DNA of 64,000 nt from a virus (lineage: Duplodnaviria > Heunggongvirae > Uroviricota > Caudoviricetes): the IMG/VR virus record IMGVR_UViG_3300017565_000017, positions 64,779 through 128,778 of that record; one strand, given 5' to 3'. A program made the translations under genes and the position numbers. How positions within the stretch are numbered: the first letter of the stretch is position 1; every line of letters begins with the position of its first letter. Below the pieces are notes generated by a model. It was not told where the DNA came from. It did no database searches and was given only the letters and a program-made list of their open reading frames with translations. Shown piece after piece: positions 1 to 64,000 of the stretch.

Positions 1-170
1 GCCGCGTATGTCTTTAACCATTTCCCACGCGAACCCGTTAAATGCCGGGACCAGCCCCGCAGCGGATTCAGGCGGAGCCCAGACAAAGCCATTCGCTAGA
101 GGATTAGCAGACTCTTTGGTTTCACCTGTGCTGTACCCATTTTCGTCGAATAGATGATAGAGTTTTTTCA
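1..170 (-). CDS. Tail fiber assembly chaperone (Tfa/gpG-like), partial; the 3' end lies beyond the window start
   Basis: Reverse-complement ATG at 168-170 gives MKKLYHLFDENGYSTGETKESANPLANGFVWAPPESAAGLVPAFNGFAWEMVKDIRG. The W..V.D.RG motif and its position directly downstream of the tail fiber gene match P2 gpG-type assembly proteins. The ORF is absent from the ORF track because it is truncated. Confidence 0.55.
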
Positions 171-173
171 TGA

Positions 174-1679
174 TTATTGCCATGTGAGTAGATAGATGGT
201 TAGAGCACGGTGTGCCGTAATTTGCCAGGAGGCCCCTTGGTATCCAACTAGGGTCACACCTTCACCACCACCATCGGAGTCACCCGCAGTAACTTGAATA
301 CCATTGATCGCTCCTGTAATCCAGGGATCCTTACCGCTGTTCCGAGCATAGACAGTAGCGCCATCATGTGGGAATACTCCAGTAGCGCCCGCTGGAACCA
401 GGGTTCCAGTACCGCCTCCAGATGAGCTACTGCCTGTGAACGCTCGCCATGGACTCCAGTTACCATTGTCATACATGCGCCACCACATTTGACTATCCGG
501 ATCTGTATCGGATACAGTACGTTGGGCCGGGAAGAACTGCTGGCAGATGACACTATTCGTGTTCACCATATTACTTTGACGCAAACGACCGCCCCGAGTC
601 GTTTGTGGTGGCAGATTCAATGGTCTGTTGGTATCCGATATCGTGTACTCACCACTAATGAGGCCAATATCATTAAGATTGGTCCCGCTACCCAATACTG
701 AGTTGTTTCCGTTGACATTGTGTACCAGACCGAATGTCTCGATAACCCCTGGAGTATTGACTATCAAACCACTACCTGCTCGAACAATACCAGGAACCGA
801 ATTGGTGGCTAGTGGCAGAGTCTTGTAGTTAACACTCTCGTACACACGCAACGCACTTCCAATCGCGGGCAAGTCTGACAGGGGTGCTGGATTCAGATCG
901 AACCTGTAATTACTACCGCCCGCATTAACGAATTGGGACACTGATCTGAAATAGCCATCCGCGAATTCCAATACGTATTTGCGGTTGATAGTGGTTAGGT
1001 CCGAGGCTAGAAACCCAGAGGCGGCCACAGTGACGGATGTAGACGTGGCGTTAACTACTGTCGTATTACGGAACCACGGATAGTTCGTGCCTACGGTCCA
1101 CCTAGTGTCATCCGATTTCGTAAGCAAGCTGGAGCACCGAGCGCCATCAAGTTCCCGAACTAGAGCAAGGGGTACGTCTGGGTTAGCACTGAGTCCTGGG
1201 GGAACCACATCGGACCACAGATCGTACTCAACCAATTCTTGATTAGTCACCGTGCTGAATTGGAAGATGGCGATGGACTGTTCCAGCTTAATTAGGCAAT
1301 GGAACGTCTCAGACGTAGCAACGTTGGTTCCAAGTGAACTGTATTTCGTCTGAGGTGTGTCGAACACAGCTTTCGCGAAAAGAACCTTGTTGCCACTGGA
1401 GTCTTCATTGAAGATCCCAACTTCTCCGTACTCAAACGGACCCGCATCCGGAGGGATCTGGCAGACAATGTCTATAGTGTTGTTACCGACATTACGGTAC
1501 TGAGTGGGTGCGCCCGTGTACAGCAGATTGCCGTTCAGGCCCGTGTCGTTGCGGGTCGGTGTGTACCCGAAGGCGTCACCAACTCGGAATTCTACGATAT
1601 TGATAAACGGGCCGGTGGGCGTAGCTACAGAAGCTGCCGCGAGGCCCGCGTTAGTCACAAGCATTAAGGGAGTGGGCAT
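174..1679 (-). CDS. Tail fiber protein with phage tail-collar fibre (DUF3751-like) N-terminus
   Basis: N-terminus TNAGLAAA..FINIVEFRVGDAFGYTPTRNDTGLNGNLLYTG..IPPDAGPFEYGEVGIFNEDSSGNKVLFAKAVFDTPQTK matches the conserved tail-collar fibre N-domain pattern. 501 aa, last gene of the baseplate module. Confidence 0.7.
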   Translation of the reverse strand: MPTPLMLVTNAGLAAASVATPTGPFINIVEFRVGDAFGYTPTRNDTGLNGNLLYTGAPTQYRNVGNNTIDIVCQIPPDAGPFEYGEVGIFNEDSSGNKVLFAKAVFDTPQTKYSSLGTNVATSETFHCLIKLEQSIAIFQFSTVTNQELVEYDLWSDVVPPGLSANPDVPLALVRELDGARCSSLLTKSDDTRWTVGTNYPWFRNTTVVNATSTSVTVAASGFLASDLTTINRKYVLEFADGYFRSVSQFVNAGGSNYRFDLNPAPLSDLPAIGSALRVYESVNYKTLPLATNSVPGIVRAGSGLIVNTPGVIETFGLVHNVNGNNSVLGSGTNLNDIGLISGEYTISDTNRPLNLPPQTTRGGRLRQSNMVNTNSVICQQFFPAQRTVSDTDPDSQMWWRMYDNGNWSPWRAFTGSSSSGGGTGTLVPAGATGVFPHDGATVYARNSGKDPWITGAINGIQVTAGDSDGGGEGVTLVGYQGASWQITAHRALTIYLLTWQ

Positions 1680-1690
1680 CTTACTTCCTT

Positions 1691-2785
1691 TTAGAACAGA
1701 CGGCTGCTCAGAACATTAAGTGGGCGGGACTGCTGGTCACGAACCAATCCTGAGACATAATTGCGGAACCCGAACTGAACGTCTGACAGCAACGGGAACG
1801 AGGTTAGGGTATTACCCTGAGGAAGTGTTCCTAGTGTGGCATCACTCCAAGTTAGTTCCATCAGGCCGGAACCATTGCTGGACGAGGCTGCCGACGGAAA
1901 TACTGGAATGGTGTACGGTTGCTGGTCACCGCCTGGGAAATCTCTATACATGTGAATGAAATGAACACGAGAAGCTAGTTGCGGAGCGCTCATGGCCGCA
2001 GAAGCATCCGCTATAGCCCCTTGGATAAGGAATTGCGAGGCGAATTGGCGTAAGTAAGAACGGCCTCTGCCAGCCACACCCATAACCCCGCCTACACTGT
2101 TCTGGTCTGTACGATTAATAATGGATCCGTATAGATCAAGCGTTGCTGGATAGCTGCTTACGTTGTAATGGAAATCCATCAATCCATATGCAGAATTGGC
2201 CGGAGACCCCGCCGGAACCGCCGCCAAGTTCAGTTGGATACCTTCCAGACGCAGAGTTCCGCTATCGAATCCGTTACTGACATACTTTCCATTTACCAGA
2301 CTAACTACCTGTGTGATGACTGGTCGGCTCACGTTAGCCATTGATGCCGGTAATGCAGTACCATTGATAAGTGCCGAGTTGTAGTCACCGTACACTGGAT
2401 CGCCGTAAAAAGATAGAGTCAATGACGACAGTGCTGGAATAGTGCGACGACCCGTTAGTGTAAACGTTTCGCCTGCCTTCAGGGCGATTACGGTGTTGGC
2501 CCCTGGATTTGACAGGTTGAAGTTCAAGACCTGAGTCACTGCGTAGTCAAGGGTTTTGAACGGAGCCGCTTTCGTGCCGTGTAACAGATCATCAACTCCA
2601 GCCGCCGCTACGTATACGGTGCTCGCGATAAACGTAGTACCGACATACAGGCCATCGGCTCCAGCGCGGAGTTGGTTATTTGACGCTGTACTGATAGCAA
2701 TCGCCTGTGGATTTATTGTATCCACAGATGGGTCGAGTGGCTTGTGCGCGTTATCTTTGTAAATGAGTGGATTCTGTAGAGCCAT
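1691..2785 (-). CDS. Tail fiber / baseplate-distal structural protein
   Basis: 364 aa, Gly/Ser/Thr/Asn-rich beta-type composition. Sits between the gpI-like gene and the tail fiber. Confidence 0.4.
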   Translation of the reverse strand: MALQNPLIYKDNAHKPLDPSVDTINPQAIAISTASNNQLRAGADGLYVGTTFIASTVYVAAAGVDDLLHGTKAAPFKTLDYAVTQVLNFNLSNPGANTVIALKAGETFTLTGRRTIPALSSLTLSFYGDPVYGDYNSALINGTALPASMANVSRPVITQVVSLVNGKYVSNGFDSGTLRLEGIQLNLAAVPAGSPANSAYGLMDFHYNVSSYPATLDLYGSIINRTDQNSVGGVMGVAGRGRSYLRQFASQFLIQGAIADASAAMSAPQLASRVHFIHMYRDFPGGDQQPYTIPVFPSAASSSNGSGLMELTWSDATLGTLPQGNTLTSFPLLSDVQFGFRNYVSGLVRDQQSRPLNVLSSRLF

Positions 2786-2794
2786 TTTCTTTCC

Positions 2795-4021
2795 TTACCA
2801 ATACGGTGTGAACAGCCCGGGACTAATCTCGTACCAGCCTACCGGATTGGTCAGGTAAGCTGTTCGTGTCCCGATTGTTCGGGCACTGACTGATGAATTT
2901 ACGGTTGTCGTTGGGACCGCTGTCCAGACTGGGACTCGTCCTGGTCCTCCGGTCCCACCTGGAACCTGAATATATTGAACAGGTCCCATAAGCATAGTGT
3001 AAGAAGCAGGATCATCTGGATCACCTGTCGGATTTCCTATAACGGTCGTCGGTAAAGTGTCGGAAGAGGCTACTACGCGCTGCTCCGTCGTGTAGACAAC
3101 AATAGAGCGACCTTGCGTATCTAGGAACCATGACGAGGGTTCCATTAACACATACGCCGCGTTGAAATCTGGCACTCCTGCAGACAGAGCCCTAGAAGGC
3201 TTACCCGGCTGTAAGTTAGTGCGTACCGGGGAAGGGCCTCCGTACTGGCCTTCTGTAGACATGGTCACACCGTGGTCACGATACATGCCCAAAGCTACAA
3301 TGGTCGTCGTATCATTTTCTGGCAGAAGTCTATCCACCACCGGCATGTAGAACGCATTCTCGATGGAGCGCAGTACCAGATTGTAGTTTGCAATCTCGTA
3401 GAAGAATTCAGCCAGGGTCTGTACGGTAAGGCCCCCAAGTCCACCGGTAGCCGTGATTTGCACATGCGTCGTTGGATACCACGTGCCGCCTTCCCATATA
3501 GGCGTCCCCGGAGGTGTGCCGTCGGAATTCTCCAGGGTCATGTTGTTGTAATTGTTCGGGTCGGGCGTATTTTGTGACCAGAAGTTTTCAACAGACAGGT
3601 CCGCAATCAGGCAGAAGTTAATAAACTCGATGAATGCTTGTGTACCCTTACCGAACCAGTAGTATCCAAGATATCTGGATACGACTAGATAGTTTTCATC
3701 GGTCAGAATGCCAGCGCTCTTGAGTTTCATCCCCAGCATGTTAACTTGCTTTACTAGGGTTTCCCGCTCATGGATAGACCAATCTTGGAGCGGAATCATC
3801 TGGTTGTCCAGAATCTCCTGCTCCATAGCCGGGTTAGTGATCCACACGTTGCGGATATTTACCAGAGCCTTGAACGCATTGTCGAGCTCTATACCCCAAA
3901 CCGTATCAATACTGTCCGAGAAATCCGTGTAGTACGGATTCAGGGCCATATACGGGGGCCATAGAATAGACCTAGGGACTTTAAACCCTAAACGTCTCTG
4001 TATGGTGTATTCGTCAGCCAT
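2795..4021 (-). CDS. Baseplate protein (gpI/Mu gp48-like position)
   Basis: 408 aa ORF immediately downstream of the gpJ-like gene. The call is based on synteny only. Confidence 0.35.
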   Translation of the reverse strand: MADEYTIQRRLGFKVPRSILWPPYMALNPYYTDFSDSIDTVWGIELDNAFKALVNIRNVWITNPAMEQEILDNQMIPLQDWSIHERETLVKQVNMLGMKLKSAGILTDENYLVVSRYLGYYWFGKGTQAFIEFINFCLIADLSVENFWSQNTPDPNNYNNMTLENSDGTPPGTPIWEGGTWYPTTHVQITATGGLGGLTVQTLAEFFYEIANYNLVLRSIENAFYMPVVDRLLPENDTTTIVALGMYRDHGVTMSTEGQYGGPSPVRTNLQPGKPSRALSAGVPDFNAAYVLMEPSSWFLDTQGRSIVVYTTEQRVVASSDTLPTTVIGNPTGDPDDPASYTMLMGPVQYIQVPGGTGGPGRVPVWTAVPTTTVNSSVSARTIGTRTAYLTNPVGWYEISPGLFTPYW

Positions 4022-4029
4022 TTTCTACC

Positions 4030-5799
4030 TCATGCATTATCCAAGCGCTCCGGATTACCGTCGAGTTTGCGTTGGCGCTCTGCAAAGTGTACTCGCACCG
4101 TAAGATTGCGCAATCGGTTGTATCGAATCGGGGCTAGACTTAATGTATTGGGCAATCCACCCGTGGGTGTGATAGAACCGTCATCTGTGAATTGCACCGG
4201 TGGGCCGTTCAGTGTTGCCGGAATCGTGGCAATTAACCCAAGAGCTCCACCTTGGCGACCGTACACTCGATATGAAACTGCTCCAGGAACTTCATTCCAT
4301 GTGAGCTTAATTGAGTTGTTAGTTGCTGCGCCTGTGATCTGTGGGTTAATCCAGTAATTAGGAGGACCCGCATCCTGGGCATTCGTTACAGCCACTGAAT
4401 ACGAATATACCAGCGGTCCAAGTGTACCTGTTCCTGGAACGATCTCATAGGTAACGTTGGCGGCGCTAGGCGCGTTAACTGTCATTGGAGCGAGCGGGGC
4501 GTTGACAATAACGTAGCTAACCTGTCCTCGATTTGCCTTCTTAATAGCGACAATGATATCGCTATTAAAGTAATCTGTCATGAGGATTCCGGGCTGCGGA
4601 GCTAGCAGATTAACGATTGCCTGCTCGCTCAAAGCCTGCACTTGCGACAGAGTTGCCGTGTTAAACGCATACACGTCTACATCTATGTCACGATCAAGAG
4701 GAATAGCATCAAACCATACGAATCGGGTGCTGTACATAGTAACCCGCTGCATTTGGTCAATGAAGTCTTGGCGCTGGCCTTGTGTCCATGGGCTATCCGT
4801 TAGAGCACTAACGCGGATAACGTTCATGTACTGCAAGTCCATAGGGTCGATCTCGCGCTGGGCTTGCGTAACTGCGTCTACAATGCCTGGATACGTATTG
4901 ACCTGAGCAATGTATTGACTGCGAGTCACTGCACTCTGATACGTACCGAACGAGCCAGAGGCCACGTTCTTATATACGACCACATTCTTGACTCCAGAAC
5001 CCCCACTAGGACTGGTCGTTGCCGTTCCAGTAATTTGGGGGAACCCGTCAATGTTTACGCGCTTGCCTTGCGTAGCTGCGCCATTGCTGTCTGAGCCGTT
5101 GGTCACAACGTAAGTGACCGCTACGATGTCGTTTGTTTGTGGAACAGAACCAAAGCGGCTATTCCCGAACTGCACATTGAGGCGACCGTCTGGCAATGTC
5201 AAATCTGCAAAGGCTGGTTGACCCTTATAGTTCCACAGTACCCCGAATGACTTGTTGATGAGAGTTCCATTGATACGGACTTGGGTATCAATGTCGCTGA
5301 CGTTAAAACCGTCTTCTGGGCTGATGAATGTTTGGTAGTCTGAACCCAGGCCCGAGATCATAAAGGAGATTACAGAACCTTGAGCCAGTTCCACATTGAT
5401 AGGCTGACCTGCCGTCATCTCGACTTGCTCACGGTTGAAGAACTTAATTCCGCCGATGGTCATCTGGGTGTACGGGCTTAGGGTCAAACTCATTGTTGAG
5501 GTGAGTGACACCGTAATCTGGGCCGGTAACTTACGGGTCATGCGTAGACCCTGCATCGTAGTAATAGACCGGATTGCATCGTCTGCCAGTGCAGTTTCTG
5601 CAAAAGCGTCTTCTGACGAGCGGATGATCTTAGCACTATCCAGTGCCCCAACCGTCGAGATATACTCGATGATGGTTTGTGAGGTCTGGGTGGTCAGCTG
5701 ACCTTTCCAAGTACCCTTATTCCTCAGATCGTTGTTGAATTGGGTGATGAAATCGTCCACTTCAACGGTTAGGTCTGATAGCTTAAGAACTTCTGCCAT
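4030..5799 (-). CDS. Baseplate J-like protein (Mu gp47/P2 gpJ-like) with C-terminal fibronectin-III-like domain
   Basis: 589 aa from the ATG at 5799 (MAEVLK..), which has an AAGGA SD. The track's TTG start at 5826 is less likely. The gene follows the gp25-like gene as in Mu/P2 baseplates. C-terminal motif TWNEVPGAVSYRVYG is FN3-like. Confidence 0.5.
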   Translation of the reverse strand: MAEVLKLSDLTVEVDDFITQFNNDLRNKGTWKGQLTTQTSQTIIEYISTVGALDSAKIIRSSEDAFAETALADDAIRSITTMQGLRMTRKLPAQITVSLTSTMSLTLSPYTQMTIGGIKFFNREQVEMTAGQPINVELAQGSVISFMISGLGSDYQTFISPEDGFNVSDIDTQVRINGTLINKSFGVLWNYKGQPAFADLTLPDGRLNVQFGNSRFGSVPQTNDIVAVTYVVTNGSDSNGAATQGKRVNIDGFPQITGTATTSPSGGSGVKNVVVYKNVASGSFGTYQSAVTRSQYIAQVNTYPGIVDAVTQAQREIDPMDLQYMNVIRVSALTDSPWTQGQRQDFIDQMQRVTMYSTRFVWFDAIPLDRDIDVDVYAFNTATLSQVQALSEQAIVNLLAPQPGILMTDYFNSDIIVAIKKANRGQVSYVIVNAPLAPMTVNAPSAANVTYEIVPGTGTLGPLVYSYSVAVTNAQDAGPPNYWINPQITGAATNNSIKLTWNEVPGAVSYRVYGRQGGALGLIATIPATLNGPPVQFTDDGSITPTGGLPNTLSLAPIRYNRLRNLTVRVHFAERQRKLDGNPERLDNA

Positions 5800-5809
5800 G
5801 GTTGTGTCC

Positions 5810-6229
5810 TTATTGGGCCAGAACAAAGTCTTGCATACCTCGTTCCTGACTTATGTTTACTGTGTACGCCAGCCGGATTCTATATCCAGGAATTTGGAAA
5901 TCTGGCAGAACGGAAGTGCCTGCATAGTCAATTACTATGCGCGGCTCCCACCGTTCAATAGCTTGGATGAAACCCATCTGGACAAGAGTTGCTGTCCCGG
6001 AATCAATAGGCTCTTGCAGCAACTGATACAGAATCGATCCGTATGCCGGTTGGAACGTTCTAGAGCGGGCTCCGATGGGGCAGTTTAGTAGATTGAAGAG
6101 CGAGCAGTACGTAATGCTCTGCTCATCCGGCAATCTGTCTGGAAGCCCATTCATACCTAACAGGGTATTGACGTCAATCCATATAGCTCCGTCAAGTTGA
6201 AGCTGGTACGGAGTTAAAGGTGCTGCCAT
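5810..6229 (-). CDS. Baseplate wedge protein, GPW/gp25-like (lysozyme-like fold)
   Basis: 139 aa. GSILYQLLQEPIDSGTATLVQMGFIQAIERWEPRIVI matches the gp25/GPW signature (..AIErWEPRI..). Confidence 0.75.
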   Translation of the reverse strand: MAAPLTPYQLQLDGAIWIDVNTLLGMNGLPDRLPDEQSITYCSLFNLLNCPIGARSRTFQPAYGSILYQLLQEPIDSGTATLVQMGFIQAIERWEPRIVIDYAGTSVLPDFQIPGYRIRLAYTVNISQERGMQDFVLAQ

Positions 6230-6241
6230 AATCTTCTCCTA

Positions 6242-7117
6242 TTAGGTTCCGGCAATCGGAGGACCTGAATTACCTTCCGGGGTGCCGTGGATGTGACCAC
6301 TGATACTCACGTCGTTCGAAGTGAAGATACCATTCGTATGGGTAACGTTTCCTTGGAACTGCGCAGACACACCACCTCCAGTATCACCCTCGACAATAAT
6401 CCCAGCCCGCACTCTCAAAAGACCTAGGATACTGGTTGGTCCCGTTATAGTGGTGCTCGGGCTGTCTATGAGTACAGAGTTGGCATTTACTACCGTAGGT
6501 CCAGTCGAGTCTAGGATTGTCGGGCCGATAGATTCAATCGTTGTGCCCGTTCCAGAGTGAACATACGTAGACCCTTGTGTAACGATCGACGTATCACCTT
6601 CTGTGTTGATCGACGTATTGCCCTGGATGTTGATCGTGACATTACCTACAACCGTAGCACTTAAATTTCCCGAATTGTCAATCTCGTACTCGGTTCCGGA
6701 GTGGTGATGCCATGTCCACGTCCCATTTTCCATGTCTACAATGAGGTAATTTCCGCTGGGGTCTTGATATCCCCAGACACTGCCGCTTGCGAACCTGGGA
6801 TCCTTGTGCGCATTGTGCAGCATATACCCCTTGCAGATGGGGTACGATTGATTGCCGTCCTGGAATTCTATGATAGCCAACGACCCGAGCGCCGGGGATC
6901 CATACACCCCAAAGCCCGGACCTACTCCGAACGGGCTCGCCTTTTCCATGCCGACCCAGGGTCTCCCAGACCCCTCGGAAACCAATTCTGGAATCTCCAC
7001 TTGAAAACGATTTATCCCAAGTGGATCATCCAGGCTTACTACCGTTCCGACGAATCGTTTGTTCCGATAGTCTTGAACGTTATTATTTAACTGATCGTTA
7101 AGGGTATTAAGTGACAT
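6242..7117 (-). CDS. Baseplate spike / assembly protein V (gpV/gp5-like, OB-fold plus beta-helix)
   Basis: N-terminal FVGTVVSLDDPLGINRFQVEIPEL.. is the gpV OB-fold pattern. C-terminal repeated GNVTINIQGNTSINTEGDTSIVTQGST beta-helix repeats. Confidence 0.7.
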   Translation of the reverse strand: MSLNTLNDQLNNNVQDYRNKRFVGTVVSLDDPLGINRFQVEIPELVSEGSGRPWVGMEKASPFGVGPGFGVYGSPALGSLAIIEFQDGNQSYPICKGYMLHNAHKDPRFASGSVWGYQDPSGNYLIVDMENGTWTWHHHSGTEYEIDNSGNLSATVVGNVTINIQGNTSINTEGDTSIVTQGSTYVHSGTGTTIESIGPTILDSTGPTVVNANSVLIDSPSTTITGPTSILGLLRVRAGIIVEGDTGGGVSAQFQGNVTHTNGIFTSNDVSISGHIHGTPEGNSGPPIAGT

Positions 7118-7122
7118 TGCTA

Positions 7123-8244
7123 TTATCCTGTAACGTTCGTACCGTGACGGTAGCCTTCAAAGTACTCGGAATACGCCGCACCCTCAATCCGTATAGCCTT
7201 GGATGTGAGCCTATAGTTGCCGGACCAAGAGTTATTGATCTCGTGGTCTTCAACTTCACGGTCGATGAAGTTGAATGTATCGAATAGGTTTAGATTGGTG
7301 GGCCATACCGACAGAAAATCCACACCCGCGCTCATTAGATTGCGATAGCGCTGATTCTGATAGTACGCTCTTTCGTATGACTCGTGGACATTGCCAAAGT
7401 CAATTGGTGAATACATGACAAATCCTCTCTGAGCCACGTTCTTGGCTTCTTCAGAGAAGAATGGAGACTTAGAGTTCGGGAAGAACACTACGTCCTTGTA
7501 AGTCTCTGCTCCAGCAATTGCGGATTGACGCACCCGGGCATGATTGTACCCAGTCAGTAGATTGTTTAGGCCCGCATTGTTCTTAGGCACATAATCTGTG
7601 ACCATGCGCTTACCTTCAACGTATTGACCTAGTACAACGTCTACAATGGTGTTAGGGTCAGGGGTGCTGTTCATGTCCCGGAGCATTAGAGTCCCATCTA
7701 GGGTTAGCCCAGACATGATAAGGGAGCTATCTGACGCATACGCATATTCCACTGTCTTTTTAACGAACATAGAATACGTTCGGTTCTGTGGTAGCCACAA
7801 CTGAGAGTCGTTGGTCGTGATACCATCGTACTTGAGCCCGCACGCGGCAGCTACCTCTCCGAGAACATAATTAGACGTACCCTGGATTCCAGTGCTGCTC
7901 GTCTGTAGCCAGTATTTCTGGTAATCTAGATACGCGTCAATTTGGTACATAGTGCCGATTGTGGCCCGGAAGCTCTGGAACTTGAAAACCCGAAAATTGT
8001 AGATTTGACTATCCGAGTTACCCATAGCCTTGATGACGACACTGATTGGGGTTCCGTCCTGTACCAACGTCGATTTGCTAATCATCTCGATTTCGTCGGT
8101 TAGCACCAAGTGCATCGTAGGTATGAGTACCTTGATACTCATGTCGATCTGTAGAGAATTGAGAACGTTAATTCCCTGAAGCGGAAATTCAGTGCCACTT
8201 AAGTAGACACTGATCTCCATACGGTCCTTTAAGACGTAACCCAT
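7123..8244 (-). CDS. Baseplate hub protein (Mu gp44/P2 gpD-like position)
   Basis: 373 aa, immediately upstream of the spike gene. Synteny-based. Confidence 0.4.
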   Translation of the reverse strand: MGYVLKDRMEISVYLSGTEFPLQGINVLNSLQIDMSIKVLIPTMHLVLTDEIEMISKSTLVQDGTPISVVIKAMGNSDSQIYNFRVFKFQSFRATIGTMYQIDAYLDYQKYWLQTSSTGIQGTSNYVLGEVAAACGLKYDGITTNDSQLWLPQNRTYSMFVKKTVEYAYASDSSLIMSGLTLDGTLMLRDMNSTPDPNTIVDVVLGQYVEGKRMVTDYVPKNNAGLNNLLTGYNHARVRQSAIAGAETYKDVVFFPNSKSPFFSEEAKNVAQRGFVMYSPIDFGNVHESYERAYYQNQRYRNLMSAGVDFLSVWPTNLNLFDTFNFIDREVEDHEINNSWSGNYRLTSKAIRIEGAAYSEYFEGYRHGTNVTG

Positions 8245-8256
8245 GCGTTTACCCCA

Positions 8257-8592
8257 TTAGATAATACGTGACACCACTTGGTTGTTCTGCTGTGCGCTCA
8301 GCCATGCGATGATGCCTGCTTGGGTCGGGATTCGGAACGTCATACCCGTATAGACATCTTGGATCGGGTCGGACAATCCGTTATAGTGGAGCAGCACTCG
8401 CCAGAAATCTACTACCCCGTATTTCTCGTACGATAATCCAGGTAGATTCGCAGACTGGCTGTCGGTCAAGACAATGATTTCCTGAAGCGGCACACTGAAT
8501 CGGATATTCTTGTACGCAGATTTCCAAAGGGACCGCGCATCACGAGTATTGTCTAAGGGTGTGAATTTGGACCACGTGTAATCCTGAGCCAT
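8257..8592 (-). CDS. LysM-domain tail protein (P2 gpX-like)
   Basis: 111 aa. YEKYGVVDFWRVLLHYNGLSDPIQDVYTGMTFRIP resembles a LysM motif. Position matches tail protein X. Confidence 0.45.
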   Translation of the reverse strand: MAQDYTWSKFTPLDNTRDARSLWKSAYKNIRFSVPLQEIIVLTDSQSANLPGLSYEKYGVVDFWRVLLHYNGLSDPIQDVYTGMTFRIPTQAGIIAWLSAQQNNQVVSRII

Positions 8593-8603
8593 GAGTCACT
8601 CCA

Positions 8604-9815
8604 TTATGTGTTGTTGCGAGACTTGAGCGCGTTGGATACGCCCGAGTAAATACTGTCAATAGCGGACGACGCTGCGTTCTTGACACGCTGCACCGTCTGG
8701 GTAACAGGCTGTATGAACGAGTCGATCTTGTTCGACACTTGCTGTACCGCAGTATTTACTTGACCAACTGCTGGACTCAGGCCCTCAAAACTACCTATAG
8801 CCGTACCCCCAGCAACTCCCATCAATGGAGTCGTTGATCCACCCGCGCCATTCTGGTTAGCGGGTTGCCCTGGGCCTGTAAAGATTTTGGTTAGATCAGC
8901 CTGAGTAATCATGAACAGCGGTTTGAAACGCACGGCGACTCGGGCGTAGTGGGGTAGTCCGTTTACATCGAATTGTGATTCAAATGTAGTCTGAACGTTA
9001 GTCACTACGACACTGTTAAAGTACATATAGTTTCCGATCTTGATTGAGATACGGTCATCTATGTATTGGTTGAAGTAGTCTGCTGTGCCTATGGAAGGAG
9101 TATCCGCCGCATCTTGGCTCTGGCTGGCATCCTGGGTGCCATTCGTCACCGTATTGGACGGGTCATTCATGCCACATACCTTCTGCTGACCCGGTCCTGC
9201 ATTGGGGTTTACCGCTGCAAACGATCCGTTCAGGTTTGGACCAGTTCCCGGAATGCTCTCCCCGGCTGAGGTATTCTGCTGGGCTGTAGTTGCTGGGTCC
9301 GTGGCCTGACCTGCCTTGTTCCAAGTCTCAGAGATAATCGCTTGACCATCGGTTAGTAGCTTGTCAATTAGTTCCTTGCCAATCTTTGGCCCGGGACTGG
9401 TGAGCAGACCCGCTCGGTCCGATGTAGGGGTCGTTAGACGCAGTAGCTTCAAAACTTGTTGGCGAACTTCTAGGTCTGGATCGCGCTCTGCCTGAAATTC
9501 AATCTCTAGACCTAGTTCTGTCTCTGTCGAACCTTGCCAGAATTGTGCCGTTAAGCTTTGAGTAACCAGTCGGGCGGCGACCCCTACTCGAAGGATCGTG
9601 TCGATCATTTGGTTGCCCGTTAGACCACCAGTAAACGGTGCAGCATATTGTGAAGCAGCGTCATACATGAACGACTCCGGCATTGGAGCTTGAATAATGA
9701 CCGGGCTTGCGCTGGAGGTTGGGTACTGCATTATGGTTATGGTGTAGTTCTCATTGACCTGACTTGGGTTGGAGCCAGAGGCCCCCGGCGTAGACGCTGA
9801 TGAAGCTGCAAACAT
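8604..9815 (-). CDS. Tail/baseplate structural protein (Mu gp43 DNA-circularisation-like position)
   Basis: 403 aa low-complexity structural-type protein between the lysin and LysM genes. Confidence 0.3.
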   Translation of the reverse strand: MFAASSASTPGASGSNPSQVNENYTITIMQYPTSSASPVIIQAPMPESFMYDAASQYAAPFTGGLTGNQMIDTILRVGVAARLVTQSLTAQFWQGSTETELGLEIEFQAERDPDLEVRQQVLKLLRLTTPTSDRAGLLTSPGPKIGKELIDKLLTDGQAIISETWNKAGQATDPATTAQQNTSAGESIPGTGPNLNGSFAAVNPNAGPGQQKVCGMNDPSNTVTNGTQDASQSQDAADTPSIGTADYFNQYIDDRISIKIGNYMYFNSVVVTNVQTTFESQFDVNGLPHYARVAVRFKPLFMITQADLTKIFTGPGQPANQNGAGGSTTPLMGVAGGTAIGSFEGLSPAVGQVNTAVQQVSNKIDSFIQPVTQTVQRVKNAASSAIDSIYSGVSNALKSRNNT

Positions 9816-9824
9816 GGTTATTCC

Positions 9825-11261
9825 TTACGTTGGTTTGACCGGAACTACTATCGGTGTACCATTCAGATCCGCGTACTCGTTGTCCGGCTGAGTGTATCTA
9901 GCAGACGCTGGGGGTGTCTGGGTTGGATCGTCCGCTGTCTGGTCTGGCGGCGGTGGGTTTGACGTGACAGGAGGTCCGGCTGATACCGGCTTGCTCTGAA
10001 CCTGGGTCTCTTCATTTGCAGCTTGCTGAATCATATTCAGGTCTGCGGCAAACATATTGTATATCTGCTGATATGTACGAGCGTTGCCGTTTCTGTCGTA
10101 GTAAACCCACTGGTTAGCCCCTGCTTCTGTAGGGAAGTCTGTGGCAGCGATACCATTCGGATTATTCCGTAGATTACGCAGCCAACGAGCACCGCCTGCA
10201 GGACCCATGAAGTGACCTAAATACAGATCGGTTGCAGACGGATTGCTCACAACCTTACTGATGGATGGCCAGATTTCATGTTTTATGTATGCCGCACCCA
10301 TGATAGCTGAAGCTAATGGGTCATCTCTGCTTGCATTCTTTGGAACACCGTATTGATCACCGTATTTCCGTAGTACTTCATTCCAAGTACTCGGTATGAA
10401 CTGAAACAGACCCGCAGCTCTGGAGGTGCCTGGGCTGGCAACTTCACGGAAAGTAGATTCCTTATAGGCGATAGCGTTCAGGATACCTACGTTGACGCCT
10501 GTTCTTCTAGAGGCCTCATCGATAGCGGCCTTCACATTAGCACTGCGCTTTTCGGCCAGGATTTTCCGGCCTAGGCTCAAGCGTTCCGGAGTAACTTCTG
10601 CAGACGCTGGGGCGTTCATCGCTGTAGCTGTTGCAACCGCAGACCCTGGCCGTACCGGACTTCTTCCTAGAGCAGATTCCAATCCTAGATACTTTTGTTG
10701 CAATACCTCCCAATTAAGACTTCCATCAGTATTGAACAATGGGTCTTCCGTTGTTCCTCGCTGTGATATCTGTTCCCCTACTGTCTTGGGGTTATCTCGT
10801 TTGAAAAAGGTACGGTATAGAAAATAGGATAAGGCTGTACCTGAGATTACCCACCCGACGGGGGTCATTAGGAGTAAACGACTTACCCCAGTCATCAGAG
10901 GTATGGCTATACGCTCAACCATGAACCTACCTGCGGTGAAGATAGCTCTACGAGCCACTGCCGCCGCAAATACGCCCATGCGTGCCAGTATTACCCCAGC
11001 GTTACTAAGGAGTCCAGAGGCCAGAGTACTGACCCCCGCTAGTATCCCAAGGCGATTCGACGAATCCTCAGTTTCTGAGCTTCTAGCGATAGCCCTGGTT
11101 ATACCCCGCATGGGTAGAATGTGCTCATCCATACGGGCCTGGACCAAAGCGTGTATAGCCATGTCCATAACTTCTAGCGGGGTATCTCCGTCCTTGTCTT
11201 TTCTATTTGCGAGCACTGTTCCCAGTAACCCGTCTTCGGCTAGTACGTCGGACGGTCTCAT
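9825..11261 (-). CDS. Tail-associated lytic transglycosylase (SLT domain) with N-terminal hydrophobic segments
   Basis: AYKESTFREVASPGTSRAAGLFQFIPSTWNEV..GAAYIKH carries the E-S...GLMQ...Y signature of the SLT family. The N-terminal half has several TM-like helices. RBS GAGGTAAG before the ATG at 11261. Confidence 0.65.
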   Translation of the reverse strand: MRPSDVLAEDGLLGTVLANRKDKDGDTPLEVMDMAIHALVQARMDEHILPMRGITRAIARSSETEDSSNRLGILAGVSTLASGLLSNAGVILARMGVFAAAVARRAIFTAGRFMVERIAIPLMTGVSRLLLMTPVGWVISGTALSYFLYRTFFKRDNPKTVGEQISQRGTTEDPLFNTDGSLNWEVLQQKYLGLESALGRSPVRPGSAVATATAMNAPASAEVTPERLSLGRKILAEKRSANVKAAIDEASRRTGVNVGILNAIAYKESTFREVASPGTSRAAGLFQFIPSTWNEVLRKYGDQYGVPKNASRDDPLASAIMGAAYIKHEIWPSISKVVSNPSATDLYLGHFMGPAGGARWLRNLRNNPNGIAATDFPTEAGANQWVYYDRNGNARTYQQIYNMFAADLNMIQQAANEETQVQSKPVSAGPPVTSNPPPPDQTADDPTQTPPASARYTQPDNEYADLNGTPIVVPVKPT

Positions 11262-11269
11262 TTCTTACC

Positions 11270-13033
11270 TCACTTAAACAACATGCCAACGTTAGCCATC
11301 CCCATAGACCCGTCAATAGACGGACGATAGTGCAAGTTTGCAATGTTTGGAATAGCTCCGCCCACCGCCTGACCTGAACTGCCTCCGCCCGATACTGTCT
11401 TAGCAGCCGCGTTAGTCGGTCCACTAGTCACAGGTTCTGTGAACGTAGGCCGTACCACCGGATTAACCGTAGTAGACGCAGTCGCTAGGCGAGCATCGGA
11501 ACCAAACGATCCAGTCCCGAGTAAGTTAGACCGTGGTGTGACTGCCGGGATCGGATTTGTCGGTGGCGGATTTAACTCCTGAGCTAATGGAGGAGCACCT
11601 CCAGGCGGATAGATTGTGGACTTAGGACCATCTGGGAATTCTCCTCCGGGTGGGCCTATTTTACCCTTTCCACCAGATAAGCTTTCTTGATTCAACCGCT
11701 GTAAGTCATCAAGTTTCTTCTGGCGCTCATCAACAACCCGTTGCGCGGCATCCTTAGCCCCTGGGTGTGTTTCTGCTTCCTGCTGATAGCTCAGGGCCGC
11801 TTTGGCTTGAGCCAACTCTAGCTTCGCAGTTCTGATCTCTGGCGGATCATTATCCTTGACATCAGCTATCTCATCCGCTTTTTTCTGGGCATCCTTGAAC
11901 TGATTGGCAATGTAGTTAGCAATGCCTTTTCCGACAGACTCAAGAACTTCCATAAAGTCCCGGCCAAACTGTCGTAGATTGTCTGAGCTGAAGAACTTTT
12001 CCAACTCTTGCCACACTCGACCACCCATGAGTTGGGACAACAGGAGTTTACCACCTAGGATTCCTAGCCCCGCCAAGAGTCCAACTCCTCCAGCTTGCTT
12101 GGCTCGTTTTCCGAAGGTGCCGTCTTTATTTAGACGGCGCGCATAGGCATCCGCGTCCCTATCCACCCGACGACGGCGGTCCGAGTCAGACTCTTTAAGA
12201 TCTGCAAGCTGGCGCTTGATTTGCTCTAGGGTATTGTCTTGGTTTCGAACCGCTTCCGTAATGATGGCTTCCACTTTGCGCATGGTATCCATGGCCTCTG
12301 TGGTTTCCTGATCATGGACTTGGTTTGTTGCCAACTGACCATTAAGGATCTCTTTCGGAGTGCGACCTACACGTGGGTGGGCTCGTTGTTCCGATTCCCC
12401 TGACACGTATCGGCGGATTGCTCGCAGCGCACCAACCTCAGCACGCTTCTCTACCCGATCATCTAAGGCATATAGCTGATCCTTGATGCCGTCTATGTTC
12501 TGTTGGACTTCTTCCAGCTTTTCCTCAAAGTATCTGCGTTTTGCCGCTTCTACTCTGGGGTCTGTAAGATATTCAACTACATCGTCAAGGGTGAATTGCT
12601 GCCTAGGCCCTATCTGTTCATTTAGTTTGCGAGAGAATTCAGTTTGATTCTTTTGACTCTCCTCGCGGAGTGCCTTGATAATACTCTCTTCAACAATTAC
12701 GACAAGTTCGGGACCCTGGTTAGACCAAGCTTTATCTAAGGCTTGGTCCATAAGTTGCCGAGTTTCTTCCTCAGATAATGGCTCGCGACCCTCAGTCTGG
12801 CGACCACGTTTAGCTTCTTGCAGTTGCTTATTGACCGAGTCTTCGATTGAACGAAGTACCCGTTTCATAATTTGCCCTGCAAGGGCGTCATACTTGGCAA
12901 CCAGACTCTCTAGTGCTTTAAAGTCCTGGGGCTTACCCTGACCCGACATTACTCGGGTCAGAGCAGCCTTTTCTTGGGCCTTAAGTGAGTCCCATTTCTT
13001 CTGCTCATACTGTGTTCGAAAGGTTCCAGCCAT
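11270..13033 (-). CDS. Tape measure protein (coiled-coil)
   Basis: 587 aa, long charged coiled-coil stretches and a Gly-rich hydrophobic segment GGVGLLAGLGILGGKLLL. Sits upstream of the lysin/baseplate genes. Confidence 0.55.
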   Translation of the reverse strand: MAGTFRTQYEQKKWDSLKAQEKAALTRVMSGQGKPQDFKALESLVAKYDALAGQIMKRVLRSIEDSVNKQLQEAKRGRQTEGREPLSEEETRQLMDQALDKAWSNQGPELVVIVEESIIKALREESQKNQTEFSRKLNEQIGPRQQFTLDDVVEYLTDPRVEAAKRRYFEEKLEEVQQNIDGIKDQLYALDDRVEKRAEVGALRAIRRYVSGESEQRAHPRVGRTPKEILNGQLATNQVHDQETTEAMDTMRKVEAIITEAVRNQDNTLEQIKRQLADLKESDSDRRRRVDRDADAYARRLNKDGTFGKRAKQAGGVGLLAGLGILGGKLLLSQLMGGRVWQELEKFFSSDNLRQFGRDFMEVLESVGKGIANYIANQFKDAQKKADEIADVKDNDPPEIRTAKLELAQAKAALSYQQEAETHPGAKDAAQRVVDERQKKLDDLQRLNQESLSGGKGKIGPPGGEFPDGPKSTIYPPGGAPPLAQELNPPPTNPIPAVTPRSNLLGTGSFGSDARLATASTTVNPVVRPTFTEPVTSGPTNAAAKTVSGGGSSGQAVGGAIPNIANLHYRPSIDGSMGMANVGMLFK

Positions 13034-13069
13034 GATAAAAACCTATTCTATGAATAAAACACTGGAGGT

Positions 13070-13267
13070 TTAGCCGTGCCAAACCTTACCAGACTCAATA
13101 GCTTTTCGGCGAGCTTCTCGCTGCTGGTGCGCAACTTCCGACAGGTGCATGAGTTGCAATACAGGTATATCATCCGGCAAGAAGGTTTTGAATTCAGCTA
13201 GAACCAAAGCCTTCCGATCCATGATTTGATCGAGTGTATTAAGCGGGAAGAAAGGTAGATGCGTCAA
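13070..13267 (-). CDS. Small ORF overlapping the end of the upstream gene
   Basis: 65 aa. Overlaps the 3' end of the 420-aa ORF by 29 nt in another frame. Confidence 0.25.
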   Translation of the reverse strand: MTHLPFFPLNTLDQIMDRKALVLAEFKTFLPDDIPVLQLMHLSEVAHQQREARRKAIESGKVWHG

Positions 13268-14501
13268 TGCGCACTCGGGTCCTCCTTTGCTCTTGGCATT
13301 CTTTGCAGCGGACTACAATGGTTTCTTCAATGCCGAAATCTGCCAACACATCTTCGTATTCCTGGATAGCCGCGATCTGGTCAGGTCCTAGAGTAGCTGC
13401 CAAACGAATACGGTCCTCCAGAGTCTCGCCTACCAGATAGCATGCAAGCTGTGACAGATAGTCAAACTCATGGTCTTTCCCGAACAATTCGTGCTCGGCA
13501 GTTTCCACCATGTCTTGCATCGTCGCGGGACGTACTTCAATATCGCCCATGACCGCAGCATCGATTACAGGTAGAGTCTCGAGCTTGGTTTCTTTGAGCG
13601 AAGATTTGGAGATAACTTGCTGAATGGTCAGGCTGTCTTCCGGAAGTTGTTTGTCTTCCACTTTCTTGATGTGAACCGGATTCACACAGCGAGTCGTATG
13701 GACAAACGTCGATTTCGTGTAATTGTTCTGGCGCAGGTAGTACAGAAGCCAGTAGTAGTCGTTCAGGACAAGCAACGGAGCCAGAGCAATGCCCTCGAAG
13801 TTGGGATCCGAAGTGCGCAATACCGACGATACCACTTCCAGCATAATAGTCTGTGAGCGTTCTGCATGAGCCCGAGCAAGCTTGGCTAAGTGATAGCCTT
13901 TCAGCGGATACACGAACAGGTCTTTGAACGGATAGAACGCAAACTGGGACGGCAGGTCTACCGAAACGCCTTCAGCTTCAGACACGAAGTTGTAGGAAAC
14001 GGGCGGCAGAGCCTGATACCGGATGTGTGCGTGCGCTTTGGGCGGTTCCACCGGCTCTTGATACTGATGCTGCGGATATGGGGCCACTGGAGAGGTCCTC
14101 TGATGCGAAGCCCCGATCGCGGGGGCTTCCGTTTGACGGGCCTGTGCCTGGAAGTACTCGGCAGGGGTCAGTGGGGTGCCATCCGGATGACGCCCGAACA
14201 TCGCACCCTGATCTTGTCCCGGAATACTCAAGGGCTTTTGATTTGGGCTGATGTTCACACTTTTCGGGCGCTCCGGGGGCCTCATGTACTGTTCCGGCTG
14301 CATGCCTTGGGATTCCTGGCTGTGTTGCGCGGCTGCATTGTAGCGAGCCGCCACACGACCATCTGGGATCTGCTGCCCTGTGTTGATATTCGTAGTCATA
14401 GGAACTCCGTTGACTACCGGCAGACCCTTCGGTTTGCGCGCAGCAGCGGCTCTTTCTAGATCCGCCTTCGTGAAGGGGCGGAAAGACTGTTCACTACTCA
14501 T
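13239..14501 (-). CDS. Virion-associated protein of unknown function
   Basis: 420 aa. The N-terminal half is Pro/Gln-rich and disordered. A C-terminal globular domain contains CKECQE. Confidence 0.35.
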   Translation of the reverse strand: MSSEQSFRPFTKADLERAAAARKPKGLPVVNGVPMTTNINTGQQIPDGRVAARYNAAAQHSQESQGMQPEQYMRPPERPKSVNISPNQKPLSIPGQDQGAMFGRHPDGTPLTPAEYFQAQARQTEAPAIGASHQRTSPVAPYPQHQYQEPVEPPKAHAHIRYQALPPVSYNFVSEAEGVSVDLPSQFAFYPFKDLFVYPLKGYHLAKLARAHAERSQTIMLEVVSSVLRTSDPNFEGIALAPLLVLNDYYWLLYYLRQNNYTKSTFVHTTRCVNPVHIKKVEDKQLPEDSLTIQQVISKSSLKETKLETLPVIDAAVMGDIEVRPATMQDMVETAEHELFGKDHEFDYLSQLACYLVGETLEDRIRLAATLGPDQIAAIQEYEDVLADFGIEETIVVRCKECQEQRRTRVRIDASTFLPA

Positions 14502-14530
14502 TTGATGCTCCTAAGGAAAGGGTATTGTAT

Positions 14531-15763
14531 TTACAGGGGTCGCACGGTTGTTGAGTCTGTGGTGGAAATTTCCTCGCTCATTGTAATCGTGTCGTCTGCG
14601 ATCGGGAAGACTTCGACTGCGCTTCCTTCTTCTTTCTTGGCACTTAGATCCGGGAACACTCCAGTGATACTAGAATGCGAAACTGCTGGGTTCGGATCCA
14701 TGAACATATCGCCGACCGCAAATGTTACACGGGCCATGATACGGTCGCTAGAATTCGAGCCTAGGCTGAAGGTTTCTATACTTATAGGAATACACTCGCT
14801 CATGAGCAGTTGGATAACGATTTGCTTCTTGTTATCTATGACCATGATTTTGACATCCTTTTTATATTTATAGGCCGGATTAAACCTTCCCCCTTGCAGA
14901 GTTGCGTTTGTGCGAGCAAATGGGTCAATGATAGCTGCGTTCCACGCTTTCAAATAGTTCCAGGTCTTGGCACTATTATCGAGATACATGGTAAGAGTCA
15001 TATTGTCCACGCCATACTTACTCACGTACTGCTTCGTGCGCCCTTCTCTGTAGATAGACCGAGTCTGGTACGTACGGAACGGTATATGCGCTTCTTCCAC
15101 GTAGAACCACGGCAGTCCGACAGAACCATACACAGTTTCCGTAATCTGTGGAAGAATACAGTACCAGTTGAAATTCAATAGAGGGTCTGATCTAGACAGA
15201 GCTCCTGCCAATGAATTGCCTTCCGTGATCCCCGCGTTTGAGGAGAAGGAAGACATTGCATCGACTGACGGTGAAGACAGCGAGATTCCGCCACGTCCAA
15301 ACCCAATAGAATCCAGGAGGCGGTCCGCCAGAGGAATGCTCCGGATAGATTTATCGATGCCGTTTAGAATCTGACCCGGTGTTTGTAAGATAGTATCTAG
15401 AGCAGCTTGGGGATTTCCATGGATTAGGTCAGAAGCTGCTCCAAGGATTCCATCAATCCCGCCACGAACCACGGAGGATACCGCGCCGCGCCCAGCATTT
15501 ACTACAGTGTTGATTGCGTCTTGTTTAGCGCCTTTGATGGTATCCTTGACGCGATTGATTTCGCCTTTGATATCGCCTTTGATTCGTTCCTTGGTCTGTC
15601 CAAGGATTTCTGATAGACCGGCCACGATAAATCCTCCCGTGGTTAGGGATATGGTCACTGCATATGAATACGATTTATTTGGATCGCCTTTACCCAGAGT
15701 GGGTTCGGATCCGAGAGTTGCCCCCTGGGGCATGGACGTGGCGCACACACGAAATGGGCGCAC
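14531..15763 (-). CDS. Tail tube / tube-initiator-like structural protein; first gene of the minus-strand operon
   Basis: 410 aa. C-terminal segment NFNWYCILPQITETVYGSVGLPWFYVEEAHIPFRTYQ..YLKAWNAAIIDPF resembles T4 gp19/gp48/gp54-type tube proteins. GTG start at 15763, alternative ATG at 15733. Confidence 0.3.
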   Translation of the reverse strand: MRPFRVCATSMPQGATLGSEPTLGKGDPNKSYSYAVTISLTTGGFIVAGLSEILGQTKERIKGDIKGEINRVKDTIKGAKQDAINTVVNAGRGAVSSVVRGGIDGILGAASDLIHGNPQAALDTILQTPGQILNGIDKSIRSIPLADRLLDSIGFGRGGISLSSPSVDAMSSFSSNAGITEGNSLAGALSRSDPLLNFNWYCILPQITETVYGSVGLPWFYVEEAHIPFRTYQTRSIYREGRTKQYVSKYGVDNMTLTMYLDNSAKTWNYLKAWNAAIIDPFARTNATLQGGRFNPAYKYKKDVKIMVIDNKKQIVIQLLMSECIPISIETFSLGSNSSDRIMARVTFAVGDMFMDPNPAVSHSSITGVFPDLSAKKEEGSAVEVFPIADDTITMSEEISTTDSTTVRPL

Positions 15764-16023
15764 TCCGTTGACTAGAGGAATGTGCGTTCCTCAGGACTGG
15801 CCGGTCCGTTCATCAACGTCGTGCATAAAGCAAGGGGAACCTCTCGGTCCAGCTGTGGGACTCTGGGTAAGAAAAAAGAAAGGGTGACTCAAGCCCGCTA
15901 TCGCTAACGGATCGGCACCCTCTTAACTAGCCGCCATGCACCCTTCCCTTAGGAGCGTCCCGTCAATGACCGTAACTCCAAACATGGCGGCGTGGCGATA
16001 TACAAAACCTAAAATTGGGCGCT

Positions 16024-16029
16024 ATAATT
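16024..16029 (+). promoter_or_regulatory. Putative -10 element (TATAAT) in the divergent intergenic region, for the first plus-strand gene
   Basis: TATAAT at 16024-16029 with a weak -35. The downstream gene has a canonical AAGGAG SD. Confidence 0.3.
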
Positions 16030-16070
16030 AGCCCCATTAACCTAACCACATAAGCAAGGAGTGTAACTAA

Positions 16071-16685
16071 ATGGAAGCTGTTTACACCAAGAATGGCGCG
16101 CTGAAGTTCCGGAAGCTGAGCAAGGACTACAAGCTGGAGCTTCTGCGTATCATGTTTGATATTCTAGTCGAGGCAGACCCGGACCATATTGACTTGACCA
16201 GCATCTCTCAATGTGTGCTGGGGACCATCGTTCGAGATCATTATATCCAGACTATGCTCAACATAATCCCTCATCAGGGGGATATCTTCCGCGATTACTC
16301 CGATCCGAATACCCGAGATGCTGAGCACGAGTTTGTTGAAGAGTGGCTGCTCCTGGATAATGTCTTTCAGGAATCCGGCCTATCGTCCTTCCTGTTCGGC
16401 GACATGACCGAGGACGAGGACGCATGCGAGCTGGGCGATCGTCCGGCTAAGGTCGTTCCAGGTCACATCCAATATTTGGAATACACCCAGCAGCAGCTCG
16501 CAATCTTGCGAGTGTTGACCGTGGCCGACATGGTGAATCGTGATGTAAAGATCAAGCGCAACACTCCGTGGAAGACATTTCACAAAGCTTGGAATAAGAA
16601 CTTCGACAAGCTTGTTGCCCGCTCTGGGATCACCCCGCGACTGGTTGGTGAAGACCACGAAGATTGCGATGATTACGACGACTAA
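16071..16685 (+). CDS. Hypothetical early protein, acidic C-terminus
   Basis: 204 aa. SD AAGGAG 8 nt upstream. C-terminus EDHEDCDDYDD. Confidence 0.6.
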   Translation: MEAVYTKNGALKFRKLSKDYKLELLRIMFDILVEADPDHIDLTSISQCVLGTIVRDHYIQTMLNIIPHQGDIFRDYSDPNTRDAEHEFVEEWLLLDNVFQESGLSSFLFGDMTEDEDACELGDRPAKVVPGHIQYLEYTQQQLAILRVLTVADMVNRDVKIKRNTPWKTFHKAWNKNFDKLVARSGITPRLVGEDHEDCDDYDD

Positions 16686-16703
16686 GGGTCCTCAACCAAA
16701 ATA

Positions 16704-16722
16704 AGTGTAAAAAGTGTAAAAA
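16704..16722 (+). repeat. Tandem direct repeat GTGTAAAAA x2 upstream of a promoter
   Basis: aagtgtaaaaagtgtaaaaaac. Confidence 0.5.
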
Positions 16723-16751
16723 ACTTCTATACAGCGTGGCCGGTTTGCCCT

Positions 16752-16814
16752 TATAATTGTTTTACCGTTTGCAAGGGCAAGCGGCCCTAAACCCCTAACT
16801 GTATAGGCTACCCC
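16752..16814 (+). promoter_or_regulatory. Early promoter -10 plus conserved leader box (CCCTAACTGTATAGGCTACCCC)
   Basis: TATAAT at 16752-57. Box at 16786-16814, ATG at 16817. No SD. Confidence 0.5.
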
Positions 16815-16816
16815 AA

Positions 16817-17530
16817 ATGAATGCTCAAGACCGCGAAAAGCTCCTCTCCCGCATGAAGAAAATCATGGCCCTGGCTCAAAACGCCGGTGCTACGGAAGGG
16901 GAGCGCGAAGCTGCGCTGCATCAGCTCCACAAGCTGATGGCGAAACACAACATTGACCAAGCCACGGTCGAGGGTGTTGACCTTACCAAGAAGGTTGACA
17001 ACATCGAAGGGCACGTCCTGGAAGAACACGAGTTCTACGGTCGTCCGTGGGCCAAGACCATCATCATGGGCGTTTCCAAGATGATGTTCTGCCGCTACTT
17101 CGTGAAGGAATCGGCCAAGAAAAACATGGCGATTCACTGCTTCGTCGGCACTGCCGAAAACGTGGCCGCTTGCGTCATGCTCGCGCAGTTCCTGGTTCAC
17201 GGCGTCAAGGCCGAGGGTGAGCGCGCTGCCAAGGCTCGCAACGAAAATGTCAGCGCCTACCGTCGCGCTTTCGGTACGGGTGCTTCCGGCGCTCTGTACG
17301 ACCGCTGCATCGCTGAAATGCGCAAGCCCCCTGAAGGTGGTAGCACGGCCCTCGTGCTGACCGACGTGTACGCCAACGCGGAGCGCCTCAACGCTCTGGC
17401 TCTCCAGCAGAAGTTCGGTATCAGCCTGCGTACTACCGCCAGCCGTGCCAAGCGCTCGGGTGTCGGCGACGCTCTCGGTGCGGGCCGTGCTCACGGCAAC
17501 GCCATGAACCTCGGCCGCAACCTCGGCTAA
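16817..17530 (+). CDS. DUF2786-family protein
   Basis: N-terminus KKIMALAQNAGATEGEREAALHQLHKLMAKHNI matches the DUF2786 signature. GC3-rich codon usage. Confidence 0.6.
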   Translation: MNAQDREKLLSRMKKIMALAQNAGATEGEREAALHQLHKLMAKHNIDQATVEGVDLTKKVDNIEGHVLEEHEFYGRPWAKTIIMGVSKMMFCRYFVKESAKKNMAIHCFVGTAENVAACVMLAQFLVHGVKAEGERAAKARNENVSAYRRAFGTGASGALYDRCIAEMRKPPEGGSTALVLTDVYANAERLNALALQQKFGISLRTTASRAKRSGVGDALGAGRAHGNAMNLGRNLG

Positions 17531-17575
17531 CCCTTACCCCTAACGAGGCGGGGCGGCACGTCCGCCCCTATTCCC

Positions 17576-17914
17576 ATGAAAATCACACTGCGCGGTATCT
17601 GCGTCGGGATCCTGATTGGACTGATTGCAGTTCGGGTTTATAACGACCAAATCGACTACGAGATCTTTGGATTCTCTATTGTCCTTCTGTCGTTTCTAGC
17701 TGACGGCTGGAGCGCACTGCGTCCGGGTACGCGGGAGTTCTTTGCCGAGCTTCTGTTCCGTTTCGTGCTCACGTTCATCATCAGCGCGTTCATCATGTGG
17801 GTTTCCTCCTTCGTGTTTGACCTGCACTGGAAGCAGATTCTTGCGACAGCGGGTTTGGCGGGCGTTATTGGCACGTTTGGATCCATGTTCTGGGGGTTTG
17901 TGCATCGTGGCTAA
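17576..17914 (+). CDS. Small membrane protein
   Basis: 112 aa, 3-4 predicted TM helices. Confidence 0.5.
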   Translation: MKITLRGICVGILIGLIAVRVYNDQIDYEIFGFSIVLLSFLADGWSALRPGTREFFAELLFRFVLTFIISAFIMWVSSFVFDLHWKQILATAGLAGVIGTFGSMFWGFVHRG

Positions 17915-18163
17915 AGATTCCGGTTCCAAAGTTACCCGAGCGTTCCACCTGTACGTAGGGCACTCTACCTCGGCCGTCGTGTGCCTGCTTCTGTGGGTTG
18001 CGGCTATGGTATGTTTCCCACAGATCCTGGCCCCTTGGATCCACCTTCTGTTCTTCCCCATGGGCTTCTTCATTGGATGCGCCGTTAATGCCCGGAACCT
18101 GTTTTTCCAGGAAGAGCACATCCAGCGCTATAGCCCTTCCGTAACTGATACGAAGTCCTCGTA

Positions 18164-18364
18164 ATGAAAGCCCCGATTTCTGTACTCTACGCCCTGCTCT
18201 TTGGCCTTAGCATCGGCTGGCTCAGCCCGCTGATCATGGTATGGGTCCACGCAGGAGTCCTCAATCCAGAGCTCACTCTCTTCGTCACCATGCTGGCCCT
18301 CTTTTCGGGCTACAAGTTGTTCCGTGAGCTATATTCTCCGCAAGAGGAGTCTGAGGATGCGTAG
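18164..18364 (+). CDS. Small membrane protein
   Basis: 66 aa, two hydrophobic helices. Confidence 0.45.
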   Translation: MKAPISVLYALLFGLSIGWLSPLIMVWVHAGVLNPELTLFVTMLALFSGYKLFRELYSPQEESEDA

Positions 18365-18998
18365 TGATCCGAAGCGGGTTCTCGTACTGCGCCCGGGTCA
18401 AGAAGTGCCGGAAGGCTTCGAGGATGCACAGGACATTGATGTTACGTCTCGTGCGAAGTCTCCGTTGAGCCCTTTCTTGATTGGCGGCACTCACGCTGCG
18501 GACAACTCCTCCAGCCGGGGCGGTGTCTGGTTCAACAACTTTGAGAATATGTGGCAATACTCGAAGGTGTACCGGACGCTCGGCCATGTCCAAGAAGACG
18601 GTATGCCTTCCGAGGATTGGCGCACCTGGATGGAGCTTGGCGCTGCCAAGACAGAGGCCGTGCGATATCCAGCCGGACGTGGTGCGAAGCCGGAGTACCT
18701 GTTCTGGCAGGGTCGCAAACTGAGCTATCTTACCGCACGCAAACTCGTGTACATTCCCAAGTATCTGGGGTGTATACGGGAGAACTCGGAAGCCTACGAT
18801 GCGCTTGGGGGTATGTACAAGATCCTGAAGAAAGAGGGCAAGCTCATTCTGCGAGATTTCGACTGCTACCCGGTTCAAGGTGCCTACGACTGGCAAGCGA
18901 TGCTGGACAATCCATACCGGAAGTTTGGTCACGGACTCGTGCTGGCCCAGATTCTTGAACACGGTTCTATGAACGCATACACGCGCATTATTGTTTAG
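18357..18998 (+). CDS. Hypothetical protein; weak NADAR/YbiA-like resemblance
   Basis: In-frame ATG at 18357 preceded by GAGGAG. SPFLIGG...GVWFNNFENMWQYSKVY loosely resembles the NADAR LSNFY...EHxFQxxKF core. Low confidence. Confidence 0.5.
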   Translation: MRSDPKRVLVLRPGQEVPEGFEDAQDIDVTSRAKSPLSPFLIGGTHAADNSSSRGGVWFNNFENMWQYSKVYRTLGHVQEDGMPSEDWRTWMELGAAKTEAVRYPAGRGAKPEYLFWQGRKLSYLTARKLVYIPKYLGCIRENSEAYDALGGMYKILKKEGKLILRDFDCYPVQGAYDWQAMLDNPYRKFGHGLVLAQILEHGSMNAYTRIIV

Positions 18999-19002
18999 GG
19001 GC

Positions 19003-19066
19003 TTGCACGGCCCCCGTTTTATATGTATAATGCTTGCACGTAAACCCTAACCGTATAGGCTACCCC
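19003..19066 (+). promoter_or_regulatory. sigma70-like promoter (TTGCAC-17-TATAAT) plus conserved leader box
   Basis: -35 at 19003-08, -10 at 19026-31, box aaaccctaaccgtataggctacccc at 19042-66, ATG at 19067. Confidence 0.6.
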
Positions 19067-19378
19067 ATGCAACATACTCTGGATTCCCTGCAAGCGGTTC
19101 TTGACCGTGGCGCTGACCCTCTGACCGAAGCGGCTATCAAGGACGCCATGGCAAAGCTCAAGTCGGTGAACCGCCTGTACGTCGACATGATGCTCAAGCA
19201 CGATGCGTTGCTGACCCAGGAAGCGCAGCGCTTGGACCAGCGGATCTATGCGGAGACGGACCCGCTCGGTGGTGTGCGGTTCTATGCCAACACGGCACAG
19301 GGTCGCATCACTTCGGTGTCGGCCCATATGGTCAAGGCCCAACTGGACCGCCAGTCCGAACTTCAAGGTCAAGCGTGA
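19067..19378 (+). CDS. Hypothetical small protein
   Basis: 103 aa from the ATG directly after the leader box. The track start at 19034 would include the promoter box. Confidence 0.55.
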   Translation: MQHTLDSLQAVLDRGADPLTEAAIKDAMAKLKSVNRLYVDMMLKHDALLTQEAQRLDQRIYAETDPLGGVRFYANTAQGRITSVSAHMVKAQLDRQSELQGQA

Positions 19379-20235
19379 GCACTCAATTCAATTTTATCAC
19401 GGCAGATTACCCGCATGTGTTCAATCATCTGCGCGAGCTGGCCTTGACTCTGCACCACCTGCGTACTGATCAGGTTCTAGACATGCGCCAATCGCGCCGT
19501 TCCTTCCGCCCGAACCGCATGGATTTGCTGGGCTGGAACGCGGAGCGGAAAGGCGATGATCAGGTTGTGTCCGGGCTGGACCCTGAGAACTGGCGGGACG
19601 TGTATTACCCGTCGGCAGTCGGGACTTACCTGCACCGACCTGTTACCGTGGTGGAGCTCCAGGACTCGAGTAACCGAAGCTGCGAGAAGCGCATTGTCTG
19701 GGCGCGTATCGTCCGTCTGCTCGAGGTGTACGCAGACAACCGCTTCGATCTACTGCGCCCGGATGCGCTGAAGATCTTGGAAAGTCCCGTATCTTGCTGG
19801 GCTGCGTGGAACTGGGAAATCAGTTCTATCCCATCCGCTCTGCTTACGATGCAGTCCTATCACACCCATTCTTTCAAGGACCAGCAAATTGGCAAGCCCT
19901 CCGACTTGTACTACGAAGGCCATGTGACAATAGAGCCGGTGTTCGGCCATCGTCTAGAACAGGCTTCGGCTCTAGCTCAACTGTTCGGGTTCCGGATTGC
20001 CAGTCTTCTGATGCAGAAAGATCGTGTAGCTACCCCGGAGCGTAGTGACAAAGACACCTTCATGACGGGCCACAGTAAATACGAGGGCAACCTCACGTCG
20101 CGCATGAAAGCCCTCATCAAGACCCTGCAATACCACAATTTCCAAGTGTGGCGTTACAAGATGGAAGACACCGTCTATGACAGCCGCACCCGTGACCTTT
20201 TCCAGCTCTTGACCCCCAAGAGCCGTAACCCCTGA
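19375..20235 (+). CDS. Hypothetical protein
   Basis: 286 aa. GTG start overlapping the upstream stop (GTGA). Confidence 0.5.
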   Translation: MSTQFNFITADYPHVFNHLRELALTLHHLRTDQVLDMRQSRRSFRPNRMDLLGWNAERKGDDQVVSGLDPENWRDVYYPSAVGTYLHRPVTVVELQDSSNRSCEKRIVWARIVRLLEVYADNRFDLLRPDALKILESPVSCWAAWNWEISSIPSALLTMQSYHTHSFKDQQIGKPSDLYYEGHVTIEPVFGHRLEQASALAQLFGFRIASLLMQKDRVATPERSDKDTFMTGHSKYEGNLTSRMKALIKTLQYHNFQVWRYKMEDTVYDSRTRDLFQLLTPKSRNP

Positions 20236-20251
20236 CCTTACAGGAAACACC

Positions 20252-20800
20252 ATGAGCAACTGCCCCCACATCATCACCATGATGATCGGTATCCCCAACA
20301 GCGGCAAGACGACGCAGGTTTCGGAACTGATCCGCCAGGACATGGTTCCCACCTACAACATCTTCAGCCTGAACCGTCTGCGCCTCGAATTCGCGGCCAA
20401 GAACAAGATCATCGAGCCGGTGCCCGAGCACCAAGAGCCGTCGGCTGAAGACTACGTCACGGCGTTCGAATACTGCTCGGACAACTCCGAGTTCAACGCT
20501 TTCCAGAAGGGCGTCTGGTACGAAATGCTGGAAAAAGCCCAGAACTTCCAAGTGCCGATCTACATGGACAACATGCACCTGATCGCGCGCCACCGCAAGG
20601 CCATGATCCGTGACCTGCAAGGCATGGGCCTGACCGTGCGCGGCGTCTACACGGAAGTCAGCCTGGGCGAAGCCATCAACCGCAACGCCGAAGCCAAGGG
20701 TGTTCCCACCCGCGTCATCGAGCGCGCCTACGCGGACCTGGAAGTGCCGGAAGGTATCGAATTCGACGAATTCGTCCACATCGACACTGAAATGGAATAA
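20252..20800 (+). CDS. P-loop nucleotide/polynucleotide kinase-like protein (AAA_33/zeta-like)
   Basis: Walker A IGIPNSGKTT near the N-terminus, 182 aa. GC3-rich. Confidence 0.55.
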   Translation: MSNCPHIITMMIGIPNSGKTTQVSELIRQDMVPTYNIFSLNRLRLEFAAKNKIIEPVPEHQEPSAEDYVTAFEYCSDNSEFNAFQKGVWYEMLEKAQNFQVPIYMDNMHLIARHRKAMIRDLQGMGLTVRGVYTEVSLGEAINRNAEAKGVPTRVIERAYADLEVPEGIEFDEFVHIDTEME

Positions 20801-20810
20801 GGGGTAGCCC

Positions 20811-20996
20811 ATGAGCAGCCTTTCTCGTTTTGACCGTAATGCCAGACGTGCAGCTCAACAGGCCCGCCGTGAAGGGGAACGGGCACGACGATTGGGGCGG
20901 CTCATGGACTCCAACCCCCATCCTCACCAAACCATCGAGCGCCAGTCGTGGGATACTGGCTGGCGCTTCGAGAACAACAAGTTGACGCTCAAATAG
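20811..20996 (+). CDS. Small basic protein
   Basis: 61 aa, Arg-rich. Confidence 0.4.
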   Translation: MSSLSRFDRNARRAAQQARREGERARRLGRLMDSNPHPHQTIERQSWDTGWRFENNKLTLK

Positions 20997-21020
20997 CGTT
21001 CCAAATTTGTTGTACAGGGC

Positions 21021-21084
21021 TTGCTTAGGGGCTTACCGTGCGCTATAATGGCGTTACCGTAAGCCCCTAACTGTATAGGACCCC
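21021..21084 (+). promoter_or_regulatory. sigma70-like promoter (TTGCTT-17-TATAAT) plus leader box
   Basis: -35 at 21021-26, -10 at 21044-49, box cccctaactgtataggacccc at 21064-84, ATG at 21089. Confidence 0.6.
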
Positions 21085-21088
21085 TACT

Positions 21089-21970
21089 ATGCAAGAGCCC
21101 CAAAACACCCAATGGTATGACCGAGCAGGACGTCCGCTTTCCGTGGAGAAAGATGGAGTCTGCTCCTTTGACATGGCGTATGGTCGCGCGCTCCACATAA
21201 CCTATTCTTACTGCTCCCGCTGTGGCGGTCAGGGTGGTTCCCAAGCATGGGCTCACACTGGATATACGTGCTACAAATGCGGTGGCTCTGGGGGCCGTCA
21301 GCAGCGTATGGCCCCGTGCTATACCAAAGAGCGTCTTGACCAGATGAACAGTCTGGCAGAAGCTAAGGCAGAAGCCAAGCGCGAGAAGGCCCGCCGCGAA
21401 GAAGAGGCCCGCCTGGAGCGTCGCCGTGCCGAATTCAATACATGGCTCCAGGAAGAGCATGTTGACCCGCAAGTTATCATGTGGGCCGAACAGCAGCACG
21501 AATCCAAGTCCAACTTCCTGGCGGATATGTCCCGGAAAGTGCGCGACATGTGGACGTTGTCGGAAGCGCAGTACGCAGCTCTGGTCAAGTGCTACGACCG
21601 CGAAGTAGCCCGCGCCACTCAGTGTGAGAACTCTGAGTTCCTTGCACCCATCGGTGAAAAGCTTGGCCCGGTCAAAGTGACGCTCAAGCGTATTCTGGAT
21701 TGGTCCAAGCCGGATCAGTATCCGCCTATCTACAAGTACATGCACGAGATGGTGACGGACGACAACCAAGTCATCATCTACACGGGTAATTCGCGCCAGA
21801 TGAATTACTCTGTTGGTGCCCAATTCATTGTTCAGGGTAAGGTCAAAGACCACACTGAATACCAGGGTCTTAAACAGACCGTTATTGAACGCCCCACTAC
21901 CCAGGAGATTCCAAATGGCGAGCAAGAAACCGGCGAAGTCGGTCAGCTTTTTCCAGATGAGCAAGGATGA
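21089..21970 (+). CDS. Zinc-ribbon-containing hypothetical protein
   Basis: CSRCGG...CYKCGG motifs, then a charged coiled-coil. 293 aa. Confidence 0.5.
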   Translation: MQEPQNTQWYDRAGRPLSVEKDGVCSFDMAYGRALHITYSYCSRCGGQGGSQAWAHTGYTCYKCGGSGGRQQRMAPCYTKERLDQMNSLAEAKAEAKREKARREEEARLERRRAEFNTWLQEEHVDPQVIMWAEQQHESKSNFLADMSRKVRDMWTLSEAQYAALVKCYDREVARATQCENSEFLAPIGEKLGPVKVTLKRILDWSKPDQYPPIYKYMHEMVTDDNQVIIYTGNSRQMNYSVGAQFIVQGKVKDHTEYQGLKQTVIERPTTQEIPNGEQETGEVGQLFPDEQG

Positions 21971-22586
21971 ACAACTGAGCGTGCTCGGGGGCATCTACAC
22001 CAAACTGTTGACTGTGGGTCAACGTCGTGTCAACCTCGACCTGATCCACACTCTCGATACGGATATCATCCCGAAGGGCTGCGGCTCCGCCGCTTGCGTA
22101 GTCGGCTGGGCTGCAACGGACCGCTCTGTCGCAGACCGCCTCGGTGTCCGTCTAGCGGACTACGATCTGGATCTCCAGAAATACGTGGGAAGCTCGACCT
22201 CTGGCTCTCTGGAATTGGTTCGCTTGAATCCGGCATTCAAGGACAAGCCGGTGCAACCTGCCCGCAACAGCACTCACATTTCGTGCCAGCGCGTGTTCCA
22301 GGAACCCAGCATTTCTAGCTTTCTGTTCTCGGCACGGACCGGCCCTGAGAATCGCTGGTCACATTTCCGGGTGGCTCTGGCTCGTCTCTTGTATCTGGGC
22401 CATCTTATCGATTCGGGGTTGAATCTGGCAGAAAACGGTTGGATTGCAAATCGCTATGGCGAACCCAACGAGCATTTTCTGGACAACCAGCGAGCTGCCA
22501 TGATGCGGAATGAATTCGTTGTCCAGCATTTGCAAAAGCTAAAGGCCGCGCCTACCGCAAAACCCGCAGTTAACGCAATAGGGTAA
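21915..22586 (+). CDS. Hypothetical protein
   Basis: In-frame ATG at 21915 with SD CCAGGAG. Overlaps the upstream gene by 56 nt. Confidence 0.45.
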   Translation: MASKKPAKSVSFFQMSKDEQLSVLGGIYTKLLTVGQRRVNLDLIHTLDTDIIPKGCGSAACVVGWAATDRSVADRLGVRLADYDLDLQKYVGSSTSGSLELVRLNPAFKDKPVQPARNSTHISCQRVFQEPSISSFLFSARTGPENRWSHFRVALARLLYLGHLIDSGLNLAENGWIANRYGEPNEHFLDNQRAAMMRNEFVVQHLQKLKAAPTAKPAVNAIG

Positions 22587-22624
22587 GCCCTAGTTAATGT
22601 AAAACAACATTTAGCGCCCCGGGG

Positions 22625-22653
22625 CTTGCATAGGTGTTTTACATGCGTTAATA
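22625..22653 (+). promoter_or_regulatory. sigma70-like promoter (TTGCAT-17-TAATAT), followed by a second promoter-like element sharing TACCGTAGC with the 43.0-kb promoter
   Basis: -35 at 22625-30, -10 at 22648-53. Downstream gtttaccgtagcgcgcactaaatatagg. Confidence 0.5.
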
Positions 22654-22769
22654 TGTGTTTACCGTAGCGCGCACTAAATATAGGTGCGCTATGGTGGGGG
22701 CAACCCCTAACCCTTCCGTAGTAGCAATTAAACCGGGTCTATCGTAAGACCTACAAGAGGAGAAGTACC

Positions 22770-23306
22770 ATGAAGATGAACAAACTGGCTCTGTCCGCCG
22801 CTCTGGCTCTGGCGATGGTGGGCGCTGCCCACGCTCACGGCGGTTCGGGTGGCGCTGGCGTCATCGGCGGCGCGGGCGTCGTGGCCGGTGGCTTTCTGAC
22901 CGGCTACCAAGGTTCGGTGAACGGCAACGTCAGCTCCAGCTCGTCGGGCATGTCGATCTCCGGCGTTCAAGTGAACGGCACCGGCGCTTCGTTCCAGACG
23001 ACCCAGGGCACCACTGGCGGCAACGCCACGGTCGGCGGCGTCGTGAACGCGGGCGGCGCGACCGTCAAGACGGACACCAACAACTGGTCGACGACCTCCA
23101 GCGCCGGTTTCGCGGTCGGCAACACCCCGTCCAACACCACCACGGCCACCGGCCAGACGAACATCGTCAACGGTTCCGTGTCGGGCGGCCAAACGGCCAC
23201 GAAGGCTGAAGGCTGGGGTTCGTTCCAGACCGCCACGATCGGCGCGGTCGGCGGCATCGGTGCCATCGGTGGCGCTGGCGTCATCGGCGGCTGGTTCGGC
23301 AACTAA
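22770..23306 (+). CDS. Secreted Gly/Ser/Thr-rich low-complexity protein (signal peptide)
   Basis: MKMNKLALSAALALAMVGAAHA signal peptide. GGAGVIGG repeats at both ends. Strong SD AAGAGGAG. Very GC3-rich. Confidence 0.65.
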   Translation: MKMNKLALSAALALAMVGAAHAHGGSGGAGVIGGAGVVAGGFLTGYQGSVNGNVSSSSSGMSISGVQVNGTGASFQTTQGTTGGNATVGGVVNAGGATVKTDTNNWSTTSSAGFAVGNTPSNTTTATGQTNIVNGSVSGGQTATKAEGWGSFQTATIGAVGGIGAIGGAGVIGGWFGN

Positions 23307-23318
23307 TCGTTGCTGAAG

Positions 23319-23347
23319 CGCGAGGGGTCTTCAGACCCCTCGCTTCC
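23319..23347 (+). terminator. Intergenic hairpin / weak intrinsic terminator
   Basis: GCGAGGGGTC-TTCA-GACCCCTCGC followed by TTCC. Confidence 0.45.
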
Positions 23348-23367
23348 AAAGACTGGGAGAAATCAAA

Positions 23368-23964
23368 ATGAAAGCTCGCATCGTAGCGACCACCCTGACC
23401 CTGGCTCTGCTTGGCGCTACCGCGCAAGCTCAAGTCCTGTCCCCGAATACCGCCGTCAACAACAGCACGAACTCCAGCGCGCAGACGAACTCCAGCGCCG
23501 GGGCCACGAACGCGGGCAATGCCCAAGCGATCACCTTCAACAGCGAAGCCAACGACCGCCTGAAAACGAACCCCGCGCTCGGCGGCAACTCGTTCTACGG
23601 CTCCTTCTCCAGCGACTCCTGCATGGTCAGCGCCGGTCTGGGTGTGTCGATTGTCGGCTTCGGTACGACCGGCGTCACGCCCATCCGCGACCAACAGTGC
23701 GATATCCGCCGCTCGTTCGAACGCACGATGCAGGCGGCTGCCTCGCAGCCCAAGCGCGCCGACCAACTGACCCAGGCTGCGAACGACATGCTGTGCTCGC
23801 TCGGCGGTCCGGTCTTCAAGGCCATGAACAATCAGTCGCTGTGCAGCGACTGGGTGGTCCAGGAACAAGGTGGCGACTCCACCAAGTCCAGCCAGAAAGC
23901 CGAAATGGACTACCGGGGCAATGCCCGCTCCAGCTTCGACGACCTGTACTTCACCGGGGGCTAA
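23368..23964 (+). CDS. Secreted protein (signal peptide), Ser/Asn/Thr-rich N-region with Cys-containing C-domain
   Basis: MKARIVATTLTLALLGATAQAQ signal peptide. Four Cys. GC3-rich. Confidence 0.6.
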   Translation: MKARIVATTLTLALLGATAQAQVLSPNTAVNNSTNSSAQTNSSAGATNAGNAQAITFNSEANDRLKTNPALGGNSFYGSFSSDSCMVSAGLGVSIVGFGTTGVTPIRDQQCDIRRSFERTMQAAASQPKRADQLTQAANDMLCSLGGPVFKAMNNQSLCSDWVVQEQGGDSTKSSQKAEMDYRGNARSSFDDLYFTGG

Positions 23965-23989
23965 CCCCTCCGGCAAGGCCAGTGTAAGA

Positions 23990-24014
23990 GCCGGGTCGCC
24001 CCGGCTTTTCTTTT
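23990..24014 (+). terminator. Rho-independent terminator
   Basis: GCCGGG-TCGC-CCCGGC followed by TTTTCTTTT. Confidence 0.7.
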
Positions 24015-24175
24015 GACTATGAGTCATAGACTCTATTCATACGGTTACTGATACATATGTACAGTTACTCCATACGTTATATGTAAAACCACCCTATGTA
24101 AAACCGTTAATATAGGGTATGCTTACAGTGTACGGCATATACATTACACAACCCTAACAAGGTACTACAAACTCC

Positions 24176-24955
24176 ATGAGCCCTTCACACAATTACATAG
24201 TTGTCCATGCCGATGAGCGTCGCTACCTCAGCGTGAGCCTCAGCGGCAACCCACAGTGGGTCACTGACGTCAAGAAGGCGTCACCCTTCACCCAGTCTCA
24301 GGCAGTAGCTATTATCTGCCGTCATGGAATGAGCGCCAGCGAACAGCGCCGTGATCTGGTATTGAAGCGTTTGGGGCTCCAACAGAAGCCGGTGAAGGCC
24401 ATCAAGAAAGTAGTGGGAACGCCGCCCGTAATCTTGCGTTACTTGGAAGGCTCCACGATTAAGTATCTGTATCGCTTTTCGTCGAGCCTAGGCGGCATTG
24501 CGTCGTTTACATCCAACTCAAATAATGCTCGCAAGTTCAGCTCATTCGAGCAGGCTCAGCAATTTATCGCTAATACGAGCTCGTATGATCCGCGTCTCAA
24601 GAAATGCACTCCCGTTCACCAGAATGTGGCCCATGTTCTGGAAACTGTAGTCGCTCAGCGCCCTGCTCAGGACAGCCGTATCCAGCAGGTGGTTGATCAA
24701 TTCAACACCCAACTCCCGACTCTAACCAATCGCGACGTTGTTCGCGTTTGGACTTTCCTGAACCCGAAATCAAAAACGGGTTTGTCGATGACCGTATCCG
24801 TAGATAGCGGTCTTACCAAGCTTGAGGCGTGGCAGCTAGTTCGCGCCAAGTATGGTATCCGGTCGAGTCTGCCCGCAGCCTACGACGAGTACCGTGGCGT
24901 TGAAGCTCAAACGGCTCTGAAGTTGGCTATGGACATGACTGTCGTCAAGTTCTGA
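24176..24955 (+). CDS. Hypothetical protein
   Basis: 259 aa. Upstream is an AT-rich region with the repeat ATGTAAAACC x2. Confidence 0.5.
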   Translation: MSPSHNYIVVHADERRYLSVSLSGNPQWVTDVKKASPFTQSQAVAIICRHGMSASEQRRDLVLKRLGLQQKPVKAIKKVVGTPPVILRYLEGSTIKYLYRFSSSLGGIASFTSNSNNARKFSSFEQAQQFIANTSSYDPRLKKCTPVHQNVAHVLETVVAQRPAQDSRIQQVVDQFNTQLPTLTNRDVVRVWTFLNPKSKTGLSMTVSVDSGLTKLEAWQLVRAKYGIRSSLPAAYDEYRGVEAQTALKLAMDMTVVKF

Positions 24956-24971
24956 TCCAAAGGTGAAGTCT

Positions 24972-25382
24972 ATGGTAGTATCTATTGATTTGTATGTCTT
25001 GCTTGCTGTGGCTATATTTCTGCAGACCAAACATCTGGTCGTAGATTTCTACCTACAGACTCCCTATATGTACCTCAATAAAGGTACATTCCTTCACCCT
25101 GGTGGGCTCATACACGCCGCGTTCCACGCTCTTGTGACCATCGTAGGTCTGACTAGCCTCCCTCTTGACTTCGGGTGGCTCCTTATCATCGGCGCAGTTG
25201 AATTCTTTGTCCATTATTTTATGGATTGGACAAAAGTCAATGTCTGCCGTTGGTGGGATTATCACCCTAAGACTGCGAAATTCTGGGAGTGGCTGGGTCT
25301 AGATCAGTGGGTTCATCAACTGAACTACATCTTCACATTAGCGGTGTGTCTCAAGCTCGGCGCACTTGCTCCCCCGACCTAA
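24972..25382 (+). CDS. Membrane protein (about 4 TM)
   Basis: ATG at 24972 after AAGGTGAAG. Hydrophobic helices. Confidence 0.5.
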   Translation: MVVSIDLYVLLAVAIFLQTKHLVVDFYLQTPYMYLNKGTFLHPGGLIHAAFHALVTIVGLTSLPLDFGWLLIIGAVEFFVHYFMDWTKVNVCRWWDYHPKTAKFWEWLGLDQWVHQLNYIFTLAVCLKLGALAPPT

Positions 25383-25426
25383 CCCCCACGTGTGTAACCG
25401 GGCCGCTTATGCGGCCCAATTTATTA

Positions 25427-25452
25427 TGTATAGCGCGGTATAATACGCTATA
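25427..25452 (+). promoter_or_regulatory. Palindrome GTATAGCG-CGGTATAATA-CGCTATAC centred on a TATAAT -10 (operator-like)
   Basis: Perfect 8-bp inverted repeat flanking TATAAT (25438-43). Lies upstream of the H1-like gene. Confidence 0.5.
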
Positions 25453-25489
25453 CACATAAACCCCTCCCAAGAATTCAGGAAGTACAATC

Positions 25490-26122
25490 ATGGCGAAAAT
25501 TTTCTTAATCGAACGCAAGACCTCCAAATCCACCAAGTACCTCAAGTCGGATCCCAGTACGGGTCGCTTCCTGTGGACTGAAGACCCTAACGAGGCATAT
25601 CGTTTCGACGAGCAGGACACCGCCGAGGAATGGATGGAAGATGACAGTGTTGGCGGAACTAGTGTTGTGCGTCGCTCTGTTGCTATTGCCGCTTACGGTG
25701 ACGGTGCAGACGAAGAAGCTCCGGTGGAAATCAAGGTCAAGCCTAAGAAGAAGGCTGCTCCGGCTCTCGAGGACCTGCAACCTATCGCTCGCGGTAAGAC
25801 TGCCAAGCGTCAGGCTGTGAAGGTTAAGGACGACGAGGCTGAAGCTCCGGTTGCCGCTCCCAAGAAGGCAGCAAAGAAAGCGGCTCCTGCCCCCACCAAG
25901 ACCGCCGCCCCAGCTAAGAAGGCTGCTAAGACTGCGACCCCTGCCAAGAAGGTAGCGAAGACGGCTGTTCCGACAAAGACTCCTGTGGCGTCGGGCGAGA
26001 CTAAACTCACGGCCATGCGCCTGCCTATCACGCTCGTGGACAAGTTCGCAAGCCTGGGTGGCGGTAATGTTTCCGCCGGTGTCCGCAAGATGGCTGAAGA
26101 GTACTTCGCCCGTAAGAAGTAA
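25490..26122 (+). CDS. Histone H1 / AlgP-like lysine-alanine-rich DNA-binding protein
   Basis: Central AKKAA/KPAA-type repeats (PKKAAKKAAPAPTKTAAPAKKAAKTATPAKKVAK). Acidic N-domain. GC3-rich. Confidence 0.6.
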   Translation: MAKIFLIERKTSKSTKYLKSDPSTGRFLWTEDPNEAYRFDEQDTAEEWMEDDSVGGTSVVRRSVAIAAYGDGADEEAPVEIKVKPKKKAAPALEDLQPIARGKTAKRQAVKVKDDEAEAPVAAPKKAAKKAAPAPTKTAAPAKKAAKTATPAKKVAKTAVPTKTPVASGETKLTAMRLPITLVDKFASLGGGNVSAGVRKMAEEYFARKK

Positions 26123-26129
26123 GAACAGA

Positions 26130-26165
26130 GCCCGACTAGGATCCTAGTCGGGCTTTTGTTTTTGG
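26130..26165 (+). terminator. Rho-independent terminator
   Basis: GCCCGACTAGGA-TCCTAGTCGGGC followed by TTTTGTTTTT. Confidence 0.8.
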
Positions 26166-26168
26166 GGC

Positions 26169-26237
26169 TTGTGCCGGTGCATGCGCGCCTGTATAATGGC
26201 CCTGTAAACCCGTAAACCCTAACCGTATAGGCCCGTT
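26169..26237 (+). promoter_or_regulatory. sigma70-like promoter (TTGTGC-17-TATAAT) plus leader box
   Basis: -35 at 26169-74, -10 at 26192-97, box aaccctaaccgtataggcccgtt, ATG at 26238. Confidence 0.6.
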
Positions 26238-26567
26238 ATGCTACCCCGCGCCCTAGCCCTTACCCTGCTACTACTGCCCGCCCTGGCGGGCGCACAAGCC
26301 AGCTACAGCACCGCTGACCGCGACCGAATGATTATTCAGGCTGCGCAGTCGGCTGTTGCACGACTTGGCCCCAATCCGTATCGCATGTACAGCACCAACT
26401 GGTCACATGAAGAGGACCGTCGTTTGCAGGTCTACGAAGAGGCTATGCGCGTGGAGAGCAACCGTCTGTTCCAACTCCAAGTGAACAAGACATATGCCGC
26501 AGACCGTGCTTCTAAGGAAGCTTTTTTCCAAAAGAATCCGCATCTGCGCCCTGTCAACTCCCGCTGA
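26238..26567 (+). CDS. Small secreted protein (signal peptide)
   Basis: MLPRALALTLLLLPALAGAQA. Confidence 0.55.
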   Translation: MLPRALALTLLLLPALAGAQASYSTADRDRMIIQAAQSAVARLGPNPYRMYSTNWSHEEDRRLQVYEEAMRVESNRLFQLQVNKTYAADRASKEAFFQKNPHLRPVNSR

Positions 26568-26581
26568 ACAAAGTAACCTCT

Positions 26582-28279
26582 ATGCCACGTCCGAATAAGA
26601 CCTGGGGCGGTTCCCGGACCGCCCTTCAGAATCGTGTACAGCAATCCCGGGATGCCAGATCCCAAGCTCGTGCTGTATCGGAAGCTGCCGACGAAATGAC
26701 CCAAGTCTTGGTCCAGGAAGTAGACCGTTCACGCCTTATTCGACATCTAGGTGAAGGTGGTGTGCGTGCAGGTGAACTTTCTGTCATCGGTGGCCGACGA
26801 ATGGCGGATCGGGGTATCGTGGCTTACATGAATCAGCGCGACCGGCAGGCCATACGGGAAATGACTCGTCGTATGTACGGTAACGTCGGACTGGATCTGA
26901 ACCTGTTCGGCGATTTTGATCCAACTGAAGCTTCTCCAGCAGAGCTCCCAAGTCGTGGTTGGCGTGTACAGGAATCCCCGATTGATACGAGCACCCCGGA
27001 TGGGGAGTTCCGCCGCATCCGGCGAACCACTGCGAGTCTCCGCGAGGAACGCTTTACCCGGTATTCCTTCCCGATGCCTCTGGGGTTGGCCCAAGCTCAG
27101 GCCAACCCTATCAACGTGGACGAATGTTCCTACCAGCTCTACGAGACCCTTAGGAACCTAATACTGCGGGACTCTGAGCTAAATCGCATGTTCATGAAGG
27201 TGGAAGATAGTTTCCTGAAAAAGCTCAAAGCCTGGAGCTATCACCTTGTGAACAAAGTGTTCGGGCGTGACCCCGCTTTTCAATTCCCCATTGTTAAGTG
27301 TTCTACTCCTTCGGGCCGAGTTCGATACGAAACTCGCCGTCAATCGGTGTTGGAACGGGGTTTGAATTGCTCGAGCAAGCATGACTACGACGTGTGCCGT
27401 ATTGTGGTGCCTAAGTGGCTCCAGGCATCCGACGATGCTTTCTCCAACCCCACGTCCAGACCGGTTTTCATAGATCTGGATTCGATCATCCGCAGAGATC
27501 TACGTCTGTTGATGAAAGCCAAACCCGGAACAACGTTTTCTATGCGGAATACGTTGCTGGGTATGACCATGCCCGCTAACACGGTATTTGCATCTACGGA
27601 CAAAGCATTCGCTCGGAATACCTACGAGGTATATCCACGGGCTAAGAACTACGGCCTGTGGCTGATCCAAGCTCTATATGGTTTCCTAAAGAACCACGAC
27701 AAGATCACCCGGCCTTGGGCCGAATATGATTTGGAAAAGTGGGCTCACGACTCATACGTTGAGTTTCGTATTGAACGTTACAAGAAGCTCTCGGCCGAAT
27801 TCAGTCAGATATTGGAACAGAGCCGCACGCCGGTTTACTACATAGGGGACTTCTTTGGTCACCCGTATGTGGTCATACCGTTGAAGGAACGGGATCTAAT
27901 CTCCATTGACGGGCACATGATGGAGCATTGCGCGTCTGGTAATATGAACGAGCCTGCTCGGCTGTTCTACTCTATTCGCCAAGCTCGCTTGGAAGATGGC
28001 AAATACATCCCAACGTATGCTCGCATTACGTTTGATGTTACGCTGGAGCTGGAGTTGCGTAAGGACCAGATCGACCCGTCCGACCCTAACTTTTCCCATA
28101 TTCCGCTCAAGATGACCCCCCGCCTAGGTTCGATCAAAGGCGCGTGCAACATGAATAATGCTCGGTGGCGTCCTGTGATCGAAGCTGCCGGACATCTTCT
28201 GGGTATGCCGGAGCTGGGTCAGCGTTACATCGTAACTCCGACCAAGACCGCAGACGAGGAAGAGAGTGACCTTCCGTGA
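26582..28279 (+). CDS. Large hypothetical protein (565 aa)
   Basis: No recognisable motif apart from DGHMMEHCASGNM. Confidence 0.55.
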   Translation: MPRPNKTWGGSRTALQNRVQQSRDARSQARAVSEAADEMTQVLVQEVDRSRLIRHLGEGGVRAGELSVIGGRRMADRGIVAYMNQRDRQAIREMTRRMYGNVGLDLNLFGDFDPTEASPAELPSRGWRVQESPIDTSTPDGEFRRIRRTTASLREERFTRYSFPMPLGLAQAQANPINVDECSYQLYETLRNLILRDSELNRMFMKVEDSFLKKLKAWSYHLVNKVFGRDPAFQFPIVKCSTPSGRVRYETRRQSVLERGLNCSSKHDYDVCRIVVPKWLQASDDAFSNPTSRPVFIDLDSIIRRDLRLLMKAKPGTTFSMRNTLLGMTMPANTVFASTDKAFARNTYEVYPRAKNYGLWLIQALYGFLKNHDKITRPWAEYDLEKWAHDSYVEFRIERYKKLSAEFSQILEQSRTPVYYIGDFFGHPYVVIPLKERDLISIDGHMMEHCASGNMNEPARLFYSIRQARLEDGKYIPTYARITFDVTLELELRKDQIDPSDPNFSHIPLKMTPRLGSIKGACNMNNARWRPVIEAAGHLLGMPELGQRYIVTPTKTADEEESDLP

Positions 28280-28288
28280 CCCCGCTAA

Positions 28289-28363
28289 TTGTGTAAGGTA
28301 CTAGCGCGCTATACCATATTGCGTTAATATATGGCACCGGCCTAACCGTTAGGAACTACCCGC
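28289..28363 (+). promoter_or_regulatory. Weak promoter plus variant leader box (CCTAACCGTTAGGAACTACCC)
   Basis: TTGTGT at 28289, box at 28341-61, ATG at 28364. Confidence 0.35.
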
Positions 28364-28540
28364 ATGAAAATCGCAATTAACGGAAAAGAGCTCATTATCA
28401 ACACGAATGACCGTGGCGAGCTCTGTCTGTATGTTAGCGAATATTCAACGTTTTACGAGCGGATGGAATTACGACCTGCCGTACTGACCGATCTACCCGT
28501 AACCCTCAACGTAGAGGTGAAGAATGACCGTAGTAAATAA
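28364..28540 (+). CDS. Small protein (58 aa, below the ORF-track cutoff)
   Basis: MKIAINGKELIINTNDRGELCLYVSEYSTFYERMELRPAVLTDLPVTLNVEVKNDRSK. Starts directly after the leader box. Its 3' end carries the SD (AGAGGTGA) for the next gene. Confidence 0.5.
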   Translation: MKIAINGKELIINTNDRGELCLYVSEYSTFYERMELRPAVLTDLPVTLNVEVKNDRSK

Positions 28541-30206
28541 CCAAGTTGCTGCTCAAGACCAGCATACCTGCGGTGAAGTAGGGGACTTTGCAGCCCTACA
28601 AACCGCGCTCAATGCACACTACGAAGCGACCCGTACTGGCGCTAAGGATCCGGTGATGACCACTGATGTGGATCCGGATGCGCTGTTCGCCACGTATCTG
28701 GCGGGTTTCCCCGATGACCTCCAGCGCCAGCACCACACTTGCACGGCTTGCCGCCGTTTCATCAAGAACTACGGCAATCTTGTGATGGTGAGCACGAACT
28801 CCACTCGTGGTGTCATTACCCCGCTGATGTGGCCGCAAACCCAGACCCATCTGGAAGCGATCTACCGCAAGCCCATTAAGAACCTGTACACCATGGTCAA
28901 GAAGGCCAAGGTGAACGGCGTGTTCCTGTCCTCGGACAAGGAATGGGGCATCAAGGGTAATCGTGACTTCGTCACCGGCCAATGGTGGAATCACTTCGGC
29001 GTTTCCAACCGCGACGTGTGGAACAATCGCCTGCTGACCGCCAATCAGGCGATGGCCGCAAAGACGCAGGGCTACCAGACTGTACTCAACGCCCTGGCGA
29101 AGTACAAGCCCGAGCATCTGGCGCTTGCTCTGCAACTGCTGGAAGGTGACTCCCTCTACCGCCAGGAAAAGGTCATCGGTCCCGCCCGCTGGCTCAAGGC
29201 GCTCCAAGACAATCGTGCGACGCTGCGTGAACCGCAGAAGTCCGCGTACACCTGGGCCATGATCGGTGCCGCGCCGGAAGCGTTCCTGCATCCGACTTCC
29301 AGCATGATCAGCACGCTGCTCGACGACATTGCGGCTGGCATGGATTTCGAGCAGGTGAAGCGGCGCTTCGCTGAGAAGATGAGTCCGCTGAGCTACCAGC
29401 GTCCGCAAGCTGCCCCGGCTGCGGGCAACGTCAAGCGTGCTGAAGAGATCGTTCGCAAGCTGGGCGTCGAGCGCTCGTTCGAACGTCGCTTCGCTACCTT
29501 CGACGACATGTCCACGGTGTGGTTGCCGACTCTGGTAACGGAAAATCCGTACGCCGACAAGAAGCCTGCCGCCATGGGCGGTATCTTCGGCCATGTGCCT
29601 ACCAAGACCTATGCTGCGGCTCCGGCTCAGAAGCGCCAACGCATGAACGTCGGTGTTCAAACCATGACGTGGCAGAAGTTCCAGTCGACCATCATGCCGT
29701 CGGCTGAACAGATCGAAGTATTCCTGGAATCCTCGGGCAACAACATTGCGGGCTTCCAGACGGCTCGCCACGCCGACGCCCCTCCGATCCTGTGCTGGGA
29801 TTATGAGGACGCGCGCAATCCGGTGTCGTGGTACATCTATCAAGGTGGCTCGCGCCCGGAAGACTGGCACATTCGCTCGGGCTGGGTCAACTGCATCGGC
29901 ATCACGCTGCGCCCTCACCTGTGGAACGCAGAGCGTCCGGTTCCCAACCAAGGTGTCGGCGGTGCCTTCCTCCTGGAAGGTGCTTATGACCGTTCCAACC
30001 CGGGCATGTGCCTGTTCCCGGAAACGCTGATTCCGGAACTGCGTGAAGTGCGCGCCACGATCGAGAGCTTCTCGCGCAATACCCGTGTGCCTGCCGCGAA
30101 CAAGTCCAATATCGCGGGTAAGGTCTTTGGTGGCTCGTCCACCCTCCGCATCCGCGTTACCACGGCTACGACTGTGGGCGAGATCATCATCGACCGCTGG
30201 GAATAA
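28524..30206 (+). CDS. Large hypothetical protein (560 aa), Cys motif HHTCTACRRF
   Basis: SD AGAGGTGAAGA before the ATG. Strongly GC3-rich. Confidence 0.6.
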   Translation: MTVVNNQVAAQDQHTCGEVGDFAALQTALNAHYEATRTGAKDPVMTTDVDPDALFATYLAGFPDDLQRQHHTCTACRRFIKNYGNLVMVSTNSTRGVITPLMWPQTQTHLEAIYRKPIKNLYTMVKKAKVNGVFLSSDKEWGIKGNRDFVTGQWWNHFGVSNRDVWNNRLLTANQAMAAKTQGYQTVLNALAKYKPEHLALALQLLEGDSLYRQEKVIGPARWLKALQDNRATLREPQKSAYTWAMIGAAPEAFLHPTSSMISTLLDDIAAGMDFEQVKRRFAEKMSPLSYQRPQAAPAAGNVKRAEEIVRKLGVERSFERRFATFDDMSTVWLPTLVTENPYADKKPAAMGGIFGHVPTKTYAAAPAQKRQRMNVGVQTMTWQKFQSTIMPSAEQIEVFLESSGNNIAGFQTARHADAPPILCWDYEDARNPVSWYIYQGGSRPEDWHIRSGWVNCIGITLRPHLWNAERPVPNQGVGGAFLLEGAYDRSNPGMCLFPETLIPELREVRATIESFSRNTRVPAANKSNIAGKVFGGSSTLRIRVTTATTVGEIIIDRWE

Positions 30207-30222
30207 CCGACCAGCATAATAA

Positions 30223-30257
30223 GGGATCCTAGGGAACTAGGGTCCCTTTTTCATTTT
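30223..30257 (+). terminator. Rho-independent terminator
   Basis: GGGATCCTAG-GGAA-CTAGGGTCCC followed by TTTTTCATTTTG. Confidence 0.7.
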
Positions 30258-30266
30258 GAGGCATTC

Positions 30267-30791
30267 ATGATTGAGGCAATGACAGATTTCAGCCTAACGG
30301 TGTTCAAGTATGCTGCGCTTATCGGACTGCCCTGGGCAATCTATTTGGTATTCGCGCTCTGCATCTTGCTCAACTGCAACAAGTTCCGTTGGACCCTGAA
30401 ACCAACATCCCGTTACCCAAAGCCCGCTCAATGGCAGCGCTTCTGGATTCCCCTGTTTGTTCTGTGGTTGGTTCTGGGAATTCCGCCGATGATCACGCTT
30501 ACCAAGTATGCTTATGAGCGTGATTTCTCCGAGCAAGGGCGGGCTAAGACTGAGACGGTAGGTTACGAAACTCGCCGCTTTGTGCTGGTGGAAATCAACC
30601 CTCCGAAGCACATGAAGGTTTTTCTCAGGGAAGTTGGTTCCACGTGGGCCGGGTGGGTTACGGTCGGTAAGCATTGCAATAACTGGCGTGACAACCCGAT
30701 CGGTGCTGAGTACAACTTGACCCTGGCGAATAAGAGGAAAGGAGACAAGACCTGGAATGAGTTCGTAAACGTCAAAGAGGCGTTTTGCTAG
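30267..30791 (+). CDS. Membrane-anchored hypothetical protein
   Basis: 174 aa, two N-terminal TM helices. Confidence 0.5.
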   Translation: MIEAMTDFSLTVFKYAALIGLPWAIYLVFALCILLNCNKFRWTLKPTSRYPKPAQWQRFWIPLFVLWLVLGIPPMITLTKYAYERDFSEQGRAKTETVGYETRRFVLVEINPPKHMKVFLREVGSTWAGWVTVGKHCNNWRDNPIGAEYNLTLANKRKGDKTWNEFVNVKEAFC

Positions 30792-30800
30792 GTTTTTAGC

Positions 30801-30860
30801 TTGCGCACCGTTGTTATACACGCTATAATAAGTTTTGCCCTAACCCCAGGCCATTACCCC
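30801..30860 (+). promoter_or_regulatory. sigma70-like promoter (TTGCGC-17-TATAAT) plus leader box variant
   Basis: -35 at 30801-06, -10 at 30824-29, gccctaaccccaggccattacccc, ATG at 30861. Confidence 0.55.
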
Positions 30861-31139
30861 ATGCCCGACCGCAAGTTCACACTTCACAATGGTGGGAAGC
30901 CCGCTTCAACCCCTAAGAAGCGTGACTCACACGGACGCCAATGGTTCTGGGCGCTAGTTAGCGCGGTAGCAGGCTTGTCGGCTCTAGGGGCTGCTATCCA
31001 CTTTACCCGACATGCTCAGGTTGAGGCTATAGCCCAACAGAAGCGCCAAACGACTTGCCTTATCTGGGAAGACCAGGGCAAGACTCAAGTTCAATGTGGC
31101 GGTAAACTCTTTGTGGAGAAACCCCGTGACCGAAAGTGA
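30861..31139 (+). CDS. Small membrane protein
   Basis: In-frame ATG after the box. One TM helix (WFWALVSAVAGLSALGAAIHF). Confidence 0.5.
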   Translation: MPDRKFTLHNGGKPASTPKKRDSHGRQWFWALVSAVAGLSALGAAIHFTRHAQVEAIAQQKRQTTCLIWEDQGKTQVQCGGKLFVEKPRDRK

Positions 31140-31316
31140 CGCCCATTTTATTCTTGCTGCCAACTTCTACGAAGACGGCGGCATTTATCAACCCCGCCAC
31201 GGCGGATACCAGATGAGCGAGCGAGAACGCGAGGCGCTCAATCATCTTATCAACGAGTGGGGCTACGAGTATAACCCCACCCCGCTCGCCAATTCGTAAA
31301 CTCAGGAGCCTACCTA

Positions 31317-32729
31317 GTGAACTTTTCCGACAACCTTCCGATGCTGATCGGCTTGGGTATCGCAGCTTTCTTCGCACTGATTTTCGTGTGGTGGCTGCTG
31401 ACCCTGCGCACGGTCGTTCCGACCAACATGGTCCACATCGTCCAGTCTGCTGGCAAGACCACCGAATACGGTGCCAAGCGTGACTCCGGTAACGTCTACT
31501 ACAAGTGGCCGCAGTGGTTGCCGTACCTCGGTATCACGGTTACCGAATTCCCCGAGTCGATTTTCGATGTGCGCCTCGGTGCATACGAAGCCTATGACGT
31601 GGGCCGTCTGCCGTTCGTGGTCGACATCACTGCCTTCTTCCGTGTGGAAGACAGCAGCAAAGCCGCCCAGCGCGTATCCAACTTCAAGGAGCTCCACGAG
31701 CAACTGGCCTCTGTGCTGCAAGGTGCGGTCCGCCGTATCCTGGGTACGGAGCACCTGGAAAAGATCATGGAAGATCGTTCCGGCCTCGGTGACAGCTTCA
31801 CCAAGGAAGTGAACGAGCAGCTCCAGGAATGGGGCGTGACCACGGTCAAGGCCATCGAATTCATGGACATCCGGGATAGCGCCAACTCCCAGGTCATCAA
31901 GAACATCATGGCCAAGGAACAGTCCCGCATCGACCGCGAATCCCGTGAAAAGGTCGCGGCCAACACGCAACAAGCGGTGATGGCCGAAATCAACGCTCAG
32001 CGTGAAGTTGACCTCCAGCAGGAAAGCGCTCGCCAAGCGGTGGGTCAGCGCAAGGCCGAAGTGGACAAGAGCGTGGGTATCTCCCGCGAACAGTCCCAGC
32101 AGGCGGTGCAAGAACAGGCCGCGATCACGGCGGAAAAGACTCAGGCCACGGCCCGCGTCAACCAAACCAAGGCGGCTGAAATCGCCAAGGAAGTGCAGAT
32201 CATCAACGCCAACGCCCAGAAGGAAGCTGGCGTGGTGGACGCCGAGGGTAAGGCAGCTATCCAGGTGATCGAAGCCGAAGCACACGCCGACGCTAAAGTG
32301 AAGCAAGCTCGCGGTGATCTCGAATCCACGCAGCTCGCCGCGCAAGGTGTGGAAGCTACGGGTAAGGCCGAAGGTGCTGCGGAACAAGCGCGCCTCATGG
32401 CTCCGGTCGAAACCCAAATCGCTCTGGCGAAGGGTATCGCCGAAAACGAAGGCTACCAGGAATACTTGATCGCCGTTCGCGTCATCGAGAAGGACGAAGC
32501 CATCGGCAAGGCCAACGCCGAAGCTTTGGCAGACGCCGAGCTCAAGGTCATTGTCAACAGTGGCGACGTGGGCTCCGGCATCAAGAGCATCGGCGACGTA
32601 TTCAGCGCCAAGGGCGGCACGAACATCGCCGCCATGGCCTCCGCTTTGGGCCAGACCGAAGAAGGCAAGTCCTTGTTGGACAAGGTGACCGGCATGCTCG
32701 GCAACCTGGGCAACAAGTCGGATAAGTAA
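31317..32729 (+). CDS. Flotillin-like SPFH/band-7 protein
   Basis: GTG start. N-terminal TM, then an SPFH domain (..VVDITAFFRVED..) and a long Ala/Glu/Gln-rich coiled-coil (flotillin/YqiK architecture), 470 aa. Confidence 0.7.
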   Translation: MNFSDNLPMLIGLGIAAFFALIFVWWLLTLRTVVPTNMVHIVQSAGKTTEYGAKRDSGNVYYKWPQWLPYLGITVTEFPESIFDVRLGAYEAYDVGRLPFVVDITAFFRVEDSSKAAQRVSNFKELHEQLASVLQGAVRRILGTEHLEKIMEDRSGLGDSFTKEVNEQLQEWGVTTVKAIEFMDIRDSANSQVIKNIMAKEQSRIDRESREKVAANTQQAVMAEINAQREVDLQQESARQAVGQRKAEVDKSVGISREQSQQAVQEQAAITAEKTQATARVNQTKAAEIAKEVQIINANAQKEAGVVDAEGKAAIQVIEAEAHADAKVKQARGDLESTQLAAQGVEATGKAEGAAEQARLMAPVETQIALAKGIAENEGYQEYLIAVRVIEKDEAIGKANAEALADAELKVIVNSGDVGSGIKSIGDVFSAKGGTNIAAMASALGQTEEGKSLLDKVTGMLGNLGNKSDK

Positions 32730-32791
32730 TCCTTACAAGGGGATCTCCGGGCGGAGTCCCCTTGTGAATGGTTATTTGATGGGAGCTTGGA

Positions 32792-33118
32792 ATGAGTCTT
32801 AAACATAGCTGGGGGCTGTATCGCCGCCATTTGGACGCAACCATGGGCGCGGGGCAGGTGTACCGTGCGCGGGGCGCGGCCCTTGTAGTGGTGGCCTGCA
32901 TGGTGCTTGCAGTCCTTACGGGGTGCTCCCGCGTGGCGACCCCGGCCACTGGCCCCGAATCTGAAGCTGTCGCTAGTGTCCGGGCTATCTATAAGCTGGA
33001 GCGCAATGGAACCACCGTAACCGAGTTCACGCTCACCGATGGTACTCCTTGCATCAAGACAAGCTACCGGGAAGCCGTAACGTGTGGCTGGGGTCTGACG
33101 TGGGGATCGACCCAATGA
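32792..33118 (+). CDS. Small lipoprotein/secreted protein, paralog A
   Basis: Lipobox LAVLTGC. C-terminal ..TPCIKTSYREAVTCGWG resembles the C-terminus of 33636-33920. Confidence 0.5.
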   Translation: MSLKHSWGLYRRHLDATMGAGQVYRARGAALVVVACMVLAVLTGCSRVATPATGPESEAVASVRAIYKLERNGTTVTEFTLTDGTPCIKTSYREAVTCGWGLTWGSTQ

Positions 33119-33642
33119 GCATACCTACCGTCAAGGACGTGGGTGTCGCAAATCCGTGCCCTCTGTGTGGGGTTCGCCCTGTAGTGTTTGAAAACGGCGA
33201 ATACGACGGTGATTTCCTGTATCCTATCCTGACGTTCCGGCTACCGGGTGTTGAATCCTGCCTCGGCCACAGCCAGCGTCTGGTCCACGCCGTGTGTCAC
33301 GAATCTGCGGGCGGCTGCGGCCACATCGCTATCGGCTTTTCCTACCAGGGTGCTGTTGAATCCTGGAATTCATATCACCAAGACCCCAGCCTGCAAGTCC
33401 GCTTTGATTTGCCACTTATGGAAGCTGCAATCAAGAAGTACGGCGAAGTGGTCAAGGAATGGTTTGCGGAGCAAGACCGCATTATCGAGGATCAGGATCT
33501 GGGTAGGCGTTTGCGCCGCATCCGCGATCACAGTGGGTACTGGGAACAGGTTGTAGCCCAGGATTGGTCCTATAATCACGAGACCCTGCGTGCTATCAAA
33601 GAAGTACGCGACAACGCCAAACAGGAAGGTAAGAAATGCTGA
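33115..33642 (+). CDS. Cys-rich hypothetical protein
   Basis: ANPCPLCG...CLGH..HAVCHESAGGCGH. Start ambiguous (33049 or 33115). Confidence 0.45.
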   Translation: MSIPTVKDVGVANPCPLCGVRPVVFENGEYDGDFLYPILTFRLPGVESCLGHSQRLVHAVCHESAGGCGHIAIGFSYQGAVESWNSYHQDPSLQVRFDLPLMEAAIKKYGEVVKEWFAEQDRIIEDQDLGRRLRRIRDHSGYWEQVVAQDWSYNHETLRAIKEVRDNAKQEGKKC

Positions 33643-33920
33643 TCAACAATCGTGGCCGTAAAGTTATCCTGGCCGGAATCATTCTGGTTGCTATCGCCTC
33701 GGCGGCGAGCGCTATGGGCGTCCATCCGGACCGTACTGCTCAGGCGGAATCTACGGTTATCCGGACCCAAGCGCCTAAGACCTATATTCTCCAGCGAGTT
33801 GGCGGAAATCGCGAGGTTGAAATCTACGAACATAGTCTGGCGGATAATACTCAGTGCGTGACTACGGTGTACCCCGGCTACGGTGTCTCCACGACGTGCG
33901 CCTGGAACACAAATAAATGA
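33636..33920 (+). CDS. Small secreted protein, paralog B
   Basis: Signal peptide ILAGIILVAIASAASA. C-terminal ..TQCVTTVYPGYGVSTTCAWN. Confidence 0.5.
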   Translation: MLINNRGRKVILAGIILVAIASAASAMGVHPDRTAQAESTVIRTQAPKTYILQRVGGNREVEIYEHSLADNTQCVTTVYPGYGVSTTCAWNTNK

Positions 33921-34150
33921 AGGCCAAGACGGTGAAGTCTCGCGCTACTCTCGGCTACTGGTTTAGCCGCCTGTTCGGCTGGCTGGCGTTCGATGGCTGC
34001 CGTCACCGCTGGGGTCCGTGGCAAACGAAAGAGCGCATAGAGACTGCCTCAATGTCACCGTTCTCCACCCGTAAGGTGGGCATGTCGCAACATCGGTACT
34101 GCGATTATTGCTCGAAGTTGCAAGTTCGTACCGTAACCTATAGACTCTGA
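33917..34150 (+). CDS. Small Cys/His protein, paralog 1 of a 4-member family
   Basis: WLAFDGCRHRWGPW...QHRYCDYCSKLQVRTVTY shares GFD-x-C-x-H...RRC-x-x-C-x-x-LQVR with three downstream ORFs. Confidence 0.5.
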   Translation: MKAKTVKSRATLGYWFSRLFGWLAFDGCRHRWGPWQTKERIETASMSPFSTRKVGMSQHRYCDYCSKLQVRTVTYRL

Positions 34151-34164
34151 AGGAGTATCTTCTG

Positions 34165-35469
34165 ATGAAGATTTTGATCATCGGCAGCGGTTCTATTGGT
34201 AGCGGCATCATCCCGATGCTGTTCAAAGAATTTTCCGATTTGACTTCCGCCGATATCCATGTGATTTCCGCGGAGCCGGAAACTGAAGTCATGCGCGCGT
34301 ACAGTATCAAGGGTACGCATATTAACCTCACGGAAGCCAACTATTACCACGTATTGGACCGCCATCTGCATCCGGGGGTGTTCGTTCTCAACCTATCGGT
34401 TGACGTGAGTTCCGAGGCGGTTCTGGGTCTGTGCCAGAAGAAAGGCGCACACTATCTAGACACGTGCATCGAGCCGTGGGCTGGGGGCTATATCGGCACT
34501 AATGGCGCTCCGATTCCTAACGCCATGTTCCGTCAAAAGATCCTAGCGGCTTCTAACACTTCCGACGCTCGGGAAACCTCAATTCTGGCCTGCGGTGCGA
34601 ACCCGGGTCTGGTGTCGTGCTTTGTCAAGCAAGCACTTCTCAACATCGTTGAAGACCCCGACATGCACATCCCAGCATCCATCCTGCTCGATGGAATGCC
34701 TGCGGTTGCGCGCCATCTAGGTATCCGCACTATCCAGATCGCAGAACGTGACACCCAGGTGTTGGGTCGTCGCCTGAATCCTGGTGAATTTGCGAACACG
34801 TGGTCTGTCGATGGATTCTGCTCGGAGGGCGAACAGTACGCGGAACTTTCCTACGGCAGTCACGAGGACTACAAAGACCTGCGCATCTTTTCCCCGACGC
34901 CAGGTCGCCCGATGGCGGTCCTCCCGAAGCGCGGCTTCGAGCAGAAGGTGCATTCGTACACGCCGACCGGGGGTGAAGACTGGGCCTACATGATTTCCCA
35001 TCATGAAGCCAGTTCGATTGCTGACATGCTGACGTTGCCGGACTATCGTCCCACGGTGTACTACGCTTACCGCCCGGCAGAAGCGGCTGTCCGGAGCATT
35101 GAAAACCATTTGGCTCGCAATTGGGCCGAGCCTAAGTCCAAAACCATCTTCCAAGGTACTGCTGGTTACGATGAGCTCGGTGTCCTGATCATTGCAGACG
35201 GCTTTACGTACTGGTACGGCAGTACCCTAAATACTGCGCAAGCCCGCGCCCTAGTGCCGTATAATGGCCCTACAACGCTACAGGTAACGGCTACCATTGC
35301 CGCCGCCATAAAGCATATTTTGAAAGCGCCGTTCCAAGGCGTAATCGAGGCGGAACAGTTGCCGTTCCATACGATTATGGAACAGGCCCGTCCGTATCTG
35401 GGCCACGTTGCCGGGTATGAAGTGGACTGGAGGCCGGGTTTCCAACTTGAGCAGTTCCTCATCAAATAA
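34165..35469 (+). CDS. Saccharopine-dehydrogenase-family NAD(P)-binding enzyme, homospermidine synthase-like
   Basis: N-terminal Rossmann motif MKILIIGSGSIGSG. 434 aa. Length and architecture fit HSS/carboxynorspermidine dehydrogenase-type enzymes. SD GAAGGAG. Confidence 0.5.
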   Translation: MKILIIGSGSIGSGIIPMLFKEFSDLTSADIHVISAEPETEVMRAYSIKGTHINLTEANYYHVLDRHLHPGVFVLNLSVDVSSEAVLGLCQKKGAHYLDTCIEPWAGGYIGTNGAPIPNAMFRQKILAASNTSDARETSILACGANPGLVSCFVKQALLNIVEDPDMHIPASILLDGMPAVARHLGIRTIQIAERDTQVLGRRLNPGEFANTWSVDGFCSEGEQYAELSYGSHEDYKDLRIFSPTPGRPMAVLPKRGFEQKVHSYTPTGGEDWAYMISHHEASSIADMLTLPDYRPTVYYAYRPAEAAVRSIENHLARNWAEPKSKTIFQGTAGYDELGVLIIADGFTYWYGSTLNTAQARALVPYNGPTTLQVTATIAAAIKHILKAPFQGVIEAEQLPFHTIMEQARPYLGHVAGYEVDWRPGFQLEQFLIK

Positions 35470-35492
35470 GTTTTTCTGGGAGAAGCCGTAAA

Positions 35493-35936
35493 ATGAAAAA
35501 GTCACGTTCCGTGGCGTTAGTCTTGTTGGGTCTGGGTGCTGCTGTTACCCTCAGTGGCTGCGAAGACTCGAAACAGAATGTCAATGCCAAGCGTAATCAG
35601 TACGCCAATCGCGCTGATTGCGTGGCAGATTGGGGCGATAAGGACTGCCCCCGTGAAGCCCAACGCACGAGCGGCGGTGGCTTCATGTACATGGGTCCTC
35701 ACTACTTCTGGTCCGGCTCCAGCCCTATGGTTGTCGGTTCAGACGGTAACGCCCGCGCAGCTTCCGGAACGTATCTCAACCAAGCGGGGGCCACGGCTGC
35801 CACTACCAGCCGCTCCTCTATCGGCTCCGTGTCGAGCGTAAGCTCAGTGAGCTCAAGCTCCATCAGCCGTGCCGCCCCATCTGTGAGTCGTAGCGGCTTT
35901 GGTTCCACTTCCAGTTCCATGTCTTCAGGAGGCTAA
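35493..35936 (+). CDS. DUF1190 (YgiB/YjfM-like) lipoprotein
   Basis: Lipobox LSGC. NRADCVADWGDKDCPREAQ and C-terminal SRSGFGSTSSSMSSGG mirror E. coli YgiB (EDCVAEFGEGQCQQ ... RGGFGE..SRSMGG). Confidence 0.6.
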   Translation: MKKSRSVALVLLGLGAAVTLSGCEDSKQNVNAKRNQYANRADCVADWGDKDCPREAQRTSGGGFMYMGPHYFWSGSSPMVVGSDGNARAASGTYLNQAGATAATTSRSSIGSVSSVSSVSSSSISRAAPSVSRSGFGSTSSSMSSGG

Positions 35937-35937
35937 T

Positions 35938-36306
35938 ATGAGTTGCGAACGCCCTGGATTTTTCGGTTCTATCCTTGACGCGGCTGCTGACGAAGCAGAG
36001 CGCCAGATACAGCTCCTATTCGCGGATAAGCTTCGCGGTACGGGGTTCGATATCTGCATGCACGTATTCGGCCCGTGGTCCACACCCGTGGTCCGTTCCG
36101 TTCACGAGCATGACGTGTGCGCCTCTATCACACGTATCGTCGGCCAAGAACAAGTCTCGCACCGCACGTGCCGGTACTGCTCCCACGAAGAGCACCGTGT
36201 CCAGGCACTGCAAACTCCGGAATGGGTTGACGTGCCGTGGTACGATCGCAACCGCGTGGCGCTCATGGACGAATTCCGCCAGCCCTTGGATGTGAATGCA
36301 AAATGA
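35938..36306 (+). CDS. Cys/His small protein, paralog 2
   Basis: Strong SD CAGGAGG. GFDICMHVFGPWS...HRTCRYCSHEEHRVQAL. Confidence 0.5.
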   Translation: MSCERPGFFGSILDAAADEAERQIQLLFADKLRGTGFDICMHVFGPWSTPVVRSVHEHDVCASITRIVGQEQVSHRTCRYCSHEEHRVQALQTPEWVDVPWYDRNRVALMDEFRQPLDVNAK

Positions 36307-36554
36307 TACGCTGGCTCCGGCTTCTACTACGCTGGATTGGGTTCGATGTGTGTCCGCACACGTACTCCAGATGGGAGGACGAGTACACCCATAGCTATGA
36401 GGTTACGACGCAGGGTGCAATGTTTGACACTTACGGGGAGAGCTCCTCAAAGCCGCATACGCATCTGCGCCAAACTCGTCGCTGTCACGAGTGCTACAAG
36501 CTGGAGATTCGCCATATTAACCTGAAGAAGTCTAAACAGGTGCTAGACCTATGA
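36304..36554 (+). CDS. Cys/His small protein, paralog 3
   Basis: IGFDVCPHTYSRWEDEY...LRQTRRCHECYKLEIRHINLKK. Confidence 0.55.
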
Positions 36555-36799
36555 TCCGTCTGATAAAGCTTTTCCTGAAGGGTCTAGGGTTCGACGTATG
36601 TGCTCACGAGTATTCGGCCTGGAAGGATGAATATGAGACGGGCCTCCGGACAACCCATTACGGTTTGTTCAAGAATACGTATCGCGAAGAGCGTGAGTAT
36701 GTGCGCCTGACCCATATCCGGCAAACTCGTCGGTGCTACACCTGCTCCAACCTTCAGGTTCGTCACATTGACCTTAAGAATCAAGGGATTAATCTCTAA
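36551..36799 (+). CDS. Cys/His small protein, paralog 4
   Basis: LGFDVCAHEYSAWKDEY...IRQTRRCYTCSNLQVRHIDLKN. About 45% identical to paralog 3. Confidence 0.55.
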   Translation: MIRLIKLFLKGLGFDVCAHEYSAWKDEYETGLRTTHYGLFKNTYREEREYVRLTHIRQTRRCYTCSNLQVRHIDLKNQGINL

Positions 36800-36801
36800 C
36801 C

Positions 36802-38001
36802 ATGAAACGCATCGACGTTACCCCGCGTCCCAACCTCGAAGAACGTTTGACCAAACGCGGTCTTTCGTTCTGGGCCTGGGACAACTACTGGCACGAAGGT
36901 GCCGCGTACAAGTTCACCCCCACGCAAATCGACCGCTTGGAGGAGAGTGTGGCTGAGCTCCAGACCATGTGTTTGGCGGCAGCCGAGCATGTAGCGAAAT
37001 CTGATGACCTACTGAAGAAGCTGCGGATTCCGGAGCCCTTCTGGGAGCCGGTGCGTCGTAGCCTTGGCCGCAAGGATTTCTCGCTGTATGGTCGCTTCGA
37101 CCTCGCCTGGGACGGCACCGGCTGGCCCAAGATGCTGGAATACAACGCCGATACTCCTACGTCGCTGCTCGAATCGGCCGTCTGCCAGTGGGATTGGCTG
37201 GAAGACGTGTTTCCAGGGGCCGACCAATTCAACTCTCTGCACGACAAACTGCTGGATCGCTGGACCGAGTTGCGCAAGGGCGGTGTGAAAAAGGTTCACT
37301 TCGCCTCCACCCGCGATGTTGACCAGGAATATTTGGCAACCCTGGAAGGCGAAGCTCGTGAGAAGTATCTTCACGATGAGAGCATCAACGAGGAAGACTG
37401 GGTGTGCTGCCATTACTTGATGGACACCGCTGTTCAGGCGGGTCTGGAAGTTGAATGGCTGGCCGTGCAAGACCTGGGTTACGACGCTAACAACCACGTG
37501 TTCGTTGACCTTCAGGACAACCCCATCGAAGCGCTGTTCAAGCTATACCCGTGGGAATGGCTTATGCGTGAAGAGTTCGGTTCCAAGATCAGCGGTTGCA
37601 AGACTCGCTTTATCGAGCCAATGTGGAAGTCGATCCTCTCCAATAAGGGTCTGCTGGCCGTGCTGTGGGAATTGTATCCGGGCCACCGCCTACTCTTGCC
37701 CGCGTACTTCGAACCGTACAAGCTCGTGTCCTACGCCAAGAAGCCCCTCCTGAGCCGCGAAGGCGCTAACGTTACGCTGGTGGAAAACGGCAAGGAGCTG
37801 GAACGTGGCGCTGGCCTTTACGGGCAAGAAGGTTATGTGTATCAGGGTCTGTGCCAACTCCCGAACTTCGGAGGCCGCTATCCGGTTATCGGCGCGTGGG
37901 TTGTTGGCAACGAGCCTGCCGGTATCTGCATCCGTGAAGACAACAAGCGTGTCACTACCAACATGAGCAACTTCGTTCCTCACCTGTTTACCCCGGAGTA
38001 A
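36802..38001 (+). CDS. Glutathionylspermidine synthase-like (YgiC/YjfC-type) ATP-grasp-related ligase
   Basis: KSILSNKGLLAVLWELYPGHRLLLPAYFEP matches the GspS/YgiC signature (..LSNK.LL..LW.L.P.H..LLP.YF). 399 aa. Confidence 0.7.
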   Translation: MKRIDVTPRPNLEERLTKRGLSFWAWDNYWHEGAAYKFTPTQIDRLEESVAELQTMCLAAAEHVAKSDDLLKKLRIPEPFWEPVRRSLGRKDFSLYGRFDLAWDGTGWPKMLEYNADTPTSLLESAVCQWDWLEDVFPGADQFNSLHDKLLDRWTELRKGGVKKVHFASTRDVDQEYLATLEGEAREKYLHDESINEEDWVCCHYLMDTAVQAGLEVEWLAVQDLGYDANNHVFVDLQDNPIEALFKLYPWEWLMREEFGSKISGCKTRFIEPMWKSILSNKGLLAVLWELYPGHRLLLPAYFEPYKLVSYAKKPLLSREGANVTLVENGKELERGAGLYGQEGYVYQGLCQLPNFGGRYPVIGAWVVGNEPAGICIREDNKRVTTNMSNFVPHLFTPE

Positions 38002-38005
38002 TCCT

Positions 38006-38227
38006 ATGGACATGCTGCCGTATCTTTCACTGCTTCTGGGCCTAGTTTCCTGGCTGCTGGTTCTCAAGAGCCAGTCGATAAATCGCCAGCTCAAGGAACA
38101 CCCGACACAGGAGCTCCTTGATAAATCCCAGCGTATAGTCTACGCTCTGTACGTGGTAATGATGTTCCTCCTGGTCGCCCTGGGGTTCTTCGTATACCGC
38201 CTTGTATTGATAGTGACTGGGGCGTAA
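38006..38227 (+). CDS. Small membrane protein
   Basis: 73 aa, 2 TM. Confidence 0.4.
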   Translation: MDMLPYLSLLLGLVSWLLVLKSQSINRQLKEHPTQELLDKSQRIVYALYVVMMFLLVALGFFVYRLVLIVTGA

Positions 38228-38228
38228 C

Positions 38229-38471
38229 ATGACTATTACGTTCTGGACAATTGCTATCTGCATTCTCTCGGCTATCGCCCTCTCCGTGATGGTCCTGCAA
38301 ATGCGGGCGGATTACTATCTGGAACGCGCCCCTGACACTGAGGAAACGTACCTCAGATTTACCCGGGTTGTGAAGCTGTATCGTCGGGCTATTCAAGCCA
38401 TGTACATATACGTCACAATCCTATTCATCATCGCCGTCATAGACGTGGCGTTCCTCCGCACCCCTACCTGA
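38229..38471 (+). CDS. Small membrane protein
   Basis: 80 aa, 2 TM. Confidence 0.4.
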   Translation: MTITFWTIAICILSAIALSVMVLQMRADYYLERAPDTEETYLRFTRVVKLYRRAIQAMYIYVTILFIIAVIDVAFLRTPT

Positions 38472-38493
38472 ACTTATTCAACCTGGAGTCAAT

Positions 38494-38880
38494 ATGACCG
38501 CATTTCTCAACTTCCTCGCGTACTTCGGCACCGGCCTCGTGGTCCTCATGGTGTACATGGTGGCCTACAACAAGCTGACCCCCTACGATGAATGGAAGGA
38601 AATCAAGGACGGCAACATGGCTGCGGCCCTGGCCTTCGGGGGCTCGATGGTTGGCTTCGTGCTGCCGCTGCTGTCCGCTATCTTCTTCACCCACAGCCTC
38701 ATCGAAATGATCAAGTGGGGCGTTATCACGGGCGTCGTGCAGCTTCTGACCTTCGAGATTGCTCACCGACTGCGTGGCTTCGGCGACTGCGTCAAGAACC
38801 GTAATACGGCGGGCGGTATGTTCCTGGCCCTGCTGTCCATCGCGGTCGGCCTGCTCAACGCTGTGTCGATCTCCTACTGA
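38494..38880 (+). CDS. DUF350 (YjfL-like) membrane protein
   Basis: 128 aa, 4 TM. Composition and architecture match the YjfL family that accompanies YjfC-type ligases. GC3-rich. Confidence 0.5.
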   Translation: MTAFLNFLAYFGTGLVVLMVYMVAYNKLTPYDEWKEIKDGNMAAALAFGGSMVGFVLPLLSAIFFTHSLIEMIKWGVITGVVQLLTFEIAHRLRGFGDCVKNRNTAGGMFLALLSIAVGLLNAVSISY

Positions 38881-39054
38881 GGCCGCTATGTGGACCCTGA
38901 TTATTAGCGTTTACAGCACCTACGGGGTGGGGATCCATTCGATTCCGGGGTTTGCTTCTGAGAAAGCAGCAGAAACTGCCAAGGCGATCCACTCGAAGTC
39001 GCTCACTAACAGCATGCACGTCTGCTACGCAATTGTCCCCATGGGTGATGCGCA

Positions 39055-39384
39055 ATGAACATCTATCCGCAGACTGTCCTCACGGTCGACTACACGTCGT
39101 TGCCTGAAAACTGCCAGGAACGTATTCGTGAATGGGGTGGGTTCAGCAACGACTGCCTGTTGTCGTACAGCCGCCACAGCGAGTTCGGGCTGACCAGTCT
39201 CACCCAAGAGTCGTTGACCGAATACTACAACGACCAAGTGCGCGATAATCAGTTCCAGGGCACACTCGACGAGTTTATCGTCGAGTACGGTCTGGTATTC
39301 GACAAGTACCTGATCGATGAATTGCCCAAGCTGGGCATCGACCCTAGCGAGTTCGAAGAGCTGTACATCAACGTTCGCTGGTAA
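39055..39384 (+). CDS. Hypothetical protein
   Basis: 109 aa. Confidence 0.45.
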   Translation: MNIYPQTVLTVDYTSLPENCQERIREWGGFSNDCLLSYSRHSEFGLTSLTQESLTEYYNDQVRDNQFQGTLDEFIVEYGLVFDKYLIDELPKLGIDPSEFEELYINVRW

Positions 39385-39387
39385 ACT

Positions 39388-39407
39388 GAGGGGGCTTCGG
39401 CCCCCTC
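39388..39407 (+). terminator. Stable hairpin (possible terminator or processing site)
   Basis: GAGGGGGC-TTCG-GCCCCCTC. Weak U-tract. Confidence 0.4.
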
Positions 39408-39424
39408 CTTAACGAATCCCAGTC

Positions 39425-40819
39425 GTGGACTCTGGAGCCATTGTGCCCGATTTTACTTTCTTACATGGATTATCTACCGTAGCTATCGGCGGCCTGATTG
39501 CTGCCGTAGTCGCAGGTTGGAAACAGGTCAAGGGCTTCTTTGCCCAAATTGCTTCCCTAGTGGTAGTGACTGCAAATATCGACAGCCGTATCGCATCTTC
39601 TGTGTACATTCACCTGCGCCAGAAGTATAAGATTGTGCCGTCCGGTATCCACCGTTATGTATCTCGCCACGCTAAAATCAAGGGCGATGCGTTCAACATT
39701 CCGATCCCGTATCATTTGCCCAACTCTACCGCGATTTACGTCAGCAAGCGTGGGGTTCCGCTGATTGTCAGTCACAGCGATTCCATGCAGATTCGAGGTC
39801 TGCGAGGCACCATCAATTTCAAGAAGTTGATTGCACAGGCCACCAATGAAATGCGGGAGCGCAACAACAGCGGGTCCTCCAGGAAAGCCCAACTCAGCAA
39901 CACAAGTCGCTTCCAGGTCTACAAGGTCATGGGCGCTGAGAAGTATGTCGGGGACATGCAGCGCAAGAAGCAAGGCACTCTCAGTGCCTCTGAGGGGGAC
40001 CCTGTTCCGGATTCTATCGACAGTAGCTCGTCTAATATAGGTGTTAATCTGCTGGTCGATAAGTCTTGGATGTTCTCGCAGGACGACTTCGAGCAGGCCT
40101 CCCAGGAAGACCCGTTGCGTGGTCTGTATTTCGAGCCCCACGTTCTGGAACACTTCCAAAAGGCTCGACGCTGGATGGAAATGGGTAAGTGGTATAGCGA
40201 CCGAAACATTCCGTGGCGTCGGGGTTGGCTGCTCCACGGTCCGGGCGGTACGGGTAAATCCAGCATTGCCCGTGGTCTTGCCATCACTCTTGGTATCCCT
40301 GTTTACCAGTTCTATCTTGGGACCCTCAGCGACCAGGAGTTCGCCCAGAGATGGTCAAACATGAGCACCCCGTGCGTAGCGCTCTTCGAAGACTTCGACA
40401 ATATCTTCCATGGTCGTGAGCCTGTTTCCGAGCACACGATGTTGTCTTTCGACACAGTGCTCAACCACATCAGCGGCGTTGACTCCACTGACGGTGTGTT
40501 CCTAGTTGTGACAACCAACTGCCTGGACAAAATCGATCCGGCGATGGGCGTCTCCCACGAAGGGGGCTCCTTGTCTACGCGCCCTGGCCGGATTGACACG
40601 GTTATCGAAGTGGGGCTCATGGACGAGGCGTGCCGCCGTGCGCTTGTCATGAGCATCCTGCGGGACTGGCCGGACCTCGTGGAACACGCAGTCGGCCACA
40701 CTTTCGGTATGACTCCAAGCCAAGTGCAAGAGTATTGCGTGCAGCAAGCCTTCGAGCGTCTGGATCAGGAAGAGAAAGCGCGTCCAAAGGAACATGGCAT
40801 GATTAGCGAAGCTTCCTAG
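39425..40819 (+). CDS. AAA+ ATPase, membrane-anchored (paralog 1)
   Basis: N-terminal TM. Walker A GPGGTGKSS, Walker B VALFEDFDN, and VVTTN..IDPA...RPGRID (sensor/arginine finger). Confidence 0.65.
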   Translation: MDSGAIVPDFTFLHGLSTVAIGGLIAAVVAGWKQVKGFFAQIASLVVVTANIDSRIASSVYIHLRQKYKIVPSGIHRYVSRHAKIKGDAFNIPIPYHLPNSTAIYVSKRGVPLIVSHSDSMQIRGLRGTINFKKLIAQATNEMRERNNSGSSRKAQLSNTSRFQVYKVMGAEKYVGDMQRKKQGTLSASEGDPVPDSIDSSSSNIGVNLLVDKSWMFSQDDFEQASQEDPLRGLYFEPHVLEHFQKARRWMEMGKWYSDRNIPWRRGWLLHGPGGTGKSSIARGLAITLGIPVYQFYLGTLSDQEFAQRWSNMSTPCVALFEDFDNIFHGREPVSEHTMLSFDTVLNHISGVDSTDGVFLVVTTNCLDKIDPAMGVSHEGGSLSTRPGRIDTVIEVGLMDEACRRALVMSILRDWPDLVEHAVGHTFGMTPSQVQEYCVQQAFERLDQEEKARPKEHGMISEAS

Positions 40820-40834
40820 ACCTAAAAACCCGGC

Positions 40835-40899
40835 TTGCTTTTGGGGCCGCTTACGTTATATACTGGCTGGCCCTAAACCCCTACACGTTACCCCGCACC
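40835..40899 (+). promoter_or_regulatory. sigma70-like promoter (TTGCTT-17-TATACT) plus leader box variant
   Basis: ggccctaaacccctacacgttaccccgcacc then ATG at 40900. Confidence 0.5.
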
Positions 40900-41340
40900 A
40901 TGGAAAACCTCGACAACATCCCGGAACGCATCGCCCAGCTTTGCCATGTGGCGCAATTTCCCGGAGATCGCCATCTCTTCCCTGGACTCAACAAAGCCCC
41001 GCTGTCGCAGTACAAACGTGTTCTGGAGCTGGACTTCCACCAGCTTCCGGTCAATGTGCAATGGGAGCTGCGGGGTCGTCCGGGTTTCGCCTTTGACCAG
41101 ATTTTGTCGGTGCGCAGTATTTACTCAGCTTTCTTTGCTGACCCCAACGCTCCGATCAGTGTGCTGATTGACCGCCCTTACCTGATCCTGCAACATGAAC
41201 ACAGCGTTCGTGAGCATGATTTCACCGGCGATCTGTCGGAATATGTTGCTCAACGCAATCTGCGCCTGTACAAGTGGATTGTGGACCAAAAGTTCGATCT
41301 CGGTAGCGTTTCCGATATCTACATTACTACCCGCGTCTAG
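40900..41340 (+). CDS. Hypothetical protein
   Basis: 146 aa. Confidence 0.5.
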   Translation: MENLDNIPERIAQLCHVAQFPGDRHLFPGLNKAPLSQYKRVLELDFHQLPVNVQWELRGRPGFAFDQILSVRSIYSAFFADPNAPISVLIDRPYLILQHEHSVREHDFTGDLSEYVAQRNLRLYKWIVDQKFDLGSVSDIYITTRV

Positions 41341-41366
41341 CGCTGTACCGTAAATAGTTTTATATG

Positions 41367-41390
41367 GCCCCCAACTCGGGGGCTTTTTTT
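41367..41390 (+). terminator. Rho-independent terminator
   Basis: GCCCCC-AACTC-GGGGGC followed by TTTTTTT. Confidence 0.8.
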
Positions 41391-41404
41391 ACGAGGATTC
41401 GTCT

Positions 41405-41650
41405 ATGAAGATTGAAGACTATAAACGGCTAGAATCGGCTGCCCGTGAAGTGTGTCTAGCTAGGGGTCAAAACCCTGATGAGCAAGTAGGTACAGAGCGT
41501 GCTTCTTGGGAAGATGGTCCAACGTACGACGTCTATTACTGTTCCACACGCTGGCGCAACGTAGCTCAAGAGCTTTGGGATTTTGAGGTCAAGGGGCGTG
41601 CTCTGTTTAATCTTCGTGCATACTCAGCAGAAGGTCCGAATGACAAATGA
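41405..41650 (+). CDS. Hypothetical small protein
   Basis: 81 aa. Confidence 0.45.
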   Translation: MKIEDYKRLESAAREVCLARGQNPDEQVGTERASWEDGPTYDVYYCSTRWRNVAQELWDFEVKGRALFNLRAYSAEGPNDK

Positions 41651-41849
41651 CGATGACCCCAGCGGTGGCCTAGATAGCCCGTGCGTGGCCATCTGCTCTA
41701 CACTCTACGACGACATTTGTCGTGGTTGCGGGCGCACTGCTATGGAAGTGGCGGAATGGGTGTTCTATACACCTGAGGAAAAGAAACAGGTCTGGATTCG
41801 GATTAAGTCGCAAGGCTATCCGACTAGAGATTTAGGGAAGAAGTATTGA
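41640..41849 (+). CDS. Small Cys-containing protein
   Basis: MTNDDDPSGGLDSPCVAICSTLYDDICRGCGRTAMEVAEW.. Confidence 0.4.
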   Translation: MTNDDDPSGGLDSPCVAICSTLYDDICRGCGRTAMEVAEWVFYTPEEKKQVWIRIKSQGYPTRDLGKKY

Positions 41850-42109
41850 TGGCTACAGTTACATTCACACATTACGGATGGTTCGGGCTCTGCCCGATCA
41901 TTATTGCAGACCCCGAGGCTGAGACTCCAACGTTCCAGGCCCGCTACAAGTACACCGAGTGGTTGTTTGATTTCTCGGACTGGATGTACGATCGGTGCAA
42001 CGATTTCTTGCTTTGGATGGATAAGGGACATGATCCAGTATTTCCATATAGTGTCAGCGGTGAGCTAGAGAAGCCAATCGTCTTGTCTGCTGATGAAGAA
42101 GAGGACTGA
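41846..42109 (+). CDS. Hypothetical small protein
   Basis: 87 aa. Confidence 0.4.
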   Translation: MMATVTFTHYGWFGLCPIIIADPEAETPTFQARYKYTEWLFDFSDWMYDRCNDFLLWMDKGHDPVFPYSVSGELEKPIVLSADEEED

Positions 42110-42138
42110 ATTTTAGTCTTTAGCCTCCGTAGGAGACT

Positions 42139-42801
42139 GTGATGTTCTGGCCTATTCTGCGCAAGTCCTTTAAGTGGGTTTTTCTTGGACCTCTGGACCT
42201 TATCTTCAATCTGTTCTGCGTCTTATTCGCTAACTGGTGGGTGATTTTCCTAGCCCGCCCCGTTGTCAAGGGAGATTGGCTCTACCACGAGGCCAAGCCT
42301 CAATGGCAAGGTCTTGAGGAAAAGCTTCCCAACTGGTTGTCTTGGTTTGAAACCTTCGATGCGTCTCTAGACGCAGGTTGGATCGGTGGGTACTTCGCTC
42401 CTAAAGACAAGTACAGCAAAGACAACATGCCTAGCTTCTGGCGTCGTAAGTATTATCAGTGGCGTTGGCTCAACCGTAACTCCGGGTACTCGTTCTCCTA
42501 TTATCCGCTTGGAGTTCCTATGGACAAATCCAAGTGGACTATTCATAAATGGGTACGTAATTTCGGCACCGACTCAGACAAGGGTTATCAGCTTTGGATC
42601 GCTTCCTCACCTGAGGGCTACTGGAACATCAACCTCCAGGGTAAGTATGGCACCTACAAGCTCGGTTGGAAAGCGTGGAATTATTGGGATCGCGAGCTCG
42701 GTACATGGTACAAGGGTAATGAGCCCTGGGGTCCAGACTATCGAACTTCTATCGTGATGTCAATCAACCCCTTCAATCGCAAGAAAATTGAGAAGAAGTA
42801 A
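42139..42801 (+). CDS. Membrane-anchored Trp/Tyr-rich hypothetical protein
   Basis: 220 aa, N-terminal TM. Confidence 0.5.
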   Translation: MMFWPILRKSFKWVFLGPLDLIFNLFCVLFANWWVIFLARPVVKGDWLYHEAKPQWQGLEEKLPNWLSWFETFDASLDAGWIGGYFAPKDKYSKDNMPSFWRRKYYQWRWLNRNSGYSFSYYPLGVPMDKSKWTIHKWVRNFGTDSDKGYQLWIASSPEGYWNINLQGKYGTYKLGWKAWNYWDRELGTWYKGNEPWGPDYRTSIVMSINPFNRKKIEKK

Positions 42802-42864
42802 TCACGGTCCGTACGACGTGTTCACAGGCAAAACCGTTTAATTTGTAACAGTGGCGGTTAGCGT

Positions 42865-42893
42865 TTGCATTGCGTGTAAAACGTGCCTATAAT
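42865..42893 (+). promoter_or_regulatory. sigma70-like promoter (TTGCAT-17-TATAAT)
   Basis: -35 at 42865-70, -10 at 42888-93. Confidence 0.55.
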
Positions 42894-43025
42894 TACACCC
42901 ATGCACTAATTAATTAGCGCATAGCTCCGGGGCTACAGTTAACTCCCCCTCTAACTTGGCAGTCAGGGAAGGGTGTTCACAGAACCCCGGAGCACCTTAA
43001 AAAGTTTTTGTAATGCGCTTTAAGT

Positions 43026-43131
43026 TTGTACCGTAGCAAAAAGCGTGTTATAATTGTTTTACGTTAATGCGGCGCGTTAGCGTAATGTTGTAAACGGGCA
43101 ATTGTAGCCCAGAACCTAGGAAACCTACCCC
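43026..43131 (+). promoter_or_regulatory. sigma70-like promoter (TTGTAC-17-TATAAT) plus leader ending CCTAGGAAACCTACCCC
   Basis: -35 at 43026-31, -10 at 43049-54, ATG at 43132. Confidence 0.55.
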
Positions 43132-44583
43132 ATGAGCAAATCGCTCTCCGAAACCAAGCAAGAAATCGCCGTCGCCGACATCGTCTATCACGGCGAGAAG
43201 CTGACCCTGCCGGAAGGCATGACCCTCCCCCAAGCCATCGACCTGCTCTCCCGCCGCCTGAAGTACGAGCAGGAAGAAACCGCGTTCAGCGATGCGTTCG
43301 ACGCCTTCCCCCTCGACGGCGCGTATGCCCTGCAACAAGTCCTGACCAAGAAGTACGGCTGGGCTCAAGCCATCCCGACCCCGGGCTTCTTCGGCAAGAA
43401 CCCGCCGCGCATGCTGCGCATCGAAATCAAGCCCGGTGTCTTCACCGAAGCTCCGTGGGGCCGCTTCTCGCTGCCCAACATCAAGGGCTACATCCAGTGC
43501 GGCGCCGAGCAGAAGAAGGGCCGCTGGGTGTTCAGCCTGAGCGCCAACATCCTGCGCCTCAACGAGCGTGAAGTCCGCTCCCTGTTCGACGAAGTCCGTT
43601 CCTACCTCAAGGAAAACTCGATCTACAAGGGCCAGGCCATCAAGATCCGCTTCCGCGACGAAAACGGCGAAACGCTGGAAATGCCGGAACCGCAGTTCAT
43701 GGACACCAGCAAGATCGACCCGCACGGCCTGATCTACGCCAAGGACGTCCAGGACGCCGTGGAAACCAACCTGTTCACGCCGATCCGTCGCGTCAAGGAC
43801 TGCCTCGCCAACGGCGTGCCGGTCAAGCGCGGTGTTCTGCTGGGCGGCACGTTCGGCACCGGCAAGACCCTGGCGGCGACCGTTGCCTCGCGTCTGGCTG
43901 TCGATCACGGCATCACCTACCTGTACGTCCCCCGCGCCGACGAACTGTCCGACGCCATCGAATTCGCCAAGCAGTACCAGTCGCCGGCATGCGTCATCTT
44001 CTGCGAAGACATCGACCGCGCCGTGGCCGGTGACCGCAGCGTCAAGATGGACGACATCCTCAACATCCTGGACGGCATCGACACCAAGAGCTCGAACATC
44101 ATCACGGTGGTCACGACCAACGACCTGCTGTCGATCAACCCGGCTCTGCTGCGCCCCGGCCGTCTGGACGCCGTCATCAACGTGACGCCGCCCGATGCCC
44201 AGGCCGTCGAAAAGCTCATCCGCTTCTACGCCGGTCAGGCCATCGACGCCGACACCGACCTGACCGAAGCCGGTGTCGAGCTGGCCTCCGCCAAGACCAT
44301 CCCGGCTGTCATCGCCGAAGTGGTCAAGCGTGCCAAGCTCAGCGAACTCAAGCTGCTGCCCGAAGGTTCGATCGTCACCAAGCTCGGCCAAGCGGCCATC
44401 CTGGAAGCCGCCAAGACCATCTCGGCGCAGGTCAAGCTCCTGCAAGAGAAGGAGCCCGAGCAAATCACGACCATCGAGCAAATCGTGGCCGCTGCTTCCC
44501 GTTCCTCGGCGCAGGAAGTGTTCGACGCCAACAAGAAGGGTCTGCTCAACGACATCGACAAGCTCATCGCGGCCCGCGTCTAA
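43132..44583 (+). CDS. AAA+ ATPase (paralog 2), soluble, with about 230-aa N-domain
   Basis: LLGGTFGTGKT (Walker A), VIFCEDIDRA (Walker B), VVTTNDLLSINPALLRPGRLD. Extremely GC3-rich. Confidence 0.65.
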   Translation: MSKSLSETKQEIAVADIVYHGEKLTLPEGMTLPQAIDLLSRRLKYEQEETAFSDAFDAFPLDGAYALQQVLTKKYGWAQAIPTPGFFGKNPPRMLRIEIKPGVFTEAPWGRFSLPNIKGYIQCGAEQKKGRWVFSLSANILRLNEREVRSLFDEVRSYLKENSIYKGQAIKIRFRDENGETLEMPEPQFMDTSKIDPHGLIYAKDVQDAVETNLFTPIRRVKDCLANGVPVKRGVLLGGTFGTGKTLAATVASRLAVDHGITYLYVPRADELSDAIEFAKQYQSPACVIFCEDIDRAVAGDRSVKMDDILNILDGIDTKSSNIITVVTTNDLLSINPALLRPGRLDAVINVTPPDAQAVEKLIRFYAGQAIDADTDLTEAGVELASAKTIPAVIAEVVKRAKLSELKLLPEGSIVTKLGQAAILEAAKTISAQVKLLQEKEPEQITTIEQIVAAASRSSAQEVFDANKKGLLNDIDKLIAARV

Positions 44584-44625
44584 GCCACGTTCGGCCAGCG
44601 CCTTTAACCTAGGCGCGTAGCCCTA

Positions 44626-44656
44626 GCCCTGCCCCCACAAAGGGCAGGGCTTTTTC
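44626..44656 (+). terminator. Rho-independent terminator
   Basis: GCCCTGCCC-CCACAAA-GGGCAGGGC followed by TTTTTC. Confidence 0.8.
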
Positions 44657-44674
44657 ACATTACGGAGTCCTCAA

Positions 44675-45199
44675 ATGCTTGAAACTTTCAAGACCAAAGT
44701 ACACGAATTGGCTGGCCCCGACCTCTGCTGGTATGTCGGGGCTGCGACGCGTGAGGTGGGTCTGGTAGACCGCAACGGGGTGCCTGCCTATCGCTTCCGC
44801 TTTGACCCTGAGCGCCACGCCGAAGAGCACGACCACAAGGAAATGAACCAGTACATACATTTCCGTCCGGACATCAAGCAAGACCAGGGTGGCTACATCA
44901 TCGACCAGTGGAAGATTGCCACCGAGTTCGATGAAGAAACGGGCTCATGGAAGGCCACGCTCAAGGATTACACGATTGGCACCCGTGACGACAAGCACTA
45001 CCTCCACGCAACTCGCATCACGGCGTATAACGCAGATACGCGATTGCGCGCCGCTATGTGCTGCCTCGTGGCCCATGTGTTTGGCTCCACGGAGCTTACG
45101 CCACCGTGCATGATTACCGGCTTCCCGGGCATGCCTGCCGTAGTGGAAGGCTCGACAGCTACGCCACTCCATTCGCGCCCTGAAGGTATGGAACAGTAG
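44675..45199 (+). CDS. Hypothetical protein
   Basis: 174 aa, last plus-strand gene. Confidence 0.5.
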   Translation: MLETFKTKVHELAGPDLCWYVGAATREVGLVDRNGVPAYRFRFDPERHAEEHDHKEMNQYIHFRPDIKQDQGGYIIDQWKIATEFDEETGSWKATLKDYTIGTRDDKHYLHATRITAYNADTRLRAAMCCLVAHVFGSTELTPPCMITGFPGMPAVVEGSTATPLHSRPEGMEQ

Positions 45200-45226
45200 A
45201 CCTCTTCTAAGAGAAGTAACCACAAA

Positions 45227-45252
45227 CCCGCCGCCCTGGCGGGTTTTTTATT
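45227..45252 (+). terminator. Rho-independent terminator
   Basis: CCCGCC-GCCCTG-GCGGG followed by TTTTTTATT. Confidence 0.7.
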
Positions 45253-45547
45253 GCCCACGTGTGGGGCATGCCCTGGCACTGCTACAGGGGCCGCTGGCTC
45301 GGTTTAAATGGCTACCCTCCACCTTACCCCTACCCGTTATAAAAACGCCGTAGCGGGGCTATAAACCGGACTAGCGGGCAAATGTCCAGCAACTCCGTTT
45401 ATAGCCCCTACAGGCGATTATTTTTGTTATACTACCCGCACCCTTACCCTGGTAAAACAAATGCGCTGGGGGCCGTTTTGATGGCCCGTTTTTAGCCAGG
45501 GCGTACCGCACCGCGCGGGGCCACGGTGGAATGCGTCTTACCGGGTC

Positions 45548-45573
45548 GTAAAAAAGCCCCGCCTAGGCGGGGC
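45548..45573 (-). terminator. Rho-independent terminator for the minus-strand transcription unit
   Basis: On the minus strand GCCCCGCC-TAG-GCGGGGC is followed by TTTTTT (plus-strand A-run at 45550-55). Confidence 0.7.
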
Positions 45574-45590
45574 CGGTGCGCAGCGTGAAG

Positions 45591-45941
45591 TTACGCGGCT
45601 TCTTTGTAATTCTTGTGTAGATAGTCGAGCCAGTCTTGGACCCAGCCGTGAACGTTGGCGGGGTCTACGATAGTTTCTCTCGTGCTAACTATCTTGCGGC
45701 CTTTCTCGCGACGGTCAATGTCGACCATATACGGAGGGCCGTTCAAATGGATCTTGAGGGACGGAGTTGGGCTGGCATTCGGCCGGAAGGTCAGAGACGC
45801 TTCCGAATGCGCAATATGCCAGCCTTGAGGCAGCTCCACTTTGTGGAGTGACTCACGCACGGAAAGACCATTAGTCCGCGCAGACTTTGCTGCACGTTTG
45901 TCGCGGATCTCTCCCAAAACTCGCTTTCCGTTGCTCACCAT
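45591..45941 (-). CDS. Hypothetical protein
   Basis: 116 aa. Confidence 0.45.
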   Translation of the reverse strand: MVSNGKRVLGEIRDKRAAKSARTNGLSVRESLHKVELPQGWHIAHSEASLTFRPNASPTPSLKIHLNGPPYMVDIDRREKGRKIVSTRETIVDPANVHGWVQDWLDYLHKNYKEAA

Positions 45942-45943
45942 AT

Positions 45944-46123
45944 TTAAATCTTACCTTCGGGTTCGGGGTTAGGGTGCAGAGTGCGGCTCCGCATGACTTG
46001 CAGTAGGGCTTTCCGGTATTCGATATCGGTGCAGCCTTCTTGTTCGCGTACAGCTTCCAGATACAGAGCGCGCTCTTCTTCAGTGCGCAACTGCTCGGCT
46101 ACATCGTAGGGCTTGGTTTCCAT
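45944..46123 (-). CDS. Addiction-module antidote-like small protein (TIGR02684-like pattern)
   Basis: METKPYDVAEQLRTEEERALYLEAVREQEGCTDIEYRKALLQVMRSR fits the ..YD.AE.L.T.EE.A.YLEA..E..D...I..AL family pattern. Start chosen at the internal Met. Confidence 0.3.
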   Translation of the reverse strand: METKPYDVAEQLRTEEERALYLEAVREQEGCTDIEYRKALLQVMRSRTLHPNPEPEGKI

Positions 46124-46544
46124 GTGGGTCTCAATCGTCTGGGTGAATAGACACCCACTGGAAATGTTCCATGGGGTATTTCTTGAGTGCTTCTTCCAAG
46201 GACCATTTGCCCCCATCCCACAGCCAATTAGGCTCCGTGGATGTACCGGCGTCCAGCCAGAACTGGAGATATGTAAATGGACCCTCAGCGGTGTCCGTAC
46301 GAACGGCTAGGAAGTGGATCTCCTCGCGGAAGTCACTCATTACGTAGCCTCTTTCTGGAGTAGCTTCAGGGAAGCGTAGTGGGCCTTGGCACTCTGTAGT
46401 AGTCCACCTGAATCGATCCACGCGATATCGGTCCATTTCCCGTTCCCGTACACCCCCTGTACAAGAACTTTTGTTTTAATTGCCGGGTGGGACGCGAAGT
46501 CACCAACTTCTACGGTCTGAGCGCTCATGAGCGTCCTTTATTGA

Positions 46545-46629
46545 TGGTGCCCCGAGCCGGACTCGAACCGGCACGCCCGAAGGCTAGGGATTTTAAGTCC
46601 CCTGTGACTACCAATTCCACCATCGGGGC
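46545..46629 (-). tRNA. tRNA-Leu(TAA)
   Basis: Manual fold. Acceptor GCCCCGA/TCGGGGC, anticodon loop CTTAAAA, long variable arm, T-loop TTCGAGT, CCA encoded. Confidence 0.85.
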
Positions 46630-46634
46630 TTTAA

Positions 46635-46982
46635 TTAAACTTTTTCCAGTTCCTTCTCGTTTCGTTCTTCCACAAGCAAAGACTCGTCACCTAGCGGCAC
46701 CAACCGAGAATCTGAGATCGGTCCCAGCGGAGTGTGCTTCCTAGTTGTCTTGTGCAGACTTGGGTACAGATGCTTGTAGACGAGCAATCCGGACTGAGCT
46801 TCAACCAGCCACAGGAACCCGTGGTTGCCAATCGGATACCCGAAATAGATGTTATGGGCAACGCGAGGCTTGTCACCCCAAGGCTCTATGACCCGTACTA
46901 TTTTGCCGCAATTATCCAAACTGCCATTGGCAGGATTCGGATATGCGATAAGCGCTAGATCACCGGGTTTGACGTTGCTCAT
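46635..46982 (-). CDS. Hypothetical protein
   Basis: 115 aa. Confidence 0.45.
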   Translation of the reverse strand: MSNVKPGDLALIAYPNPANGSLDNCGKIVRVIEPWGDKPRVAHNIYFGYPIGNHGFLWLVEAQSGLLVYKHLYPSLHKTTRKHTPLGPISDSRLVPLGDESLLVEERNEKELEKV

Positions 46983-47222
46983 GGTACATTCCAGTATTAC
47001 TTGTAGATCACGCCGTCAGTCGAATTCCGGCTTGATCGCCGAGAGGCACGCTGCGGGAAGCGTTGCGACGTTCATGCAATTTTCCTTATCCAGCCACTGA
47101 ATTTCAATGGTGTCGTCCGCTTCACAGACGTGGGTAACCGACAATTCAGGGGAGCCTGAATTCAGGTACACTACATCGCCGACTTTGATTCTCGTGATAT
47201 CGACCATACTTACTCCGTAAGG

Positions 47223-47311
47223 TGGTGCGCGGGAGGGGACTCGAACCCCTATGCCCTGTTGATGGCGGCAGGACCTAAACCTGCTGCGTCTACCGATTTC
47301 GCCACCCGCGC
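47223..47311 (-). tRNA. tRNA-Leu(TAG)
   Basis: Acceptor GCGCGGG/CCCGCGC, anticodon loop TTTAGGT, long variable arm, CCA encoded. Confidence 0.8.
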
Positions 47312-47315
47312 TCGT

Positions 47316-47693
47316 TTACTTCAGTGCCTTGTACATAGCCCGGAAGGCTCGCACAAGAGCATTCTTACTCTTGTTGTTCAAACAGCTATCCTTATGAATA
47401 GCATCAACGATAGCCTCTTCGCCATCTTGTCCCTGAACTGCCTTCTCATCCGGCCACGCGACGTAGCTCTCAATTCGAAGCCTAGCCCAGAAGGCGAGAA
47501 TAGCCAGTGTCGGGGCATCACACATATGGCGGCGCGAACTCGACATGATCTTAGTGATCGTGGGTCGCGCTACATGCGTCTGGTCCGACACAGCCTGAGC
47601 CGTTAGGTTACGACTCTTGACAACTTCCCGGAAATCGTTGGAGAACGACTCTAGGTCGAAATACGGGAAGTTATCCTTGCTGCTCATTTTGGA
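47316..47693 (-). CDS. XRE-family helix-turn-helix regulator
   Basis: NLTAQAVSDQTHVARPTITKIM is a typical HTH. Start likely at the internal MSSKDNF. Confidence 0.45.
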   Translation of the reverse strand, partial: SKMSSKDNFPYFDLESFSNDFREVVKSRNLTAQAVSDQTHVARPTITKIMSSSRRHMCDAPTLAILAFWARLRIESYVAWPDEKAVQGQDGEEAIVDAIHKDSCLNNKSKNALVRAFRAMYKALK

Positions 47694-47984
47694 TACGATC
47701 CAGAAACTCACCGATTTCAGTGATCTTGAGTCGTGCAAACTCAAGGCCGATACCAGTGTTGGTCAGGCTATGAACCGTGAACACGCTGTCCAACTGGCGG
47801 AACAGCACGTACAGAGCATCATCGCCTGTCCGGTTTTTGATGCGGGCGAAATCCGTGCCCCCGCTGTACGGAAGCACGAAATCCGCGCGTTCTTCCACGG
47901 AGGTAGGCAAAGTGTTTGCCGCCCAGACGATGTCCTGCTTACCGATGCGAACATAAAACGTCATAGACATTGCTCCTTAAATCT

Positions 47985-48061
47985 TGGTGCTGGTTGTCAG
48001 ACTCGAACTGACGACCTCCTGTTTACAAGACAGGTGCTGCTACCAACTGAGCTAAACCAGC
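47985..48061 (-). tRNA. tRNA-Thr(TGT)
   Basis: GCTGGTT..AACCAGC acceptor, D-arm GCTCAGTTGGTAGAGC, anticodon loop CTTGTAA. Confidence 0.85.
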
Positions 48062-49557
48062 ATTTCTTACTCTTCCGACTTCTCAATCTTCTTGATAAGG
48101 CGGTCAAAGCGTTTGCGCATTGCCCGCATTTCGCGACGTCGAGCATCGCGTTGACGCGGGAAGCAGCACGGGCATTTGAACCCTCCGCCACCGACCTTAG
48201 CGTTGACACAAAGAATGAAGAAGTTTTTGTTTCTGATCATGGTGAGGTCCTCTGTTAGATACCTAATTCATGATCATCTCCTTGTCCAATTAGTGTATAT
48301 TAACGGCTTGGATTGCGGTTAGCCCACCATCCAAACAATCCGCCCAATATAGCACCTAGCCATTGAGCAGCCTCTCGATACTCAATGGATAGGAGCCACG
48401 TGGCGAGTATCCCGAGTAGGATACTGCCACCCATAGCTGTGGGAAGAATCTTCTTAAGTAGATTCATCTTCAGGCTCTGCCTGAGGCCCGTGGAACCGAC
48501 GTAGTATGTACGCAAACACCGCCCCGTAGAACAGAGCCAAGGTTGCGTCCACCACGTACACCCTAGGTTGTGTCAAGACTCCATAATGGTGGAGCACTTG
48601 CCACAAAATCTCCATGGAGACAAACCCAAACAGAAGGCCGTATAGAATAGCGCGAAGTCGAGTCATAGGATTTTCTTGTAGGCGGGGACCATCACACACC
48701 CGACTGCCGTGCCGTACAGAGCGCCAAAAATAGCAGACGCTTTGTAGAACGCAATTCTGTAGAAGGGGTCCACGGGGCCAATGACGAAGGCCCACAGAAC
48801 CATACCGCACATGAAGACAGAGAAGAGAGCTCCGCCGATAGCCCACAAAGTGACTAGTGCGACCTTACGTGTCTGGAAGCGTTTCATCAGTTCAGCTCGT
48901 TAGCAGCCGGAGGCAGATACTCAAAGCGGAACGTGTCAGGCTTTTCCGCCGTCTCGTCCTCAGACCCCAGAGATACCTGCAAGTGGTTCTGTTTCAATAG
49001 GAGCTGGTACTTCGGGCTCTTCATGAAGTTGTAGAACGTTTGAATCGAGTCTTCCGTACCCCTATCCATTGTCATGCGCAGGTCCAGTACCTGACCCGGC
49101 TCTAGCGTCACTACGCGCTCCAGCACCCGGTCCATAATCATGGACACGAATTCTTCCGCAGAATCGGTGTCAACCGAATGGGACTCGGTGTTGCTTGCGG
49201 TGGTTTGAGGTACGTTCATTATGGATCCTTAGTGGATAATCGGCTGATCTTTGACAAAGAACCGCAGGGCATACTGTGAGCCCGGAATGTCCGAGGGTTC
49301 CGCCTCAACAAGTTCCACTGCCAAACCCGCCCCGTCAATGCGACTGAACGCAGGCTCTTCAGCACAGGCGTCCAAAGCACGTTGAGCGGTGGCACGCATG
49401 TCCGGGGACTCAGGATTTATGCGTAGGACAACGTCCATGGTCACGCCCGCCTCAAGCCCATCTTCCGGGAGTTCTTCCAGAACATGGTCAACAATAGCAG
49501 CTACTAGAGACGCAGCATCGTTAGTTTTGTGCCGAATAAACGCCATCACGGTGTCCT

Positions 49558-49631
49558 TGGAATCGGGTGCGGGAGTCGAACCCACCTACGAAGATTTGCA
49601 GTCAACTGCCTAACCCATCGGCCAACCCGAC
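49558..49631 (-). tRNA. tRNA-like; anticodon loop CTGCAAA (Cys-GCA?) with two mismatches in the anticodon stem
   Basis: Good acceptor and T-arm (GTGGG-TTCGACT-CCCGC). The anticodon stem GTTGA/TCTTC pairs poorly. Possibly a pseudo-tRNA. Confidence 0.4.
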
Positions 49632-50358
49632 TCAGAGTTTACTTGTCTTGAGGGCCACCGTAGTCACTGGCGTCCCACCCACCTTCTGCACTAGCTTGCT
49701 CCCGCGGATTGCTGTAATACGCCGCCGCGTTTGCCTGTTGCTGTTGCATTGGTACAGGCCCATTATAGTACATATCGGCGGCATTAGCAAATTTGTGCCC
49801 GCCTTCCTGGCGTGTGGAAAAGGTTTCGGTTTCTAGATCAAACTCGAACTCCTGTTGCTCACGTGCTTCCTGATGGCGACGTATTGCCTCAGGAGCCTGC
49901 CATGCCATAGCAACATTAGGAAGCTCCTTCATGTCGTTGTAGTACGCCACGACATACTTCCCTTGAGTAAGAAAGCGACCCTTGTCTTGCTGACAATCAG
50001 TCAGAACCGGCATCAGTCGGTAGCTATACTCGTACCCAGGTAGGCTCTGGTGCTCTTTGATAAAAGACACTCGAGAATCACTGTCCACCCATAGCGAACT
50101 TAGTTCACGCAGCACATCTTCAGAGACAAAGATAATAATCTTCTTAAAGGTTTGTCGCGACGTGTGGCGCATAATTTGGGAGTGGAACTCCTCAATGTCA
50201 ACCCAGTGATGGGCGGTGCGCTCGGAACCGTCGTCCAGAAGATGCAGGATAGGATTTTGAATATCCATGTGAGCCTCATTCGTATCTTGAACAGACAAAA
50301 AGAAACCCGCACTAGGCGGGTTTAAAAGATGCAAGTACAATGACTTACACCACGGAAG

Positions 50359-50435
50359 TGGTCGGCGGGACAGGATTCGAACCTGCGACCCTCTGCTCCC
50401 AAAGCAGACGCGCTACCGGACTGCGCTACCCGCCG
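50359..50435 (-). tRNA. tRNA-Pro(TGG)
   Basis: CGGCGGG acceptor, anticodon loop TTTGGGA. Confidence 0.85.
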
Positions 50436-50754
50436 ATGATAACTATTTAAGGTCTGGACGTGGGAAGAATTTAAAGCCCCCTTCCTGAACCTTCTTTTCG
50501 ATCATAACCATGTCCAGGGGACTGACTTTATAAACTGAGTAGTGCGTGATCACGAGGTTGTTTTCTCGATCCAGCGCACATACGGGCGACGTATACACCA
50601 TATACCCGTCACGAAACTTCTTTCGGATATCGTTGGTGATTGCACCGTAGACTAGGAAGTAATACTTAGGGACACCCTTCCGCTCCGCAGACATTACGGA
50701 GGCTACGTCCAACTCAGCTGTGATTTCCATGCTCATCCTATGAAAACCTTTAGG

Positions 50755-50827
50755 GGTGACCGGTCGGGCTTGAACCGACAACCCTCGGGGCCACATCCCG
50801 ATGCTCTGCCAATTGAGCTACGGCCAC
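50755..50827 (-). tRNA. tRNA-His(GTG)
   Basis: Anticodon loop ATGTGGC, D-arm GCTCAATTGGCAGAGC. CCA not encoded. Confidence 0.75.
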
Positions 50828-51274
50828 ACCTAAAGATTTTCACACTGCCTCCGGATAGTTAGAGCCCGAACCTAGGACGCTGTCCAGGAATGCAGTTTCC
50901 TGGTTAACGGCGTCCGGCTCTTCCGATATTACCCCGCCATCCACTGCCTCTATGCTACAGATACGAAACGTTAGGGTGGAGGTCGGAATGTACTCAAAAC
51001 TTACGTTCTTAGACCAACTATCCAAAGCTTGGCGGACAGTTCTCATGGCTTCGCGTGCATCCACTTCCAAGCGCTTAAGTTCAATCGCTTTAAGCATGCG
51101 GATCAAGCGGTTGCGGGCCACGCGCTTTTCGTAGGCTTCGACGGTGTCAACCTCTACGCCCTGCTTCTTGAGCAAGACTTGGCCCAGAACGCCCAGCAAC
51201 TGTCGCCGGATGATGGGCTCTGCTTCATGAGGTAGCATGTAAATCTTGGACATGAAGGCCATTGGGGTAATCCT

Positions 51275-51350
51275 TGGTGGACGGGGTTGGATTCGAACCA
51301 ACGACGCCCAGCTCTTCAGGCTGGCGCTCTACCGACTGAGCTACCCATCC
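51275..51350 (-). tRNA. tRNA-Phe(GAA)
   Basis: Anticodon loop CTGAAGA, CCA encoded. Confidence 0.85.
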
Positions 51351-51378
51351 AGGGTATGTTTATTTACGGTATGCCCTA

Positions 51379-51912
51379 TTATACCGCATTAAGGGCCGCT
51401 ACGGGGCCAAATTGCGCCGCCAGTAGGGCCGCTAACCGGGCTTGCGCTTGTGGGCAACCTAGGCCAGTAGTGCTATCCACTAGGCACAGATGATCTTCCA
51501 AACCATCCCATCCAAGATTGTCATCGTCTACCGCAACCCATCGACTAAGCCGTCGGACCGACACATCACGACGAACCTGATCCCCGCGATACGTATAATC
51601 CCACTCACTAGCAGGGAAATACTCTCGGTGGAATACGCCGCCAACAACTCGACGGTGTAGGTCCGGGATTAAGTAAGACCGAGCCGTGTCAAAGCCCATC
51701 ACACGCACCCAAGACGTAGATAGCACAATGGGGAGATCCGGATACGGGGCCAGAAGTCGCGCTAGTATAGGTGCATACTCAAACAGTATGTGACCGTCCC
51801 TTTGCATCTTAGGCATCCGTTTACCAGTCTGCCAATCCCGTGTCAGATAGACCTCATCTGAGTGCATGGGGCCATCGTAGTCTAGATACAGAGCTTGGGT
51901 TATTTGCTTCAT
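51379..51912 (-). CDS. Hypothetical protein with HAD-like DxDG N-terminal motif
   Basis: LYLDYDGPMH near the N-terminus. 177 aa. Confidence 0.35.
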   Translation of the reverse strand: MKQITQALYLDYDGPMHSDEVYLTRDWQTGKRMPKMQRDGHILFEYAPILARLLAPYPDLPIVLSTSWVRVMGFDTARSYLIPDLHRRVVGGVFHREYFPASEWDYTYRGDQVRRDVSVRRLSRWVAVDDDNLGWDGLEDHLCLVDSTTGLGCPQAQARLAALLAAQFGPVAALNAV

Positions 51913-51915
51913 GGT

Positions 51916-52884
51916 CTATGCCGGAATAGGTCTCTTCCAAATTACACCGCCAGTGATACCCTGAGTGGAAGCTACCCAGATCTCATTAGTCGTGGTATTG
52001 ATATCAAAGCTCGAAATCGTTCGATTGTCTGGAAGGATGCCTGGAACTACTTGCAGCGTCTCTAATGTAGTCCCCACAACGAGGTTCCGGCGGTCATAGG
52101 ATAGTCCGTACAACTTTCCTTCATAAGGTCGGATACTGATAGCCGGAGTTCCAAGCGTAACCGGCGTGTATGTGCCGGACCCCGGAACTGTTGTGTACGC
52201 ATCCGTCGTATTTGACGACACTGAGAACACTATCTCGGTTGTAGTATAGCTGACAACAGGGCGTACCGTTGATGACGGTAGAAGACCTCCCTGCCACGAA
52301 ACACCGTCTGCAGACGTCAAGGCGTAGTAGTCCGGTAATAAACTTCCGACTATCACGAATGTCCCCAGCACGAACTCGATGGGGCGTACAAATGTTGTGT
52401 TCGCTGGAGCTGGAGTGGAGACAGTACGCTGGACCCAGGTTCCGGCAGTCCCGCTAGTTGACGAATACACTTGAGCGGCAATACCGTTACCGATAGTCGC
52501 CGTCGCGAAGTATGTTCCGTTGAAAGCTACGCCAGTCCCTAAGGAGTTAGAGAATGGATCCGGGGTGATTGTTTGGAAGGCACTCGAGGTGTCGTTCACA
52601 CGACGCCGAATACGCAATCCACTGGATCCGGTAGCCACAACAAAACCAGAGCTCACCGCGTACTGGTCAAATCCGTTAGGGAACGAAGGGCTGAACGGCG
52701 TAAAGGTAACACCGTTATCTCTGGACTCTTGAAGAAGAGAGCTTGCTCCAATCGCCCCTGTAATCATCCGGACTACGCCGTCGATGATTGTCAACTGACC
52801 AGCCCCACCCGTCATCGACGTAGTGGACGCTAAGGGTGTCCAGGGGTTTGAGTTGACGGTGCTTGCCACAATACCGATAATCAT
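51916..52884 (-). CDS. Ser/Thr/Gly-rich beta-type protein (structural or receptor-binding-like)
   Basis: 322 aa, repetitive T/S/G composition. Confidence 0.4.
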   Translation of the reverse strand: MIIGIVASTVNSNPWTPLASTTSMTGGAGQLTIIDGVVRMITGAIGASSLLQESRDNGVTFTPFSPSFPNGFDQYAVSSGFVVATGSSGLRIRRRVNDTSSAFQTITPDPFSNSLGTGVAFNGTYFATATIGNGIAAQVYSSTSGTAGTWVQRTVSTPAPANTTFVRPIEFVLGTFVIVGSLLPDYYALTSADGVSWQGGLLPSSTVRPVVSYTTTEIVFSVSSNTTDAYTTVPGSGTYTPVTLGTPAISIRPYEGKLYGLSYDRRNLVVGTTLETLQVVPGILPDNRTISSFDINTTTNEIWVASTQGITGGVIWKRPIPA

Positions 52885-52927
52885 TTGATGCTCCTCACCA
52901 ATCCACGAGTCTGTATCAAATAAAATT

Positions 52928-53014
52928 CCCGGTTTATGGCAGGCGGGGATGGGATCGAACCATCGTCTGGGAATGACCCAGGTTTTGCCACGGCCCTCTG
53001 TCGGACCTCTAAAC
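52928..53014 (-). tRNA. Degenerate tRNA-like element (canonical T-arm and 3' acceptor strand, no matching 5' strand)
   Basis: 3' part GATGG-TTCGATC-CCATC-CCCGCCT-G-CCA is canonical. The 5' region GGTGCGG.. cannot pair with it. Likely a pseudogene or atypical RNA. Confidence 0.25.
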
Positions 53015-53144
53015 TACCGCACCTATAACTATCAGCCCTTATTGTCGGGCTTTTTCAGTGGAGCTCCACAGTGTGGGCAGTTCTTGTATCGCCACGTCGT
53101 GTAATTGCTGCATTTCGGGCAGACCATTGGAACTCCAGATAAAA

Positions 53145-53232
53145 TGGTGGATCAACTAGGATTCGAACCTAGACTCCCCGAAGGGAAACGGGGTTACAGC
53201 CCGCCGCCAGTGCCAATTCCGACATTTGATCC
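53145..53232 (-). tRNA. tRNA-Tyr(GTA)
   Basis: Anticodon loop CTGTAAC, long variable arm, acceptor GGATCAA/TTGATCC, CCA encoded. Confidence 0.8.
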
Positions 53233-53327
53233 AGAATGGCGGCTTACCCGCCAGCACTACACGCACTTCATGGTCTGGATTGATTACCGGACTCCGGTGC
53301 CTCGCATTCACTTGCTGAAAAACTCTT

Positions 53328-53404
53328 TGGCTGGCTAGGCTGGTCTCGAACCAGCGACCCCGTGATTAACAGTCACGTGCTACTACCAACTGAGCTACTA
53401 GCCA
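53328..53404 (-). tRNA. tRNA-Asn(GTT)
   Basis: Anticodon loop CTGTTAA. One D-stem mismatch. Confidence 0.75.
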
Positions 53405-53516
53405 CCGAAGAGTTCTTACTTCGTTACCGGCGTAGGGGCCGGGACTTTCTTACGTGCTTCTTCTGCATAGTCTTCATAAGCCTGATCGCTGTTTCCACTC
53501 ATGAACTTCTCCTAGG

Positions 53517-53591
53517 TGGCAGCGCGTGATGGACTTGAACCACCGACCTCCAGGAGCAGTTCCTGGTGCTCTATCGCTGAGCTAACGCGCT
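53517..53591 (-). tRNA. tRNA-Gln(CTG), atypical A33
   Basis: Anticodon stem CCAGG/CCTGG, loop AACTGCT. Position 33 is A instead of U. Otherwise canonical. Confidence 0.6.
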
Positions 53592-53600
53592 ATTGAAACT

Positions 53601-54185
53601 TTACTTCTTTGTGATACGACCCCGGCGAAATCCCTCAGGGATCTCACCAGAGACTTTGCGGTTCGTAACCCCATCCGTAACCCAGGAGGTTCCGTACTGT
53701 GAATTACGCTCCCCTGTGTATGAGGAGTTCATCTTAGCACGCTTTTCGATGTGGCTCCTAACTGCATCATCTTTGCGTTTCTTAAACGCTTTCTCCATGC
53801 GCGTGTTAATTATCTTAACACGGTCTTCTGGCTCTATGTTATCCCAGTATTCACGGGTAGCCTTCATACCAGCACGTCTGCTCCTATCTTTACCTTCCAC
53901 AGACGTTTTCATTTCCCGAACATTATCCAATTGCAGAATAAATCGACAATTGTCTAAAGCGTAGGGTCCAGAATCCCCGTGTCGAGCTAGGACATAGCCC
54001 TTTCCAGAGAAACCCAGATCGGAAGATTTCAGCCCGGCTCTCCGGACTAGCTCCTGCCAGTCTTCGTAGGAAAGCAGAAATGGGATATCCCGAGTTCTCG
54101 CATTGTATATCTTCTGGTAAAATCTGGCATACAGATAACCATCATCGTCTAACTCAGACTCATATGGTGGCTTCTTGTACTTCAT
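53601..54185 (-). CDS. Homing-endonuclease-like protein (paralog of 58356-58889)
   Basis: YEDWQELVRRAGLKSSDLGFSGKGYVLARHGDSGPYALDNCRF and C-terminal ERNSQYGTSWVTDGVTNRKV..IPEGF are shared with the 58.4-kb ORF. Both sit between tRNA genes. Confidence 0.4.
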   Translation of the reverse strand: MKYKKPPYESELDDDGYLYARFYQKIYNARTRDIPFLLSYEDWQELVRRAGLKSSDLGFSGKGYVLARHGDSGPYALDNCRFILQLDNVREMKTSVEGKDRSRRAGMKATREYWDNIEPEDRVKIINTRMEKAFKKRKDDAVRSHIEKRAKMNSSYTGERNSQYGTSWVTDGVTNRKVSGEIPEGFRRGRITKK

Positions 54186-54201
54186 AGCTTATACCAGACG
54201 G

Positions 54202-54277
54202 TGGTAGGGGAGGAAGGGATCGAACCTTCGTAATGCTGGAATCAAAATCCAGTGCCTTACCACTTGGCTACTCCCCA
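54202..54277 (-). tRNA. tRNA-Gln(TTG)
   Basis: Anticodon loop TTTTGAT. T1-T72 mismatch at the top of the acceptor stem. Confidence 0.7.
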
Positions 54278-54822
54278 ACAAACTTAACTAACTATGTAAA
54301 CATTATAGCCCTAACAATTGGTTTGTGCAAGGACTATTTTGTAACTTCAGGCCGTTTTGTCAGCCTGTTCACGAGCCTTACGCTCACGCAGGGCTGCGTC
54401 GTAACGATTTTCAGGCAGCGCTTCAAGCTCGTCGTCCCAAAGCCCCCGTTCTTTCAGCATCTTGGCAACCGGAGCCTGAGGCTTTTCCTTTCGGAACTTG
54501 CAGGCCCATATGGCGGGACCACATCCGTTATCCTTATGCCACTCCAGAAACAAAGGTTTGATCTGATCTTCAGCCAAGGCTTCCCCATCAGCGCATCCCC
54601 ACGCGAACACGTCGTTACACGCTACGAACAGCATAGTGCCGTTCTCGTGGGAAGCCTCGTACTGCGTACCCTTGTTGATAGTGACGGATGCCTCGCGGAC
54701 CCACACAACCTCATTGGCTAGTAGGACCGCCAGCATGTTCTCGTTCGACGTGTACTCACGCTCTTCTCCATCGAGGGAACTCTTGTAGGTTCCAACCATG
54801 TCGTCCAGTTCGTAATCGATTT

Positions 54823-55233
54823 TCATCGTAGTTTCAGGTGCTGTGTAAGTTGTTTAACGACTTCAGGATCTCCAGGTCCGACGGCAACTGCCGTGAACGT
54901 AGGCACGCCCTTGAACTCGGTTTTCCCGCCATCCTGGATAATGGAACACGGAACTTCCGCGAGCCACGCCCGATTGTACAAATCCTTCAATTCAGCTTCT
55001 GACTCGATGCCGACGGCAACTTTGGTGAATCGACCATCGAGCCACATCCGATAGAACGGATTCCAGCGGAACTTCAAGCCGACCAACTGAGAAGCGTGGG
55101 CTCCTTGGGCAATTTCCTTGCCCCGACGCATTTTCAGGTCCGTGCGCAACACGATCACCTGTTTGAGTTGCCCATCATAGCGACGCATAACGCGGCGCAA
55201 GAGGCACATTGGAAGGAAACTGCGGAGGTCCAT
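54823..55233 (-). CDS. pth2: Peptidyl-tRNA hydrolase, PTH2 family
   Basis: KQVIVLRTDLKMRRGKEIAQGAHAS...CSIIQDGGKTEFKGVPTFTAVAVGPGDPEVVKQLTQHLKL closely matches the PTH2 signature (VVRTDLKMGKGKIAAQCSHA...IQDAGRTQI..G..TVL.IGPG). Confidence 0.7.
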   Translation of the reverse strand: MDLRSFLPMCLLRRVMRRYDGQLKQVIVLRTDLKMRRGKEIAQGAHASQLVGLKFRWNPFYRMWLDGRFTKVAVGIESEAELKDLYNRAWLAEVPCSIIQDGGKTEFKGVPTFTAVAVGPGDPEVVKQLTQHLKLR

Positions 55234-55472
55234 TTTCTACTCGAATATATACTCAGGCCACGGATACCCTGGATCGTCTACACAGTTTCGAACTGTTCGA
55301 TTAGCTGCCAGGGCAACAGCTTCAAATTCGACACCACATAGACAATTATCAGGCCCGTGCTCGCTTATTGCAGAATGCTCTATGCCCAGAGCTTCTGCAA
55401 GATCACCTACTGTTTCCAGTAAATCACTATTACCGACTCGGACAAGAGTACACATAGAAGATCCCAAGAAAG

Positions 55473-55548
55473 TGGCGAGGTGTAGGGGATTCGAACCCCT
55501 GACATGCGGATGGACAATCCGCTGCTCTACCAACTGAGCTAACACCCC
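55473..55548 (-). tRNA. tRNA-Asp(GTC)
   Basis: Anticodon loop TTGTCCA, CCA encoded. Confidence 0.85.
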
Positions 55549-55872
55549 TACGTAATAGGGCCAGAGTTGCCCCTGGCCCCGTACTCATAGTCTGGGTCTC
55601 GTTTCCCTGGCTTGTGACCAGACCTGCACGTACAGGTGAGTGATGCTTTTGGTTCAACTGTGCGAGCCTGAACCTCACCAGCTATTACATCAGATGGCAC
55701 CGGAGTTAACCCGAGGCCGGGCAAGGAATCGTGTGAAGAGGCAAATGATAAAAAAGGCTTACGCACGACACTCCGCACCACCAGTCGAAGTTATTAGGCA
55801 CTATCGACTAGCCCTGTCCGAAAGACGCTCTCGCGCTCTCAACGTAGGACTGCATGGGAGCAGACCAACACT

Positions 55873-55949
55873 TGGCCTCTAGGGCAGGACTCGAACCTGC
55901 AACCGACGGCTTCGTAAACCGTAGCTCTATCCAATTGAGCTACCCAGAG
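55873..55949 (-). tRNA. tRNA-Arg(ACG)
   Basis: Anticodon loop TTACGAA, CCA encoded. Confidence 0.85.
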
Positions 55950-55956
55950 TGAACCT

Positions 55957-56033
55957 TGGTGTCTCGGACGGGATTCGAACCCGTGTTACCGCAGTGAAAG
56001 TGCGGGTTCCTAGGCCATCTAGAAGACCGAGAC
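55957..56033 (-). tRNA. tRNA-Glu(TTC)
   Basis: Anticodon stem CCGCA/TGCGG, loop CTTTCAC. Confidence 0.8.
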
Positions 56034-56043
56034 ACGAAAAACT

Positions 56044-56119
<76 letters not shown>

Positions 56120-56590
56120 AAAACTACTCTTAGCGGAACGTGCTGGGTCGTTACCAGCTTCTGGGTTTTCCTTTTCGAAGGGTCTACGTTCATGCGATAA
56201 GAAGCTGATGCACCAACTTAATACCACATCCCAGCCAAACTCTCGATGCTTCTTGGGGCGGTTCTAACACCGCTGACGCTCCGCTAAGAGCAGCACTTAG
56301 GTGAAACGCACTCGTTAGAATGTGCTTCCCTAAGAGGTCTTGAGTCAAACCGCCAAGTAAAACTCAAGACATTAGGTCTGGCTTTAACCAGAGGAGGCCC
56401 GCTTTCCTAGGGCGTCCCCTAGTACTCAGCCTGTAATTCCAGGCCAGCTTTGCTCTTACTCCGTGTGCAAAGAACGAGGGAGATTGCGTTACCCCGCTAG
56501 AGGTAGGCGGTCCCATTAGGAGCGGGGTCGGGTTTTACTCCGACCAAGAGTCCGGGCATACGAAGCCGCAACCCTTTCGGGTCCGGTAGA

Positions 56591-56785
56591 CTACATCCTA
56601 CTGCCTACGAGGCGGGCGGCAAGAGCCGAAATGTAGACCCGGTTTTCCAGGTTACAGTGACCGCACGTCGCGGCCCACATCGGAGGGCTAGTATTCAGGT
56701 CACGAAACTCGTGAGCCTCACCTTCATTAGTAGCACCGCAATGCTTACACTTGAACTGAAGAGGAGGGGCCGACACAACTCGCAT
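56591..56785 (-). CDS. Zinc-ribbon small protein
   Basis: CKHCG...CGHC motifs. The start is inside the track ORF because its 5' end would overlap tRNA-Ile. Confidence 0.4.
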   Translation of the reverse strand: MRVVSAPPLQFKCKHCGATNEGEAHEFRDLNTSPPMWAATCGHCNLENRVYISALAARLVGSRM

Positions 56786-56797
56786 GACTTTCCTTTC

Positions 56798-56873
56798 TGG
56801 TAGTACCTGCTGGACTCGAACCAGCGACCGCCCGCTTATCAAGCGGGTGCTCTACCAACTGAGCTAAGGCACT
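56798..56873 (-). tRNA. tRNA-Ile(GAT)
   Basis: Anticodon loop TTGATAA. Confidence 0.85.
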
Positions 56874-57758
56874 GCTAACTATGTAAACAGTATAACGCCA
56901 CGTTAACTAAAATGCAAGCGCTATTTTGTAACCGCCTGGATTATTCTGTGGCTTCACGATCCCAACGGTTGTTCTTCAACGTGCGAAGAATGTGAGCTGC
57001 TCGCGGATTAGATGTCCGCAGCTTACGATACACGTTAATCGTGATCACCGAAGCAATATCCATATGACGATCGCTGCGGTGCGTATACGGACCCTGCACG
57101 GTAGGTATGCACACGCGGCGGCACCGAGGACGCATGTTCACCACACGGAACGGCATCTTGGAAGAGCGTGTTATTCTCATGAGCTGTGTGTGATAGAACC
57201 CAGCTTTGCGGTTGCCTTCCCGGTCCGTGAAGAACACGGCGGATTCGGGTACGCGCATTATACGGGGCGGCATGGCATAGCGGGCTATGTACATAAAACG
57301 GCCTGTAAAGGGGTTAGGTAAGCCCCATTATAGCGTACTGTACTGGCCCCGCAAACCCCTACGGCTTAAAGTCCCCAGACTCATCGAAGTACGGGATACG
57401 ACCTTCGGCGCGGGCCTTAGCTGTCAATTCCGCAAAACGAATCCTAGTTGGAGCTCGCGGTATAATGCTCTGCTTCTTTCCATGCCCAGGCACTGGCTGG
57501 CCGTTTGCGTAGGGAGCATTCTCTATCCAGAACACTTTACCGCCGAATTCGGCCTCTGCCTTACTCACGTAAGTGTCCGACACGCCTTTCAGGGGGTTAT
57601 GCGGATAGAGTTCGTAGCCCTCTTCCATACGATCCCACAACCACTTGTCTAGCACCTTGTCTCTTTTATAGATAGGCGTCCAAGACGATGGGGTCATCAG
57701 GGCTTTCAGCCAGTAGCGCAAGCGTGTCTTTGTCATACGGCGTGTCATTAAGTTAGAG

Positions 57759-57833
57759 TGGTGGAAGCAGAGGGGATCGAACCCCCGACCCGCTGCGTGT
57801 AAGGCAGCCGCTCTACCGCTGAGCTATGCTTCC
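57759..57833 (-). tRNA. tRNA-Val(TAC)
   Basis: Anticodon loop CTTACAC. Confidence 0.85.
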
Positions 57834-57872
57834 AGGTACTAACTATTAACGCTTTGGACTACATTTAAAAAC

Positions 57873-57948
57873 TGGCGGGCAAGGAAAGACTCGAACTTTC
57901 AACTTCTGGTTTTGGAGACCAGCGTTCTGCCAATTGAACTACTCACCC
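57873..57948 (-). tRNA. tRNA-Trp(CCA)
   Basis: Anticodon loop CTCCAAA. Confidence 0.85.
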
Positions 57949-58355
57949 AGAGCAAGACACTTCTCGAGGGGTTATCCTATGATAACCACCGGAGAAAAAT
58001 CCTGCCCGCGTTTGAGGGCCAGCTTCGCATCGCGGCGCTTGACCTTCTCGGACTTTACATGAGCTCCAGCGCCTTGGCGCTTAAGCACGGCCACCGCAAC
58101 ATGATTGCGAGGCTTCTTGCTAACGTGTTTGATACTCTTTGCCATCATCTTCTCCGTGGGAGACTACACAGCCTCTCGTACCCTTTTCACACATGCGGCT
58201 ACTGATTAGATTCACCTTACAGTGCTTGCGAAGCTCATCTAGACGAGCGTTTGCCTCTGCCAACAACTGAGAGGCTTCAGGTTCTTTAAACCCCAGAACC
58301 TCAAAGAGGTTGTCGTCTGCTGGAGTAGTATGCGCTGGACCTGACATAGACACTC

Positions 58356-58889
58356 CTAAGGGAATTGGGTTTTGCGTTTTCTATTCATTAGATTCAAGCC
58401 CTGACCCACTCTACCGGGTTTAAAGCCTTCTGGAATTGGATCAGAGGAGCGAATCTTTCGATTCGTGGAGCCGTCCGTGATCCAACGGGTTCCATACTGG
58501 GAATTTCGCTCATTCAGATAAGATGAGTGTGCGGTAGCTTCGAAAGCTATTCGGGTACGTTTTCCACGTGCCACATTTGCCGCAGTTCCATACTTAGTAA
58601 GTTGAGCGGATGCACTTCTCATCTTATCAGATATCTTTCGCTCTAGAACGTTTTGTTGCTGAGTAGTGAACCTACAGTTCCCAACCTCGTAGGGTCCTTC
58701 GTCTCCATATCGGGCCAACACGTAATTCTTACCCGAGAATCCTAGATCAGAGGACCGCAGCCCAGCCTCTGCTACCAAGAAACACCAGTCTTCGTAATTC
58801 AGCTTGAACTCGATTTTCATCTGTTTAGCTTGGGCGCGTTTTCGCCGGAACTTCCTATACAGATTACCGTCGTCATTCAGGCTATTCAT
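58356..58889 (-). CDS. Homing-endonuclease-like protein (paralog of 53601-54185)
   Basis: YEDWCFLVAEAGLRSSDLGFSGKNYVLARYGDEGPYEVGNCRF, ERNSQYGTRWITDGSTNRKI..IPEGF. Confidence 0.4.
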   Translation of the reverse strand: MNSLNDDGNLYRKFRRKRAQAKQMKIEFKLNYEDWCFLVAEAGLRSSDLGFSGKNYVLARYGDEGPYEVGNCRFTTQQQNVLERKISDKMRSASAQLTKYGTAANVARGKRTRIAFEATAHSSYLNERNSQYGTRWITDGSTNRKIRSSDPIPEGFKPGRVGQGLNLMNRKRKTQFP

Positions 58890-58904
58890 GCTACAGTCCG
58901 AAAC

Positions 58905-58982
58905 TGGTAGGGGTGGAGGGACTCGAACCCTCGACCTCGGCCTTAAAAGGGCCTTGCTCTAAACCAACTGAGCTACACCCCC
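58905..58982 (-). tRNA. tRNA-Lys(TTT)
   Basis: Anticodon loop CTTTTAA. A27-G43 mismatch. Confidence 0.75.
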
Positions 58983-59333
58983 AAAAAGGACACGCTCGTC
59001 CGGGTAACATACATCATCCGGCACACCAGCGTGTCCACAAACTTAACGAAAGATCTTGTTTATGATGTCGAACGCACGATCCCCATACACGAGCTTCATA
59101 GCCTCTTCATACACATAGTGAGGGGTATCCTCGTCAAGATGACCGTTATCGACATCCTCTTGCATCATCCTGTCGACACTATTGACGAAATCCGAATACC
59201 GATCAACATCCAATGGAACTCGGACCAGTTCAAGCTCGCCCGATTCTTGCGCTGTGCGGCGAGCGAGCTCTGCGCGCAATTCGTCAAGACTGGCATTCGA
59301 TAGATTGGACATGAAGATCCGGGTCCTTGTAAT

Positions 59334-59410
59334 TGGAAGCGGGGGTTGGATTCGAACCAACGACACCGGGGATATGAGCCCCGTGCTCTGACCAACTGAG
59401 CTACCCCGCG
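59334..59410 (-). tRNA. Initiator-like tRNA-Met(CAT)
   Basis: 5' CGCGGGG with unpaired C1-T72. Three consecutive G-C pairs closing the anticodon stem (GGG/CCC). Loop CTCATAT. These are hallmarks of bacterial tRNA-fMet. Confidence 0.75.
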
Positions 59411-60032
59411 ACAGAACTAATTAAGGTGGGCGCTCCAGCGAAGCACGAACCCGGATTCCCGTATAATGACCGGAGGCGCGTTCTCTAGGCGCTCAAGCAT
59501 TGAGACTATACGGAGTCAACGCTATATTTGCCCTAGAATCAACCGCCCGTGAGTGCCGGAGCGCCCACCTTAATTAGCTACAGTAAAAACATTGTACCCC
59601 GTTTTACAGGGGTACGCAAGCATTATTTGTTAATTTGCATGCGCGCCATAACCGCCTCGGCCGCAGCTTCCCAGGCTTCCTTGATTCGAAGATCGAGGTC
59701 AGACCACTTAGGAAGCGGAGCACCACTCACCAGACTTTTCCAGCCAGTGTGGGAGCAGTAGGCCTCATATGCTCGTTGCCCATCGGTACGATTGAGCTCA
59801 GACAGCAGTTCTGTTCTTTGATTTTCCATTCAAATATGCCTCTCGGATGCGCTTAGATTCCGGAACCATTCCCCTCATCTGCATTCGGGTGTACGTCGCT
59901 TCAAAGGTGAAATTCTCAGACTTGGAGATACGCCAAAGCATATGATTCCAATCTCGGTCCTGAGTTCGCGGACCGCGCCCTTTGACTGAACGCTTTACTG
60001 CACGATAAATGCTTGTCATTGTATGAAGGTCT

Positions 60033-60107
60033 TGGTGCGGGGACCGGGCCTCGAACCCGGGACAAGAGTTTGGAAGACTCCCGTTTTGCCAACTAAACTA
60101 TCCACGC
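60033..60107 (-). tRNA. tRNA-Gly(TCC)
   Basis: Anticodon loop CTTCCAA. One acceptor mismatch. Confidence 0.75.
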
Positions 60108-60396
60108 ATGTATATTTACGCCACGGAAACGTACAACCTTCGGACCCTACATTGGGTCGTTTACCAAACGAAGTGGATCCTAGATGGATTAGTCTTCGTA
60201 AGGAGGAAGGTTGGCATCCTCAGGCATCGCATTGGGCTTATGCTCAGGAAACAAACGCCATGTGAAATTCACATCAGGCGTGTTTGTCGCTGGGCTGGCT
60301 TCACGGATCGCGGCGAGCTGATTGTCGGTCAGCGGGCCGTCATCCTTCTCGTATCGTGGTTCCATGATAGATCCTTGGTTTGTATGAGATTTAAAT

Positions 60397-60484
60397 TGGC
60401 GGGTACACCAGGACTCGAACCTGGAAGCCCCTTTCGGAACTACGGATTAGCAATCCGTTGCCTTAACCCTTCGGCCATGTACCC
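60397..60484 (-). tRNA. tRNA-Ser(GCT)
   Basis: Anticodon loop TTGCTAA, long variable arm, 88 nt. Confidence 0.85.
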
Positions 60485-61166
60485 GGGTGATCTTACACGA
60501 CCCCGAGCTCGAGATTCGCCCGCGATACATACAGATAGATGTAGCGCTGGTCTTCATCATCGGGGTCCGAAACCTCGTAACCGAGGTCTTCCGCCTTAAA
60601 CCGAACCGTCACCAAATGGGGTTCCGGAGGCTGTTGTTTGAACTCTTCTAGGGCCAATCCGACAGTCCCAGCTTCGACTTCCGCATGAGTAGCGGATTCT
60701 TTGATACGTTCGCGAATGCGAACTGCATACTGGCTGGATTCTTTGTCGTACATTGATGCCTTGTAAATGGAGGACCGGGAAACGCAGTAACCACCATACC
60801 CTCCGGGACATGACCCCCGTACTCTTTGGTTTTCCTTGTTCCCCTCGGGGCGCTACCCCGGGTCCATTGATCTTAGTGATCGAAGTTGATCTTACCGTCC
60901 TCTTGAGAACGCCATTCTTCGACCTGCTTGGAACCTTCCTCCGATTCCTCGTAGTCTTTACGAGCATGCGGGTTCAGGTCATCGTATTCATCTTTGGTCA
61001 CGAGGCACGCTCGATCTGCTTACGCGCAGCAAGCGCACGTTTGAAGGCAGGTGTCGGCTCTTTCGGGGCCGCTTGCAGCGCATTGACCAGTGCCTTGGAA
61101 TCGCGCTCGGACAGCTTGATGAGAACTTCCGGACTCTTGTTCATAACAACTCCAATGACTATGTAA

Positions 61167-61259
61167 TGGCGGATGGTGAGAGGGTCGAACTCTCAAGGCT
61201 ATTTCTAGCTCGGCGGTTTTCAAGACCGATCCCGTCGCCGACTGTCGGGTTGACCATCC
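61167..61259 (-). tRNA. tRNA-Ser(TGA), unusually long D-region
   Basis: Anticodon loop CTTGAAA, variable-arm hairpin GCTA-GAAA-TAGC, 93 nt. Confidence 0.65.
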
Positions 61260-62108
61260 TAGATCTTACTTCCAGCAGATCGCTGCTGGAATAGTTATCG
61301 TGTCGTAGGTAATCGGATGCTCCGATTCTACCCCACAGTAGTGCATCTTGCGTCCGGAAATATAAGAATCCTGACGCACGTTCAGGTAGACAAATTTCCA
61401 ACGCAAGCGTCTGGCTCGCATCTTCATGCTATTTCCTTCTGATCTTAATCACTGACAAGTAAAGACCACCTTTCGGCAGCCTTTCCCGTGCGAGCACCAC
61501 AGTGACCTTCCTTGATTTAGAATCTACTTCACGAACGACCTTTGGGCCTAACCGCTTCTGTCTCATCTTCATAGGAAGGTTTTTAAATTGGGGGTTGCTC
61601 AGGATTCGAACCTGAGTAATTTCCATGACACAGTCCCTAGCACCGAGAACCGTACATCACACACTGAGAGGTCCGACTTTCGACGAACATGAGCGATGAT
61701 CCCATAGCCTCGCGAGCGTCTCTGCGACAGCGGGCGTTTTATCCACTTAAACTATCAACCCATTGAAACTCTGGAGGACCTGTAAGAATCGAACTTAGCA
61801 ACCTCTGCGCACCCCAGCCTCACACCCTGACTCTCATCCAGACTCTCAACCCTGCTCCGCCGAGAGCCTAGGAACCTCTCGGATGGCTTTTAACCAGGAC
61901 GGATCTGTTGACGGAAATAGTTGACGGATGCTGTTGGTGGTAACTATAGCAGCGCTCTTCCCTTGAGCTAAGGTCCATAAACTTTCTTAAGATGGGACTC
62001 TGCGGGCCGGGCAGCAAAGGAGGGAGGCATGTGGCAGAAAGAACAAGACTAGAGGAAGACCTGAAGTCGACGAGCAGAGCCCCGACTTAAGAAAGTTATT
62101 TACGGTAA

Positions 62109-62385
62109 GAATGAATTGGTTCGGTCAGCCCTAGCCTCAGCTGGATATAATTTCGGGACTGTTGCCTCAACGTGTGTTGCAGAAAGTCTCTTGAGGTCCT
62201 ATCCTCGCAACCCCTAGCTCATCGTCATGTAGACTTCACGAACACCGTAACCGGAGCTAGCTCTAGGAGCTATCGAGCGGAACTGCCGTGTATGAAGTCG
62301 TGCGCACCGTACTCTAGCCAGTAGAGATATACCCGATTCGTTAGGAATCCATCGGGCTTTTTCTCAGGCTGACCGAACCAATTCA
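62109..62385. repeat. 22-bp perfect inverted repeat pair (GAATGAATTGGTTCGGTCAGCC / GGCTGACCGAACCAATTCATTC) spaced about 235 bp apart
   Basis: Left copy at 62109-62130, right copy at 62364-62385, both inside an ORF-free region. Confidence 0.8.
62328..62364 (+). terminator. Possible plus-strand terminator-like hairpin plus U-tract
   Basis: CCCGAT..ATCGGG followed by CTTTTTCT. Large loop. Confidence 0.35.
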
Positions 62386-62511
62386 TTCTAGTTGTTAAAG
62401 AGCGGGGTAATTAACGCGGCGTTTGCTTGTTTGCTGCGTTAATCACCATAAACATAATTATACACGCGCCAGTAAAACACGCAAGCGCTTTACATGGCTA
62501 AATTGTAACTG

Positions 62512-63174
62512 TTAGGCTTGCGTGTCCTGACCCTGACCTTGAGCTCGAGCTCGCGCTTCATACTCACGGACCATTTCATCGAACGCTTTCTTGCCCGCGT
62601 TGTACGCCTCTTCATGGGAAGTGAAGCGATGCGCAGCCAGCCATTCGGCGGTACGGGAGCTCGGGGACAACTCTTCCACCCACTCACCTGCAAGAGACAA
62701 GCACGAGCCAAAGGTATCACGAACAGCCCACGTCACGGCATTACTACTACGATTGACCCCCTTCTGTACCACAACGAAAATGAATTCCTTGTAGTCGAAG
62801 CGGAACTCCGATACGTCAGGAGCCCAGGTTTCCCAGGACATATACGCATGCGTCAAATGACAGTCTTCGTCATAGATACCTGCACGCTGCGATATGTACA
62901 ACGATTCCGCAGGAGTGTAGTCCCAGAGCTTAGGGCGCTTTTGAGTGCCGTCCGCGTTCTTAGTGCGGCGACCCTCGCGCCACAGAGCGAACGCGGCGCG
63001 TACAACGGGGTCTGAGTATAGTCCGTCCGGGTCGCGTTTGAAGTTGTCTTCGCCTTTCGGATGATCCGGAAAGGTATAAGCCCAATCTAGCTGGAAATAC
63101 TTACGATCAAAATACTGATCGTCTTTCGGATCGATGTATTCTTGCTCCGAGGCCGGTGTCTTTTCAATGCCCAT
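62512..63174 (-). CDS. Hypothetical protein
   Basis: 220 aa. Confidence 0.5.
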   Translation of the reverse strand: MGIEKTPASEQEYIDPKDDQYFDRKYFQLDWAYTFPDHPKGEDNFKRDPDGLYSDPVVRAAFALWREGRRTKNADGTQKRPKLWDYTPAESLYISQRAGIYDEDCHLTHAYMSWETWAPDVSEFRFDYKEFIFVVVQKGVNRSSNAVTWAVRDTFGSCLSLAGEWVEELSPSSRTAEWLAAHRFTSHEEAYNAGKKAFDEMVREYEARARAQGQGQDTQA

Positions 63175-63182
63175 GTTTATCC

Positions 63183-63208
63183 AATAAAAAAGCGCCCCGA
63201 AGGGCGCT
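63183..63208 (-). terminator. Rho-independent terminator (minus strand)
   Basis: On the minus strand AGCGCCC-TTCG-GGGCGCT is followed by TTTTTTATT. Confidence 0.7.
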
Positions 63209-63212
63209 CTGG

Positions 63213-63812
63213 TTACGCGTGAGTGCGTAGTGCGGTAGTCATGGAGCTGATGTCCGCGTAAGCGCTCTTGGTGCCTGCGGCGTTTGCCGCAAAGCCGCGA
63301 GTAGTGTTCGCGCTGATACCGTAAGCGGCCCCGGCCTGGAAGGCGTCCTGGTTTGCAGCTAGGAAGATGAACTTCCAGTTGTGCTGCTCAGCGTGGGTGA
63401 TCATTTCCTTGATCTGCTGAGCGCTGTATTCGCGGCTGGCGTTTTCCTCGCCATCGGTGAGAATCGTGACGATCACCAGATCCGCCCAATTCTCGTCATG
63501 AATGCGCTTGCCTTGAACATTCAGGGTCTGGCCGATAGCGTCTTGCAAAGCAGTGCTGCCGCGTGGCATCAGCGTGAACTGGGGAACAGCCTGCAAGTCC
63601 AGCTTTTCGTACTGCGTTTCGACTTGTGAGTCGAAGATGACACTGGTAACACGCACTTCGCCGCCGACCTTCTTCTGCTCTTCGATGAAGTTATTGAAGC
63701 CCCCTTCGGCGTCCCGCTTGATCGAGCTCATGGAGCCCGAGCGGTCGGTGATCATGATGATCTCGGTTTTCAGGGAAGGTGTGTTGGTAGCGTTATTGGC
63801 AACGTTTGCCAT
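63213..63812 (-). CDS. von Willebrand factor type A (vWA) domain protein
   Basis: MIDAS motif IIMITDRSGSMSS plus ILTDGEEN. 199 aa. Confidence 0.7.
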   Translation of the reverse strand: MANVANNATNTPSLKTEIIMITDRSGSMSSIKRDAEGGFNNFIEEQKKVGGEVRVTSVIFDSQVETQYEKLDLQAVPQFTLMPRGSTALQDAIGQTLNVQGKRIHDENWADLVIVTILTDGEENASREYSAQQIKEMITHAEQHNWKFIFLAANQDAFQAGAAYGISANTTRGFAANAAGTKSAYADISSMTTALRTHA

Positions 63813-63843
63813 ATAAATCTCCTAGAACGGAGGATTAGGGAAA

Positions 63844-63920
63844 TGGCGCGACTAGAGAGATTCGAACTCCCGACCTGAGGATTAGAAGGCCTCTGCTCTA
63901 TCCGGCTGAGCTATAGTCGC
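63844..63920 (-). tRNA. tRNA-Arg(TCT)
   Basis: Anticodon loop CTTCTAA, CCA encoded. Confidence 0.8.
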
Positions 63921-64000
63921 ATGTGTTTATTTACGCTCCCGCAAGCAGTGCTCAGGGATTGTGAATGACGGGTAATCCCCGGTAGGATCCAGAGTCACCG

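Follow-up and report, generated by a model that had tools for sequence, protein, structure and literature searches.

A conserved box at the start codons of a giant myovirus gene set: a candidate RNA-level element of translation initiation

Several genes of a giant myovirus carry the same short sequence a few bases before their ATG, and the question is whether this box works in the DNA, as a promoter or an operator, or in the mRNA. The sequence analyzed here (the window, the whole stretch of 64 kb) is part of an uncultivated phage for which metagenome assemblies are the sole source. This phage is distant kin of phiRSL1, BcepSauron, and Motura, its lifestyle is probably lytic and its host is probably a Gram-negative bacterium.

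Copies of the box in the window and in related loci

The exact sequence CCCTAACYGTATAGG is found four times in the window versus 0.15 times expected, always on the + strand (at 16793, 19045, 21065, and 26217), and each copy ends 6–9 nt 5′ of an ATG. A covariance model (CM) gave six strong matches, before the ATGs at 16817, 19067, 20252, 21089, 26238, and 28524, two weak ones (28341 and 55623), and 22 matches in relatives, all of them in gene sense. The same search gave no box match in unrelated phages, in the window's structural module (1–15763) or in the structural locus L071. In the Rfam search at gathering score, no cis-regulatory family was detected in the window, the only matches being 22 tRNAs.

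In detail, the box at 16782..16816 (+, CM 33.6 bits, E 8e-7) precedes g16817, the gene of a DUF2786/DUF7168 protein, and reads CCCTAAACC-CCTA-ACTGTA-TAGG-CTACCCCAA, with its hairpin at 16794–16807 and the ATG at 16817. The box of g19067 (103 aa; 19034..19066, +, 34 bits) has the hairpin CCTA-ACCGTA-TAGG at 19046–19059, followed by a spacer of 7 nt, CTACCCC, and the ATG at 19067. Before g21089 (21054..21088, +, 31.7 bits), the hairpin CCTA-ACTGTA-TAGG is placed at 21066–21079 and the ATG at 21089, and before g26238 (109 aa with a signal-peptide-like N-terminus; 26206..26237, +, 36.5 bits), the hairpin occupies 26218–26231 and the ATG is at 26238. These are the exact copies among the eight sites for which the initial annotation had proposed the box (there 16786, 19045, 21064, and 26215). 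Two other good copies had been overlooked, namely CCTGACCTTACAGG at 20231, upstream of the P-loop kinase-like g20252 (20219..20251, +, 27.6 bits; CCTG-ACCTTA-CAGG at 20231–20244), and CCTCAACGTAGAGG at 28504, upstream of g28524 (DUF8224, 560 aa; 28492..28523, +, 24 bits; CCTC-AACGTA-GAGG at 28504–17). Both of these genes are internal and promoter-less.

At the fifth of the listed sites, 28341, the 58 aa ORF g28364 is preceded by a shortened form of the box, CCTAACCGTTAGG (28329..28363, +, CM 14.8 bits, E 0.09). This small ORF is uncalled in L067 and L068, where the leader is CCCTAACAGGAACC. A doubtful copy at 55623, CCTG-CACGTA-CAGG-TGAGTG (55611..55642, +, CM 13.4 bits, E 0.22), is followed by a questionable ORF, which sits between tRNA genes of the opposite strand.

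The three remaining sites of the list are C-rich leaders and were rejected as boxes. At 30840, in the leader CCCTAACCCCAGGCCATTACCCC ATG of g30861 (30838..30860, +), the CCCTAAC and TACCCC modules are present and the hairpin box is absent (CM 7.9 bits, E 6.5). The leader CCCTAAACCCCTACACGTTACCCCGCACC ATG of g40900 (40871..40899, +; listed at 40872) has no CM match, lacks the AGG wholly and gives an anti-Shine-Dalgarno (anti-SD) duplex of +0.7 kcal/mol; the related phages carry tandem CCCTAAAC units. The third, CCTAGGAAACCTACCCC ATG, belongs to the AAA ATPase gene g43132 (43110..43131, +) and also has no CM match, and its AGGA can pair with a downstream CCTA. In all three, which are G-poor, the ATG is closely preceded by CCCTAA(A/C)C and (T)ACCCC. 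Since leaders devoid of the 3′ arm (30838 and 40871) likewise contain CCCUAA(A/C)C modules, the 5′ half of the box may have a function of its own.

The box is located on the same orthologous genes in five diverged, syntenic relatives. It is retained on them in the loci L057, L058, L059, L063/L064, L065, L067, and L068, and the proteins of these loci are 27–81% identical to those of the window. The gene set consists of g16817, g19067, g20252, g21089, g26238, and g28524 with their orthologues, and every relative has the box on the same ones, so the earlier proposal of a defined regulon is supported. For instance, the box of g16817 has orthologous copies in L058, L059, and L063/L064, and its ACUGUA loop is retained in four lineages. 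The orthologues of the g28524 box in L067 and L068 read CCTC-AATGTA/ATTGTA-GAGG. In the six-genome alignment of the g19067 intergenic region, the longest invariant run is CCGTATAGG, which exceeds the promoter hexamers, whereas the promoter spacers beside the box have freely diverged. Judging from this run and from its retention by orthologous genes, the box is under purifying selection.

Hairpin, loop, and Shine-Dalgarno core

In the mRNA, the box is composed of (C/G)UAA(A/C)C(C), CCUN, a loop of 6–7 nt ending in UA, N′AGG, 6–10 mostly C-rich nucleotides and the AUG. The CCUN segment looks like the anti-SD sequence, and pairing between it and N′AGG is possible. N and N′ are complementary in every copy: of these fourth pairs, 22 are A-U, three are C-G, three are G-C and none is open, with two of the variant-pair copies coming from a search that demanded complementarity. 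The pair is C-G in g28524, and in g20252 it is G-C in the window and A-U in the orthologues of L057, L058, and L059. The variation is confined to one of the four stem pairs and represents about three independent events. The hairpin of 4 bp is weak (−1.0 to −3.9 kcal/mol); RNAalifold returned no consensus structure for the box, and the hairpin is present in the minimum free energy fold of several leaders. A palindrome at the DNA level would give the same symmetry as the CCUN/N′AGG stem.

The distance between AGG and ATG is 6–10 nt in all copies, which places the AGG at Shine-Dalgarno spacing (5–10 nt), and by this position and its sequence it can be taken to act as a minimal Shine-Dalgarno core. 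The canonical copies have AGG alone, short of the minimum of 4–5 nt of complementarity to the 3′ end of the 16S rRNA in a canonical Shine-Dalgarno, and their anti-SD duplex amounts to −2.4 kcal/mol versus a mean of −5.6 for other genes. On the other hand, g28524 has a full Shine-Dalgarno, GAGGTGA (GAGGUGAAGA AUG, −11.7 kcal/mol), and in L063 the AGG is lengthened to a full AGGUGAU (UAGGUGAUUU AUG). The earlier description of its genes as lacking a Shine-Dalgarno holds as an approximation, the pairing being weak and the core correctly spaced.

Promoters, start codons, and competing explanations

The sigma-70-type promoters described initially at 19003, 21021, 26169, and 30801 were recovered. 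A typical example is TTGCAC-N17-TATAAT at 19003..19031 (+). The class (GGG)CTTGY-N17-(G)YTATAAT is found at these four positions and at 42865, 43026, 49790 (−), and 54330 (−), and TTGY-N19-TATAAT occurs eight times in the window versus 0.11 expected. Most box genes are first cistrons behind such promoters, and many copies lie 10–35 bp 3′ of them, with a gap of 6–19 nt between the −10 element and the box. Copies are also placed inside operons before promoter-less internal genes (20231 and 28504), and the L070 copy (848) is about 390 nt from its promoter and 7 nt from its ATG. The position of the box is set by the start codon and is independent of the promoter.

The promoters have repeats of their own. 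An inverted repeat, TTAGGGGCTTAC / GTAAGCCCCTAA (21025..21071, +, z −2.9 to −6.4), surrounds the −10 element at the promoter of g21089, and its 3′ arm shares bases with the CCCCTAA in the box of this gene; in L057–L059 its sequence is changed and its complementarity kept. A separate repeat, TGTTTTAC, is located at several promoters and could have a role in transcriptional control. Many small genes of unknown function have in front of them composite cassettes of terminator, promoter, and leader with GGGGC...GCCCC stems, and cassettes of a sigma-70-type promoter and a stem-loop are found at 18998–19031, 21021–21071, and 26127–26197.

The explanation that we prefer, with about as much confidence as doubt, places the action of the box at the RNA level, as a start-associated element within the region of translation initiation, and probably as a translational operator. 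Among the roles suggested initially, translation initiation or protein binding is the one favored by the fixed distance to the ATG, the promoter-less internal genes and the AGGUGAU of a relative. The pairing of CCUN with N′AGG would form a marginally stable hairpin of 4 bp enclosing the minimal Shine-Dalgarno core. This hairpin, with the conserved loop and the flanks, would be recognized in trans by a factor, most likely an RNA-binding protein encoded by the phage, which would switch the translation of the whole gene set jointly, as a translational operator does. Action at the RNA level and the binding of this putative factor are the most likely reading of the sequence data; the genes concerned are probably early, and the control may be repression or activation. 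Among the approximately 50 window proteins scanned, no RNA-binding protein or RegA homologue (PF01818) was detected.

A possible functional partner of the box is the ribosome modulation factor (RMF) homologue encoded by g20811 (20811..20996, +; PF04957, 32.6 bits versus a cut-off of 27.9), which shares an operon with the box gene g20252. It is a long shot that the two form a two-part translational takeover in which host ribosomes are reprogrammed by the phage. If so, the RMF of g20811 would mask the anti-SD region of the 16S rRNA and stop Shine-Dalgarno-dependent host translation, and the box would let dedicated phage mRNAs initiate in an anti-SD-independent or RMF-resistant manner.

Two explanations without an RNA-level regulator were weighed. 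According to the one, which we consider unlikely, a dimeric phage repressor would bind the 14-bp dyad CCTN-N6-N′AGG and block RNA polymerase just before the gene, similarly to the stoperators of mycobacteriophage L5. The half-sites are 10 bp apart from center to center, the symmetry is preserved in all copies, many copies are close to promoters, and start-associated sequences have been compared with the L5 stoperators as their counterpart in transcription (PMC3203893). However, the spacer is of 6 or 7 nt, and of 5 nt in one variant, within a single genome (L057), which a rigid dimer would tolerate poorly. The box also stays locked to the ATG at Shine-Dalgarno spacing in promoter-distal and internal copies, its variable base changes complementarily instead of being fixed like a contacted base, and the promoters already carry TGTTTTAC. 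The other, to which we give a rather small chance, denies the box any dedicated function: a plain weak ribosome-binding site and leader would have been copied with the promoter cassettes and homogenized by recombination. The cassettes before many small genes and the derived 7-nt loop shared by two paralogous copies of L057 are in agreement with it, and the promoter-stem-loop cassettes (PeSLs) of T4-type phages have the same architecture and mediate shuffling (PMC2839356). Yet the box is invariant next to diverged promoter spacers, orthologous copies retain their own variants across genomes (e.g., the g16817 loop), and the internal copies have no promoter cassette.

The sense-strand orientation and the overlap with the Shine-Dalgarno core in leaders of probably early genes would fit a site of RNA processing or stability, at which a host or phage ribonuclease would recognize the hairpin and cleave next to the Shine-Dalgarno core, in the way that T4 RegB cleaves GGAG in early mRNAs, or a C-rich, G-poor leader that loads Rho. 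This is improbable, since no nuclease candidate was found, neither cleavage nor Rho loading needs a fixed spacing to the AUG, and leaders of 25–40 nt are below the typical length of a Rho site. There is also very little to be expected from a promoter of a T7-type single-subunit polymerase or of a phage-modified host polymerase, for which the GG of TATAGG, or else the ATG of a leaderless mRNA, would be the transcription start. T7-family promoters are conserved over about 23 bp (−17 to +6); TATA occupies −4 to −1, and +1 is a G. The likeness of TATAGG to them, pointed out in the initial annotation, is real as sequence and has no other support: GTATAGG resembles positions −5 to +2 of the T7, SP6, and K11 promoters, and conservation peaks 5′ of the GG and falls beyond it. 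The motif-ATG gap of 6–10 nt would also suit a −10 element and its start site, but TATAGG is without the −7 T of the sigma-70 −10 element, and T7-type promoters, which stand before middle and late (structural) genes, have no such fixed distance to the start codon. Single-subunit RNA polymerases exceed 800 aa, whereas the largest ORF of the window has 598 aa. Pfam scans detected no such polymerase (PF00940) in the 64-kb window, the approximately 100 kb of related loci have none on record, and no RNA-polymerase family is recorded for any gene of these loci. Furthermore, the structural (late) modules of the window and L071 are without the box, and the AGG grows to AGGUGAU in L063. TATAGG is present in most copies, but good copies with TACAGG and TAGAGG alter the “TATA” at −2/−3, and each is accompanied, 10 nt upstream in the 5′ arm, by the complementary change. 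The option of a phage polymerase promoter is disfavored by the ORF sizes in the window, the absence of a recorded RNA-polymerase family in the related loci, the box-free late module and the complementary variants.

Comparison with known systems

With T7-family promoters the box shares TATAGG; unlike them, it is absent from late genes and locked to the ATG, and no polymerase gene is seen. The stoperators of L5 are oriented and intergenic. Those of L5 and of further phages in Cluster A are, like the box, many copies of an oriented site of 13–15 bp in short intergenic gaps, but they are asymmetric, serve the prophage repressor as DNA sites, and lie at variable distances from the start codon. The PeSLs that T4-type phages carry (Arbiol et al. 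2010, PMC2839356) resemble the cassettes of the window in combining a strong sigma-70-type promoter, an overlapping G/C stem-loop and the ribosome-binding site of a small unknown gene. They are defined by promoter and terminator, without a conserved leader, whereas the box also occurs promoter-free (20231, 28504, and 848 of L070) and follows the start codon.

The translational operators of T4-type phages (RegA targets and the operators of gp43 and gp32) overlap the ribosome-binding sites of several early mRNAs, as the box does. The gp43 operator is a short hairpin adjoining or overlapping the Shine-Dalgarno. RegA sites, in contrast, are A/U-rich and unstructured. By analogy, joint translational control is possible for the box too, its binding by a protein being putative.

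The closest analogue is a class of boxes in Cluster K mycobacteriophages, the Start-Associated Sequences (SAS; Pope et al. 2011, PMC3203893). The box is not a member of this family: the SAS consensus GGGATAGGAGCCC is unmatched by and unrelated to CCUN-loop-N′AGG, and the phage lineage is not Cluster K. SAS have a strong AGGAG instead of AGG only, are without the covarying stem of 4 bp, and reside in temperate actinobacteriophages, in contrast to a giant myovirus whose lifestyle is probably lytic and whose host is probably Gram-negative. In all other respects compared, the two are alike. Both are short, asymmetric, and highly conserved sequences a few bases 5′ of the start codons of about 10–20 genes, in a single orientation and only in the nonstructural part of the genome. 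They combine a Shine-Dalgarno core with conserved positions unable to pair with 16S rRNA, in some cases take in the upstream gene's stop codon, and are retained on the same gene families among related phages.

Structure and copies of the start-associated box

The conserved box consists, in all good copies, of CCTN, a loop of 6 nt (sometimes 7 and once 5) ending in TA, N′AGG, a spacer of 6–10 nt and the ATG. N and N′ are complementary in every one of the 28 copies collected from the window and its relatives (A-T in 22, C-G in three, G-C in three, unpaired in none). At g20252 (genes are named by their start coordinate), the window and the relative L065 have a G-C pair, and L057, L058, and L059 have an A-T pair, so that both sides differ at a single orthologous position. 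A second (C/G)TAA(A/C)C unit lies upstream of the box. In the internal copies of L057–L059 the preceding gene ends with this TAA, and in the window the gene before g20252 stops at a TGA within CCTGA.

The AGG of the box is placed at Shine-Dalgarno spacing and is extended to TAGGTGATTT-ATG in L063 and to GAGGTGAAGA-ATG at g28524. In canonical copies, the duplex with the anti-Shine-Dalgarno sequence reaches only −2.4 kcal/mol versus a mean of −5.6 for other genes. As RNA, the 4-bp hairpin has −1.0 to −3.9 kcal/mol and is present in several minimum-energy folds of the leaders; RNAalifold predicted no structure on the 28 copies.

The exact 15-mer CCCTAACYGTATAGG is found four times in the window versus 0.15 expected, in all four cases on the plus strand, and each copy ends 6–9 nt upstream of an ATG. 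A covariance model (CM) built from the 28 copies matched with E < 1e-3 at 16782, 19034, 20219, 21054, 26206, and 28492 (match starts), weakly at 28329 (E 0.09) and doubtfully at 55611 (E 0.22). Of the eight sites listed in the initial annotation, that at 30840 reached 7.9 bits (E 6.5), and those at 40872 and 43110 obtained no CM score. The leaders of these three share only the CCCTAA(A/C)C and (T)ACCCC-ATG modules and a strong shortage of G. Two copies, with hairpins starting at 20231 and 28504, were absent from that list.

Behind the variant box at 28341 there is a 58-aa ORF (28364–28540, plus strand), which is not called in L067 or L068. In L067 (3560–3657) the leader continues without an ATG until the conserved box in front of the DUF8224 gene is reached, and likewise in L068; the small ORF may be lineage specific or not real. 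As for the products of box genes, that of g21089 (21089–21970, plus strand) carries two DnaJ-zinc-finger-type CxxCxGxG motifs (CSRCGGQG and CYKCGGSG), and that of g26238 looks secreted.

The phage and its relatives

The window is part of an uncultivated giant myovirus, whose near-identical and diverged relatives were found in metagenome assemblies only, with contigs of up to 249–257 kb. Megablast of 20 kb of the window against 50,697 phage records gave no nucleotide match, and tblastn of g26582 against the same records gave none either. The sole relatives found by tblastn concern a structural protein, which is 36–40% identical to proteins of the giant phages BcepSauron, Motura, phiRSL1, and BCSR5; Motura has neither synteny around that structural gene nor a CM match.

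Tail and baseplate genes (tail-fibre N-terminus, baseplate wedge, SLT transglycosylase, and tail tube) occupy positions 1–15763 on the minus strand. The plus strand of 16000–45200 carries a block of ~45 mostly small genes without assigned function, together with two AAA ATPases, an SPFH protein, a saccharopine-dehydrogenase-like protein and a glutathionylspermidine-synthase homologue. Judging by its promoters and gene content, this block would be early. Within it, the cluster at 34165–38880 (plus strand), composed of the saccharopine-dehydrogenase-like gene, DUF1190, the glutathionylspermidine-synthase homologue (E 5e-136), and DUF350, is kept in L067 and L068 and suggests that the phage has a polyamine-related metabolism or modification. 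The region 46500–64000 contains 23 tRNA genes in 17 kb on the minus strand (46545–63920) and short doubtful ORFs.

A 61-aa protein encoded at 20811–20996 (plus strand) matches the Pfam family RMF (ribosome modulation factor, PF04957) with 32.6 bits versus a cut-off of 27.9, and its orthologues in L056, L059, and L065 show the same match. It shares PxQT..R..W..GWR with what we take to be the sequence of Escherichia coli RMF. This factor is typical of Gammaproteobacteria, and the phage homologue hints at a gammaproteobacterial host. The literature search found no paper on a phage-encoded RMF.

Syntenic relatives were retrieved through homologues of g26582, g18357, and g35493 (L057, L058, L059 with L067, L063/L064, L065, and L068). 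The proteins of L057, for which identity was measured, are 27–81% identical to those of the window. In all syntenic relatives the box is located upstream of the same orthologues, that is, g16817, g19067, g20252, g21089, g26238, and g28524. The CM recovered 22 copies in the relatives, all of them in gene sense, and none in three unrelated phages and in one structural-module locus. The box is thus real and conserved, is tied to start codons and is specific to the lineage of this phage.

In IMG/VR, no relative of g26582 was found, relatives of the AAA ATPase g43132 belonged to other phages, all without the box, and a 15-mer search gave 37 single chance matches and no multi-copy contig. No repeated occurrence of the box turned up in IMG/VR or among 185,579 bacterial genomes, and a 19-base pattern had no match in the latter. 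The 17-mer CCCTAACCGTATAGGCC had 39 matches in bacterial genomes (L072–L110), mostly of Bacteroidota (e.g., Mucilaginibacter and Chitinophagales) and nearly all within one conserved coding sequence, presumably carB, where it codes for GPNRIGQ within VLGSGPNRIGQGIEFDY. These matches were rejected as relatives of the box, being a coincidence of codon choice unrelated to the phage element.

Promoters and neighbouring elements

The pattern TTGY-N19-TATAAT occurs eight times in the window versus 0.11 expected, and the promoters described in the initial annotation are real and correctly placed. The same pattern is found in the tRNA region without a box downstream, and promoters of this sigma-70-type class lie among the tRNA genes (e.g., at 62484, 59619, 57354, and 54330). 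In the alignment of the g19067 intergenic region from six genomes, the invariant columns are the −35 TTG, the −10 TATA.T, nine consecutive columns CCGTATAGG and the ATG, while the promoter spacer has diverged freely. The gap between the −10 element and the box is 6–19 nt. A new copy past the window's right end, in L070, is placed 7 nt from the ATG and ~390 nt from the nearest promoter, and in three orthologous groups the box has no promoter in front at all. The position of the box follows the start codon and not the promoter.

At the promoter of g21089, an inverted repeat of 12–23 bp surrounds the −10 element (window 21025–21071; L057 3879–3945; L058 12751–12817; L059 12736–12803). Its 5′ arm contains the −35, its 3′ arm contains the box, and the −10 is left in the loop; folded as RNA, the repeat reaches −37 to −48 kcal/mol. 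From genome to genome the arms change in sequence and remain complementary. Folding would be limited to read-through transcripts or to a DNA cruciform. This complementary pattern is seen only at the g21089 promoter and, in part, at that of g16817. Base pairing between the box and the promoter region upstream reached significance at these two promoters only and was rejected as a general explanation of the box.

The repeat TGTTTTAC (GTAAAAC on the other strand) has six copies versus 1.44 expected, at 16758, 22635, and 43055 (plus strand) and at 22599, 45452, and 62472 (minus strand). Several copies adjoin or sit within promoters, often directly after the −10 (TATAATTGTTTTAC), and looser GTAAAAC copies are located at 24085–24110, 42880, and 59600; the repeat is a possible transcriptional operator. 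At 42865–43016 (plus strand), downstream of a promoter TTGCAT-N17-TATAAT, there is an ORF-free stretch of ~110 nt. Its long stem CUCCGGGG...CCCCGGAG (−38.5 kcal/mol, z −2.9) and the T-run at its end make it a candidate small RNA, with no match in Rfam. In L070 (444–868), a non-coding stretch of ~390 nt separates the promoter TATAATTGTTTTAA from the box gene at L070 869.

Interpretation of the box and comparison with known systems

The position locked to the start codon, seen in the variable −10 gap and the three promoter-less groups, points to a translation-initiation-region element acting in the mRNA, and of the options in the initial annotation, translation or protein binding has the best support. 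The conserved loop and flanks, combined with a weak stem, suggest recognition by a factor and not simple occlusion. The box would then serve as a translational operator common to a fixed gene set, a mechanism that we infer and to which we give an even chance. No RNA-binding or regulatory domain was revealed when the box genes and the genes next to them were scanned with Pfam and PHROGs, and no antisense partner of the box was found in the window. Complementarity to 16S rRNA (helix 45, the 530 loop, and helix 44, compared by eye) was rejected, as matches of 6–8 nt are at chance level and the host rRNA is not known.

A DNA operator would be expected to have the same dyad symmetry, but it fits poorly with both the variable spacer and the ATG-locked position and is unlikely. 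Somewhat less probable is a weak ribosome-binding site carried along with the promoter cassettes, which is contradicted by the existence of copies without a promoter and by the freely diverging spacer next to the box. Improbable, too, is a processing or Rho site, and slightly more so a phage-specific promoter: no polymerase gene is visible in the quarter of the genome covered, the late module has no box, and the supposed TATA varies jointly with the 5′ arm. TATAGG was also rejected as a sigma-70 −10 element, since the T at −7 is missing; downstream of the −10 of the g19067 promoter there is another TTGCAC, at a distance of only 14 nt from TATAGG.

The translational reading concerns a simple testable structure, with a 4-bp stem, one covarying pair and a Shine-Dalgarno core in the 3′ arm, the gene set is defined, and several natural variants that have diverged are available for comparison. 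Taken with the phage RMF homologue, the box points to control of host ribosomes in a barely characterised phage lineage.

No Rfam family matches the box. The cassettes around the box, in which a terminator and a sigma-70-type promoter are combined with G/C stems, are similar to the PeSLs of T4-type phages (PMC2839356). The closest analogue of the box itself is the Start-Associated Sequences (SAS) of Cluster K mycobacteriophages, known since 2011 and of still untested function (PMC3203893, PMC12699233). The two are alike in position and orientation, and both are limited to non-structural genes and conserved on particular gene families. Sequence, strength of the Shine-Dalgarno core, stem and phage lineage all differ, and the box is therefore regarded as an analogue and not as a member of the SAS. 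That an unrelated box behaves like SAS in a giant phage whose host is probably Gram-negative suggests that phages recurrently use shared leader elements to run a post-transcriptional regulon.

Follow-up and report, generated by a model that had tools for sequence, protein, structure and literature searches.

A jumbo-phage operon encoding a homospermidine synthase and a YgiC/YjfC-family ligase carries clade-specific zinc-ribbon-like mini-proteins

In E. coli and Salmonella, the tolC-ygiB-ygiC locus places a DUF1190 lipoprotein directly upstream of a YgiC-family ligase, and the yjfKLMC locus includes YjfL, whose family is DUF350. These enterobacterial modules encode no homospermidine synthase (HSS), so spermidine is presumed to be the amine used there. 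The E. coli enzymes YgiC and YjfC are described as peptide-spermidine ligases, not glutathionylspermidine (GSP) synthetases, in PMC11762307, which cites Pederick 2023 and Sui 2012, and their lack of GSP synthetase activity is stated in both PMC11762307 and PMC12568646. A cluster linking hss to gss was noted in beta-Proteobacteria (Fig. 4B of Li et al. PNAS 2023, PMC9992855), and the same work found hss and gsp to be unlinked in Ralstonia phage phiRSL1. A comparative genomic study of the PSP system (Ravi et al., mSystems 2024) linked ATP-grasp/DUF350/DUF1190 operons to PspA or band-7 proteins.

We compared these systems with a gene module in a 64 kb window (the whole stretch of DNA that was analyzed). 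The window is phage DNA, containing 23 tRNA genes as well as baseplate and tail genes, and its baseplate protein was 57% identical to that of Achromobacter phage Motura and 53% identical to that of phiRSL1, a related jumbo myophage. The phage carrying the module is distantly related to both and belongs to the Motura/phiRSL1 group of jumbo myophages. Genomes of the clade that bears the mini-proteins described below are ∼250 kb. Open reading frame calls across 34165-38880 recovered all six gene classes listed in the initial annotation, all on the plus strand (Table 1). That annotation had described a fused system; the genes are instead separate, tightly packed or overlapping. Two strong terminator-like hairpins likely form the upstream and downstream limits of a co-directional block of ∼11 kb, rich in transmembrane (TM) segments and lipoproteins, that encodes the SPFH protein, lipoproteins, 2-TM proteins, and a TM-anchored AAA protein. 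By synteny, the SPFH protein is also present upstream of the module in two related phages (L003 and L012). The Cys-rich protein encoded between SPFH and the module was likewise kept across the clade.

Table 1. Features of the module and its surroundings (window coordinates)
Feature	Coordinates	Strand	Remarks
Terminator-like hairpin	30221..30248	+	Strong; 12-bp stem + T-run
SPFH/Band_7 (flotillin-like) protein	31317..32729	+	Pfam Band_7 5.6e-17; N-terminal TM segment 4-36
Small lipoprotein-like protein	32792..33118	+	Paralog of 33636-33920
Cys-rich protein, 175 aa	33115..33642	+	Weak Lar-like zinc-ribbon match (18.6 bits, cutoff 28.6)
Small secreted or membrane-anchored protein	33636..33920	+	Paralog of 32792-33118; stop overlaps start of mini-protein A
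Mini-protein A, 77 aa	33917..34150	+	Basic; C-x-H...C-x-x-C; fourth paralog, upstream of HSS
Homospermidine synthase, NAD-dependent (predicted putrescine -> sym-homospermidine)	34165..35469	+	Pfam, structure matches, active-site residues
DUF1190 (YgiB/YjfM-like) lipoprotein	35493..35936	+	DUF1190 29.3 bits, cutoff 22
Mini-protein B, 122 aa	35938..36306	+	Acidic, divergent paralog; C-terminal extension
Mini-protein C, 83 aa	36303..36554	+	Amphipathic basic N-terminal helix, then C-x-H...C-x-x-C; start overlaps stop of B in ATGA
Mini-protein D, 82 aa	36551..36799	+	Start overlaps stop of C in ATGA
YgiC/YjfC-family ATP-dependent acid-amine (putative peptide-polyamine) ligase	36802..38001	+	GSP_synth 5e-136
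Tiny 2-TM protein 1, 73 aa	38006..38227	+	Two hydrophobic segments; also in L003 and L012
Tiny 2-TM protein 2, 80 aa	38229..38471	+	Two hydrophobic segments
DUF350 (YjfL-like) polytopic inner-membrane protein	38494..38880	+	Pfam 2.5e-34; phrog_29907
Terminator-like hairpin	41366..41384	+	Strong; 6 GC pairs + T7

The HSS matched the Pfam families Sacchrp_dh_NADP (9e-20) and Sacchrp_dh_C (3e-13) and aligned over its full length to the solved homospermidine synthases 6Y87, 2PH5, and 4PLP (E=6e-80). All catalytic and ionic-slide residues of BvHSS were kept (N162, E210, W229, E237, H296, E298, Y323, D361, D94, and E117); with its active site complete, the phage enzyme should therefore be competent to turn putrescine into sym-homospermidine. 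The DUF1190 protein carried a lipobox (LSGC) and shared the C-terminus RGGFG...GG with Salmonella YgiB, although YgiB is longer (223 aa) and contains a hydrophobic Gly/Met-rich segment. Together with the matches given in Table 1 and below, these results bore out the initial assignments of a saccharopine-dehydrogenase/HSS-like enzyme, a YgiB-like lipoprotein, a YgiC/YjfC-like ligase, a YjfL-like membrane protein, and two tiny TM proteins.

The genes for HSS, DUF1190, ligase, and DUF350 were found in the same order and tightly packed in ∼20 beta/gamma-proteobacterial genomes; Motura and one IMG/VR contig of 424 kb have the same order. The core of the locus is a bacterial four-gene operon that is horizontally shared. 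Because the Motura cluster is published (PMC9992855), the earlier statement that no described phage carries such a module with a polyamine-synthesis enzyme was incorrect. Identity between the window and Motura proteins was 57% for the ligase, 55% for DUF350, 39% for HSS, and 38% for DUF1190. However, the Motura and bacterial operons have neither mini-proteins nor separate tiny TM proteins (in Motura, a TM extension is found at the N-terminus of DUF350 instead), and their ligases lack a 23-aa insertion present in the window ligase. Upstream, Motura encodes a TAXI-type binding protein where the window has the SPFH protein. In phiRSL1, a DUF1190-like lipoprotein gene also precedes the ligase gene (product 56% identical to the window ligase), and its HSS, 34% identical to that of the window, has been validated biochemically; in contrast to the window, its hss and ligase (a separate gsp gene) lie ∼34 kb apart, with no adjacent DUF350 and no mini-proteins. 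The latter are also missing from the enterobacterial modules. The PspA/band-7 operons share with the window a GSP-synthetase-like ATP-grasp ligase ("SpermGS"), YjfL/DUF350, DUF1190, band-7, and further polyamine enzymes, but in place of HSS they encode either AdoMet decarboxylase with polyamine oxidase or a PspA-CesT dyad. Unlike in those operons, the SPFH gene of the window is set apart from the module, lying 1.4 kb upstream with four small genes between. What sets this locus apart from the known module is that genes for four small zinc-ribbon-like proteins and a pair of tiny membrane proteins are interspersed among its own.

By alignment to solved structures, the ligase is a full-length homolog of YgiC and YjfC. 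The best match was YgiC (PDB 7UK8, 6e-106), followed by YjfC (7UK6, 7e-86), with 44-48% identity to these enterobacterial proteins over the full length and 44% to YgiC of the Salmonella tolC-ygiB-ygiC operon. In a rough neighbor-joining tree, the ligases of the window, Motura, and phiRSL1 clustered together. The ligase might nonetheless be a true glutathionyl-(homo)spermidine synthetase whose product, glutathionylhomospermidine, would buffer redox state or store polyamine, a role suggested for Motura (Li et al. PNAS 2023, PMC9992855). The Pfam GSP_synth match, the PHROG label "glutathionylspermidine synthase," and the published interpretation of hss-gss linkage (PMC9992855) all point this way. 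However, matches to GspS and TryS were far weaker (1e-29 to 1e-33) and covered only the C-terminal 125 aa, the ligase scored 144 bits against the NCBIfam GspS equivalog (cutoff, 882), and its closest solved relatives, YgiC and YjfC, are reported in PMC11762307 to lack GSP synthetase activity. Nor would this reading explain why a lipoprotein and a membrane protein obligatorily accompany the ligase, and we consider it unlikely. Peptide-polyamine conjugation, also proposed initially, fits the YgiC/YjfC literature as summarized in PMC11762307.

Among phage records, 143 encoded a YgiC-like ligase, as did 80 IMG/VR contigs. The usual and most constant neighbor of these ligases was DUF1190 (adjacent in 46 of the 80 viral contigs), which in bacteria is translationally coupled to the ligase. 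Given this association, the lipoprotein could itself be the acyl substrate, its C-terminal ...RGGFG-x7-10-Gly-Gly-COOH mimicking the C-terminal Gly of glutathione and becoming polyaminated before or during export. A GG ending was indeed common to 28/33 ligase-adjacent DUF1190 proteins, YgiB and the phage copies included, but the other five ended in GS, SG, SS, or AT. Moreover, the Gly-Gly codons of DUF1190 genes (GGAGG or GGCGG) lie 5-10 nt before the next start codon and act as the Shine-Dalgarno sequence of the following gene (GGAGG in the window), providing a nucleotide-level reason for their conservation. The two would also be in different compartments: the C-terminus of a lipoprotein faces the periplasm, and the ATP-dependent ligase resides in the cytoplasm. 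A substrate role for DUF1190 is thus improbable.

The mini-proteins had been described as four tandem paralogs of ∼80 aa. All four share a motif (invariant residues, F-D-x-C-x-H...W...Q-x-R-x-C-x-x-C...R) that was absent from the rest of the 64 kb window, but only B, C, and D are in tandem and within 34165-38880, and B is longer and divergent. Their designation as zinc-ribbon-like rests mainly on this ligand pattern. An AF2 model of mini-protein D predicted an N-terminal helix and a three-stranded sheet with moderate confidence (pLDDT 62), and a fold search with it returned no significant match. The mini-protein profile matched members of PHROG 12110 / 21493 (E=1e-5 to 6e-4), although direct comparison of the mini-proteins with the models of these PHROGs gave no match. 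These distant relatives, 50-67 aa phage proteins, share the pattern C-[WF]-H-x-W...W...R-x-C-x-x-C-x-K-L-Q-x-R; the mini-proteins are longer (77-122 aa), with an extended inter-knuckle loop and, at the N-terminus, an additional amphipathic helix, and only they are found beside a ligase. Close relatives were restricted to this phage clade, at fixed positions, making the four mini-proteins, together with the conserved 23-aa acidic insertion in the ligase (∼aa 172-194), the clade-limited novelty of the locus.

Could the mini-proteins be the ligase substrates, accepting homospermidine at the C-terminus or on acidic side chains, in RiPP-like fashion or by protein polyamination? Three of their genes immediately precede that of the ligase and show ATGA-type coupling, the four family members of the genome all fall inside the module at positions fixed in three diverged lineages, the ligase has its clade-specific insertion, and YgiC-type enzymes are reported in PMC11762307 to act on peptide carboxylates. 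Against this, the ligase is kept while mini-proteins were not found in Motura, phiRSL1, T4-like phages, the 80 IMG/VR contigs, and ∼50 ligase-bearing bacterial loci. Their C-termini vary among paralogs and orthologs (YRL/YRM, VNAK/RALA, VLDL/TRSD/ARKQ, and GINL/GIHL), and what is conserved is a set of metal ligands in a predicted folded beta-sheet rather than a leader and core. The ligase is a member of the GSP_synth/YgiC family and not of the graspetide type. The graspetide/RiPP analogy drawn initially is thus not supported. We regard polyamination of the mini-proteins as very improbable; most likely, they are neither a conserved ligase substrate nor RiPP precursors.

Alternatively, both the mini-proteins and the pair of tiny TM proteins may be functionally unrelated phage "morons" that accumulated through local duplication where the gene junctions of an acquired operon are permissive. 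Unrelated small open reading frames were independently gained at the same DUF1190/ligase junction in phiAS4-like and Lazarus-like phages, and the distant mini-protein kin occur in unrelated phage contexts without a ligase. Mini-proteins B and C evolve rapidly (39-47% identity, compared with 70-92% for the enzymes), and the count of tiny TM proteins differs between lineages, the second being found in L012 but missing from L003. However, the number, order, and position of the four paralogs were kept across three lineages in which synonymous sites are saturated. Reading frames and metal ligands were retained despite 39-57% identity, and orthologs of mini-protein A were 75-81% identical, with dN/dS of 0.04-0.10. 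Overlaps of start and stop codons point to translation together with the module, and the ligase insertion co-occurs with the mini-proteins, a single evolutionary event underlying this co-occurrence. We therefore find the moron explanation doubtful, though worth keeping in view. That all four family paralogs sit in one module argues for a functional tie closer than "accessory."

Taking these comparisons together, we favor, with a probability of roughly 0.55, a polyamine-ligase envelope operon in a jumbo phage with clade-specific accessory mini-proteins. HSS would make homospermidine from putrescine, and the ligase, using ATP, would join homospermidine, or a different polyamine of the host, by an amide bond to a peptide C-terminal carboxylate. 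DUF350 and DUF1190 may then export the product, bind it, or both, and so link it to the cell envelope. We infer both the peptide substrate and the envelope role of the ligase, the latter because of the upstream SPFH protein, the high TM and lipoprotein content, and the neighbors in T4-like phages, where Band_7-DUF1190-ligase lies next to an antiholin and an SMR transporter-DUF1190-ligase arrangement also occurs. Bacterial SPFH/PspA-linked polyamine operons, thought to stabilize membranes under stress, parallel the membrane-protein block around the module. Superinfection exclusion, suggested initially, and defense gained no support, as no PADLOC model matched the module. The mini-proteins would be co-expressed accessories inserted at operon gene junctions, possibly adaptors or regulators touching the clade-specific acidic insertion of the ligase. 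Over the course of a long jumbo-phage infection, the module would most likely serve to condition both the envelope of the host and its polyamine pool.

Pfam and solved-structure matches bore out the families that the initial annotation had assigned to the four core proteins of the module: a homospermidine synthase (HSS), a YgiC/YjfC-like ligase, a DUF1190 lipoprotein, and a DUF350 membrane protein. Its description of the locus, a phage YgiB/YgiC-like system combined with an HSS-like enzyme and four tandem Cys/His mini-proteins (here A to D), needed correction in its coordinates and wording but was otherwise essentially right. The genes between 33.9 and 38.9 kb are tightly packed on the + strand, with ATGA start-stop overlaps at several junctions. 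They belong to an 11-kb co-directional block whose outermost genes are the one at 30267 and the one that ends at 41340, and which contains no convincing internal terminator; this block, bounded by two hairpins, may be a single transcription unit. Upstream of mini-protein A, two small paralogous envelope proteins flank a Cys-rich protein. A lipobox-like LTGC is present in one of the paralogs and a signal or anchor segment in the other, and both carry a conserved C-terminal D-x-T-x-C...C-x-W pattern. The Cys-rich protein, which is kept 5' of mini-protein A in related phages (48-50% identity), resembled the Lar restriction-alleviation zinc ribbon only weakly and below threshold (18.6 bits; cutoff, 28.6). 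Comparison of the two tiny transmembrane (TM) proteins that follow the ligase gave no support for their being paralogs of each other (E = 0.78).

Features of the locus and its surroundings (window coordinates)
Feature	Position	Strand	Remarks
Baseplate, tail-fibre, transglycosylase genes	0.2-15.8 kb		
Intrinsic-terminator-like hairpin, strong	30221-30248	+	flanks co-directional block
SPFH/Band_7 protein	31317-32729	+	inside 11-kb block
Small envelope protein	32792-33118	+	paralog of 33636-33920 (BLASTP E = 1e-4)
Cys-rich protein, 175 aa	33115-33642	+	CPxCG, CxxxxGGCGH motifs
Small envelope protein	33636-33920	+	paralog of 32792-33118
Mini-protein A	33917-34150	+	
HSS	34165-35469	+	
DUF1190 lipoprotein	35493-35936	+	
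Mini-protein B	35938-36306	+	
Mini-protein C	36303-36554	+	
Mini-protein D	36551-36799	+	
Ligase	36802-38001	+	
2-TM mini-protein	38006-38227	+	
2-TM mini-protein	38229-38471	+	
DUF350 protein	38494-38880	+	
AAA-type ATPase	39425-40819	+	N-terminal TM segment; inside 11-kb block
Intrinsic-terminator-like hairpin, strong	41366-41384	+	flanks co-directional block
AAA-type ATPase, second	43132-44583	+	full-length phrog_10440 member (1e-216)
23 tRNA genes	46545-63920	-	20 amino acids; Leu, Gln, Arg twice each; small ORFs between

The tRNA set and the baseplate and tail genes place the window in a large phage genome; a tRNA set of its own is typical of a jumbo phage. In its baseplate wedge protein, the window phage shares 57% identity with Achromobacter phage Motura, 53% with Ralstonia phage phiRSL1, and 49% with Burkholderia phages BcepSauron and BcepSaruman. 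Megablast of the 5-kb locus against 50,697 phage records returned no match; the window phage has no close sequenced isolate. Elsewhere in the window, the second ATPase has counterparts at 59-62% identity in much smaller phages of Escherichia, Pseudomonas, and Klebsiella, where they are variously annotated as FtsH-like, a metalloprotease, or a helicase. A small Cys-rich ORF at 41583-41849 (+) is the positional counterpart of a PF06945 (DUF1289) gene in L003 and L012, contigs of related phages. Between 22001 and 24000, local G+C peaks at 0.61 (about 0.52-0.55 elsewhere), and long ORFs overlap on both strands.

The HSS aligned over residues 2-424 to positions 12-447 of structure 6Y87 (E = 6e-80), with similar alignments to 2PH5 and 4PLP, and Pfam detected both saccharopine-dehydrogenase domains (NAD-binding Rossmann and C-terminal). 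In BvHSS, the catalytic and substrate residues are Asn162, Glu210, Trp229, Glu237, His296, Glu298, Tyr323, and Asp361, and Asp94 and Glu117 make up the ionic slide (Krossa et al. 2016). All 10 key residues (eight catalytic or substrate, two ionic slide) are identical in the window HSS when it is aligned to 4PLP, whose chain index is the native number plus 2. Judged from its sequence, the window HSS is very probably active. The phiRSL1 enzyme has been shown to make homospermidine from putrescine (Li et al. PNAS 2023, PMC9992855). HSS is rare in phages: among the 50,697 records, only Motura and phiRSL1 encode it, and a single-protein pattern scan of IMG/VR detected no close relatives.

The ligase (399 aa) is spanned by PF03738 (GSP_synth) from residue 14 to 395 (5e-136) and has no amidase (CHAP) domain. 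Its closest solved structures are E. coli YgiC (7UK8, 6e-106) and YjfC (7UK6, 7e-86), and its identity to Salmonella YgiC, encoded in the tolC-ygiB-ygiC operon, is 44%. Glutathionylspermidine and trypanothione synthetases matched its C-terminal third only (1e-29 to 1e-33). Across phage, bacterial, and YgiC ligase sequences, 92 columns were invariant. Equivalog-level assignment to bifunctional GspS/Gss was not supported, given the missing amidase domain and a score against NCBIfam PRK10507 of 143.7 bits (cutoff, 882) that came from the C-terminal part only. In two reports, E. coli YgiC and YjfC are described as peptide-spermidine ligases devoid of GSP synthetase activity (PMC11762307, PMC12568646).

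Both remaining core proteins have PHROG counterparts. The DUF350 protein matched PF03994 (E = 2.5e-34; residues 2-126 on profile positions 4-133 of 133) and contains at least three hydrophobic segments. The DUF1190 protein matched PF06693 (29.3 bits; threshold, 22), carries the lipoprotein signal LSGC at residues 20-23, and ends in ...SRSGFGSTSSSMSSGG, which fits an RGGFG...GG motif. A C-terminal Gly-Gly is near-universal among DUF1190 proteins (28 of 33) and might mimic the glycine of glutathione as a substrate of the ligase. We downgraded this reading because the Gly-Gly codons (GGAGG, GGGAGG, or GGCGG) lie 5-10 nt 5' of the start of the next gene and also provide its Shine-Dalgarno sequence, both in the window (35922-35940) and in bacterial loci L020-L048; the topology is likewise unfavourable, the ligase being cytoplasmic. 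At the bacterial loci, the DUF1190 stop codon abuts or overlaps the ligase ATG.

The core module had been taken to be new among phages, a claim that its distribution overturned. Motura encodes an HSS, a DUF1190-like lipoprotein, a ligase, and a DUF350 protein in the same order as the window, and the clustering of hss and gss in Motura and beta-Proteobacteria has been noted, with glutathionylhomospermidine proposed as the product (Li et al. PNAS 2023, PMC9992855). Our scan of one genome per species recovered 53 bacterial loci with ligases 37-57% identical to that of the window. About 20 of them have the order HSS-DUF1190-ligase-DUF350 without intervening genes, mostly in Burkholderiales and Rhodocyclales and some in Cellvibrionaceae. 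YgiC-like ligases are present in 143 phage records and at least 80 IMG/VR contigs. Among 80 such contigs, DUF1190 was adjacent in 46, DUF350 was a neighbour in 22, and HSS in two, Motura itself and an uncultivated 424-kb contig (L074; IMGVR_UViG_3300017565_000001, 424,529 bp). The latter carries a contiguous HSS-DUF1190-ligase-DUF350 cassette (3285-6530) without mini-proteins. In a rough neighbor-joining tree without support values, the ligase of the window clade clustered with those of Motura, phiRSL1, and the 424-kb contig, the last grouping with phiRSL1.

T4-like phages have versions of the module of their own. In Aeromonas phage phiAS4 (L010, 630-4655), a Band_7 lipoprotein is followed by DUF1190, three small ORFs, the ligase, and a T4-type antiholin. 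In Acinetobacter phage Lazarus (L011, 1637-4269), where the module lies near rIIA, the order is SMR-family transporter, DUF1190, 94-aa TM protein, ligase. Small ORFs have thus gone in at one and the same DUF1190-ligase junction in these two phages. As candidate kin of the mini-proteins they were rejected as unrelated.

In the window, DUF1190 also lies 5' of the ligase gene, but three mini-protein genes (866 nt) intervene, whereas the two abut in bacteria and Motura. F-D-x-C-x-H, W, Q-x-R-x-C-x-x-C, and R are invariant among the four paralogs. A core of C, H, W, R, C, C, and R persisted once orthologs from a second lineage were added, and the ligands were invariant in nine sequences. No mini-protein has a TM segment. 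The N terminus of both C and D is a basic, strongly amphipathic helix; of the other two, A is highly basic and B acidic. Modelled with AF2, D was predicted to have a helix and a three-stranded sheet (pLDDT 62, moderate) in a topology compatible with a zinc ribbon, and a fold search with this model against BFVD and the PDB found nothing at E ≤ 0.001. The mini-proteins matched no significant family in Pfam, PHROGs, NCBIfam, or PADLOC; tblastn with D against all phage records (E ≤ 10) and a degenerate-pattern scan of IMG/VR were likewise empty. A word-indexed search of 5.8 billion proteins returned relatives from the same phage clade only; the sole additions from a full HMMER search of 1.84 billion representatives were weak phage relatives of 50-67 aa. 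The weak profile matches (E = 1e-5 to 6e-4; PHROGs 12110 and 21493) share a C-[WF]-H-x-W...R-x-C-x-x-C-x-K-L-Q-x-R pattern with the mini-proteins and lie on contigs without any ligase.

Within the clade, all four paralogs occupy the same positions in three diverged lineages, represented by the window, L003 (257 kb), and L012 (95 kb). Between orthologs, the enzymes are 70-92% identical in amino acid sequence, mini-protein A 75-81%, and B to D 39-57%. With synonymous sites largely saturated, dN/dS was 0.04-0.26 where measurable and could not be estimated for B and C. This sequence comparison indicates that the mini-proteins are real, maintained genes, three of the four fast-evolving. Scanning the neighbourhoods of the module (7-15 kb each) in Motura, phiRSL1, phiAS4, and Lazarus for the motif revealed no mini-protein-like ORFs, and the bacterial operons and other viral contigs examined lacked them as well. 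The reading we favour for the mini-proteins is that of zinc-ribbon-like accessories specific to the clade. The novelty left at this locus is an elaboration, confined to the lineage, of a polyamine-ligase operon already known from phages and bacteria.

Could the mini-proteins instead be substrates of the ligase in a RiPP-like system? They are located exclusively in the module, and the lineages that bear them carry a 23-aa acidic insertion at about residues 172-194 of the ligase (VDQEYLATLEGEAREKYLHDESI), nearly invariant across lineages as VDQEYL(A/K)TLEGEAREKYL(H/N)DESI. In the ligase alignment, this insertion was found only in the three mini-protein-bearing lineages and was absent from the ligases of Motura, phiRSL1, bacterial operons, YgiC, and phiAS4. 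The co-occurrence is suggestive only, since it represents one evolutionary event. The substrate explanation, an improbable one, is weakened in that all other copies of the module examined lack mini-proteins, mini-protein termini are unconserved, and the conservation pattern is that of a folded protein. The initial interpretation, sound in its family calls, was not supported where it invoked graspetide or RiPP logic, on account of both the ligase family and the conservation of the mini-proteins. An MdnB/C-like macrocyclase was rejected because GSP_synth is the sole Pfam family of the ligase and the nearest structures are YgiC and YjfC; a graspetide precursor, with a leader and a conserved core rich in Thr/Ser/Lys and Asp/Glu cross-link residues, was rejected on the invariant C, H, W, R, C, C, and R and the predicted helix and sheet. 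It is also unlikely, at perhaps one chance in ten, that the clade's ligase has been re-targeted, with the zinc-ribbon mini-proteins docking on the acidic insertion either as homospermidinylated substrates or as adaptors that, at the inner membrane, steer polyamination to specific proteins of the host or phage.

The locus carries an intact HSS, a YgiC-family ligase, and a four-gene operon shared with bacteria, in a membrane-rich setting. YgiBC and YjfLMC are conserved envelope modules. In the mechanism we propose, HSS would supply homospermidine, the ligase would amidate it onto a peptide carboxylate, and DUF350 and DUF1190 would link the product to the envelope; the recurrent SPFH/PspA neighbours may point to membrane homeostasis during infection. 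Superinfection exclusion, another role put forward initially, and defence gained no support from PADLOC, which was blank for the module proteins and gave only a generic AAA match to the neighbouring ATPase.

The window phage is a further viral lineage in which ligase and HSS are physically linked, after Motura and the uncultivated 424-kb contig, which strengthens the inference that this subtype of the operon uses homospermidine as its amine substrate. Together, the mini-proteins and the co-occurring ligase insertion offer a compact handle on possible protein partners of YgiC-type ligases. If the mini-proteins are unrelated to ligase function, the locus would be one more auxiliary polyamine/envelope operon in jumbo phages, with small ORFs added. 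If re-targeting is true, it would constitute a virus-encoded protein-polyamine conjugation system and would reveal what kind of physiological substrate YgiC/YjfC ligases act on.

Follow-up and report, generated by a model that had tools for sequence, protein, structure and literature searches.

A conserved head of structured and tRNA-like RNAs behind an rRNA-type boxA in a phage tRNA array

Here we describe an ORF-free stretch in the tRNA array of a phage, which is probably the non-coding 5′ head of a minus-strand tRNA operon, composed of an antitermination leader and four structured RNAs (modules A and H and the tRNA-like RNAs B and C, from 5′ to 3′). Most likely, judging from the sequence, this non-coding RNA head would be antiterminated by Nus factors and processed by RNase III and RNase P.

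The locus and its relatives

The window, i.e., the whole 64-kb stretch of DNA that was analysed, is phage-like, with a tail fibre gene, an SLT lysin and AAA ATPases among its genes. The phage has a size of roughly 250 kb and is described as a giant or jumbo phage, and the assembled contigs of its relatives are also about 250 kb long. Twenty-three tRNA genes were found by ARAGORN on the minus strand between 46.5 and 63.9 kb, and a 24th, tRNA-Ser(UGA) (61167-61260), is missed by default settings. The ORF-free region sits between this tRNA-Ser(UGA) and a 220-aa gene ending at 62512, and the array downstream of the RNA modules extends over about 16 kb, with 23 tRNA genes and otherwise small ORFs only. 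The intact tRNAs of the window already serve all 20 amino acids, and all 24 true tRNAs are followed by CCA, or by an incomplete CC end in two of them. At the gathering threshold, Rfam recognizes only tRNAs in the window.

The original prediction was right in that the region is ORF-free, highly structured, tRNA-related and placed inside the tRNA array, and to this extent its interpretation is partly supported; the sequence features that it listed are mostly present, and the observation is confirmed in part. The absence of any ORF of 60 aa or more holds within 61627-62490, and a 65-aa ORF (61429-61626) only touches the edge. The 3′ boundary of the non-coding region is set by a small basic ORF of 47 aa (61429-61572, minus strand, beginning MKMRQKRLGPK), for which a Pfam search returned no family, and whose protein is conserved in L005 and L010, as read from the alignment. 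It is followed on the same strand by a second small basic ORF (61427-61266).

The best protein matches to cultured phages, Burkholderia phage BCSR5 and Achromobacter phage Motura, reach 29-35% identity, and none is close. BLAST of the region against a phage collection matched only the neighbouring tRNA-Ser, and no match was obtained against E. coli genomes and plasmids, in the GTDB genomes, or in an IMG/VR protein scan and DNA-pattern scans. A JGI metagenome scan with a helix pattern returned the same phage only, and the vWA homologues P0006 and P0011 led to unrelated phages only. The entry to relatives was provided by the neighbouring 220-aa and vWA proteins, in public metagenome assemblies. 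Besides identical copies of the same phage (L001-L004, L020), five diverged lineages were recovered (L010/L011, L005/L009, L006-L008, L013-L015 and L012), which together with this phage make six. The ORF-free stretch is kept in all five diverged lineages, in the same order and with roughly 71-83% identity, including L013, in which the 220-aa gene is absent. The stretch measures 0.87 kb in this phage, as compared with 1.3 kb in both L006 and L012. In four lineages A and H are separated by an additional module, I (170-269 nt), and modules I and X (the latter described below) come and go among lineages. A hammerhead-like CUGAUGAG...CGAA in module I of the relatives is unconserved and has no Rfam match, and was rejected.

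The evidence for structure comes from the comparison of these five to six related lineages of one phage group, with shuffles and slid partners as covariation controls and, for module A, with pairs taken from RNAalifold. Covariation stands well above the shuffled and slid controls in all four modules. Among paired cells, G-U far outnumbers A-C (54:5 in A, 25:5 in B and 23:1 in H), which assigns the RNA to the minus strand, that of the tRNAs; this excess on one strand also indicates that the inverted repeats of the region are RNA helices and not DNA-level elements.

A leader of the rRNA operon type

The region begins with a sigma-70-like, putative promoter on the minus strand (62457-62484), read from the sequence as TTGCGT (62484-62479), a 16-nt spacer and TATAAT (62462-62457), and unique in the window; transcription would start near 62450. 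The -10 element and the next 28 nt are invariant in the six lineages, except for TACAAT in L005. The -35 element is weak, with only three of six positions matching the consensus, and the site is absent from the consensus-scan list. Transcription could alternatively read in from upstream genes.

At the position of a boxB, a leader hairpin (GGTGATTAACGCAGC ... GCCGCGTTAATTACC, 62406-62447, minus strand; inverted repeat I3, with 15-nt arms that are 87% complementary) is found in all lineages, with an invariant 5′ arm and a variable 3′ arm. It is followed by a boxA, CGCTCTTTAACAA (62392-62404, minus strand), which is invariant in the six lineages. Its GCTCTTTAACAA is identical at 12 of 12 positions to the boxA of the E. 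coli rrnH operon, TGCTCTTTAACAA, and this exact 12-mer matches the rrn boxA consensus (T/C)GCTCTTTAACAA, on the assumption that the boxA consensus of the host is of the proteobacterial type. The hairpin is placed relative to boxA as in the E. coli rrnH leader: the order is hairpin, AAC, TGCTCTTTAACAA in rrnH and hairpin, C, CGCTCTTTAACAA in the phage. The 12-mer occurs once in the 64-kb window, against a chance expectation of 0.24 matches with at most one mismatch, and in all 16 related phage loci there is one copy at the same place. The layout of an rrn-type leader is thus found from the hairpin (62447-62406) through boxA (62404-62392) to the arm of a long helix from 62390 onwards, behind a predicted transcript start; no boxC was recognized.

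It has been described that in rRNA operons boxB, boxA and boxC assemble a Nus antitermination complex, and that the leader-trailer helices around each rRNA, of about 27-44 bp, are cut by RNase III (PMC10250234). The likeness of the phage locus to these operons comprises a putative promoter, the hairpin, the boxA, directly after it the 5′ strand of a long (26-bp) bracketing helix, and tRNA-type RNAs. Unlike in rRNA operons, the bracketed RNAs of the phage, one of about 235 nt and the other a loop of some 65 nt, are not rRNAs and bear no similarity to rRNA, and the operon is viral and lacks a recognizable boxC. When the region is compared with the entire rrnH operon, boxA is the sole significant match, and an rRNA origin of modules A and H was rejected on this ground. 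A boxA is also thought to protect long untranslated CRISPR arrays from premature Rho termination (Stringer et al., 2020, PMC7665894); the phage locus resembles them in that a boxA heads a long untranslated RNA array, and differs in that its array, read from sequence alone, consists of tRNAs and non-coding RNAs.

Modules A and H

Module A (62104-62390, minus strand, about 285 nt) is closed by a 26-bp helix with arms at 62390-62366 and 62132-62107, which corresponds to the perfect inverted repeat reported earlier; the repeat proved to be 23 nt long, at 62108-62130 and 62367-62389, and not 22 nt at 62109-62130 and 62364-62385. Of its 77 predicted pairs, 22 carry compensatory changes according to RNAalifold, 93.4% of the cells are paired against 30-49% with slid partners, and the observed covariation was reached by none of 500 shuffles. 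Within it lie the 8-mer GGGGTTGC followed by GAGG-ATAGGA-CCTC (62214-62190) and a hairpin at 62357-62331. The plus-strand hairpin and T-run noted earlier is indeed present, at about 62332-62365. The 8-mer pairs locally in helix 8 of the module, around the GAGG/CCUC hairpin, where 8 of 13 pairs are compensatory. Two of the loops of module A, UCCUA and UAGGA, are invariant and mutually complementary.

A perfect 23-bp inverted repeat with its copies 236 bp apart could also be expected from a MITE-like insertion, or the region could be a remnant of decaying tRNA pseudogenes, and HNH homing-endonuclease genes do occur in the arrays of the relatives. Such DNA-level elements are very improbable here. 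The repeat has a fixed position in the six lineages and changes as an RNA helix does, through compensatory and G-U substitutions on one strand only, and no other copy of it exists in the window; as for pseudogenes, the domains inserted in B and C are conserved under clear structural constraint, with 17-18 compensatory pairs each.

Module H (61979-62098, minus strand; inverted repeat I2) folds as a 27-bp stem topped by a C- and U-rich loop of about 65 nt; 8 of its 27 pairs are compensatory and 95.7% of the cells are paired. A motif in the loop, CAUGCCUCCCUCCUUUGCU, is similar to the anti-Shine-Dalgarno end of 16S rRNA, and it is identical in four of the six lineages although the stems differ. 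It is antisense to a perfect SD plus AUG, and no complementary SD plus AUG that could be a target was found in the window or the fetched loci, except for its own opposite strand. Coding in the H loop was considered and rejected: small ORFs exist on both strands, but their frames and lengths disagree among lineages, as exemplified by a plus-strand SD plus ATG followed by 7 codons here and by 19 codons in four relatives.

tRNA-like RNAs with a large domain in place of the anticodon arm

The two remaining RNAs have the body of a tRNA. The tRNA-like B (61772-61977, minus strand, 206 nt) was called by ARAGORN with introns allowed and a lowered threshold. It possesses a 6-bp acceptor stem (GGACCT/AGGTCC), in which two pairs covary, followed by U and CCA; GTCC-T-CCA is invariant, and the end has the same N-CCA form as that of the true tRNAs of the window. 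Its D arm is GCTC-AAGGGAA-GAGC and its T arm CTAAG-TTCGATT-CTTAC; U8 and A9 are present, the D loop contains GG and the T loop is TTCGATT. This is the second T arm that had been noticed before; it exists, at 61782-61799 and not at 61810-61835, and has its own 5′ partner and D arm at 61977-61951. The anticodon stem (CTGC/GCAG) leads to a branched domain of about 140 nt, in which a hairpin combines a covarying stem with an invariant loop, GGUUCCUAGGC, that holds the palindrome CCUAGG. In all, 18 of the 49 pairs of B are compensatory. The base of the anticodon stem changes by lineage, as CTGC/GCAG, CCGC/GCGG, AGGT/ACCT or GAGC/GTTC, and a second stem is likewise fully replaced, as CACC/GGTG, TTCC/GGAA, GTTGG/CCAAC or CTAGAAG/CTTCTAG. 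Two copies of the direct repeat GTTGACGGA reported earlier are present, at 61908-61916 and at 61920-61928; the duplication is lineage-specific and is absent in L010.

The tRNA-like C (61589-61761, minus strand, 173 nt) is called by ARAGORN at the default threshold when introns are allowed (61590-61761); under the same setting, no intron-containing call appeared in five shuffles of the window. Its T arm and acceptor strand, TCAGG-TTCGAAT-CCTGA-GCAACCC(CC) (61612-61590), are present as first described, whereas the claim that the T arm at 61585-61612 lacks a local 5′ partner does not hold: the acceptor strand and D arm GGGTTGA-TA-GTTT-AAGTGGATA-AAAC lie at 61761-61736, which gives an acceptor stem GGGTTGA/GCAACCC (5′ strand 61761-61755). 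Six of its seven pairs form in all six lineages, and positions 5 and 6 covary (T-A to C-G and G-C to T-A). The 3′ end has the form C-CA(A); in this lineage it is C-CAA, which lacks one C relative to N-CCA. In place of the anticodon arm there is a long and irregular rod of about 120 nt, with three covarying helices. Of 39 pairs, 17 are compensatory, and 92.8% of the cells are paired against 39-46% with slid partners.

The canonical U8, a D loop with GG and a T loop of the form TTCGAWT are common to B and C, whose acceptor and T stems covary, and both present a covarying domain of 120-140 nt instead of the standard 5-bp anticodon stem and 7-nt loop. The Rfam tRNA model RF00005, run on 61585-61980, gave no match at the gathering score (29 bits for tRNA) or at E≤10. 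Between B and C, four lineages carry a further tRNA-like element, X, which scores 52.6 bits (L010) and 40 bits (L006) with the Rfam tRNA model and has anticodon-arm insertions of 42 and 67 nt.

The original prediction had joined a 5′ half (62215-62190) and a 3′ half (61612-61585) into a single tRNA across some 600 nt. The 8-bp pairing on which this depends, GGGGTTGC/GCAACCCC, is perfect in the present sequence and is used by its single-sequence minimum-free-energy fold; it is unconserved, with 2, 5, 6, 6 and 4 of 8 pairs in the five relatives, where the local acceptor stem of C is kept. Moreover, the 5′ 8-mer forms part of helix 8 of module A, which shows compensatory changes, each T arm is served by a 5′ acceptor strand and a D arm of its own next to it, and the fold of 61585-62216 (632 nt, covering modules A to C in part) does not exceed shuffles in stability (z = -0.6). 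Two halves of one tRNA separated by an intron are hardly credible in view of this data.

It could still be argued that B, C and, in the relatives, X are each a decoding tRNA with a spliced intron of group I or another class. ARAGORN itself labels them in that manner, as tRNA-Asp(gtc) i(39,78) at 61590-61761 and tRNA-Thr(tgt) i(32,121) at 61772-61976, introns are also conserved and structured, and an AAA_33 (kinase-type) gene and a PTH2 gene exist in the same region of the fetched loci. Nevertheless, neither Intron_gpI nor any other ribozyme model matches at E≤10 in the three lineages searched (this phage, L006 and L010). Known group I introns are larger than these inserts, which measure 78-140 nt. 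Removal of the inner domain leaves B with loops of 10-16 nt that share no anticodon, in C the “anticodon” varies among lineages (GTC, GCC or GTC), and all 20 amino acids are served by intact tRNAs, all of which makes spliced decoding tRNAs quite improbable. We consider B and C as non-decoding tRNA mimics rather than interrupted tRNAs, because no common anticodon loop appears after removal of the inserts and because intact tRNAs cover the twenty amino acids. The earlier option of a large tRNA-like regulatory RNA comes close to what the evidence indicates.

A possible mode of expression

By analogy, the simplest reading of this layout would be a unit of the rRNA-operon style, resistant to Rho and processed by RNase III and RNase P. 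The sigma-70-like promoter (about 62484-62457) would start a transcript that reproduces, in its first 60 nt, a bacterial rRNA operon leader, and the boxA would recruit a host NusB/NusE-NusA-NusG(-SuhB) complex, rendering RNA polymerase Rho-resistant through the RNA modules and the about 16 kb of the array. In turn, RNase III would cut both long helices, the 26-bp one of A and the 27-bp one of H, and RNase P together with the tRNA 3′-end enzymes would cut at B and C, the cleavage at B also making the 3′ end of an A-H piece. Stable, non-decoding RNAs would be released by this processing. B and C could be seen as natural “tRNA scaffolds”, in which the acceptor, T and D body would give processing, a CCA end and stability, and the activity of the RNA would reside in the conserved insert, which is branched in B and rod-like in C.

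If the phage array does run like an rRNA operon, it would offer a concrete answer to how a mostly untranslated viral operon of about 16 kb escapes Rho. Phage tRNA arrays are usually described as simple lists of tRNAs; to these the present locus adds conserved tRNA look-alikes that do not decode and that carry large inserted domains. They are natural counterparts of both the engineered tRNA scaffold and the species 1 RNA of phage T4. Since default tRNA finders and Rfam miss the locus, similar RNAs are probably under-reported in other large phages.

More tentatively, we raise the possibility that B, C and X belong to an undescribed class of viral “tRNA-scaffolded” RNAs that would form an ornate RNA system with A and H, whose assembly might use the CCUAGG and UCCUA/UAGGA loops, which might act on host translation or on tRNA-targeting defences, and whose expression would depend on an rRNA-type boxA adopted by the phage.

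Comparison with known RNAs

The locus combines known kinds of elements and, among the systems compared, the boxA leader is the only one to which it can be assigned. GOLLD and ROOL are RNAs of phages and prophages found near tRNA islands, with tRNAs sometimes inside GOLLD, and their cages are built by kissing contacts (PMC12286853). The whole stretch, or A plus H, could be conceived as one large “ornate” RNA of this type, an RNA-only multimer with embedded tRNA-like parts. The likeness is that of large (>500 nt), modular, covarying phage non-coding RNAs in or beside tRNA islands, and it concerns the setting only. The size (0.87 kb, or 1.3 kb in L006 and L012) and the variable modules I and X would be compatible with such an RNA, and the invariant loops could kiss, through the palindrome CCUAGG in B and through UCCUA and UAGGA in A. 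However, the architecture differs, the Rfam models RF01998 and RF03087 (GOLLD and ROOL) have no match at E≤10 in the same three lineages, the loop contacts are invariant, so that covariation cannot test them, and the tRNA-like bodies with their CCA-type ends argue for excision. A single ornate RNA is thus an unlikely, though not negligible, reading, and we keep that of a processed operon head.

A tRNA-like acceptor/T (and D) body with a large domain at the place of the anticodon arm is also the plan of tmRNA and YrlA. For tmRNA, the ARAGORN search was negative, also at -ps90; position 3-70 of the acceptor is A-U in B and G-C in C instead of G3-U70, and there is no tag frame. The Rfam tmRNA model has no match in the window and gives only 10.9-18 bits in the relatives, and neither tmRNA nor RNase P matches at E≤10 in this phage, L006 and L010. 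As regards YrlA, C has its overall shape, that of a tRNA elbow plus a long rod, but with a permuted strand topology. The YrlA model has no match in the window and reaches 26.4 bits in L010 only (threshold 69), spanning two adjacent elements, and a TROVE (Ro60) domain is absent from the ten largest ORFs and the two neighbouring genes.

In the “tRNA scaffold” of Ponchon and Dardel, an RNA of interest is reportedly set in place of the tRNA anticodon arm and is processed and stabilized by tRNA enzymes. B, X and C have the same layout, the scaffold being a laboratory design, and we know of no natural viral counterpart that has been described.

Finally, species 1 and 2 of T4 (rnaC and rnaD) are non-decoding stable RNAs, as B and C would be, and are likewise encoded within a phage tRNA cluster, on the strand of the tRNAs. 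Both B and C are larger and stand at the 5′ head, whereas rnaC is found at the 3′ end of its cluster and, as read from its sequence, has no recognizable D arm; they are analogues of the T4 RNAs and not members of the same kind. The only sequence match to rnaC and rnaD is the 11-nt T loop. In the T4 genome record both are listed as small, stable RNAs with no function given, and rnaC (139 nt) shows a canonical T arm, CCGGG-TTCGAAT-CCCGG, and an acceptor-like end.

Shared and additional structured elements

On the minus strand of the ORF-free head of the tRNA operon, the motif CUAGG recurs at conserved positions in module A and in the two tRNA-like RNAs B and C, whose anticodon arm is replaced by a large domain. 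It stands just before the closing helix in A (window 62133-62140), in a hairpin loop in B (61835-61860) and in an internal loop in C (61630-61640). It may constitute a common contact site for a protein or an RNA.

The loci of diverged relatives carry additional elements. Between A and the neighbouring module H, four lineages (L005 11075-11239; L006 2767-3034; equivalents in L012 and L013) have a further structured segment, module I, which measures 170-269 nt and is closed by strands GAAUCCCAUU.../...AAUGGGAUUC; it is missing from the window and L010 and has no match in Rfam. Element X, a third tRNA-like RNA located between B and C, is likewise found in four lineages (for instance L010 2111-2213 and L006 3389-3511) and scores above the Rfam tRNA threshold even with an insertion of 42 or 67 nt in the anticodon arm. 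No CCA follows its 3′ end, whereas nearly all the true tRNAs of these phages have one. In L010 its acceptor sequence, TGGGTCA, is similar to that of C, which accounts for a weak YrlA match extending across the two elements.

On the plus strand, opposite the C/U-rich, anti-Shine-Dalgarno-like loop of H, a strong Shine-Dalgarno sequence (AAGGAGGGAGG) precedes an ATG and a 7-codon ORF ending in TAG (window 62013-62052), and at that position an ORF of 19 codons occurs in four relatives. Because neither frame nor peptide is conserved among lineages, this ORF and its Shine-Dalgarno sequence are probably a by-product of the loop.

Neighbouring protein genes

Directly after tRNA-like C, two consecutive minus-strand ORFs encode small basic proteins of 47 aa (window 61572-61429) and 53 aa (61427-61266), both starting with MKMR. 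They are conserved at the protein level in L005 and L010 and belong to no Pfam family, and the first one is without an obvious Shine-Dalgarno sequence. These proteins may be partners of the structured RNAs.

Further along the same strand, a 48-aa ORF (window 60998-61144) has a match, above cut-off, to the TacA1 antitoxins (Pfam PF08681; E = 4.8e-5), and a PTH2 peptidyl-tRNA hydrolase gene lies within the array in copies and relatives of this phage; their co-occurrence hints at a way of countering TacT-type toxins, which acetylate tRNAs. A protein of 477-478 aa (L001 4678-6114; equivalents in L002, L005, L012 and L013), whose AAA_33 domain is of the polynucleotide-kinase type, is encoded upstream of the RNA locus at a distance of a few kb and may be an RNA repair or processing enzyme.

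Unusual tRNAs and a possible tRNA-like element

The tRNA-Ser(UGA) at window 61167-61260 (minus strand), whose variable arm is long, is called neither by default ARAGORN nor by Rfam at the gathering threshold, Rfam scoring it at 35 bits and as tRNA-Sec-like only. Annotated tRNA-Ser genes from many phages of Aeromonas, Acinetobacter and Escherichia share 83-84% identity with it. A tRNA with anticodon CUA, labeled "tRNA-Pyl" by ARAGORN, is an amber suppressor and lies upstream of the operon that boxA heads; it occurs at L001 8414-8489, in the same phage about 0.8 kb past the window end, and at L005 7817-7892, where it reaches 68.7 bits with the Rfam tRNA model. Finally, when its threshold is lowered, ARAGORN calls an 88-nt "tRNA-Ala(ggc)" between genes of the array (window 52937-53024, minus strand), which could be a further aberrant tRNA-like element.
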